Of a DNA stretch of 26,367 nt, positions 1 through 26,367 are shown one piece after another. The stretch's first letter is position 1. Each line of letters opens with the position of its first letter. The notes below the pieces were generated by a model. The model did no database searches and was not told the origin of the DNA. It was given only the letters and a program-made list of their open reading frames with translations. Source of the DNA: Gemmatimonadota bacterium (GTDB taxonomy: Bacteria > Gemmatimonadota > Gemmatimonadetes > Longimicrobiales > RSA9); assembly GCA_040905425.1 (NCBI GenBank), contig JBBDRO010000046.1:4836-31202 (forward strand). Direction: 5' to 3'. The translations under genes were made by a program, and so were the position numbers.

Positions 1-1
1 C

Positions 2-322
2 CTGCCGCTCCAGCGAGCGCACCACGTCCCGCAGCAGCGCCAGCTGCGTGGACGGCCGCATGTCCACGGTGAGCGGCAGCATGACCTGACCGGCGTTGGC
101 GCCGAAGGGCACGGTGGGCAGCACGGCCACACGTGCGCCGCGCTCCCAGGCCAGCCGGCCCGCCTCCGCGGCGATGCCCTGGCTCTCCACGGTGTCCGTG
201 CCGTAGGGGAGGTGCAGGTTGTGCGGCTCCGTGGCGCCCCAGGGGAGCACCGCCAACTGCCAGTCGATGTCCTGCATCCCGGCCCACGTGCGTTCGGCCA
301 CCATCCAGGGTCGTTCAGGCAT
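2..322 (-). CDS. Creatininase/creatinine amidohydrolase family protein (3' end runs off the window)
   Basis: Not in the ORF track; translated by hand from ATG at 322 (GAGGAG RBS upstream): MPERPWMVAERTWAGMQDIDWQLAVLPWGATEPHNLHLPYGTDTVES..., which contains the family motif LPxGxxExHxxHLPxGTD. Confidence 0.85.
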   Translation of the reverse strand, partial: MPERPWMVAERTWAGMQDIDWQLAVLPWGATEPHNLHLPYGTDTVESQGIAAEAGRLAWERGARVAVLPTVPFGANAGQVMLPLTVDMRPSTQLALLRDVVRSLERQ

Positions 323-343
323 ATCCGTCTCCTCGATTGGTGT

Positions 344-1486
344 TCACCGCAGCGTGCGCCGGAAGCGCAGCGTGGCCAGCGTGAGGATCCCGGCCGCCAT
401 GGCCGTCAGCACCAGCAACTGAGGCCACAGCACGGCCAGCCCCGCCCCCTTCAGGAAGACGCCGCGCACGATTTCCAGGAAGTAGCGCAGCGGATTCAGC
501 AGCGTGAGCCCCTGGAAGAAGTCCGGCATGGTGTGGATCGGGTACATGAAGCCAGACAGGATGATGAGCGGCAGGATGACCATGAACATCCCCATGAAGG
601 CCTCCTGCTGCGTGTTCGACACCGTGGAGATGAACAGGCCCAGCCCCAGGGAGGCCAGGATGAAGACCGCGCTGGCCGCGAGCAGGAGGAGCGGGTTGCC
701 GCGGAACGGAATGTCGAACCACAGGATGGCCACCGCCACCACCAGCACCAGGTCCGCCAGGCCGATGAGCGCCACCGGCAGCGTCTTGCCGAGCATCAGC
801 TCGCCGGCGGAGAGCGGGCTCACCATGAGCTGCTCCAGGGTGCCCAGCTCCCGCTCGCGCACCACGGTCATGGCGGTGAGCAGGAAGCACATGAGGATCA
901 GGATGAGCGCCACTACGGCGGGCACGTTGTAGACGCGGCTGGCCAGGTCCGGGTTGTACCAGGCGCGGGTGCGGAGCTCCACGCCGGTGGGCAGAGGCGC
1001 GGCATTCGCGCCGCCCGCGCCAGTCCCGCCCGCCCCCGCCCGCGCCAACCCGAAGCTCCGTACGATGCGCGTGGCGTAGCCCTGCGCCACGGTGGCGGTG
1101 TTGGAGTTGGTGCCGTCCACCAGCACCTGCACGGTGGCGCCGCGGCCGCCCGCCAGATCGGCGGCGAAGCCGCGCGGGATCCACAGCCCCACCGCCACGC
1201 TGCCTCGGTCCAGCGCAGCGTCCAGATCGGCCGGGCGCGCGGAGCGGCCCACCACCTGGAAGTAGCCGGGCGCCGTGAAGGCGTCCAGCAGCGCGCGCGA
1301 GGCCTCCGTCCGGTCGTGGTCCACCACGAAGGTGGCCACGCGCGTGACGTCCGTGTTCACGGCGTAGCCGAAGAGCAGGAGCTGGATGATGGGCGCGCCG
1401 AACACCATGCGCTTGGTCTTGGGATCGCGGAAGAGCTGGCGCAGCTCCTTGCGCAGCAGGGCCCGGACGCGCGGCACGGAGATCAT
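344..1486 (-). CDS. ABC-2 type transporter permease (YbhR-like)
   Basis: C-terminal part of ORF 344..2173; start placed at MISVPRVRALLRKELRQLFRD (ATGA overlap with upstream stop). Motifs QLLLFGYAVNTDV, AWYNP, VRERELGTLEQLMVSP, NPLRYF; multiple TM helices. Confidence 0.92.
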   Translation of the reverse strand: MISVPRVRALLRKELRQLFRDPKTKRMVFGAPIIQLLLFGYAVNTDVTRVATFVVDHDRTEASRALLDAFTAPGYFQVVGRSARPADLDAALDRGSVAVGLWIPRGFAADLAGGRGATVQVLVDGTNSNTATVAQGYATRIVRSFGLARAGAGGTGAGGANAAPLPTGVELRTRAWYNPDLASRVYNVPAVVALILILMCFLLTAMTVVRERELGTLEQLMVSPLSAGELMLGKTLPVALIGLADLVLVVAVAILWFDIPFRGNPLLLLAASAVFILASLGLGLFISTVSNTQQEAFMGMFMVILPLIILSGFMYPIHTMPDFFQGLTLLNPLRYFLEIVRGVFLKGAGLAVLWPQLLVLTAMAAGILTLATLRFRRTLR

Positions 1487-2604
1487 GCGGCGATCCGCTT
1501 GCGGAAGGCCAGCGTGGCCAGCCCCAGCCCCACGGTGGCAAAGATCAGCATGGCCACGCCCTGCACCCAGAGCACCTGGATGCCCACCCCCTTGAGGAAG
1601 ATGCCGCGCGTGACCGCCACGTAGTAGCGCGCGGGGATGACCAGGGTGATGGCGCGCAGCACCGCGGGCATGCTGGCAATGTCGAAGAGGAAGCCCGACA
1701 GCAGCAGCGCCGGCAGGTAGGTGGCCACCATGGCCACCTGCGTGGCCAGCACCTGGGACTTGAGCGCGGCCGAGATGAAGATGCCCAGCCCCAGCGCGCC
1801 CAGCAGGAAGAGCAGCGTGAGCACCGCCAGCAGCAGCACGCTGCCGTTCAGCGGCACGCCGAAGAGCGTCACGCCCACCGCCACCGCCAGCGCCACGTCC
1901 GCCATGCCGATCACCACGTAGGGGAGCAGCTTGCCGAGCACCACCTCCAGGCGGTGCACGGGGGTGGACGCCAGCTGCTCCATGGTGCCCCGCTCCCACT
2001 CCCGCGCGATGGTGAGCGCCGTGAGCATGGCCGCGATGATGGACATGATGACGGCGATCAGCCCCGGCACGATCATGTTGCGGGACGCCAGCGTGGGGTT
2101 GTACCAGACGCGGCTCTCGGCGTCGGCGGGCAGCGCCACGGTGCGGCCGCTGAGGACGGCATCGCGCGACCACCGGCCCGCGATGGCCTCGGCGTAGTTC
2201 AGCGCGATGGTGGCGGTGTTGGCGTCCGCGCCGTCGAGGAGGAGCTGCACGGGGGCCGGACCGCCGGCACTCATGCGGCGCGAGAAGTCGGGCGGGATGA
2301 TCAGCACGCCGGCCACGCTGCCGCGCACCAGTAGCCTGTCCGCGTCAGAGCGGCGTGCCGGGCGCACGGCCACCACGAAGTAGCCGCTGGCGGTGAAGGC
2401 GTCCACCAGTCGCTCGCCGCGCGTGCCCGCGTCCTCGTTCACCACGGCCAGCGGCAGGTCATCCACGTCCCAGGTGATGGCGTAGCCGAAGAAGATCAGC
2501 ATGAGCACGGGCACCGCGAAGGCCAGCGCCAGGCTGCGCGGGTCGCGGCGGATCTGGATGGTCTCCTTGCGGGCCATGGCCAGCAGGCGGACGGCGTCGA
2601 TCAT
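1483..2604 (-). CDS. ABC-2 type transporter permease (YbhS-like)
   Basis: C-terminal part of ORF 1483..3000; start MIDAVRLLAMARKETIQIRRD overlaps the ATPase stop. Motifs FFGYAITWDV, VWYNP, AREWERGTMEQL, PARYY. Confidence 0.92.
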   Translation of the reverse strand: MIDAVRLLAMARKETIQIRRDPRSLALAFAVPVLMLIFFGYAITWDVDDLPLAVVNEDAGTRGERLVDAFTASGYFVVAVRPARRSDADRLLVRGSVAGVLIIPPDFSRRMSAGGPAPVQLLLDGADANTATIALNYAEAIAGRWSRDAVLSGRTVALPADAESRVWYNPTLASRNMIVPGLIAVIMSIIAAMLTALTIAREWERGTMEQLASTPVHRLEVVLGKLLPYVVIGMADVALAVAVGVTLFGVPLNGSVLLLAVLTLLFLLGALGLGIFISAALKSQVLATQVAMVATYLPALLLSGFLFDIASMPAVLRAITLVIPARYYVAVTRGIFLKGVGIQVLWVQGVAMLIFATVGLGLATLAFRKRIAA

Positions 2605-3353
2605 CCCACCACCGCTCCCCCCTCGCGGCGCACCAGCTCCACGAAGACGTCCTCCAGCGAGGCGTCCGGCGTCTCCAGCCGCGCCCGCAGCTCCCCCGGC
2701 GTGCCCTCGGCAATGACCCGCCCACGGTTCATGAGGAGCAGCCGGTTGCAGTACTCGGCCTCCTCCATGTAGTGCGTGCTCACCAGCACCGTGGTGCCGC
2801 CCTCGGCCAGCGCGTCGATGAGGTCCCAGAAGGCGCGCCGCGCCACCGGGTCCACGCCCGACGTGGGCTCGTCCAGGAAGAGGATGGGCGGCTCGTGCAG
2901 GACGGCGCAGCCGAGCGCCAGACGCTGCTTCCAGCCCAGCGGCAACTCCGCCGTGAGGCGCTTCTCCTGGCCCTCCAGCCCGGCCATCTCCAGCACCCAT
3001 GCGCGGCGCGCACGGAAGCGCTCCCCGGTGACCTCGTAGAGGCCGCCGAAGAGGTCGATGTTCTCCGCCACGGTGAGGTCCCCGTAGAGGGAGAAGAGCT
3101 GCGACATGTAGCCCAGCCGGCCGCGCAGCCGGCGCGACTCCGCGGCCGGATCCAGCCCGGCCACGCGAGCCACGCCGGAGGAGGGCGGCAGCAGCCCCGT
3201 GAGCATGCGGATGGTGGTGGTCTTGCCCGCGCCGTTCGGACCCAGGAAGCCGAACACCTGGCCGGTCTGCACCTGGAATGTGGCGTGGTCCACCGCCACG
3301 AAATCGCCGAAGCGGCGCGTCAGCTCGCGCGCCTGGATGGCCGCCTCAGACAT
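2601..3353 (-). CDS. ABC transporter ATP-binding protein (single NBD, like C-terminal half of YbhF)
   Basis: Walker A GPNGAGKTT, degenerate signature LPLGWKQR, Walker B ILFLDEPTSGVDP, H-loop STHYMEEAE. Confidence 0.95.
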   Translation of the reverse strand: MSEAAIQARELTRRFGDFVAVDHATFQVQTGQVFGFLGPNGAGKTTTIRMLTGLLPPSSGVARVAGLDPAAESRRLRGRLGYMSQLFSLYGDLTVAENIDLFGGLYEVTGERFRARRAWVLEMAGLEGQEKRLTAELPLGWKQRLALGCAVLHEPPILFLDEPTSGVDPVARRAFWDLIDALAEGGTTVLVSTHYMEEAEYCNRLLLMNRGRVIAEGTPGELRARLETPDASLEDVFVELVRREGGAVVG

Positions 3354-4290
3354 CGGCCCCCACGCGCTCGATGAAGACGTCCTCCAGCGACGGGCGGATC
3401 ACCTCCACCCCGTCCACCTCCATGCTGCCGAGCGCCGCACGCACGAGGGCCTCCCCGTCCGCCGCCTCGTCCACCACCACGTGCACCGCCTGGCCGAAGA
3501 GTGACGCGCGTCGCACACCGGGCGCGGCGCGCAACGCGTCGCGCGCGGCCCGGGCCGGACGCGCGCGGACCGCGAGCAGGGAGCCGTGCATCGTCGCTTG
3601 CAAACGGGCCGGTGTGTCCAGATCCAGGATGCGGCCCTGGTGCAGCATGGCCACGCGGTGGCAGCGCTCGGCCTCGTCCAGGTAGGAGGTGGTGAGCACG
3701 ATGGTGACGCCGCGCTCGTTCATCTCGCGCAGGATGGCCCACAGCTCGCGGCGCGAGATGGGGTCCACGCCGAAGGTGGGCTCGTCCAGGAGGAGCAGTT
3801 CGGGCTCGTGGATGAGGGCGCAGGAGAGCGCCAGCTTCTGCTTCATGCCGCCCGACAGGTTGGCGGCCAGGCGGTCGGTGAAGGGCCCGAGATTGGAGAA
3901 GCGGTAGAGGCGCTCCAGGCGCTCCGGGCGCGCCGCGCGGGGCACGCGGTAGAGGTCCGCGTAGAAGCGCAGATTCTCCGCCACGGTGAGGTCCCCGTAG
4001 AGGCCGAAGCGCTGGGCCATGTAGGCCACGCGCGGCTTGGCGCCCTCGGGGTCGGTGCCCACGTCCACGCCCAGCACCTCGGCCCGCCCGCCGCTGGGCG
4101 GCAGCACGCCGGCCAGCATGCGCAGCGTGGTGGTCTTGCCCGCGCCGTCGGGGCCCACGATGCCGAACAGCTCGCCGCGCCGCACCTCCAGCGCCAGCCC
4201 GTCCACCGCCGTGAGCGGACCGAAGCGGCGCGTCAGTCCGGAGAGCCGCACCACCGGATCATAAGCGACGGTCACTTCATCCGCGTTCAT
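3346..4290 (-). CDS. ABC transporter ATP-binding protein (single NBD, like N-terminal half of YbhF)
   Basis: Walker A GPDGAGKTT, signature LSGGMKQK, Walker B LLLLDEPTFGVDP; H-loop reads TTSYLDEAE (His absent). Confidence 0.95.
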   Translation of the reverse strand: MNADEVTVAYDPVVRLSGLTRRFGPLTAVDGLALEVRRGELFGIVGPDGAGKTTTLRMLAGVLPPSGGRAEVLGVDVGTDPEGAKPRVAYMAQRFGLYGDLTVAENLRFYADLYRVPRAARPERLERLYRFSNLGPFTDRLAANLSGGMKQKLALSCALIHEPELLLLDEPTFGVDPISRRELWAILREMNERGVTIVLTTSYLDEAERCHRVAMLHQGRILDLDTPARLQATMHGSLLAVRARPARAARDALRAAPGVRRASLFGQAVHVVVDEAADGEALVRAALGSMEVDGVEVIRPSLEDVFIERVGADV

Positions 4291-5300
4291 CGCGCTCCGT
4301 CCGCCGTCGGCGGCCCGGCACCCGCCAGCGTCACGTCCGCCGGCATGCCGGGCTTCAGCTGGCCGGCGCTGTCACCCGTCACCGCCACCTTCACCGCGTA
4401 GACCAGCTTCACGCGCTCCTCGGGCGTCTGCACGTTGCGCGGCGTGAACTCGGCCTGGCTGGCAATGAAGGTCACGCGCCCCTCGTAGGCGCGCTCGGGG
4501 TAGCTGTCCACCGTGATGCGGGCGGCCTGCCCGAGCGCCACGCGGCCCACCCGGTCCTCCGCCACGTAGATGCGCACCCAGCGATCGTTCGGGTCCATCA
4601 CCGTGAGCACGGGCTGGCCGGGGCCGACCGCCTCCCCCTCTTCGCGATGGCGCACCGTCACCACGCCCGCGAAGGGCGCGCGGATGAGCGCGTTGTCGAG
4701 TGCGGCGTCCACCTGCTGTAACGCCGCCTGGGTCTGGCGGTGCTGCGCGGCCGCGGCGTCGATGCGCTCCTGGCGGGGGCCCGTGCGGGTGAGGTCCAGC
4801 TGCTCGGCCGCCTGGTCGCGGGCGGCGCGGGCCACCTCGGCGGCCGTGGCGGCGCGCTCCAGCGCCTCCTGGCTGATGGCCCCGCCCGCGTGCAGCCGCT
4901 CCGCGCGCTGGTGGGCGCGGACGGCCTCGGCCAGCCGGGCCGCGGCGGCCTGCAGCGCCGCCTCCGCCTGGCGCCGCTCCTCCGGGCGGGGCCCGCGCCG
5001 GACCTCCGCCAGCGCCGCCGCGGCGGCGTCCTCCTGCGCGGCGGCAGCGCCGCGCAGGGCGGCCAGCTCGGCCGTGTCCAGCATGGCCAGCGGCTGTCCC
5101 ACAGCCACTCGCTCTCCCTCGCCGACGTGCATGGCCGCCACGCGTCCGCCGGCCTGGAAGCCCAGGTCCGCCTCGCGCGCCTCCACCGTGCCCGAGGCGC
5201 CGAGAGTGTCCTCCGGTTCGCTCCCGCCGAGCACCAGCCAGGCGGTGACGGCCAGCGCCGCCACCAGGATGAGGGCCGCCGCAATGCGCTTGGGTGTCAT
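4287..5300 (-). CDS. HlyD/YbhG-family periplasmic adaptor (membrane fusion protein)
   Basis: N-terminal TM anchor, ASGTVEA, lipoyl half-motifs (VGEGERV, IRAPFAGVV), long Ala-rich helical hairpin, AEFTPRNVQTPEER and LKPGMPADV motifs. Confidence 0.93.
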   Translation of the reverse strand: MTPKRIAAALILVAALAVTAWLVLGGSEPEDTLGASGTVEAREADLGFQAGGRVAAMHVGEGERVAVGQPLAMLDTAELAALRGAAAAQEDAAAAALAEVRRGPRPEERRQAEAALQAAAARLAEAVRAHQRAERLHAGGAISQEALERAATAAEVARAARDQAAEQLDLTRTGPRQERIDAAAAQHRQTQAALQQVDAALDNALIRAPFAGVVTVRHREEGEAVGPGQPVLTVMDPNDRWVRIYVAEDRVGRVALGQAARITVDSYPERAYEGRVTFIASQAEFTPRNVQTPEERVKLVYAVKVAVTGDSAGQLKPGMPADVTLAGAGPPTADGAR

Positions 5301-6727
5301 GTCTCCGCCTCCGTGTTGCCGGCCAGCCAGTCCAGGGTCAGGGCCCCCGTGGCGCGCGCCAGGGCGGCCCGCGCCGTGAGCGCCTCCGAGCGTGCCTCCA
5401 CCAGGCCGGCCCGCGCACGGAAGAGCTCCGCTTCAGCCGCCAGCCAGTCCGTCTGTGTGCCGGCGCCCTCGTCCAGCGCCAGCCGTTCGATGCGCGCCAC
5501 CTCGGCGTACTGGGTGACCGCCGCGTCCAGCGCCCCGGCCCGGGCCGTGGCCGCGGTGAGCGCCACCAGCGCGGCGTCCGCGGCGGCGGCCGCGCGGAGC
5601 TCCGCCAGGCGCAGGTCGGCCTCGGCGGCGGCCAGCTCGGCGCCGGCCCGGTCGGCGGCCGCGCCCCGTGCGCCGCCCGTGAAGAGCGGGTAGGCCACCC
5701 GCACGCCGCCCTGCCACTCGGCCGTGAAGTTCCCCGCCGTGGAGCCGTAGCCGCTGTAGCGGGCCATGGCGTCCACGCGCGGCAGCCAGAGGGCGCGCGC
5801 CTCCCCGCCGCTGGCGCGGGCGGCCGCCACGCGCCGGCGCGCCGCCGCCACCTCCGGGCTGGCCTCCGCGGCCCGCGCGGCCGCATCGGCGTGCGTGGGC
5901 GGCTCCGGCGGCGCGGCAGGCGGCGGCTCCAACGGCCGCTCGCGCACCTCCGCCGGCGCCGCCCCCATGAGCCGCGCCAGCTCCCGCTCCGCCGCGTCCA
6001 GGCGCGCCGCCGCCCCCAGCGAATCCGCCCGCGCCGTGGCCAGCGCCGCGTCGGCGCGGAGCACCACCAGCCGCGCCGCGCTGCCCTCCGCCAGCAGCTG
6101 CCCGGCGCGCGCGCTCTCGGCCCGGATGGCCGCCATGCGCGCGCCCGCCGCCGCCACCACCTGGCGGGCCGCCGCCAGCGCGCCGTACTGGCGCACCACG
6201 CTCACCAACAGCGCCTGCCGCGCCCCGCGGAGCCCCTCGGCCGCGGCCTCCGCCAGCGCCCCGGCGCGCTCGCTCCGTGCGCCCCGGGCCCCGCCGTCCC
6301 ACGCCGTCCAGCTGAGCCCCACGTTGCCCTGCGTGAGCGTGCGCTCGAAGGCGGGCACGTTGGCGGGATCGAAGGCGTGCAGCGGCGCCACGATCATGGG
6401 CTCCTGGAAGTGCGTGAGCGCGCTCTCGAGCGCCACCTGCGGCAGGCGCGCCGCGGCGGCCTCCGCCACCCCGCTCTGCGCCCGCGCCTCGGCGGCGGAG
6501 GCCGCCGCTATGGACGGATGGCTGGCCAGGGCACGCCGTCCGGCCTCCGCCACGGTGAGGGGCGCGGACTGTGCCGCCGCGGGCCGGGACGCGCCTGGCG
6601 CCGTCGTGGCGGCGGGCGGCGCCGTGTCCTGCCCCGCGAGGGGCGCGGCCAGCGGGCCGGCACCTGCCGCTGCGGCGGCGGCCAGCACGCTTAGCGCCAG
6701 GGTCCCGAGCGCGTGCGTGTGTCTCAT
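5297..6727 (-). CDS. TolC-family outer membrane efflux protein
   Basis: Signal peptide, two OEP-like repeats (RLPQVAL...WTAWDGG; WLPRVDA...YPLFTGG), C-terminal ALARATG; sits between TetR and HlyD genes. Confidence 0.9.
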   Translation of the reverse strand: MRHTHALGTLALSVLAAAAAAGAGPLAAPLAGQDTAPPAATTAPGASRPAAAQSAPLTVAEAGRRALASHPSIAAASAAEARAQSGVAEAAAARLPQVALESALTHFQEPMIVAPLHAFDPANVPAFERTLTQGNVGLSWTAWDGGARGARSERAGALAEAAAEGLRGARQALLVSVVRQYGALAAARQVVAAAGARMAAIRAESARAGQLLAEGSAARLVVLRADAALATARADSLGAAARLDAAERELARLMGAAPAEVRERPLEPPPAAPPEPPTHADAAARAAEASPEVAAARRRVAAARASGGEARALWLPRVDAMARYSGYGSTAGNFTAEWQGGVRVAYPLFTGGARGAAADRAGAELAAAEADLRLAELRAAAAADAALVALTAATARAGALDAAVTQYAEVARIERLALDEGAGTQTDWLAAEAELFRARAGLVEARSEALTARAALARATGALTLDWLAGNTEAET

Positions 6728-7392
6728 GTTCGCTCCTCCAGAGCGGCGCGGACAAAGGATGCCGCGTGATCGGCCAGGCCGCGGCGCGTCTCCGGCTCCT
6801 GGACGTCCACGCCGGTGAATGCCTGCAGCGGGCGCTGCACCAGGTTCAGGTGGATGGGCACGGACAGGATGCTGATCCCCATGAGGGCTGGATCCCCATC
6901 GCGGATGCTGCCCTCCATCTGCCCCTCCATGACCAGCCCCGTGAGCGCGCGGATCATGTCACCGAGCGGACCGCCCAGGGCCTGGGGCGGGCGGTCGGCC
7001 AGCAGCACACGCAGCATGAGACCCGGAATCCACGGATGGTCGTGCAACTGCTCGAAGTGGGTGCGCGCCACCTCACCCACGCGCTCCAGCGGCGGCGCGT
7101 CCCGGCCCACCACCCTCTTCACTGCCTCAACGAGAGGGCGGAGCGCACTGGTCACCACCGCGGCGTAGAGGCCCTCCTTGGAGCCGAAGTGGTAGGTGAT
7201 GGCGCCCAGGTTGGCGCCCGCGGCGGCGGTGATCTCGCGCACCGACACGCCGTCGTAGCCGCGCGCGCCGAAGCGGGGCGTGGCGGCGGCCACGAGCGCC
7301 AGGGCGGTTTCGTGCTCCGGCGCTGCCACCGCCTGCGGGCGGTCCGTGAACTCGGCCACGCGGGCACTGAACCAGCGATCTGATTGATTCAT
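6724..7392 (-). CDS. TetR/AcrR-family regulator (CecR/YbiH-like) of the efflux operon
   Basis: C-terminal half of ORF 6724..8055; HTH FGARGYDGVSVREITAAAGANLGAITYHFGSKEGLY. Start at ATG 7392 is a best guess; a downstream GTG is possible. Confidence 0.88.
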   Translation of the reverse strand: MNQSDRWFSARVAEFTDRPQAVAAPEHETALALVAAATPRFGARGYDGVSVREITAAAGANLGAITYHFGSKEGLYAAVVTSALRPLVEAVKRVVGRDAPPLERVGEVARTHFEQLHDHPWIPGLMLRVLLADRPPQALGGPLGDMIRALTGLVMEGQMEGSIRDGDPALMGISILSVPIHLNLVQRPLQAFTGVDVQEPETRRGLADHAASFVRAALEERT

Positions 7393-7406
7393 ACGTTTGT
7401 ATGAAT
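7387..7406. promoter_or_regulatory. Palindromic operator, probably bound by the adjacent TetR
   Basis: Perfect inverted repeat ATTCATAC-GTTT-GTATGAAT, AT-rich in a very GC-rich background, overlapping the tetR start codon and putative -10. Confidence 0.7.
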
Positions 7407-7430
7407 AGCATGGCGAGCGCTTTCCGTCAA
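7402..7430 (-). promoter_or_regulatory. Putative sigma70 promoter of the tetR-tolC-hlyD-ABC operon
   Basis: Minus strand TTGACG (7430-7425), 17 nt spacer ending in TGC, then TATTCA (7407-7402): good -35, imperfect extended -10. Confidence 0.5.
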
Positions 7431-7582
7431 GGACCATGGGCGCACCTGTTCCCGCCGCCGTGCTGTCGGGATCGACCCCACAGACTTTCCGCCCCTCCCT
7501 GACAGACCCTTCCCCTGTGCGCCGCCTAGCTTTCCGGCGGACCCACGGCGGACCCACGGTGGCCGGAAACGCAGGAGAGCCG

Positions 7583-10500
7583 ATGACCGTTCCCACCCCC
7601 GCAGCGCCGCGCACCGAAGCGCCACCCGCCAACCTTGCTGCGCCCGCCGAGCGCGGGGCCCGCGCGCGCCTCCTGTCAGGCAACGAGGCCATTGCGCGCG
7701 GGGCGTGGCAGGCGGGGGTGGTGGTGGGCTGCGGGTACCCGGGCACACCCAGCACGGAGATCCTGGAGGCGCTGGCGGCGCTCCCCGACGTGGACTGCCA
7801 GTGGTCCCCCAACGAGAAGGTGGCGCTGGAGGTGGGGGTGGGCGCCTCGCTGGCGGGCGGCCGGGTGCTCGTCACCATGAAGCACGTGGGCCTGAACGTG
7901 GCGGCCGATCCCTTCTTCTCCGCCGCGTACATGGGCGTGAACGGCGGTCTGGTGGTGGTGAGCGCCGACGACCCGGGCATGCACTCCTCGCAGAACGAGC
8001 AGGACAACCGGCTCTTCGCGCGGGCCGCCCGGGTGCCGCTGCTCGAGCCCGCCACGCCCGCGGAGGCGCTCGACTACACCGCGGCCGCCTTCGCGCTCTC
8101 GGAGCGCTTCGATACGCCCGTCCTGCTGCGCACCACCTCGCGCCTCTCGCACGGCAAGGCGGCGGTGCCGCTCGCGCCGCGCCATGACCGGCTGCCCCGC
8201 CGTTACCGTAAGAACGCCACCAAGAACGTGGTGCTGCCGGCCCACGGCCGGGCGCGCCACCGCCTCATCGAGGAGCGGCGCATGCCCGGGCTGGTGCAGC
8301 AGGCCGAGCGCATGGCCCTGGTCCACGCCGGCACGGGGGACGTGGCGTTTATCACGGCCGGCGTACCCTACCTCTATGTGCGCGAGGCCTTCCCGGCCGC
8401 CGCCGTGCTGAAGCTGGGCATGACCCATCCGCTGCCCGTGGACGTGATCCGTCGCTTCGCGGCCGCCCACCCGCGCGTCCTGGTGGTGGAGGAGCTGGAG
8501 CCCATGCTGGACGAGCAGGTGCGCGCCCTGGGCATTGCCACGCTGCCGCGCACCTGGCCCCGCTACGGCGAGCTCAGTGTGGAGGCTCTCCATGCCGCCC
8601 TTTCAAGCGACGTCCCCGCGCCGGCCGCCGTGGCGCTGCCCGTCCTTCCCGTCCGGCCTCCCGTCCTCTGCCCGGGGTGCTCGCATCGCGGCGCCTTCCA
8701 CGCGCTGAGCCGCATGGACGCCATCGTTTCCGGGGACATCGGCTGCTACACCCTGGGAGCGGTTGCGCCCCTGGCCGCCATGGACGCGTGCATGAACATG
8801 GGCGCCTCCATCGGCATGGCCGCGGGCATGGCCATGGTGCTTCCCGAAGCCGACCGCGCACGGGTGGTGGCCGTCATCGGGGACTCCACCTTCTACCACT
8901 CCGGTATCACGGGGCTGGTGGACGTGGTCTACAACGGCGGCGCGGCCACCGTGCTGGTGCTGGACAACCACACCACGGCCATGACCGGCCACCAGGACCA
9001 TCCCGGCACCGGCCGGCGGCTGAACCAGGAGCCCGCGGGAACGGTGAGCATCGAGGGGGTGGTGCGGGGACTGGGCGTGGCGGATGTCCGCCGCCTGGAC
9101 CCCTACGACCTCATGGCCGCGTGGCGCACGCTGGACGGGGCCGCGGCCACCGACGCGCCCACGGTACTCCTGGCCGAGGCGCCGTGCGTGCTGAAGGAGC
9201 GTGTGGTCTTCGGGGAGCCTGTCATCCTGGACGCCGACGCCTGCACCGACTGCCACGCGTGCGCGGCACTCGGCTGCCCCGCCATCCAGGAGGTGGACGG
9301 CCGGCTGGCCGTGGACCCCCTCCAGTGCACCGCCTGCACGCACTGCCAGCAGGTGTGCGCCGACTGCAACGCCGGCATCGACATCCCGCTGGTGCTGGAG
9401 CTGGTGGCCCGCGACCGCCTCGAGGAGGCCTATCACACGCTGGTGCGCGCCAACCCCTTCCCCGCCGTGGCGGGGCGGGTCTGCCCGCACCCGTGCGACC
9501 ACGCCGTGAATGCCCTGGGCTTCGACCAGCACACCCGCTGGGCGGCCAGCTACCCCGAGCTGCTGGCGCGCTTTCCGGACGCTGCCCACGACGGGCAGAT
9601 CTCCATCCGCCATGTGGAGCGCTGGCTGGGCGACTGGGGTCTGGAACACGTCCCGGGCCGGGCCTTCCAGCCCGCCGAGGAGCGCGGCCAGCGCGTGGCG
9701 GTGGTGGGCGCCGGCCCGGCCGGTCTGGCGGCCGCCTGGCACCTGCGGCGCGGCGGCTTCCGCGTCACGGTCTTCGAGGCCGGGGACGCGCCCGGCGGCA
9801 TGCTGCGCCACGGCATTCCTTCCTTCCGCCTGCCACGCTGGGTGGTGGACGGCGAAGTGCACCGCCTGGAGGAGATGGGCGTCCGCTTCCGCTGCGGGAT
9901 CCGGGTGGGGCGCGACTTCCCCTTCGAGGAGATTCTGGAGGCCCACGAGGCGATCATCGTGGCCACCGGCGCGGGCGCGCCGCGGGAGGCGGGCATCGAT
10001 GGCGCCGAGGAGGCGCTCGGCGTCTGGGACGGTGTGGACTTCCTGGCGCGCTTCAACCGGGGGGACCCGCCTCCGGTGGGGGGACGGGTGGCGGTGGTGG
10101 GTGGCGGGAACACCGCAGTGGACTGCGCCCGCGCCGCGCGGCGGGCGGGCGCTCAGGTGAGCGTGGTGTACCGGCGCGGTGAGGCGGAGATGCCGGCCAT
10201 TCCGGACGAGGTGGACGAGGCGCGGGACGAGGGTGTGGAATTCCACTTCCACGAGCTGCCCAGGCGCGTGGTCACCGACGCCCGCGGCGGCCTCGTGGGC
10301 GTGGAACTGGTGCGCATGGCGGCGGGCGCGCCCGATGCCAGCGGCCGCGCCGCGCCGGTCGAAGTGGTGGGCAGCGAGCGCACCGTGCCCTATGACACGG
10401 TCATCCTGGCCATCGGCGAGCGCCCCGACCTGGCCTTCCTGGGTGGCGTGGACATCCGCACGAACGGCCGGGTGGAGGTGCGCTTCACCGGCGCCACCAG

Positions 10501-10624
10501 CCGCGAGGGCGTCTTTGCCTGCGGCGATGCGGCGTTCGGCCACGGCACTGTGACCCAGGCCATTGCCACGGGCCGGCGCGTGGCCGAGGCGGCCACGAGC
10601 TGGCTGGCGGGGAGGGCGCGGTGA
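7583..10624 (+). CDS. iorA: Indolepyruvate:ferredoxin oxidoreductase alpha subunit fused to a GltD-like FAD/NAD(P)H oxidoreductase domain
   Basis: ATG 7583 with AGGAGA RBS. IorA motifs LLSGNEAIARGA, GYPGTPSTEI, NEKVALE, MKHVGLNVAADP, SSQNEQDNR, RPPVLCPGCSHR, GDIGCYTLG, IGDSTFYHSG, LDNHTTAMTGHQ; 2x[4Fe-4S] motifs; then GIDIP, NPFPAVAGRVCPHPC, VVGAGPAGL, GIPSFRLP, GGGNTAVD, YRR, GVFACGD. Confidence 0.92.
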   Translation: MTVPTPAAPRTEAPPANLAAPAERGARARLLSGNEAIARGAWQAGVVVGCGYPGTPSTEILEALAALPDVDCQWSPNEKVALEVGVGASLAGGRVLVTMKHVGLNVAADPFFSAAYMGVNGGLVVVSADDPGMHSSQNEQDNRLFARAARVPLLEPATPAEALDYTAAAFALSERFDTPVLLRTTSRLSHGKAAVPLAPRHDRLPRRYRKNATKNVVLPAHGRARHRLIEERRMPGLVQQAERMALVHAGTGDVAFITAGVPYLYVREAFPAAAVLKLGMTHPLPVDVIRRFAAAHPRVLVVEELEPMLDEQVRALGIATLPRTWPRYGELSVEALHAALSSDVPAPAAVALPVLPVRPPVLCPGCSHRGAFHALSRMDAIVSGDIGCYTLGAVAPLAAMDACMNMGASIGMAAGMAMVLPEADRARVVAVIGDSTFYHSGITGLVDVVYNGGAATVLVLDNHTTAMTGHQDHPGTGRRLNQEPAGTVSIEGVVRGLGVADVRRLDPYDLMAAWRTLDGAAATDAPTVLLAEAPCVLKERVVFGEPVILDADACTDCHACAALGCPAIQEVDGRLAVDPLQCTACTHCQQVCADCNAGIDIPLVLELVARDRLEEAYHTLVRANPFPAVAGRVCPHPCDHAVNALGFDQHTRWAASYPELLARFPDAAHDGQISIRHVERWLGDWGLEHVPGRAFQPAEERGQRVAVVGAGPAGLAAAWHLRRGGFRVTVFEAGDAPGGMLRHGIPSFRLPRWVVDGEVHRLEEMGVRFRCGIRVGRDFPFEEILEAHEAIIVATGAGAPREAGIDGAEEALGVWDGVDFLARFNRGDPPPVGGRVAVVGGGNTAVDCARAARRAGAQVSVVYRRGEAEMPAIPDEVDEARDEGVEFHFHELPRRVVTDARGGLVGVELVRMAAGAPDASGRAAPVEVVGSERTVPYDTVILAIGERPDLAFLGGVDIRTNGRVEVRFTGATSREGVFACGDAAFGHGTVTQAIATGRRVAEAATSWLAGRAR

Positions 10625-11235
10625 GCGCTCCGGCCGCCGTCGGCGCCCGCACCGTGAATCTGGTGCTGGCCGGGGTGGGTGGGCAGGGCTCCGTGCTGGC
10701 CACCCAGATCGTGGGCCAGGCCGCCGTGCTGGCGGGCCACCAGGTGGTGACCTCGGAGGTGCACGGCATGTCCCAACGGGGCGGTACGGTAGTCACGGCG
10801 GTACGCTACGGCGCCGACCCCGGCGCGCCCACCGTGCCCCGCGGGGAGGCGGACTACCTCGTGGCATTCGAGCGGCTGGAGGGCCTCCGCTTCCTGCCCT
10901 GGCTCCGGCCGGGCGGCACCGTGGTGCTGAACAACCAGGCCATCCGCCCCACCGTGGAGTCCCTCAAGCTGACGGGCTATCCCACGGAGATCGAGGAGCG
11001 CCTCCGGGCGCACGCCGGCACCGTGCTGGTCACGCCGGCGCTGGCACTGGCCAGGGGCATCGGCAATCCCAGGCTGGTCAGCACGGCCGTCCTCGGCGCC
11101 CTCTCCGTGGTACTCGATCTGCCGCGTGAGGCCTGGGAGAAGGCCGTGGCGGGCGCGGTGCCACGACATACGGTGGAGGCCAACCTGGAAGCGTTCAAGG
11201 AGGGGGCACTTATGGCACGCTGGGTGACGTCATGA
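10621..11235 (+). CDS. iorB: Indolepyruvate:ferredoxin oxidoreductase beta subunit
   Basis: AGVGGQG and SEVHGMSQRGGTV motifs, AFERLE, C-terminal EANLEAFKEG; GTGA overlap with iorA. Confidence 0.93.
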   Translation: MSAPAAVGARTVNLVLAGVGGQGSVLATQIVGQAAVLAGHQVVTSEVHGMSQRGGTVVTAVRYGADPGAPTVPRGEADYLVAFERLEGLRFLPWLRPGGTVVLNNQAIRPTVESLKLTGYPTEIEERLRAHAGTVLVTPALALARGIGNPRLVSTAVLGALSVVLDLPREAWEKAVAGAVPRHTVEANLEAFKEGALMARWVTS

Positions 11236-11600
11236 ACATCTGCATTCCTACCGTGGACAACAGTGGCCTGAAGGCGCGGCTTTTTCCCCATTTCGGGAGC
11301 GCCCCGTTTTTCACGATCGTGCGGGCGGAGACGCTGGAGGCTCGATCGCTTGCCAACGAGCATGCCAGGCACGAGCACGGGGCCTGTCGACCCATGGCGG
11401 CCCTGGCGGGCCTGGACGTGGACGTGGTGCTCTGCCGCGGCCTGGGTGCGCGTGCCCTGGAGCGGCTGCGAAGCGGCGGAATCAGTGTCATGGTGGCCGA
11501 CGCCTGGCACGTGGACGAGGCGCTGCGCGCGCTGCGCAAGGGCAGGGCGCGGCCGCTGTTCACCGTGGACGCCTGCCAGGGCGGGCCTCACGAGCACTGA
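11232..11600 (+). CDS. NifB/NifX-family (dinitrogenase FeMo-cofactor-binding fold) small protein
   Basis: 122 aa, ICIP...HFGSAPFF, His-rich HARHEHGAC, VDVVLCRGLGARALERLRSGGI; ATGA overlap with iorB. Confidence 0.8.
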   Translation: MNICIPTVDNSGLKARLFPHFGSAPFFTIVRAETLEARSLANEHARHEHGACRPMAALAGLDVDVVLCRGLGARALERLRSGGISVMVADAWHVDEALRALRKGRARPLFTVDACQGGPHEH

Positions 11601-11618
11601 GGTCGGGCGCGCTCCCCG

Positions 11619-12707
11619 CTACTCCGCGGTGAGCGCCGGCTCGTAGCTGAGCGCCTCCTCTTCCCCGCGCACCACCCGCAGGGCGCCCTCCGCCAGCGCC
11701 CGTAGTTCGTCCTCCCCCGGATAGACGTGCACCGGCGCGATCCACGCCAGGCGCTCGCGCAGCTCCTCGGCCACGGCTGCGGCCTGTACCATGCCGCCCG
11801 TGAGCAAGACGGCGTGCACGCGACCGTCCAGCACGGCGGCCATGGCGCCCGCCTCCCGGCGCACCTGATAGAGCATGGCGTCCAGTACCAGGCGGGCCCG
11901 TCGGCTGCCCCGCTCGATGCGGCGCAGGACCTCGCGGACGTCCCGGGTGCCCATGTAGGAGAGCAGGCCGCCGCGGTGTGTGGCGCGCCGGTAGAGGTCG
12001 GCGGCATCCTCCTGGCCCCGGCGGATACGGTCCAGGAGAGCGGCTACCGGCAGACCGCCGGCCCGGTCCGCGCCGAAGGGCCCCTCCTCGCGGGAGTTGC
12101 ACACTTCCACCATGCGAGCCTCCCGGTGCGCGCTCACCGATATCCCGCTGCCCATGTGGACCACCACCAGGCGGAGCTCCGCATACGCGCGATCCACCTC
12201 CCGCGCGTGGCGCCGCGCCACGGCCTTGGTGTTGAGAGCGTGCGAGAGGCAGGTGCGCTCCAGGCCATGCAGCCCCGACAGGCGGGCCACCTCGTCCCAC
12301 TCATCCACGCTGACGGGATCGACCACGTAGGCCGGTGCGCCCGCGGCCTCGGCCAGCCGGACGGCCAGGAACGCGCCCAGGTTGGAGGCGTGCTCACCGC
12401 GCGCGGCGGAGCGCAGGTCATCGAGCATGGCCGGCCCCACCCGGAAGGTGCCGCTCGGTACCGGGCGCAGCAGGCCGCCCCGGCCGGCCACGGCCGTCAA
12501 CCCGGTCGCGTCCGCGCCCTGGCGCTCCAGCTCGGCTTGCACCGCTTCCAGGCGCGGCTCGAGCTGCGCCAGGACGGGCTGGCTCGTGAGCGTTTCGGGG
12601 TGCTCCACCACCGAGACGAAACGCTCGGAGTCACCGTCGAAGAGCCCGAGCTTGGTGGAGGCCGCGCCGGGGTTCAGTGCCAGAATGGTCGGGACGAGTT
12701 GGCTCAT
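11619..12707 (-). CDS. buk: Butyrate kinase-family acyl kinase
   Basis: Start MSQLVPTILALNPGAASTK; GRGGLL, EHASNLG, VVDPVSVDE, HALNTKAVA, VHMGSGISVSAH, GPFGADRAG, LLTGGM, VYPGEDELRALA. Confidence 0.93.
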   Translation of the reverse strand: MSQLVPTILALNPGAASTKLGLFDGDSERFVSVVEHPETLTSQPVLAQLEPRLEAVQAELERQGADATGLTAVAGRGGLLRPVPSGTFRVGPAMLDDLRSAARGEHASNLGAFLAVRLAEAAGAPAYVVDPVSVDEWDEVARLSGLHGLERTCLSHALNTKAVARRHAREVDRAYAELRLVVVHMGSGISVSAHREARMVEVCNSREEGPFGADRAGGLPVAALLDRIRRGQEDAADLYRRATHRGGLLSYMGTRDVREVLRRIERGSRRARLVLDAMLYQVRREAGAMAAVLDGRVHAVLLTGGMVQAAAVAEELRERLAWIAPVHVYPGEDELRALAEGALRVVRGEEEALSYEPALTAE

Positions 12708-12714
12708 GGGCTGA

Positions 12715-13638
12715 CTAGCTCGCGGCCACCACCGCACCAAGCGTGATGCTGTGCAGCTTATCCTGTGCACTTTCGACCCGGGAAGGGATGAGAACCGGCA
12801 CCCGCGCGCCCACCACCACGTGTGCCGTGATGGAGCCGCCCAGGTACTTCACGGCCTTCCCCAGCACATTGCCGGCTTCGATGTTCGGCAGGACCATGAT
12901 GTCGGCCCGTCCCGCCACGGGACCGGTGATGCCCTTGGCACGGGCAGCCGACTCGAGCAACGCGTTGTCCAGGGCCAGCGGGCCGGCCACGTCGGCCTCC
13001 CGCAGGCCGGGCACCTGCCCGGCGGCGGCGCGTGCGGCCAGTTCGGCGGCCGCCACCGTGGACGCAAGCGCTTCACTCACCACTTCCGTGGCGCTCAGCA
13101 GGGCCACGCGCGGACGCGCGAAGCCCAGCGCGTGGAAGACGGCCACGGCATTGCCGGCAATGGCTGCGAGCTGCTCGGGGGTGGGCGCAGGGTTCAGGCC
13201 GCCGTCGGTGACGCCCACCAGGCGCGGCACGCCGGCGAGCGTATCCTCGTAGAGCAGGACGTCACTGAGCAGACGGCCGGTGCGCAGGCCGCGGGCGCGA
13301 TCCAGGACGGCGTGCAGCAGCTCGTCGGTGCGCAGGGCACCCTTGAGCAGCAGCTCCGCCTCGCCGGCGTTGGCCAGCTCAGCGGCGCGGGCGGCGGCCT
13401 CGGCGCCGTTCTCCGCGGCCACGATCCGGGCGCCGCCGAGCGGTGCCAGCGCGTGCTCGCCGATGAGGGCGCGGATGCGGTCGGGAGAGCCGATGAGAAT
13501 GGCTGTGACCATGCCGCCGCTGACAGCCTCGGATGCCGCGTGGAGCGCACTTGGGCTGTCCGCCGCCACCACCGCCAGGCGCGCGGGTCCGAGCTGTGCG
13601 GCCCGCGTCAGCAACGCAGCAAACGTATCGATCCCCAT
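12715..13638 (-). CDS. ptb: Phosphate butyryltransferase-family acyltransferase
   Basis: LLKGALRT, GLRTGRLLS, TDGGLN, PRVALLSATE, GPLALDNA, PVAGRADI, PNIEAGNVLGK, GARVPVLIPSR; directly upstream of buk. Confidence 0.9.
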   Translation of the reverse strand: MGIDTFAALLTRAAQLGPARLAVVAADSPSALHAASEAVSGGMVTAILIGSPDRIRALIGEHALAPLGGARIVAAENGAEAAARAAELANAGEAELLLKGALRTDELLHAVLDRARGLRTGRLLSDVLLYEDTLAGVPRLVGVTDGGLNPAPTPEQLAAIAGNAVAVFHALGFARPRVALLSATEVVSEALASTVAAAELAARAAAGQVPGLREADVAGPLALDNALLESAARAKGITGPVAGRADIMVLPNIEAGNVLGKAVKYLGGSITAHVVVGARVPVLIPSRVESAQDKLHSITLGAVVAAS

Positions 13639-13723
13639 CCCCGGCCCCCTCCCTGCAGCGCGGGCTCCGAGGGCGCTCCGAACGCCTGCCGGAGCTCCGC
13701 CCCCCAGCCTCGGATCCGTCCGC

Positions 13724-14971
13724 TCAGGGCGTGCCCTCCACCGAGCGGACCGCCGCCAGCACCTCCGCCTCCGTCAGCAAGCGTTCGGAGCGCTTGGCCG
13801 CGGCAAGTACCGCCTGCACCATCTCATGGGTGGCCGTGATGCCTCGGGCCGCCATAAAATAGTGCACGTTGGAGGCCCCCGACATGTGCCCGATCTCGAT
13901 CTCCTGGAGGCGACCCACCCACCCGGCGGGCACGCCGGAGTAGACCCGATCCGCCAACCAATCCTGCCCCTTGCGCTGCGCTTTAATCACGGCGGCCGCG
14001 TGCACCCCCGTGGCGGTGCGGAAAGCGTCACGCCCCACGATCGGCTGATTGACCGGCACCGGCATGCCGAGCGCCTCGCCCGCCACCTGGCAGTACTCCA
14101 TGAGGCACGACAGGTCGTCATCCCGGAGCCCGAGCAGGCGCAGGTTCACCAGGAGCTGCTCCATGGGCGTATTGCCCACGCGCTCGCCCACGCCCAGCGC
14201 CGTGCCATGCACCCTCGTGGCGCCGGCCTCCACGGCGGCCAGTGAGTTGGCCACGTCCAGGCCGCGGTCCCGGTGCCCGTGCCAGTCAATGCCCACGCGG
14301 TCTGCCACACCCAGTTCGGTGAGCAGCTGCTTCACCCAGTGCGTCAGGTTGCGGACTCCCGCCGGCACGGCGGCCCCGCACGTGTCGCACAGGCAGACAC
14401 GGCTGGCGCCGGCGTCCACCGCCGCGGTCAGGAGCACACGCAGGTGTTCGGGCGCGGAGCGGATGGTATCCTCCGTCACATACATGACCTGGAGTCCCTC
14501 ACCCACCGCGAACTCCACGGCCTGCCGCGTGTGGCGGAGCACGTGATCCAGATCCCACTCCTCCGAGTAGTGCCGGATGGGGCTGCTGCCGATGAAGACG
14601 CACGCCTCGATCGGCACGCCCGTCTTCTGCACCACGTCGGCAATGGGCTGGATGTCCACCACCATCGTGCGCGCCGCGCAGTTGGGCCGGATGGACAGGC
14701 GCTCGCGCTCGATCTCGCGGCAGAGCCGTTCGACGGCGTCCCGCTGGCGTGGCCCGGCACCCGGCAGACCCACGTCGGCGGTATCGATGCCCAGGCGGTC
14801 CATCAGGTGCAGCAGACGAATCTTGAGCTGCACGGGCGGATCCTGCACGGAGGGGCTCTGCAGCCCATCACGTAGCGTCTCGTCATCCAGCATCGGCCGC
14901 GGCGGCAGCGCGTCCTCCGCGCCCGCGGGGGCCCAATCATGGATGAGATCCTGGCCTGTGGTACCGCTCAA
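13724..14971 (-). CDS. LeuA/homocitrate synthase-like DRE-TIM metallolyase lacking the C-terminal regulatory domain
   Basis: DETLRDGLQ, TEDTIR, LCDTCG, HGHRDRG, GVGERVGN, IVGRDAF...GVH, GHMSG. Start placed at TTG 14971 (GGGAG RBS) because the track start at 15073 overlaps the TPR gene. Confidence 0.85.
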   Translation of the reverse strand: MSGTTGQDLIHDWAPAGAEDALPPRPMLDDETLRDGLQSPSVQDPPVQLKIRLLHLMDRLGIDTADVGLPGAGPRQRDAVERLCREIERERLSIRPNCAARTMVVDIQPIADVVQKTGVPIEACVFIGSSPIRHYSEEWDLDHVLRHTRQAVEFAVGEGLQVMYVTEDTIRSAPEHLRVLLTAAVDAGASRVCLCDTCGAAVPAGVRNLTHWVKQLLTELGVADRVGIDWHGHRDRGLDVANSLAAVEAGATRVHGTALGVGERVGNTPMEQLLVNLRLLGLRDDDLSCLMEYCQVAGEALGMPVPVNQPIVGRDAFRTATGVHAAAVIKAQRKGQDWLADRVYSGVPAGWVGRLQEIEIGHMSGASNVHYFMAARGITATHEMVQAVLAAAKRSERLLTEAEVLAAVRSVEGTP

Positions 14972-15002
14972 GGTCCGCGTCTCCCAGCTGATGGGTGGCC
15001 GA

Positions 15003-15707
15003 TCAATGGGCGTTCGCGCTGGCAAACTGGCGCGCCTGATCCAGGAGGCGGACGGCGCCCGCCTCATCGCCACGGGAGCGCCGGATGTGCGCCAGGTGGA
15101 AGAGGCTGCTCACCTCACCCACGCCCTCGTCCAGACTCCGCTGGAACTCGCGTTCGGCGGCATCCAGATCGCCGCGGCGCTCGTGGATCACGCCCCTGTG
15201 ATAGCGGGCCATGAGGTACTCGGGCGTGAGCGCGGAGCATTTCTCGAAGTGCTCCAGCGCTTCGTCCAGTTCCCCCGCATGAAAGAGCGCTATGGCCAGC
15301 CGGTAATGGGCGGCGTAGTAGTGCTCGTCCAGCTCGAGGCAGCGGCGGTAGGCCCGGATGGCATCGGGCATGTTGCCCCGATGATAATGGGCCACCCCCA
15401 GGTCGTAGGAACAGAGTACGAAGGCGGGAGAAATCTCGAGCGCCCGGGCGTAGCGCTCGATGGCCAGGTCGAGCGTCCCCTGGTGGAAGTACACCGTGCC
15501 CAGGAGATGGTGGGCCAGGGCATTGTCCGCCTCGGCCTCTACCAGGCGCTTTAGTTCGCGGCGCGCCTCACGGTGTTCACCGGCGGTTTCGCGATGGAGT
15601 GCGTGCAGGATCCTGTGATCAATGAAGGCGTCGCGCAGAAACATCCCGCACTCGGCGCAGAATTTGTCCGTGGCGGCGGCGTCGTGGCCGCATCTAGGGC
15701 ACCGCAT
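15003..15707 (-). CDS. Zinc-ribbon plus tetratricopeptide repeat protein
   Basis: N-terminal CPRCG-x8-FCAECG zinc ribbon followed by about 5 TPR-like units (AHHLLGTVYFHQG, YDLGVAHYHRG, AHYRLAIALFHAG, ARYHRGVIHERRG); GGAGG RBS. Confidence 0.85.
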   Translation of the reverse strand: MRCPRCGHDAAATDKFCAECGMFLRDAFIDHRILHALHRETAGEHREARRELKRLVEAEADNALAHHLLGTVYFHQGTLDLAIERYARALEISPAFVLCSYDLGVAHYHRGNMPDAIRAYRRCLELDEHYYAAHYRLAIALFHAGELDEALEHFEKCSALTPEYLMARYHRGVIHERRGDLDAAEREFQRSLDEGVGEVSSLFHLAHIRRSRGDEAGAVRLLDQARQFASANAH

Positions 15708-15785
15708 GATCGTGCCTCCAGGCCCCCGCGGAAGGGGCCGCTGGTCCGCGCGTTCTCTGGAGGGTGGCGCCCGAACTGGACCGTA

Positions 15786-16091
15786 TCAGGAATCGGGCGC
15801 CCGCCGGGTGTAGATCACCCGGAAGCTCAGCATGGCCACGAGCTGGCAGTCCGCGCAATCCTCACCCCCGATTTCCATGCCCGCCACGGGATCGGCCACC
15901 ACCTCGAAGCCCAGCTCCGCGTACAGCTCCATGAGCTCCGCGGCACGCCGGCCGTCAGCCACGCAGCGGCGCTCCCAGCCGTCCGCGAGCCGGGCCGGAT
16001 CGGCGCCGCCGAGTTCGGCGGCCCGAGCCCGGTGCGCCTCCAGGCGGAGGAGTCCCGCCAGCGCCGCTTCCGAACGCTCGCCGGTGGTCAT
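15786..16091 (-). CDS. Small hypothetical protein (101 aa) with CxxC motif
   Basis: Start MTTGERSEA (ATG 16091, 4 nt after the bcrD stop); GWERRC...LYAELGFEV...EDCADC...VIYTRR; fills the gap in the operon. Confidence 0.72.
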   Translation of the reverse strand: MTTGERSEAALAGLLRLEAHRARAAELGGADPARLADGWERRCVADGRRAAELMELYAELGFEVVADPVAGMEIGGEDCADCQLVAMLSFRVIYTRRAPDS

Positions 16092-16095
16092 CGCC

Positions 16096-16950
16096 TCAGG
16101 CCTCCGCCACCAGCGCCTCGCGATCCGCCACGAGCTCGGATGAGGCTCCCTCGCGCGCCAGCTTCTCGAGACGCCGCCGGCCCAGGATGGCGGCGCCGAA
16201 GGCGGAGGTGAACTGCACCAGGTCACCGGCGGGTACGTTGGCCTGGCTGGTCAGCTCCCGGCGGATGACGTCCGCCATCCCCTGGAACCGGAGGATGCCG
16301 CCGATGAGCGTGAACTCGGGCTCCAGGCCCACGCGCTTCATGAGCTGGATGGAGCGGCCCACCAGGGAGACGATGGCGCCATGCATGATGTCCGCGGGCG
16401 CGGCGCCCTGCGAGAGATGATTGATGACCTCCGACTCCGCGAACACGGCGCACACGCCCGAGATGGGGACCTCGGCCTTGGACGTGGCCACCAGCGGTCC
16501 GATCTCCTCCGTGCCGTAGCCCATGTAGCGCGCCGTCTTCTCCAGGAACGCACCGGTCCCGGCGGCGCACTTGTCATTCAACCGGAAGGACTCCACGCGG
16601 GCGCGCTCTCCCAGGCGCGTGGCCTTCATGGTCTGCCCGCCCACGTCCAGGATGGTGCGCGTGGCGGGGAAGAGCGCGCTCGCCCCGCGCGCCCCGGCGG
16701 TCAGATCGGTGACCCGTACGTCCGCGCACTCGGCCTGATGACGCCCGTATCCAGTGGCCACCACGTAGCGTACGTTGGCGCGCTCCAGGCCCGCTTCGGC
16801 GAGTGCCGCGCTGAGCGCCGCCTCGGCGGCCTCGTTCAGGCGGAACCCGGTGGGCTGCATGGCCCTGGCCACGATCCTGTCGGCCGCGTCCAGGACCACG
16901 GCCTTGGTGTAGGTGGAGCCCACGTCGATACCGGCCGTGTAGGTCATCAT
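16096..16950 (-). CDS. bcrD: Benzoyl-CoA reductase ATP-dependent activator subunit (BcrD/BadG/BzdP-like)
   Basis: ASKHA motifs [41 protein letters not shown]; follows the other activator with ATGA overlap. Confidence 0.85.
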
Positions 16951-17762
16951 GCCTCCTGCTCCACGCGCGTGGGAGACCGCCGCCCGAGCACATGGTCGAG
17001 TGCGAAGAGCGCGGCGCCCAGCGCGCCCATGAAATGGGAGTCGTCGCTTACATTCATCTCCACCCCAAGCCGTTCGTTCAGGGTGGCGATCATGGCCTGG
17101 TTGCGGGCCACGCCGCCGGTGAAGGTGACCTCCTCGTTGATGCCCACGCGCCGCAGCAGGCCGGCGGAGCGCGCGGCGATGGACTGGTGCACGCCCAGCA
17201 GGATGTCCTCGATCTTCTTGCCCTTGCCCAGCCAGGACAGGACCTCGGATTCAGCGAACACGGTGCAGGTGGTGCTGATCTTCACGGGGCGCTCCCCGCG
17301 CAGCGCCGTGGCGCCGAGATCCTCCAGCGGGATGTCCAGCGCGCGCGAGGCCGCGCCCAGGAAGCGGCCGGTGCCGGCGGCGCACTTGTCATTCATGCAG
17401 AAGTCCACGATCTCACCCGTGGGGGCCACGCTGATGGCCTTGGTGTCCTGGCCGCCCATGTCCACGACCGTGCGCGTGGCGGGAAACATGTGCACGGCGC
17501 CGCGGCCGTGGCAGCTGATCTCCGTCACCTGCGTGTTGCCGAAGGTCACCTTGTAGCGACCGTAGCCGGTGCCGACCACGTACTCCACCTCCTCCTCCTG
17601 GAGCCCGCCGGCTTCGAGGGCCTGCTGGAAGGCGGTCTCCGCCGCCCGGATCACGTTGGCGCCCGTCTCCACGAGCGCACGGGCCACGATGCGGCGCTCC
17701 TCACTGATGACCACCGCCTTCGTCTGCGTGGAACCCACGTCCACTCCGGCTGCGTATGCCAT
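16947..17762 (-). CDS. bcrA: Benzoyl-CoA reductase ATP-dependent activator subunit (short BcrA/BadF/BzdQ-like)
   Basis: [66 protein letters not shown]. Confidence 0.87.
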
Positions 17763-17770
17763 GCCGCCTC

Positions 17771-19063
17771 CTAGGCCAGGACCGCCTGCTGTCTGCGTGA
17801 TGCGAGGCCTTCGAAGAAGGCGTCGATGCGATTCTTGAGCTGCGCCTCCGAGACCACCCGCCGATCCATCATGTCGGACTCGATGAAGAGGCTGGCGATG
17901 TCGGCCCGGGCCATCACCGCACGGCGATTGTCGGCCAGGCCGGTGGACACGGTGCGGCAGCTCTTGATGGGGTGGTAGACAATGCCGTCGGCGTCCATGT
18001 CCGCGTACATCTGGATGAGCGCGTCCGTCTGGAAGAACATGCTGTCCATGGCGTCCCGCACGCCCAGCAGCAGACCGTCGGCCAGGCTCTCCAGCGGCCG
18101 GTCCAGGTCATACTGGTAGCCGCGGTTGGCGCCGCCGGACGCGAACCAGAGGTAGGTGGAGGCCACGAAGGTGCCGCCCCACTCGCTGAACAGCTCGTCG
18201 AAGCGCCGGAAAATGGGATAGCAGGGAACGCCCACGAACAGCAGGCGATACTGCTCCTCGGTCAGCGTGCCGATGCCGGCGTCCCGCTTGTACTCCATCT
18301 CCTCGACCAGCTCCTCGAAGAAGCGGGCGCCCTCCGGCGTACCACGCAGGGTGTTGGACACCCCCAGGTAGATGGTGCCGTCGGTGAGTGCGTTGAAGAG
18401 GGAGGGACGCGCCGCGTTCAGCTCCAGTACCCGCTTCCAGCCCCGGTTCATGGTGTTCACGTGGCGCATGTGCTCGCGCAGGCGATCAACGTCGAACCGC
18501 ACGCCGCTGATGCGTTCCAGTTCCGGAATGAGCTCCCGGATCTGCGCCAGCACGTAGCGGCGATCGTTGACCAGCTCGGGGTCGTTCGGGCCGCGCGGGC
18601 CGGCGGAGCGTCCGCCCGGCACGTCCAGCGTGAACGTGGGCGTGCCATACATCCGCTCCCAGATCTCCGCCCACTTGATGTAGGTGTTGCAGGCGTTGGT
18701 GTAGACCGCGAGCGCGGGCTTGGGAACCTGACCCATGGGCAGCTTGCCGCCGCGCAGCTGGGTGGCCACGTCCGCCTTCACGTAGCCGCAGATATCCGGC
18801 GAATAGCCGTAGTCCTCCGCCTCGTTCAGATAGTCGTGCGCGGCGTGCCGCACGGCCGTCTGCAGGGAGTTGATCTCCGGGAAGACAATGGGAAAGTCGA
18901 AGCAACGCAGCAGCTCGGCCATGCTGCCCATGACAAAGACATAGGCCCCGCCGCGCTCCTCTTCCGCCGCCCGCGTGAGGTCGGCGAACCATTCCCGGAA
19001 CAGGCGCGCGCCCTCGGCATTGCCGCGGCCCACGAGCTTGGAAGCCGAATCGGTATGGGGCAT
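17771..19063 (-). CDS. bcrB: Benzoyl-CoA reductase subunit B (BcrB/BadE/BzdO; 2-hydroxyacyl-CoA dehydratase family)
   Basis: [51 protein letters not shown]...KNRIDAFF; context of dch/had/oah. ATG 19063 preferred (AAGGAG RBS); GTG 19069 is an alternative. Confidence 0.88.
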
Positions 19064-19090
19064 CAGCACGTCTCCTTGGCGGTGCGCATG

Positions 19091-20260
19091 TCAGTCGAAC
19101 ATCAGGTTCTCGACGAACGTCTCGAGCTGGATCTCGAGGTGGTCGAAGCTGGTCATGTTCTCCTCGAATTCGCTCACGAAGTACGGGACGCCGGCCTCAT
19201 TCAGGCCATGGACGTACGTGACCTGCTCCTCCAGTCCGGGCTCACACATCTTGGCGGCCGTAATGATGGCCGCGCTCGCGTCCGCGTTCCGGATGCGTTC
19301 CAGCAGCATGGTTTCCTTGGGCTTGCGCAGATCGTGCTGCACCGGGCTGTAGGAGGATGACTCCAGATAGGCGGTGGCCAGCGCCAGGAGCGGATCCCCA
19401 CCCGCGTCCACGTCCTCCAGGATCCAGCGGAGCCCGATGAGGAGGTCATCGTCCACCACGTAGCAGGACCGAGCGATGGCGCGGATCAGGTCCAGCGGCG
19501 GTTGCTCGCAGAAGCCGCCCTCGAAGACCACGCGGATACGGTCCAGCTTGCGGGCGTCGCGGGCGCGGAGCAGGGGGATGGCCTGGCGCAGCAGCGCGTT
19601 GTGCTCCTCGCGTGGCAGGAGCCCGCCCAGCGCCACGAAGATGTAGACCTCGTCGGCGGCGGCCAGCCAGGGGGTTTCCCGCTTCATGGCGTAGAGCTCG
19701 CGGAGCAGGGCCCGGTTCTCGTTGAACACCGCGATCGAATTGCGCAGATCGTCTTCGCTGACGGTGCGACCGGCCACCGCCTCCACGTCCCCGAGCAGGC
19801 GCGCGTACTCGCCGCGCAGGTAGGCGGGGGCGTGCGCCGAGGCCGCGTTCTGCGGCAGGTAGAGGATCTGGCACTTGTAGTCGGCGCTCCGGCCCCAGAT
19901 GCCGGCCAGGTTGCGGGCGGCGTCGCAGATGGGATGCGTGATGAACATGTCCAGCTCCACCCGGCCGCTGAGCGCCAGCTCCAGGGAGGTCTTCAGGATG
20001 GAGCAGAGGTAGGAGCCGAAGCGCGAGTCGGCCTGCAGTGCCTCGACCGGTGCGCCCCGGACCCTGAAGGGCAGCATTCCCGCGGCGTGCACGAGCTCCT
20101 CCGGGAAGTACACCTGGAAGTGGCCGGCCACCTTGCCGCCGGCCTCGCGCCAGCGCCGCACGGTTGGAAAATCAGTATCCTCGAGCAGCTCACGGCAGGT
20201 GTAGAGCAGTTCGTCGAGCGGCTTGTCCCGCCACTCCGGAAATACGGGCACGGAAGTCAT
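19091..20260 (-). CDS. bcrC: Benzoyl-CoA reductase subunit C (BcrC/BadD/BzdN)
   Basis: [67 protein letters not shown]; coupled to dch. Confidence 0.9.
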
Positions 20261-21012
20261 CGGTGGCTCCAGGCCGGAGAGCGCTTCTCCACGAAGGCGG
20301 TGAGCCCCTCCAGGGCGTCCTCCGTGGCCATCAGGTCATCCAGGTAGACGGAGGCGGCGTGCTCGAGGCCACCGCCCGCGTCCAGGGCCGCGGCGCCGCG
20401 CAGCGCACGCTTGGCCGCGCGCAGCGCCGCGCCGCTGTGGCGGGCCATGCGGCCGGCCAGCTCCAGCGCGTGCGCCTCCACCTCCCCGTCCGCCACCACG
20501 CGGCGCACGAGCCCCGCGGCGGCGGCGGCGGTGGCGTCCAGATTGTCCCCGGTGAAGATCAGTTCGGCGGCCAGGGCACCACCGGTGAGGGCGGGCAGCA
20601 GCGCGCAGGCGGCAGGAGGGAAGACGCCCAGGCGGATCTCCGGGAGCCCGAAGACGGCGCTCCGGCCCGCCACCACCACATCCGCGGTCTGCGCCACCTC
20701 GAAGCCACCGCCCAGGCAGCGGCCACGCACGACGGCAATGACCGGCAGGGGGAACTCGTGCAGAGCGCGGATGGTCTGGGTGAACTCCGGAATCATGTCC
20801 CGGAAGTGGGGCGGCAGGTGCTCCTGGACAGCGGCGCCGGCGGAGAAGTGGGGGCCCTCCGCAGCCACGACCAGCACACGGAGCAGGGGCTCCGCGGCAA
20901 GCTCGTCGAGGCACTGCCGCATCTCCGCCAGCACCGCTCGGTTCAGGATGTTGAGCGGTGGGTCGGCCAGCGTGAGCCGGCCGATCCCTCCCTCGAACGC
21001 TGTCTCCACCAT
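20257..21012 (-). CDS. dch: Cyclohexa-1,5-diene-1-carbonyl-CoA hydratase (crotonase family)
   Basis: [64 protein letters not shown]; immediately upstream of bcrC. Confidence 0.88.
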
Positions 21013-21025
21013 GGACCCTCCGCCG

Positions 21026-21772
21026 CTAGATGTACTGGCCGCCGTCCACCCGGATCACCTCGCCCGTTACCTGGCTTGCCAGGTCGGAGCAGAGGAAGAG
21101 CACCGCGTTGGCCACGTCCTCCGGCTCCGTGGGCCGGGTCAGCACCGCCTCCGCCGCCGCCGCGCGCAGCACCTCCGCCGGCAGGGCGCGCGTGAGCTCC
21201 GTGCGCACCAGCCCCGGCGCCACCGCGTTCACCGTCACGCCGAAGGCGCCCGCCTCGCGCGCCAGCGACTTGGTAAGACCGATCATGCCCGCCTTGGACG
21301 CCGCGTAGTTGGCCTGGCCGAACTTGCCCCGCAGGCCGTTGATGGAGGCAATGTTGACGATGCGCCCGCCCCCGCCCGCCCGGAGCGCCGGCAGGGCAGC
21401 CCGGGCATAGGCAAAGCAACCCTTCAGGTTGACGTCCAGCACCTCGTCCCACTCCGTTTCGGCCATCTTCCACGACACCCGGTCCCGCACCACCCCGGCC
21501 GCGCACACCAGGCTGTGCAGACCGCCGAGCGTGGCCACCGCTTCGGCCACCACGTCCCGGGCGCGCTCCAGGTCACGGACATCCGCCTCCAGGGGCAGGG
21601 CCCGCCGCCCGGCACGCGTCACCTCTGCCGCCACGGCCGCCGCCCTGGCCCCGTCACGGTCCACGAGAACCACATCGGCGTCCGCGGCAGCGAGCCGCCG
21701 GGCGATGGCGCCGCCGATCCCGCCCCCGGCGCCGGTCACGAGCGCCACCCGCCCGGCCAGGCTCAGCTCCAC
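21026..21772 (-). CDS. Short-chain dehydrogenase/reductase (FabG/3-hydroxyacyl-CoA dehydrogenase-like)
   Basis: TGAGGGIG, NIASING, catalytic YAASK, VNAVAPG, TGEVIRVDGG; GTG start. Confidence 0.88.
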   Translation of the reverse strand: MELSLAGRVALVTGAGGGIGGAIARRLAAADADVVLVDRDGARAAAVAAEVTRAGRRALPLEADVRDLERARDVVAEAVATLGGLHSLVCAAGVVRDRVSWKMAETEWDEVLDVNLKGCFAYARAALPALRAGGGGRIVNIASINGLRGKFGQANYAASKAGMIGLTKSLAREAGAFGVTVNAVAPGLVRTELTRALPAEVLRAAAAEAVLTRPTEPEDVANAVLFLCSDLASQVTGEVIRVDGGQYI

Positions 21773-21782
21773 GCGAGGGACC

Positions 21783-22901
21783 TCACACGCCCGCCGCCGG
21801 GACGGACTCGGCTGCGGTCCGGTACTGGGGCGAGACCGCGCGCTCCAGCTCCTCGTTCCACGGATGGCCCTCAGCCAGCATCTGACGGAGCTTCACGAAG
21901 TCCACTTCCCGATTGCCCTTGGGACCTTCGTTGAAGGCCCGGAAGCCTACTTTGCCCTCCGTCATCATGTTCAGGCCCAGCCACTCCCGGTTGGTGATGG
22001 CGTTCAGGTCCCAGTGCCGCTGCTTGTGCTTGCGCAGGCTGTTGATGGTCTTGGTGGTACAGTCGGGCATGAGCATGAGCAGCCGCGTGCAGAGACGGTC
22101 CACCGCCGCGTCCAGACCGGACAGATCGGTCTCCGTCCTGGCCAGGGTACGGCGCGCCTCCGCGGCCGCTTCGCCGGTGTGGAAGTCCCCGTAGATCAGG
22201 CGGCCGAACGGGTCCAGGAAGCGGTCGGTGACCACCAGCGGATTGGGAATCCACGCCCCGTCCAGTTTCAGCACGGGCTCCACTTCATTGATCAGTCCAA
22301 TGAAATGCGCGCGATGGGCGCTCCACATGTCGCACAGCACGCCACTCTCCATGGCGCGCCCGAAACCCACGTACAGCGGCAGGAAATCCGTGGATCCGCC
22401 GTCCGGTGCCGAGCCGTGCCGCGGGCCGGCCTGACCGAACACGGCCGTGTCCGCCGCCACGCTGAAGTCGCACGCCATGCCGATCTCCTGCCCGCCGGCT
22501 ATGCGCATGCCGTTCACCCGGTTGATCACCGGTTTGTCACAGCGCAGGATGGCGTCGATCATGTCATTGAAGAGACGCATGTACTGCTTGTACTCCTGCG
22601 GATTGCCCGCGTAGTACTCCGCGTACTCCTTGGTATTGCCACCGGTGCAGAAGGCGCGCTCGCCCACGGCCGTGAAGACCACGGCCACCACCCGGCGATC
22701 CATGCTGGCCTGCCGGAAGGCCAGGATGACCTCCTTCACGGCATCCGTGGTGTAGCTGTTGAACTGCGCGGGGTTGTCGAGCACGATCCAGGCGTTGTGG
22801 AGCCCCTCGGCCACCGTGCCGTCGGGGGCCACGGCGGGGCGGAGCTCGTAGCCGATCTCGGTGAAGCTCTGTTCGGGTACGAGCGTGTGACTCTTCAGCA
22901 T
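21783..22901 (-). CDS. oah: 6-oxocyclohex-1-ene-1-carbonyl-CoA hydrolase (ring-cleaving; Oah/BamA/BzdY)
   Basis: Start MLKSHTL (GAGGAGG RBS); diagnostic LDNPAQFNSYTT, AFCTGGNTKEYAEYYAGNPQEY, VNGMRIAGGQEIGMACD, GQAGPRHGSAPDGGSTDFLP, REWLGLNMMTE. Confidence 0.96.
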   Translation of the reverse strand: MLKSHTLVPEQSFTEIGYELRPAVAPDGTVAEGLHNAWIVLDNPAQFNSYTTDAVKEVILAFRQASMDRRVVAVVFTAVGERAFCTGGNTKEYAEYYAGNPQEYKQYMRLFNDMIDAILRCDKPVINRVNGMRIAGGQEIGMACDFSVAADTAVFGQAGPRHGSAPDGGSTDFLPLYVGFGRAMESGVLCDMWSAHRAHFIGLINEVEPVLKLDGAWIPNPLVVTDRFLDPFGRLIYGDFHTGEAAAEARRTLARTETDLSGLDAAVDRLCTRLLMLMPDCTTKTINSLRKHKQRHWDLNAITNREWLGLNMMTEGKVGFRAFNEGPKGNREVDFVKLRQMLAEGHPWNEELERAVSPQYRTAAESVPAAGV

Positions 22902-22911
22902 GGCAGCCTCC

Positions 22912-23964
22912 TCAGGTACCGGCGGGGACCAGCACGGCGCGCCGGTCGATTTCGTGATCCGCAACGGCCCGCAGGACCTCGGCGCCGTCGTGCAGTGGGT
23001 AGGTACGGACGAAGGGGCGGACGGCCACGCGGCCGCTGGTGACCAGCTCCAGCGCGGCGGGGTAGAGCTCGGGCAGGCAGCCCCACGTGCCCTGCGCCGT
23101 GGCGTCGAAGGCCATGAGGTTGCTCAGCCGCAGGTTCACCCGGGCCATGGTGAAGCCCACCACCATGAGCGTGGCCGCGTGGTTGAGCAGCCCGAAGGCG
23201 GTCTCCTGCCCGGCCGGGTGGCCCGAGCACTCGAAGATCTTCCAGCCGTGGTCGGGGCAGCCCCACGCCCCTGCTGCCTCCTTCACGCGGCCCCGTAGCT
23301 CCTTGAAATCCAGCGCGGAGGAGTCCAGCGTGAGCCGGGCACCATGCGCCGCGACCGCTTCCAGACGTGTGGCATCCACATCCACGGCCACCACGTGGGC
23401 CCCCAGCGCCGCCGCGATCTGCACGGCGTAGGTGCCCACGCCGCCCACCCCCACCACCACTGCCAGGTCACCGGCGGCCAGCCCGCTCCGCACCACCGCC
23501 TGGTAGGGGGTGGTCACCGCGTCGGCGATCACCGCCAGCTCGGCCAGCTCCAGGCCGCCGCGCTCGTCCACCATGCACAGGCCACGCAGCGGCACGCGCA
23601 CGAAGTCGGCAAAGCCTCCGTCCATGTCATTGCCCGGCATGAGCTGCCGGCGGCAGGCGTTGCCGCGGCCGGATGTGCACAGGGCGCAATTGCCGCACGG
23701 AATGACGGCGGGCACGATGACCTCCCGTCCCACCAGGTGCTCCGCCGCGCGGCTTGCTTCCACCACCACGCCGGCGATCTCGTGCCCGAGCGTGAGCGGG
23801 AGCGGCTTGCGCGTGGCCACGCCGTCCCGCCAGAACCCCACGTCGGTATGGCAGACGCCACAGCCCGCCACCTCGACCAGGACGTCCCCGGGGCCCGGCT
23901 CCGGCCGGGCCACGTTGCACAACTCCAGCGGTCCGCCCGGTACCGTCAACTGCAATGCCCGCAT
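22912..23964 (-). CDS. had: 6-hydroxycyclohex-1-ene-1-carbonyl-CoA dehydrogenase (Zn-ADH; Had/BamQ/BzdX)
   Basis: Start MRALQLT (GAGGAGG RBS); GCGVCHTD, LGHEI, PAVIPCGNCALC, MPGNDMDGGFA, ADAVTTPYQA, KIFECSG, RLSNLMAFDA, WGCLPELYP. Confidence 0.95.
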   Translation of the reverse strand: MRALQLTVPGGPLELCNVARPEPGPGDVLVEVAGCGVCHTDVGFWRDGVATRKPLPLTLGHEIAGVVVEASRAAEHLVGREVIVPAVIPCGNCALCTSGRGNACRRQLMPGNDMDGGFADFVRVPLRGLCMVDERGGLELAELAVIADAVTTPYQAVVRSGLAAGDLAVVVGVGGVGTYAVQIAAALGAHVVAVDVDATRLEAVAAHGARLTLDSSALDFKELRGRVKEAAGAWGCPDHGWKIFECSGHPAGQETAFGLLNHAATLMVVGFTMARVNLRLSNLMAFDATAQGTWGCLPELYPAALELVTSGRVAVRPFVRTYPLHDGAEVLRAVADHEIDRRAVLVPAGT

Positions 23965-24025
23965 GCCCTCCTCCCGTCCACACATGGTCGGCCGCGCCCG
24001 CCGCGGCCCCTCGATGCCTGCCGGC

Positions 24026-24679
24026 TCAGCGGTAGAGCCCGCCCAGCAGATAGTCCGCGAACTGCTCGCCGAGCTCCGTACCGGTCATGCGCCCGTCCGG
24101 CCGGTACCAACGCGCAATCCAGTTGACCGCACCGAGGATGGCAAACACCGCCACCTTCGGATCCGCCGCGCGGAACACGCCGAGCGCCACACCGTCGGCA
24201 ATGAGGTCCCGCAGAACGCGCTCGTAGGCGTCGCGGCCGGCCACGATCTCCGCCCGCCGCTCCGCCGACAGCGCGGGCACCTCGAAGGCCAGCGGCGAGC
24301 CCTCCAGCGTCTCGGTCATCACCCGCACGTGCTCACGGATAAGGAAAGCCAGCCGCTCAGCCGGCCCGTCACAGCACTCGAGCGAGGCCGAGATGAGGCG
24401 CTCCAGCTCCGCCAGCGATTCCCGGTGGCAGGCGTAGAGGATGGCGTCCTTGTCCGGGAAGTAGTGGTAGAGCGCCGCCTTCCGGATGCCGATCCGCTCC
24501 GCGATGCCCTCGAGCGTGGCGGTGTGGAAGCCTTGCTCGCGCACCTCGGCCAGCGCGGCATGCAGGATCTCCTCACGCCGTCGGGCGCGCTTGGCCTGCA
24601 CGTGGGCGCTGGCGGAAGTCGGCGCGGAGCGCGAACCGCTCGCCGCCCGCGAACCACTCCCCGCAGAAGTTATACTCAT
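24026..24679 (-). CDS. TetR-family regulator (KstR2/PaaR-like) heading the benzoyl-CoA operon
   Basis: HTH GFHTATLEGIAERIGIRKAALYHYFPDKDAIL; C-terminal ILGAVNWIARWYRPDG. Start uncertain (low-complexity N-terminus). Confidence 0.88.
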   Translation of the reverse strand: MSITSAGSGSRAASGSRSAPTSASAHVQAKRARRREEILHAALAEVREQGFHTATLEGIAERIGIRKAALYHYFPDKDAILYACHRESLAELERLISASLECCDGPAERLAFLIREHVRVMTETLEGSPLAFEVPALSAERRAEIVAGRDAYERVLRDLIADGVALGVFRAADPKVAVFAILGAVNWIARWYRPDGRMTGTELGEQFADYLLGGLYR

Positions 24680-24706
24680 GAGTCGAAAATTGAACGTTGA
24701 GTCGAA
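24670..24706. promoter_or_regulatory. Putative tandem TetR operator
   Basis: TGAGTCGAA occurs at 24679-24687 and 24698-24706; the first copy lies in the near-palindrome TTATACTCATGAGTCGAA spanning the tetR ATG. Confidence 0.55.
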
Positions 24707-24824
24707 TTAATGCAAGGATGTTGACCGAGAGGGTCAAGGGGCGGGGAATCAGAAGGGTTGCTCCGGGAACGGTAACGATGGTATTTATCATTACGGCATG
24801 ATCGATTTTTATCCAGGAGGACCG

Positions 24825-25886
24825 ATGCCCGGTGTCATAAAGTCGGACCCTGCGCCATCAGCGCAGCGAGGCGGTTCTCCCGACGGAGTAACGAACGGCC
24901 GTGGGGCCGCCGGGCGGCTGTGGCTCGCGGCGCAGGCGGTGTCGGTCCTCGCGGCCGTGGTGGTGGTGGTGCTGCTCGTGCTGCGCCCCGGGGCAGCGCT
25001 CTGGCTGACCTGGGACGTATTGATTCCGGCCGTGCCGCTCCTGCTCCTAGTGGCGCCGGGCGTGTGGCGGAATCTCTGCCCCATCTCGGTCGTACATCAG
25101 CTTCCCGCCACGCTCGGCGCGCGACCGGCGCGTCGGCTTGCGCGGCCGGCGCAGGCGTGGGCCCCGGCCGTGGCGGCGGCGCTGCTGTTCCTGATCGTGC
25201 CGCTCCGGCTGGTCCTGTTCAACGACAGCGGCCCGGCGCTGGCGCTCTTCGTGGTGAGTGTGCTGGTGGTTGCGCTCGTGGGGGGCCTGCTCTATGCCGG
25301 CAAGGCCGGCTGGTGCGCCACCTTCTGTCCCGTGCTACCCGTGGAGCGCCTCTACGGGCAGGCGCCGCCCGTGCAGGCGGATCACGCCCATTGCGCTACG
25401 TGCACGGGCTGCATCGCGGGTTGCTACGACCTGGGCGCCGGCCGATCCATGGCGCACGCGGTGGGTAACCGGCGCGGCGAGCCGCTATATCGCAGCCCGA
25501 TGGGCATCTTCGCGGCGGCGTTCCCCGGCTTCGTGCTGGGCTACTTCACGGCGCCCGAAGCACCGACCGTACTCCAGGCATACGGCTGGATCCTGTCCGT
25601 CGCGGCCGGCGGTGCGGTACTCCTGATGGCGTTCCAGGCGCTGGTCAGGATCGGTACGCTGAGCATGACACGCATCGCGGCCGCGCTGGCGATCGGCCTC
25701 TACTACTGGTTCACGGTGCCCGCGGTGGCCGCCGCCGCCCATGAGATGCTGGCCATCCCCGCGGCGCCGGCGGCGGGCATCATAGCGGCACGCACGTTCT
25801 TCGTGCTGGTGGCCGCCGGATGGCTCGCGTGGACGCTGGGGCCCGGCCGTCGTGGACCCCTACCACGCTCCGCACCGACGCGATAG
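24825..25886 (+). CDS. Polytopic membrane protein with Fe-S-binding motifs (NapH/RdxA/NosR-like CxxxCP family)
   Basis: ATG 24825 with AGGAGG RBS; many TM segments; WRNLCP, WCATFCP and HCATCTGCIAGC motifs. Confidence 0.72.
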   Translation: MPGVIKSDPAPSAQRGGSPDGVTNGRGAAGRLWLAAQAVSVLAAVVVVVLLVLRPGAALWLTWDVLIPAVPLLLLVAPGVWRNLCPISVVHQLPATLGARPARRLARPAQAWAPAVAAALLFLIVPLRLVLFNDSGPALALFVVSVLVVALVGGLLYAGKAGWCATFCPVLPVERLYGQAPPVQADHAHCATCTGCIAGCYDLGAGRSMAHAVGNRRGEPLYRSPMGIFAAAFPGFVLGYFTAPEAPTVLQAYGWILSVAAGGAVLLMAFQALVRIGTLSMTRIAAALAIGLYYWFTVPAVAAAAHEMLAIPAAPAAGIIAARTFFVLVAAGWLAWTLGPGRRGPLPRSAPTR

Positions 25887-26043
25887 CGGCGGGGGTCTTT
25901 CGTCCGCATCCTGCCGTCCGCTGCGGCAACACGGGCGCGGCACACAAAAGGGTTGCGGCGCGGCGGGCCACCGCCAACCTTCGAAGTTCGTCCGATCCCC
26001 GCCTGAAGCTCTGGCATGTGACTCCCTAGCCCGGAGGGCTGCC

Positions 26044-26367
26044 GTGAAGCGTCGCACCTTCGTCCGTTCGACCCTGGCCGCCGGATTTGCCTCGACGCTG
26101 CCGGCTCCCGTGCTGTCCCTGGCTACGGTGCCCTTTCACCGGCCGCGGCAGGACCAGGACATTGCCGCCGTCACCGGTGATGGCCGCGAGATCGTGCTCC
26201 CCGGCAGCGCCATCAGCGAGCTGGATGCGCGGCTGCTGGGCCGTGTGTTGATCGCCAACCGGGACGGGTACGACGATGCCCGCCGCGTCCTGAATCCCTC
26301 GTTCGACAAGTACCCCGCGCTGATCGCCCAGGTGACGGGCGTGGCCGACGTCCGGTTGGCGGTGGAC
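26044..26367 (+). CDS. Tat-exported FAD-binding oxidoreductase (berberine-bridge/VAO-type), 3' end runs off the window
   Basis: Not in the ORF track; GTG 26044 with GGAGG RBS gives MKRRTFVRSTLAAG... (twin-arginine signal) and GYDDARRVLNPSFDKYPALIAQVTGVADVRLAV, typical of the FAD_binding_4 N-terminus. Confidence 0.8.
   Translation, partial: MKRRTFVRSTLAAGFASTLPAPVLSLATVPFHRPRQDQDIAAVTGDGREIVLPGSAISELDARLLGRVLIANRDGYDDARRVLNPSFDKYPALIAQVTGVADVRLAVD

What the first reader, a model, noticed from the sequence alone, without database searches (positions are those of the whole stretch)
7583..10624. IorA fused to a GltD-like NAD(P)H flavoprotein module
Seen: one 1013-aa ORF with a complete IorA (about 590 aa) followed in frame by about 420 aa of glutamate synthase beta/NfnB-like sequence; GGGNTAVD...YRR suggests NADP(H) preference. 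Known: typical IorA ends after its ferredoxin domain and reduces free ferredoxin; phenylglyoxylate:NAD+ oxidoreductase (Pad) makes benzoyl-CoA using a separate flavoprotein subunit. Inference: an aryl-2-oxoacid:NAD(P)+ oxidoreductase in two polypeptides, or an enzyme that partitions electrons between NAD(P)H and the benzoyl-CoA reductase.
Basis: partly seen in the sequence, partly recalled or inferred. Interest (0 to 1): 0.75.

Follow-up and report, generated by a model that had tools for sequence, protein, structure and literature searches.

The report
IorA fused to NADPH flavoprotein module
A real gene in an uncultured Gemmatimonadota bacterium joins an enzyme that breaks down amino-acid-derived keto acids to an NADPH-binding flavoprotein, so it probably hands its electrons straight to NADP+ instead of to free ferredoxin; the design recurs in many uncultured bacteria but I found no study of it.

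Summary
Window 7583-10624 (+) is one 1013-aa ORF: a complete IorA (residues 29-593) joined in frame to a GltD/NfnB-like FAD/NADPH module (581-1011), followed by iorB. It is not an assembly artefact. 100 of 120 listed protein clusters have the same full-length architecture, and contigs from three sequencing runs bridge the junction.

The join is a splice. IorA's last cluster motif runs straight into the GltD module (CxxCxxCxxxCxxC). One GltD-type cysteine is always missing. I count 11 invariant Cys plus a conserved Glu, enough for three clusters where the parent proteins would have four.

Most likely function (inferred, untested): a ferredoxin-independent 2-oxoacid:NADP+ oxidoreductase. In Gemmatimonadota it works with the adjacent ptb-buk genes to yield ATP.

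The benzoyl-CoA reductase link is weak: 3 of 32 fused loci. All three GltD-like modules in this genome are attached to 2-oxoacid oxidoreductases. The two oxidoreductase gene sets without such a module lie beside rnf genes.

A second, differently ordered IorA-GltD fusion also exists. This scan had already found the same fusion in two other genomes.

Verdict: an uncharacterised new variant of a known kind (Pad, KorABC, PNO). Interest is moderate.

The parts
7583..10624 (+). iorA-gltD fusion gene, 1013 aa
   Evidence: start supported by AGGAGAG at -10 to -4
7667..9361 (+). IorA module (residues 29-593): POR_N, TPP-binding domain, four invariant Cys for the TPP-side cluster (C363, C366, C388, C535), two ferredoxin-type motifs (C554/557/560/565 and C582/585/588/592)
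9326..9367 (+). Junction Cys run C582-x2-C585-x2-C588-x3-C592-x2-C595; IOR_alpha and gltA models overlap here (residues 581-593)
9365..10615 (+). GltD/NfnB-like module (residues 595-1011): C595, C634, C638, D/E639, E679, FAD-site GxGxxG 709-714, R749, NADPH motif 840-847 and YRR 863-865
10621..11235 (+). iorB (POR gamma-type subunit); start overlaps the iorA-gltD stop by 4 nt
   Evidence: follows the fused gene in 28 of 30 public loci, the other two being cut by contig ends
11232..11600 (+). Nitro_FeMo-Co family gene overlapping the iorB stop by 4 nt; role unknown, specific to this locus
   Evidence: no homologue in 42 other loci
11619..12770 (-). butyrate-kinase-type acyl kinase (buk), convergent with the ior operon
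   Evidence: TIGR02707 389 bits, above cut-off 289; adjacent to the fused gene in 10 of 30 public loci plus L060
12715..13638 (-). phosphate acyltransferase (ptb type)
   Evidence: PF01515; best NCBIfam models fall below their cut-offs

Best explanation
IorA-GltD plus IorB form a ferredoxin-independent, CoA-acylating 2-oxoacid:NADP+ oxidoreductase. The substrates are probably arylpyruvates or other amino-acid-derived 2-oxoacids. The TPP site decarboxylates the 2-oxoacid. The two electrons then travel one at a time through the TPP-side [4Fe-4S] cluster and three further clusters, which are built from IorA's ferredoxin domain and the remnant of the GltD iron-sulfur domain. They reach the FAD, which passes a hydride to NADP+. 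In Gemmatimonadota the acyl-CoA product is then turned by Ptb and Buk into the free acid plus ATP. What is shown: the domain content, the conserved ligands and motifs, how widely the fusion recurs, and its gene neighbours. What is inferred: the direction of electron flow, NADP+ as the acceptor, the substrate, and which cysteine binds which cluster.
For: (1) Domains and motifs. IorA is complete and the FAD and NADPH sites are intact and conserved. GxGxxG is kept in 46-47 of 47 homologues, GGGNTAxD in 47 of 47 and YRR in 46-47 of 47. The same VYRR..EMPA stretch aligns to the NADPH-binding subunits T. maritima NfnB (4ylf_B) and P. furiosus NfnI-L (5jca_L).

(2) A continuous ligand set. Eleven Cys between 554 and 638 are invariant in 47 of 47. 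E679 (45 of 47) aligns with the Glu of 'LERF' in both Nfn structures and with K170 of 9bov_A. The StnC paper says that this Lys/Glu position ligates the FAD-proximal cluster (PMC10482914, passages read). In NfnB, ferredoxin docks at the iron-sulfur end of the module (PMC5861303, passages); here IorA's own ferredoxin domain is fused at that end.

(3) Independent recurrence of the pairing. A second architecture, IorA(TPP)-GltD-ferredoxin domain with frames of 1122-1134 aa, occurs in 3 of 301 genomes sampled from the phylum. The nearest stand-alone relatives of the module (40-48% identity) are GltD-delta fusion subunits of four-subunit 2-oxoacid oxidoreductases.

(4) The same genome. All 3 GltD-like modules found sit in or beside 2-oxoacid oxidoreductase genes (C46, C67, C96). 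The korAB-like and PFOR-like genes without such a module lie with rnfB-like and rnfD genes on C17.

(5) ptb-buk lies next to the fused gene in every Gemmatimonadota-labelled locus that has at least 3 kb of downstream DNA. An OFOR + phosphate acyltransferase + acyl kinase trio has been demonstrated biochemically for arylpyruvate conversion to arylacetate plus ATP (PMC13285125, abstract and passages).

(6) Thermodynamics, from established knowledge: 2-oxoacid oxidation (about -500 mV) can easily reduce NADP+ (-320 mV).
Against: No activity, cofactor or expression data exist; no RNA run was listed. TIGR03336 scores 612 against a cut-off of 651, and the IorB models score 188 against 237, so the substrate class is not secured. 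One canonical GltD/NfnB cysteine (position 642) is absent in 47 of 47 homologues, so the remnant cluster may be altered, may be a 3Fe cluster, or may be missing. Without coordinates I could not check that the clusters lie within electron-transfer distance of the FAD. The Arg that sits at N5 of the bifurcating FAD in NfnB is conserved here (R749, 45 of 47), so a more complex flavin chemistry is not excluded, although the non-bifurcating StnC keeps that Arg too. Giving up low-potential electrons to NADP+ wastes energy, and the benefit to the cell is only conjectured.
Confidence: 0.6

Rival explanations
1. Electron-supply enzyme for the neighbouring class I benzoyl-CoA reductase. 2-oxoacid oxidation would deliver low-potential electrons to the BCR, directly or through a ferredoxin, by analogy with KGOR in Thauera (recalled). 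The GltD module would act as an overflow valve to NADP+, so electrons are split between NADPH and ring reduction.
For: The window holds a complete dearomatisation cluster 8.5 kb away: Oah scores 553 against a cut-off of 464, Had 460 against 339, and there are four BCR-type subunits. No ferredoxin gene lies in that cluster. iorA lies within 9 kb of bcrC in 8 of the 46 phylum genomes that have a BcrC orthologue, spread over 4 genera and mostly with unfused iorA. Two further fused loci, L011 and L029, have BCR genes alongside. The C595/C634/C638 site corresponds to the part of NfnB nearest its ferredoxin-docking side.
Against: BCR genes are near the fused gene in only 3 of 32 fused loci. 9 of 16 other BCR loci have no 2-oxoacid oxidoreductase within 20 kb. 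Where iorAB is near BCR it always comes with an HMGL-like block, so the link may be to that block and not to BCR. The genome has ferredoxin-type korAB-like and PFOR-like genes next to rnf on C17, which could serve the BCR. A fused NADP+ sink would compete with the BCR for the electrons.
Confidence: 0.12
2. Flavin-based electron bifurcation or confurcation. The NfnB-derived FAD would couple NADP(H) to two one-electron partners, the IorA cluster chain and an external ferredoxin or other protein. This could drive reductive carboxylation of acyl-CoA or generate extra-low-potential electrons.
For: The closest solved relatives of the module are the bifurcating NfnB/NfnI-L subunits. The Glu ligand position (E679) and the N5 Arg position (R749) are each conserved in 45 of 47 homologues.
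Against: No NfnA-type partner (PF10418) was found in the genome, which is 96.7% complete, and none lies next to the gene. StnC shows that the same fold, with the same Arg, works without bifurcating (PMC10482914). One cluster's worth of ligands has been lost, which leaves a single linear wire as the simplest reading.
Confidence: 0.08
3. Anabolic direction. Buk and Ptb would activate an imported arylacetate or branched-chain acid, and the fused enzyme would carboxylate the acyl-CoA reductively to the 2-oxoacid for amino-acid synthesis, using NADPH.
For: The steps of the OFOR/phosphate acyltransferase/kinase trio are reported to be reversible with ferredoxin (PMC13285125, abstract).
Against: With NADPH alone the reaction runs uphill by roughly 180 mV (established potentials, recalled). 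No importer gene is adjacent; the neighbouring ABC-2/HlyD/OEP genes look like an efflux system.
Confidence: 0.06
4. The GltD module does not use pyridine nucleotides for catalysis here. It would act as a redox sensor or reduce another acceptor such as polysulfide or a disulfide, as some NfnB/SudA relatives do.
For: Nfn1 of P. furiosus also reduces polysulfide (PMC5861303, passage).
Against: The NADPH-binding motifs are invariant in 47 of 47 homologues.
Confidence: 0.04

Closest known systems
Indolepyruvate:ferredoxin oxidoreductase IorAB (Pyrococcus furiosus type; TIGR03336/TIGR03334)
   Same: Residues 29-593 match the full model (positions 3-591 of 595), with TPP domains, a four-Cys TPP-side cluster and a two-motif ferredoxin domain. 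iorB follows the gene.
   Different: About 420 extra residues carry FAD and NADPH sites. The scores fall just below the curated cut-offs. Free ferredoxin is probably not the acceptor.
NfnB / NfnI-L, GltD and the GltD domain of StnC (PDB 4ylf_B, 5jca_L, 2vdc_G, 8oh5_C, 9bov_A)
   Same: The fold family matches, with E-values from 1e-52 to 1e-78. The FAD and NADPH motifs, the Glu/Lys ligand position and the N5 Arg position all align.
   Different: The first iron-sulfur motif is replaced by or merged with IorA's last ferredoxin motif. The third Cys of the second motif is absent in 47 of 47 homologues. No NfnA partner or glutamate synthase large subunit is present.
NF009410 (PRK12771) 'NAD(P)-binding protein': GltD-delta fusion subunits in 2-oxoacid oxidoreductase operons, uncharacterised as far as I could find
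   Same: These are the nearest stand-alone relatives of the module, at 40-48% identity. Two are encoded in this genome next to porGAB-like and korAB-like genes. In Bipolaricaulota one sits in the same operon as the fused iorA.
   Different: In those proteins the flavoprotein precedes a PorD-type ferredoxin domain in a separate subunit. Here it follows IorA's ferredoxin domain in the alpha subunit. The window protein matches only model positions 105-448 of 566, scoring 360 against a cut-off of 516.
Pyridine-nucleotide-reducing 2-oxoacid oxidoreductases: phenylglyoxylate:NAD+ oxidoreductase PadEFGHI, 2-oxoglutarate:NADP+ oxidoreductase KorABC of Azoarcus evansii, pyruvate:NADP+ oxidoreductase of Euglena/Cryptosporidium
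   Same: The principle is the same: an OFOR core wired to a flavoprotein that reduces NAD(P)+. Pad and KorABC details are recalled and I read neither paper. KorABC was also named in earlier scan notes. For PNO I saw only the title in a reference list.
   Different: The flavoprotein is a separate subunit in Pad and KorABC, and a P450-reductase-type domain in PNO. The OFOR core there is not of the IOR type. Homology of PadH or KorC to this module was not tested.
HpdDEFG-HpdJ-HpdK trio of Clostridium scatologenes (PMC13285125)
   Same: It combines an arylpyruvate-oxidising OFOR, a phosphate acyltransferase (PF01515) and an acyl kinase (PF00871) to give arylacetate plus ATP. The paper notes that IOR-type clusters often lie near the same two families.
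   Different: It is a four-subunit, ferredoxin-reducing enzyme with no flavoprotein module.

Membership tests
IOR alpha subunit (TIGR03336) | Full-length match above the curated equivalog cut-off | tested here: not met
   612.4 bits against a cut-off of 650.9; the match covers model positions 3-591 of 595
IOR alpha subunit (TIGR03336) | POR_N plus TPP-binding domain, a four-Cys TPP-side cluster and a C-terminal ferredoxin domain with two motifs | tested here: met
   All 12 Cys are invariant in 47 of 47. GDS at 433-435 and N462 are conserved (the identity of this motif as the TPP-binding motif is recalled).
IOR alpha subunit (TIGR03336) | Adjacent iorB | tested here: met
   PF01558 E 1e-41. The best model is IorB-type NF005322 at 188 bits, below its cut-off of 237.
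IOR alpha subunit (TIGR03336) | Arylpyruvate specificity and ferredoxin as acceptor | not testable with these tools
   Needs an enzyme assay
NfnB / GltD-type iron-sulfur flavoprotein | FAD and NADPH Rossmann motifs (Pyr_redox_2) | tested here: met
   PF07992 E 2e-35 on 704-997; motifs conserved in 46-47 of 47
NfnB / GltD-type iron-sulfur flavoprotein | Two complete N-terminal [4Fe-4S] motifs (seven Cys plus Glu/Gln/Lys) | tested here: not met
   Only C595, C634 and C638 are contributed beyond IorA's own Cys. Position 642 is never Cys (0 of 47). The Glu position E679 is kept in 45 of 47.
NfnAB transhydrogenase | NfnA partner with [2Fe-2S] and FAD | tested here: not met
   PF10418 was not found in the genome, which is 96.7% complete; none is adjacent
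NF009410 GltD-delta subunit | Full-length match above the cut-off, including the C-terminal PorD-type ferredoxin domain | tested here: not met
   360 bits against a cut-off of 516, on model positions 105-448 of 566 only. The C67 paralogue passes at 531 bits.
Pad / KorABC type NAD(P)+-reducing OFOR | 2-oxoacid-dependent reduction of NAD(P)+ by an OFOR-flavoprotein complex | not testable with these tools
   This is a functional criterion.

The most novel reading that the evidence does not exclude
The spliced junction leaves a branch in the electron wire. IorA's last ferredoxin-type cluster would take the place of NfnB's FAD-proximal, Glu-ligated cluster. The leftover C595/C634/C638 site would be a side exit on the face where NfnB docks ferredoxin. 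The enzyme could then divide the two electrons of each 2-oxoacid between NADP+ and a low-potential acceptor such as the ferredoxin of the neighbouring benzoyl-CoA reductase, or couple the two acceptors energetically. That would be a new kind of electron-partitioning 2-oxoacid oxidoreductase.
Probability: 0.1. Interest if true: 0.8.

Novelty: new variant of a known kind. Interest (0 to 1): 0.45.

Why it matters
If the enzyme reduces NADP+ directly, a whole set of uncultured bacteria oxidise amino-acid-derived 2-oxoacids without a free ferredoxin pool. These include Gemmatimonadota, Bipolaricaulota, Fraserbacteria and some Acidobacteriota. Genome-based metabolic reconstructions currently annotate the gene simply as 'indolepyruvate ferredoxin oxidoreductase alpha' or 'FAD-dependent oxidoreductase', so their electron and energy budgets for these organisms would change.

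The fusion is also a compact natural design: TPP, four clusters, FAD and an NADPH site in two polypeptides. That could be useful for NADPH regeneration or acyl-CoA production.

The two opposite domain orders and the spliced cluster motifs give a clear case for studying how electron wires are assembled from modules.

Tried and rejected
**Assembly artefact.** Rejected.

**Structure prediction.** The tool did not accept a job. No model, fold search or cluster-to-FAD distances were obtained, so cluster connectivity stays open.

**Family tree.** A neighbour-joining tree without support values (42 sequences, 567 columns) puts most class-1 fused IorA parts together. Five divergent fused members (P0098-P0106) fall beside unfused ones, so I make no claim of a single origin. 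Class 2 is clearly separate.

**RNA evidence.** No RNA holder was listed.

**Benzoate-CoA ligase in the genome.** The best TIGR02262 match scores 234 bits against a cut-off of 375, so none was identified with this model.

**Ferredoxin gene beside the BCR genes.** None was seen among ORFs of 35 aa or more at 15500-16250.

**Literature.** None returned a paper describing an IorA-GltD/NfnB fusion. IorA+NfnB gave 0 papers. Indolepyruvate + 'NADPH-dependent glutamate synthase' + fused gave 0 papers. A 2026 review of PFOR diversity (PMC13768988, term search only) has no occurrence of 'glutamate synthase'. The library lacks most subscription journals, and supplements were not read.

**Papers not held.** The bzd cluster paper, Andersson and Roger 2002, Demmer 2015, Ebenau-Jehle 2003 and Dorner and Boll 2002 could not be read. 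What I say about BzdV architecture, Pad and KorABC is therefore recalled or taken from short passages (BzdV is a 'putative NADPH:ferredoxin oxidoreductase').

**Promoter and terminator scan of 7200-12000.** Nothing was found.
Full report
**1. What is there**

Window 7583-10624 (+) translates to 1013 residues without a stop. The frame is open from 7436. However, the ATG at 7583 is preceded by AGGAGAG at -10 to -4, and homologues align from about residue 25-30.

Pfam places POR_N at 40-210, TPP_enzyme_C at 385-528, Fer4_10 at 547-592, Fer4_20 at 583-639 and Pyr_redox_2 at 704-997. NCBIfam matches IOR_alpha (TIGR03336) over residues 29-593, model positions 3-591 of 595, with E 7e-184. The score of 612 bits is just under the cut-off of 651. 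NADPH-dependent glutamate synthase/NfnB-type models match over 581-1011.

iorB follows with a 4-nt overlap, then a Nitro_FeMo-Co family gene, again with a 4-nt overlap.

**2. The fusion is not an artefact**

- Of the 120 best clusters (90% identity) in the 5.8-billion-protein collection, 100 are single proteins of 912-1064 aa that cover at least 95% of the query at 47-92% identity.
- A scan of one genome per species returned 30 loci of this type. By their record labels, 13 are Gemmatimonadota, 11 Bipolaricaulota/Acetothermia, 3 'Thermotogae', 2 Fraserbacteria and 1 Thermoanaerobaculia.
- 29 of the 30 carry the junction in frame. The 30th stops at its contig end.
- Logan contigs from three runs bridge position 9359 with no variant, indel or joint. 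All three runs are from one study and one may be the source sample.
- A search with the 131-residue junction segment alone, against 1.84 billion 50%-identity representatives, found 3 hits at E up to 1e-30 and 5 at E up to 1e-28. The fusion is therefore one tight family, not a loose collection.
- This scan had already met the same fusion in two other genomes (e1-2207519, e1-1398240). My results agree with those notes.

**3. Anatomy of the join**

Unfused IorA proteins end 10-20 residues after the fourth Cys of their second ferredoxin motif, CxxCxxCxxxC. In the fused protein that motif (C582, C585, C588, C592) is followed two residues later by C595. C595 aligns with the last Cys of the first iron-sulfur motif of T. 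maritima NfnB, just before the shared '(I/V)DIP' stretch. The IOR_alpha and gltA models overlap at exactly this point, residues 581-593.

Further on, the CPHPC pair (C634, C638) aligns with the second NfnB/GltD motif. The third Cys of that motif is present in 9bov_A (CPHPCEEAC) and in T. maritima NfnB (C..C...C). In the fused family it is V, T, I, R or F and never Cys, in 0 of 47 aligned homologues. Position 639 is Asp or Glu in 44 of 47.

E679 (45 of 47) aligns with the Glu of 'LERF' in both Nfn structures and with K170 of 9bov_A. The StnC paper states that Lys170 of StnC, replaced by Glu in NfnB, ligates the cluster next to the FAD (PMC10482914, passages). That 9bov_A's K170 is the same position as StnC's K170 is my inference, from the identical numbering and architecture.

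Between residues 554 and 680 there are thus 11 invariant Cys plus E679. That gives 12 ligands, enough for three [4Fe-4S] clusters. A plain concatenation of IorA and NfnB would have four. With the TPP-side cluster (C363, C366, C388, C535, all 47 of 47), the alpha subunit would hold four clusters, TPP and FAD.

I could not decide which Cys binds which cluster, because no model with coordinates was obtained.

**4. The flavoprotein end**

GxGxxG (709-714), GGGNTAxD (840-847) and YRR (863-865) are conserved in 46-47 of 47 homologues. They align with the same motifs of the NADPH-binding subunits NfnB and NfnI-L. R749 (45 of 47) sits at the position of R201 of P. furiosus NfnL, which contacts N5 of the bifurcating FAD. 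StnC, which does not bifurcate, keeps that Arg as well, so it says nothing either way.

No NfnA-type partner (PF10418) was found in the genome, which is 96.7% complete.

**5. A recurrent theme**

Three lines of evidence show that joining a GltD-type module to a 2-oxoacid oxidoreductase is a repeated solution.

(a) Three of 301 genomes sampled from the phylum carry a second architecture at 37-39% identity. Its order is IorA(TPP part), then a complete NF009410-type GltD module, then the ferredoxin domain at the C-terminus. This is the opposite domain order, so it arose as a separate event.

(b) The nearest stand-alone relatives of the window's module (40-48% identity) are proteins of 550-590 aa. 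JGI names them 'glutamate synthase beta subunit-like oxidoreductase / 2-oxoacid:ferredoxin oxidoreductase delta subunit'.

(c) In the window's own genome, the only three GltD-like modules found are:
- the fused one on C46;
- a 579-aa GltD-delta protein between porG-like and porA/porB-like genes on C67, which passes NF009410 at 531 bits against a cut-off of 516;
- a 655-aa GltD-ferredoxin protein upstream of korA/korB-like genes on C96.

The two remaining sets of 2-oxoacid oxidoreductase genes (korAB-like and PFOR-like) have no such module. They lie with rnfB-like and rnfD genes on C17. No hydrogenase was found. The genome therefore seems to keep two separate wirings: a ferredoxin/Rnf branch and an NADPH-module branch.

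In Bipolaricaulota locus L013, porG, GltD-delta, porA, porB, iorA-gltD and iorB form one gene string. A second GltD-like gene lies at the same upstream position in 11 of the 30 loci.

**6. Neighbours and likely pathway**

iorB follows the fused gene in 28 of 30 loci; the other two are cut by contig ends. A convergent ptb-buk pair lies downstream in 10 of the 30 loci, in L060 and in the window. That is every Gemmatimonadota-labelled locus with at least 3 kb of downstream DNA. Buk passes the butyrate kinase equivalog (389 bits against a cut-off of 289); Ptb scores below its cut-offs.

A 2026 study showed biochemically that an arylpyruvate:ferredoxin oxidoreductase, a phosphate acyltransferase and an acyl kinase convert 4-hydroxyphenylpyruvate to the arylacetate with ATP gain. 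It also noted that IOR-type clusters often sit near PF01515 and PF00871 genes (PMC13285125, abstract and passages). The window's set fits that pattern, with NADP+ in place of ferredoxin.

**7. The benzoyl-CoA reductase question**

The minus strand from 23985 to 11619 carries a co-directional string: had, oah, an SDR gene, dch, four BCR-type subunit genes, a conserved 104-aa ORF, a TPR gene, an HMGL-like gene, ptb and buk. Oah and Had pass their equivalog cut-offs. The BCR subunits score best against Thauera-type models but below the cut-offs.

In the sample of 301 genomes from the phylum, 46 have a BcrC orthologue (at least 65% identity). In 8 of those 46, from 4 genera, iorA lies within 9 kb. 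Seven of the eight have an ordinary unfused iorA (loci L061, L075-L077). In the five such loci I inspected (the window, L061, L075-L077), iorAB sits next to the HMGL-like gene. A TPR gene lies beside it in the window, L061 and L076, and an isopropylmalate-dehydrogenase-like gene in L061 and L075-L077. That block also occurs beside BCR genes without iorAB (L068, L080). 9 of 16 other BCR loci have neither the block nor any 2-oxoacid oxidoreductase within 20 kb.

Among fused loci, BCR genes are nearby in 3 of 32 (window, L011, L029). In the unsupported neighbour-joining tree, the BCR-linked unfused IorA (L061) does not group with the fused proteins.

The link to BCR is therefore real but local to some lineages, and it is not a property of the fusion. 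The idea that the fused enzyme feeds the BCR remains a minority rival.

**8. Mechanism I commit to (confidence 0.6)**

2-oxoacid + CoA + NADP+ gives acyl-CoA + CO2 + NADPH. This happens within IorA-GltD/IorB through TPP, four clusters and FAD. Ptb and Buk then yield the acid plus ATP.

Shown: the domains, ligands, motifs, recurrence and gene context. Inferred: the acceptor, the direction, the substrate and the cluster connectivity.

Thermodynamically the reaction is strongly downhill, from about -500 mV to -320 mV (recalled values; ferredoxin near -420 mV is quoted in PMC5861303). It would make 2-oxoacid oxidation independent of a ferredoxin-recycling system.

**9. Comparison with known systems and novelty**

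In principle the enzyme works like the pyridine-nucleotide-reducing 2-oxoacid oxidoreductases. These are phenylglyoxylate:NAD+ oxidoreductase PadEFGHI and Azoarcus KorABC (both recalled; the papers were not held) and Euglena/Cryptosporidium PNO (title seen in a reference list).

It is not a member of any characterised family. It falls below the IOR_alpha cut-off, lacks one defining cluster motif of NfnB/GltD, has no NfnA partner and covers only the core of NF009410.

Ten literature searches found no description of an IorA-GltD fusion. The library lacks most subscription journals and I read no supplements.

I rate it a new variant of a known kind. It is of moderate interest to people who work on 2-oxoacid oxidoreductases, flavin/iron-sulfur electron wires and the metabolism of uncultured phyla.

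Noticed in passing
window 15786-16100 (-): A conserved 104-aa ORF lies directly after the last BCR ATPase-subunit gene. It has no Pfam or NCBIfam match. tblastn finds homologues at the same position in 14 of 16 other Gemmatimonadota BCR loci and in L061. It may be an unrecognised BCR accessory protein.
   Followed up: partly
window 13724-15707 (-); L061, L068, L075-L077, L080: An HMGL-like gene (isopropylmalate/homocitrate-synthase-like, 449 aa) lies after the BCR genes in the window and in 5 of 16 other BCR loci. A TPR gene accompanies it in the window and some loci, and an isopropylmalate-dehydrogenase-like gene in some relatives. In the window and four other loci the block sits next to iorAB. 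Its role is unknown; it could be 2-oxoacid chain elongation or a Re-citrate-synthase-like function.
   Followed up: partly
L057:5923-9318, L058:5632-8997, L059:5288-8689: A second IorA-GltD architecture has the flavoprotein inserted before the ferredoxin domain. The open frames are 1122-1134 aa, at 37-39% identity to the window protein, and iorB lies downstream.
   Followed up: partly
own genome: C67 (L062 5395-9785), C96 (L063 5867-10729), C17 (L064 3717-13690; rnfD at C17:48185-49126): Two further 2-oxoacid oxidoreductase operons carry GltD-ferredoxin fusion subunits. The two oxidoreductase gene sets without such a module lie next to rnf genes.
   Followed up: partly
window 11232-11600 (+): A Nitro_FeMo-Co (NifX/NifB-C-like) family gene is translationally coupled to iorB. 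No homologue was found in 42 related loci.
   Followed up: partly
window 7388-7405: The inverted repeat TTCATAC-GTTT-GTATGAA lies at the start of the divergently transcribed TetR gene that heads the ABC-2/HlyD/OEP efflux genes (344-7400, minus strand). It is a likely operator.
   Followed up: no
own genome: No benzoate-CoA ligase reached the TIGR02262 cut-off; the best match scored 234 bits against 375. This is despite a complete benzoyl-CoA dearomatisation cluster. The adjacent ptb-buk pair might activate the aromatic acid instead, but this is speculation.
   Followed up: no
window 9184-9301: Logan unitigs of runs X1 and X2 break at 9184-9213 and 9272-9301, inside the ferredoxin-motif region. 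This suggests shared words with related strains or paralogues. The stretch is identical in all pieces.
   Followed up: no

Follow-up and report, generated by a model that had tools for sequence, protein, structure and literature searches.

Gene content and organization of the locus

The window, meaning the whole analysed stretch of 26,367 nucleotides, carries on its minus strand the core gene set tetR-had-oah-SDR-dch-bcrCBAD. Genes were called from an open reading frame list with a GC3 filter and with Pfam and NCBIfam scans, and start codons were then refined. Downwards from position 24679, the operon is headed by a TetR-family regulator (24026-24679; TetR_N and TetR_C_24), followed by 6-hydroxycyclohex-1-ene-1-carbonyl-CoA dehydrogenase (Had; 22912-23964), 6-oxocyclohex-1-ene-1-carbonyl-CoA hydrolase (Oah; 21783-22901), a FabG-like SDR (21026-21772; adh_short and adh_short_C2), a dienoyl-CoA hydratase-like enoyl-CoA hydratase (Dch-like; 20257-21012) and the gamma (19091-20260), beta (17771-19069), alpha (16947-17762) and delta (16096-16950) subunits of a ring reductase. 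The same strand continues with a conserved protein of about 100 aa with an invariant CxxC (15786-16091), a Zn-ribbon and TPR protein (15003-15707; TPR families and Zn_ribbon in Pfam), a divergent LeuA/homocitrate-synthase-like Claisen condensing enzyme (13724-14971), a phosphate acyl/butyryltransferase family protein (Ptb; 12715-13638) and a butyrate kinase family protein (Buk; 11619-12707, start refined). Encoded on the plus strand are an IorA subunit whose C-terminus is extended by an NfnB/GltD-like Fe-S flavoprotein domain in a single fusion protein (7583-10624), the POR gamma-like subunit IorB (10621-11235; Pfam POR, E 1.4e-41) and a small Nitro_FeMo-Co (NifX-like) protein (11232-11600; PF02579, E 2.2e-18), whose stop converges with that of buk, 18 nt away. 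With refined starts, the minus-strand gaps are 61 (tetR-had), 10 (had-oah), 10 (oah-SDR), 13 (SDR-dch), -4 (dch-bcrC), 21 (bcrC-bcrB), 8 (bcrB-bcrA), -4 (bcrA-bcrD), 4 (bcrD-small CxxC gene), 78 (small CxxC gene-TPR), about 31 (TPR-leuA-like), 85 (leuA-like-ptb) and 7 nt (ptb-buk). These values are consistent with the range of -4 to 85 nt given in a preliminary description of this DNA. Every gene named there was recovered in its order and place; the SDR gene between oah and dch had been omitted.

The locus was compared with 80 fetched loci with a BcrB identity of 70-83%, many of them on short contigs, which derive mostly from Gemmatimonadota and also from Acidobacteriota, Chloroflexota and Eisenbacteria. 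The TetR-type repressor, weakly similar to MbdR (4uds, 44 bits) and present in 38/80 loci, presumably controls the minus-strand operon. Where at least 9 kb of sequence is available upstream of bcrB (43 loci), 34 loci have TetR, 36 have Had and 35 have Oah. In the divergent promoter region (24680-24824), the palindrome TTGACCGAGAGGGTCAA (24721-24737) and the repeat GAGTCGAA (at 24680 and 24699) are candidate operators, with counts not above those in shuffled controls. A search for an operator-like motif common to the bcr promoter region and iorA or ptb found none. The window iorA is divergently paired with a second TetR and efflux operon. Just beyond the coordinates of the preliminary description, the product of a plus-strand gene (24825-25886) is a polytopic membrane protein. 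It contains CxxxCP motifs and a single CxxCxxCxxxC, is NapH/Fer4_5-like according to its look-alikes in the atlas and gave no match in the Pfam scan. Its homologues lie directly 3' of the small CxxC gene in two related loci (L010 and L012).

Ring reductase and central pathway

Sequence matches identify the minus-strand enzyme as an MBR-type (3-methylbenzoyl-CoA reductase) member of the ATP-dependent class I aryl-CoA ring reductases. The PF06050 subunits gamma and beta best match MbdN (9g87_B, 550 bits) and MbdO (9g87_A, 504 bits) in the PDB, and the PF01869 ATPase subunits alpha and delta best match MbdQ (9gai_D, 419 bits) and MbdP (9gai_C, 305 bits); HadBC dehydratases score far lower. Oah (TIGR03200, 553 vs a cut-off of 464) and Had (TIGR03201, 460 vs 339) exceed their equivalog cut-offs, and the best NCBIfam match of the Dch-like protein, TIGR03189, stays under its own (197 bits, cut-off 292.5). 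The predicted reactions of the hydratase, dehydrogenase and ring hydrolase lead from the dienoyl-CoA to 3-hydroxypimelyl-CoA. The SDR, found in 50/80 loci, probably serves the lower pathway as a 3-hydroxyacyl-CoA dehydrogenase; a thiolase and a ChsH2-like OB protein sit between SDR and dch in 14-16 loci.

Two other reductase types were rejected. None of the four Thauera-type NCBIfam equivalogs reaches its cut-off (A 204/578, B 216/487, C 260/421, D 132/313), and the matches to the Azoarcus BZD type (BzdO 87 bits for beta, BzdN 86 bits for gamma) fall far under those to MbdO and MbdN. The class I benzoyl-CoA reductase pathway described earlier is complete and lies in one packed, operon-like unit, with the subtype being MBR and not Thauera. 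A full anaerobic aromatic-degradation gene set with a known enzyme type is therewith present in a little-studied bacterial phylum, the Gemmatimonadota; within it, the host may belong to the Longimicrobiales.

The small CxxC gene follows bcrD in 68/80 loci. Its product matches no Pfam or NCBIfam family, has 898 representatives at E<=1e-3 and is invariant at G39, W40, R43, Y58, G62, C80, C83, Y95 and T96; a fold search of its AF2 model (pLDDT 79.5) against the PDB gave no match at E<=0.001. This protein, already named for its CxxC in the preliminary description, has a single such motif and was rejected as a ferredoxin. As a fifth operon member, it may act as adaptor or redox partner. The neighbouring Zn-ribbon and TPR gene occurs in 14/80 loci.

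Scans of open reading frames, Pfam, NCBIfam and motifs detected neither an AMP-forming ligase motif nor a free-standing ferredoxin gene in the window, as had been reported. Its Fe-S domains are Fer4_10 and Fer4_20 inside IorA and the CxxCxxCxxxC of the membrane protein. This absence, earlier taken as a distinguishing trait, is uninformative because nearly all related loci share it: an adjacent ligase is lacking in 78/80 and a small canonical ferredoxin (CxxCxxCxxxCP motif scan) in 80/80. A 93-aa Cys-rich reading frame occurs in 4 loci.

Accessory genes and their recurrence

The fusion protein contains the Pfam domains POR_N, TPP_enzyme_C, Fer4_10, Fer4_20 and Pyr_redox_2. The IorA moiety, which has a 4Fe-4S domain of its own, corresponds to the alpha subunit of TPP-dependent 2-oxoacid oxidoreductases (TIGR03336 IOR_alpha, 612 bits, below the cut-off of 651), and its ATG at 7583, preceded by AGGAG, agrees with the start proposed earlier. 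In PDB comparisons the C-terminal part is led by Nfn-type chains (9n5u, 268 bits; 4ylf_B, 253 bits), with GltD chains at 181 bits, which places the domain by sequence closer to the Nfn large subunit than to GltD. IorA-GltD fusions of about 1000 aa account for more than 100 listed protein clusters, including Bipolaricaulota/Acetothermia and Deltaproteobacteria; the architecture is widespread. For IorB, the top NCBIfam matches are IorB models, all under cut-off, and a PadE model matches weakly (E 1.6e-6). Buk clears the butyrate-kinase equivalog TIGR02707 (388.6 vs 289.1), and Ptb (PF01515, E 2.9e-39) remains under the cut-off of all NCBIfam Ptb models. The LeuA-like enzyme (PF00682 HMGL-like, E 6e-42), whose start is uncertain between 14971 and 15073, scores far under every NCBIfam synthase model, with homocitrate synthase as a low best PDB match (118 bits).

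At distances of up to 10 kb from the bcrB orthologue, the LeuA-like gene was found in 21/80 loci, IorA in 14/80 and IorB in 11/80; no IOR was seen in this range in 66/80, many on short contigs. The IorA-GltD query matched only 8 of the 29 loci that extend 9 kb or more to each side. Ptb-Buk occur in two of the 80 loci, the IorA-GltD/NfnB fusion in one and a NifX-like counterpart in none (0/80). Twelve loci read small CxxC gene-(TPR)-LeuA-like-IorA-IorB, on the bcr strand with short gaps. Another locus (L001) has iorA-gltD, carrying the fused domain as in the window, and iorB upstream of tetR, with Ptb-Buk on the opposite strand, and a further one (L050) reads buk-iorA-iorB-ptb-tetR, buk and ptb flanking iorA-iorB on one strand. 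IOR and Ptb-Buk thus adjoin the bcr operon in three gene orders, those of the window, L001 and L050, and this points to a genuine though optional link; Ptb-Buk were found only where the closer IOR type (53-62% identity) is also present. Next to bcr, 5 further loci have a stand-alone Fer2+2xFer4+GltD/NfnB-like flavoprotein. Its gene is located immediately upstream of bcrC in four of them (L019, L020, L021, L027) and, in L010, some 7 kb downstream and on the other strand, so that the two halves of the fusion are each separately associated with bcr. On the BcrB tree the minimum number of state changes is 8 for IOR and 3 for Ptb-Buk, and the accessory genes are restricted to Gemmatimonadota-like clades; all trees were built with FastTree only and many forks are weakly supported. 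The synteny with bcr named earlier as a check holds in part, for IorA and the LeuA-like gene; Ptb-Buk and the fusion are rare.

Possible roles of the accessory genes and known systems

Our tentatively preferred reading is an MBR-type operon with an optional IOR/Ptb-Buk module that would furnish ATP together with either low-potential electrons or NAD(P)H. The IOR would oxidatively decarboxylate some 2-oxoacid to an acyl-CoA, and its electrons would pass along the Fe-S chain to the electron carrier of the reductase or, alternatively, exchange to or from NAD(P)(H) via the fused flavoprotein domain. Ptb and Buk would turn the IOR-derived acyl-CoA into free acid and one ATP, so that the module would deliver both inputs of a class I reductase. 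In Thauera, 2-oxoglutarate:ferredoxin oxidoreductase and succinyl-CoA synthetase fill this role. The IOR as a source of low-potential electrons, an earlier proposal, is retained. The scarcity of these genes (IOR, Ptb-Buk and NifX-like), the lack of a common operator-like motif and the frequency of the fusion in other lineages speak against a supply module. A biosynthetic LeuB (419.7 vs an equivalog cut-off of 393) adjoins the LeuA-like gene in 7 loci, so part of the accessory block may be mere neighbouring amino-acid metabolism.

It is rather unlikely that no dedicated link exists and that an ordinary amino-acid/2-oxoacid fermentation module (IOR-Ptb-Buk) and genes of amino-acid metabolism (LeuA-like/LeuB) are mere neighbours of bcr in some Gemmatimonadota. 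The patchy, clade-restricted occurrence of the accessory genes, the widespread fusion, the LeuB score, the missing common operator and the opposite-strand window iorA beside an efflux operon fit this explanation, but the three gene orders against the bcr operon, the 12 loci in which LeuA-like-IorA-IorB extend the bcr strand and the flavoproteins independently beside bcr in 5 loci argue for a link. The preliminary description had the IOR make aryl-CoA (e.g. benzoyl-CoA from phenylglyoxylate) and/or Buk-Ptb activate benzoate via benzoyl phosphate, so that the locus by itself would lead from an aromatic amino acid or 2-oxoacid to ring cleavage with no AMP-forming ligase. Support comes from the ligase-free window, the three arrangements, links to aromatic amino acids in other loci (8 with tryptophanase/tyrosine-phenol-lyase-like genes and 8 with PaaX-like regulators) and the precedent of Azoarcus, in which an NAD-linked phenylglyoxylate:acceptor oxidoreductase forms benzoyl-CoA, although the IorB-PadE match is weak. 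Characterised IORs, however, yield arylacetyl-CoAs, which are not reductase substrates, and neither the window nor the recurrent neighbours yielded genes for alpha-oxidation or for the conversion of arylacetyl-CoA into benzoyl-CoA. Buk shows no sign of aryl specificity. Since Ptb-Buk and the fusion are so rare, neither can be the way in which this reductase family generally comes by benzoyl-CoA; with ligases absent from 78/80 loci, the family as a whole must obtain it from genes elsewhere. The combined proposal is improbable; IOR and Ptb-Buk probably do not supply aryl-CoA and more likely provide the reductase with electrons and ATP than with substrate.

It is quite improbable that Ptb-Buk act on the product side, turning short acyl-CoAs from ring cleavage (butyryl-, crotonyl- or acetyl-CoA) into acids and ATP and partly repaying the ATP cost of the reductase, as benzoate degraders with a fermentative or syntrophic lifestyle do; such a role would be compatible with a supply module. 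The position of ptb-buk downstream on the bcr strand, the butyrate-kinase equivalog and the SDR of the operon and thiolase of other loci, which would start beta-oxidation of 3-hydroxypimelyl-CoA, favour it. Against it stand the rarity of Ptb-Buk, their opposite strand in L001 and their company with an IOR in all three cases; this company, and the flanking of iorA-iorB in L050, indicate the IOR product as their substrate.

Among known systems, the mbd cluster (MbdONQP) of Thauera chlorobenzoica and Azoarcus sp. CIB resembles the window in its four subunits of two families, each subunit best matching its Mbd counterpart, in the adjoining hydratase, dehydrogenase and hydrolase genes and in a TetR-family regulator. 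MbdR is described as a TetR regulator that senses 3-methylbenzoyl-CoA (PMC4424350), and permanent heterotetramers as being formed by the MBR and BCR types (PMC11971306). The mbd hosts are Betaproteobacteria, unlike the present host, and the mbd cluster has a ferredoxin gene (MbdM) and a ligase gene (MbdA), neither of which is near the window operon; the latter differs in its gamma-beta-alpha-delta order and its extra conserved CxxC gene after the delta subunit. The bcrCBAD-fdx cluster of Thauera aromatica, with 2-oxoglutarate:ferredoxin oxidoreductase (KorAB) as electron donor system, shares the bcrCBAD order and the downstream dch, had and oah, and by analogy a TPP-dependent 2-oxoacid oxidoreductase would supply low-potential electrons in both; in the window this enzyme is of the IOR family, fdx is missing and the Thauera equivalogs are not reached. 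Azoarcus evansii has a 2-oxoglutarate:NADP+ oxidoreductase and an NAD-dependent phenylglyoxylate oxidoreductase (PadEFGHI), which likewise combine a 2-oxoacid oxidoreductase with a flavin/NAD(P)-binding component in an anaerobic aromatic context, whereas the window flavoprotein is NfnB-like and fused to an IorA-type subunit, with a weak PadE match. In amino-acid fermenters, ATP is conserved by archaeal IOR with ADP-forming acyl-CoA synthetase and by bacterial OFOR-Ptb-Buk clusters. The present loci also bring IorAB, Ptb and Buk together, in one string in L050, but here the genes adjoin an operon for aromatic ring reduction, and IorA carries an NfnB/GltD-like domain in the window and in L001.

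Gene map and accessory genes

At a G+C content of about 72% the window contains numerous shadow ORFs, and a clean gene map was obtained because codon-position G+C was combined with Pfam and NCBIfam scans; start codons were picked by an upstream Shine-Dalgarno-like sequence and by agreement with homologues. The plus strand carries a fusion of IorA (POR_N, TPP_enzyme_C and 4Fe-4S domains in Pfam) to a Fer4_20/Pyr_redox_2 flavoprotein domain (iorA-gltD, 7583-10624), followed by iorB with its POR domain (10621-11235) and a gene for a NifX-like Nitro_FeMo-Co protein (11232-11600). Converging on these genes, the minus strand encodes, from 24679 downwards, tetR, had, oah, an SDR gene, a dch-like gene, the four reductase subunits (bcrCBAD), a protein of about 100 residues, a Zn-ribbon/TPR protein (Zn-TPR), a LeuA-like protein, ptb and buk, with intergenic gaps of -4 to 85 nt when refined starts are used. 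ORF map, domain scans and gaps bear out the gene content, order and tight packing of the preliminary description; the genes it had named are all present, and the SDR gene that it had left out is to be added.

The family assignment of the accessory proteins is uneven. IorA and IorB missed the NCBIfam equivalog cut-offs for IOR (612 vs 651 and 188 vs 237), which an unfused IorA from a related locus, L050, clears (685) and another, from L019, approaches (649, borderline). The fused Fer4_20 and Pyr_redox_2 NAD(P)-binding part (residues 632-1046, Pfam) is of the NfnB/GltD type; its PDB matches score 239-268 bits for chains of the Nfn large subunit and 181 bits for GltD, so that Nfn is the nearer of the two. 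Gene and domain scans of the window found no NfnA-type small subunit partner. Full-length relatives of the fusion form more than 100 clusters of about 1000 residues among the matches listed (50-67% identity, 91-96% coverage), and one cluster reaches 92% identity. The named relatives come from Longimicrobiales, Bipolaricaulota/Acetothermia and Deltaproteobacteria, and their JGI label is IOR alpha subunit; a literature search found no paper on a fusion of this type. Buk clears the butyrate kinase equivalog TIGR02707 (388.6 vs 289.1), and Ptb, which has the Pfam PTA_PTB domain, stays under the TIGR02706 cut-off (237 vs 410). The LeuA-like protein has only an HMGL-like domain in Pfam, reaches no NCBIfam cut-off for 2-isopropylmalate, homocitrate or citramalate synthases (top score 195 vs 517) and matches solved synthases with at best 118 bits.

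On either side of the cluster lie genes of other kinds. A creatininase fragment and an efflux operon were mapped by Pfam and NCBIfam to 2-7392 on the minus strand; the efflux operon (344-7406, minus) comprises TetR, an outer-membrane factor (OEP), a HlyD-type adaptor, two ABC ATPases and two ABC-2 permeases and is divergent from iorA. A palindrome, ATTCATAC-GTTT-GTATGAAT at 7387-7406, overlaps the start of the efflux tetR. At the other end, just beyond the region covered by the preliminary description, the plus strand encodes a polytopic membrane protein (24825-25886), divergently from the tetR of the bcr operon; CxxxCP occurs in it twice and CxxCxxCxxxC once. Its look-alikes in the atlas are Fer4_5/NapH-like 'ferredoxin family' membrane proteins, some of them fused to FAD oxidoreductases, and it may be a membrane electron-input protein. 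Homologues directly follow the small protein gene in two related loci (L010, 13269-14267; L012, ~11619-12512). The ORF at 25852-26367 (plus) runs off the window end; its translation has a twin-arginine-like signal (RRTFVRS...) followed by a stretch that, by eye only, is like the N-terminus of FAD-linked oxidases, with no match in Pfam or NCBIfam.

The TetR of the operon is weakly like MbdR (44 bits), described as the TetR-type repressor of the mbd cluster in the account consulted (PMC4424350). A palindrome TTGACC-N5-GGTCAA and a GAGTCGAA repeat are confined to 24680-24737, with counts not above those in shuffles. No operator common to the bcr promoter region and the regions upstream of iorA or ptb was found, and a promoter and terminator scan of 7000-25000 gave nothing exceeding the shuffled expectation.

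Reductase type and lower pathway

Two catalytic subunits of the HGD-D family (PF06050) and two BcrAD_BadFG ATPase subunits (PF01869) are encoded together in adjoining genes (16096-20260), which is the class I set. PMC11971306 divides the class I enzymes into the types BCR, MBR and BZD and describes permanent heterotetramers for the first two. The best PDB matches of all four subunits are those of the 3-methylbenzoyl-CoA reductase (gamma to MbdN, 550 bits; beta to MbdO, 504; alpha to MbdQ, 419; delta to MbdP, 305), whereas BzdO and BzdN reach only 87 and 86 bits against beta and gamma, and HadB and HadC of 2-hydroxyisocaproyl-CoA dehydratase 111 and 125 bits. The equivalogs of the Thauera BCR (TIGR02259-02263) were missed by A (204.5 vs 578), B (216 vs 487), C (260 vs 421) and D (132 vs 313), as were those of BZD (TIGR03190-03192) for N (87 vs 454), O (92 vs 449) and Q (187 vs 380). 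On these profile and structure matches, the window enzyme is predicted to be an MBR-type class I reductase, which would reduce (methyl)benzoyl-CoA at the expense of ATP. A literature search for papers joining 3-methylbenzoyl-CoA reductase with structure found none.

The lower pathway is represented by Oah (TIGR03200, 553 vs 464) and Had (TIGR03201, 460 vs 339), which clear their equivalog cut-offs, and by Dch, which is under its own (TIGR03189, 197 vs 292.5) but still has this as its top-scoring model and lies at the expected position. The core represents a system of known kind, in a phylum that has received little study.

Distribution of the gene neighbourhood

Close homologues of the beta subunit are numerous at 76-88% identity, and those with a name come from MAGs of Gemmatimonadota or Longimicrobiales; plasmids, searched by tblastn with BcrB for an annotated reference cluster, gave distant relatives only (<27% identity). 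A BcrB search of species-representative genomes returned 596 relatives, and the best 80 of the 596 (70-83% identity) were kept with 10-kb flanks as loci L001 to L080. They are mostly from Gemmatimonadota, with others from Acidobacteriota, Chloroflexota and Eisenbacteria and one MAG labelled Verrucomicrobiota. When each window protein was compared with these loci by tblastn, many contigs being short, the core was widely recovered: BcrA in 79 of the 80, BcrD in 78, BcrC in 76, Dch in 54, Oah in 51 (35 at ≥55% identity and 16 at 31-51%), Had in 51, SDR in 50 and TetR in 38. The small protein gene was matched in 68 loci, always directly behind that of the delta subunit. Zn-TPR (14/80), IorB (11/80) and the membrane Fe-S protein (2/80) were less frequent, and neither the NifX-like protein nor the window efflux genes had a tblastn match in any of the 80. 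True IorA was separated from GltD matches by splitting the query by region and occurs in 14 loci, in three of them as a partial gene (L001, L013, L018, L019, L020, L022, L023, L024, L027, L029, L031, L033, L044 and L050). Linkage of the accessory genes to bcr in other genomes, as the preliminary description had envisaged, therefore holds in part: it is seen for IorA and for the LeuA-like gene (21/80), but hardly for Ptb and Buk (2/80 each) or for the fusion, since a GltD part is fused to IorA only in L001. Of the 44 loci whose sequence reaches 9 kb or more beyond bcrB on its downstream side, 40 have the small protein, 17 the LeuA-like protein, 10 Zn-TPR, 11 a match to the IorA-GltD query, 11 IorB, 2 Ptb and 2 Buk.

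The arrangement of these genes varies. Twelve loci have, on the bcr strand, the order small protein, (leuB, opposite strand), (TPR), LeuA-like, (transglutaminase-like), iorA, iorB. L001 has iorA-gltD, iorB, tetR and had ahead of the remaining operon up to the small protein gene; its buk and ptb lie downstream of these, on the other strand. L050 has buk, iorA, iorB, ptb, tetR and had. A stand-alone protein of 763-855 residues with Fer2, two Fer4 and a GltD/NfnB-like part is encoded in five loci (L010, L019, L020, L021 and L027); in four its gene immediately precedes bcrC, and in L010 it is found ~7 kb downstream on the opposite strand. On a FastTree of BcrB (80 rows: the window and 79 loci, L064 being left out as its ORF did not cluster), many forks were weakly supported and state changes were scored only where a row had sufficient flanking sequence; at minimum, eight changes were needed for IOR (35 rows scored, 15 positive), seven for the LeuA-like gene (57 scored, 22 positive) and three for Ptb-Buk (30 scored, three positive). 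The link of the accessory genes to bcr is therefore optional, yet repeatedly made or kept.

Several variants accompany this pattern. In 14-16 loci (e.g. L014, 5490-7097; L024, 6399-8006) an SCP-x type thiolase and a ChsH2-like Zn-ribbon/OB-fold protein are inserted between SDR and dch; the pair is not in the window and probably serves thiolytic cleavage of 3-oxopimelyl-CoA. In 16 loci (e.g. L040, L041, L055, L058, L065 and L077) the gene at the Oah position encodes a divergent hydrolase-like ECH, and most of these have a Had-like gene (35-41% identity) after the small protein instead of ahead of the operon; this cluster may represent a pathway for another ring substrate. Eight loci (L003, L010, L012, L016, L032, L065 and two others) have tryptophanase/tyrosine-phenol-lyase-like genes no more than 10 kb from bcr, the one in L010 clearing the NF009709 subfamily cut-off. 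PaaX-like regulators take the place of TetR in eight Acidobacteriota or Chloroflexota loci, and hemerythrin genes follow the small protein in eight loci. L050, from a record labelled Akkermansiaceae, is the sole locus outside the usual phyla with buk, iorA, iorB and ptb; its BcrB clusters with that of the Gemmatimonadota locus L049 (99% local support), which suggests a mis-binned contig or horizontal transfer.

As far as the account of PMC10936416 goes, class I bcr genes are a rarity within the FCB superphylum except in Krumholzibacteriota, and its only mentions for Gemmatimonadota are of hcrABC and badA, in Longimicrobium; the breadth of the 596 relatives is therefore apparently not common knowledge. 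The MBR-type enzyme and a full dch/had/oah set are common in MAGs of Gemmatimonadota, Acidobacteriota, Chloroflexota and Eisenbacteria, where the cluster almost never adjoins a ferredoxin or ligase gene and contains a conserved uncharacterised gene. As far as is known, almost all work on class I benzoyl-CoA reductases has been done in Proteobacteria, where the enzyme is fed by a ferredoxin of its own together with a 2-oxoglutarate oxidoreductase.

Possible supply of electrons, ATP and substrate

A relaxed AMP-binding signature, run in six frames over the 80 loci and the window (1.28 Mb), yielded plausible ligases in L036 and L073 only. Over the same loci the CxxCxxCxxxCP motif occurred only inside IorA proteins and Fe-S flavoproteins, save for one 540-aa ORF in L068. 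L019, L020, L021 and L027 contain a second reductase, of the Bzd type, and with it a ferredoxin-like, Cys-rich ORF of 93 aa. In these four loci the Bzd-type set sits directly ahead of the MBR-type bcrCBAD, placing two class I types in tandem; in L019 (1522-8610) it consists of a reductase passing the BzdN and BzdO equivalogs, two ATPase subunits, the 93-aa ORF and an 855-aa flavoprotein (Fer2, Fer4, GltD-like). As a rule, therefore, this reductase family has no adjacent ligase or ferredoxin; their absence is no peculiarity of the window and cannot alone indicate a ligase-free pathway. Proteins of about 960 residues resembling ADP-forming synthetases, encoded upstream of tetR in L052, L069 and L070, were rejected as activating enzymes, as their C-terminal GNAT domain gives them the look of Pat-type protein acetyltransferases; in Rhodopseudomonas, benzoate-CoA ligase is acetylated by Pat.

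The small CxxC protein (~101 residues, 15786-16091, minus) starts 4 nt past the bcrD stop and takes the place that fdx has in Thauera. It is not a ferredoxin, because only two of its cysteines are conserved. An alignment of 46 sequences revealed invariant G39, W40, R43, Y58, G62, C80, C83, Y95 and T96, forming CxxC, GW..R, Y...G and YT motifs. With E<=1e-3, a profile search of a 50%-identity library retrieved 898 representatives, and with E<=1e-10 it retrieved 439; the best 150 are 71-155 residues long. No Pfam or NCBIfam relatives were found, a PDB sequence search gave chance-level matches only, and an atlas search returned unnamed clusters only. The AlphaFold model (pLDDT 79.5) has a long helix and, after it, a beta-alpha-beta-alpha-beta unit; for this model a fold search against the PDB found nothing at E<=0.001.

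For the accessory genes we tentatively favour a role in supplying the reductase with electrons and ATP. The TPP-dependent 2-oxoacid oxidoreductase (IOR) would release two low-potential electrons and an acyl-CoA, and the latter would yield one ATP via Ptb-Buk. Class I reductases demand two electrons and two ATP per ring, and in Thauera a KGOR and succinyl-CoA synthetase follow this supply logic, which the proposed combination of IOR and Ptb-Buk would mirror. Such a role would also explain why IOR and a GltD/NfnB-like flavoprotein recur separately beside bcr and are fused in the window. These recurrent neighbours are concrete candidates for electron delivery to the enzyme at about -500 mV in these soil and sediment bacteria. 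A recovery of ATP by Ptb-Buk on the product side would be compatible with this supply model. A serious rival, to which we give a rather low probability, is that the accessory genes are coincidental neighbours; where leuB adjoins the LeuA-like gene, LeuB clears its equivalog cut-off, so that part of the accessory block may belong to amino-acid metabolism. The preliminary description, which likewise saw in the IOR a source of low-potential electrons, had proposed that IOR and/or Ptb-Buk feed aryl-CoA to the reductase. This we consider unlikely, and as a general explanation it fails, since few orthologous clusters have Ptb-Buk or the fusion, the products of IOR are not substrates of the reductase and the missing ligase is uninformative. 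The specific proposal of a self-contained pathway leading from amino acids to the cleaved ring was not established. A literature search combining indolepyruvate, benzoyl-CoA reductase and butyrate kinase found no paper.

The supply role can be extended to a bolder proposal, which we regard as a long shot. Gemmatimonadota and allied uncultured phyla would run their MBR-type reductase without a classical ferredoxin, the CxxC protein after bcrD being its dedicated redox partner or adaptor, charged by an IOR with an Fe-S chain that is coupled to NAD(P)H via the fused NfnB-like flavoprotein, with Ptb-Buk regaining ATP from the same 2-oxoacid. If true, the cluster would contain a portable pack that supplies electrons and ATP to an enzymatic Birch reduction.
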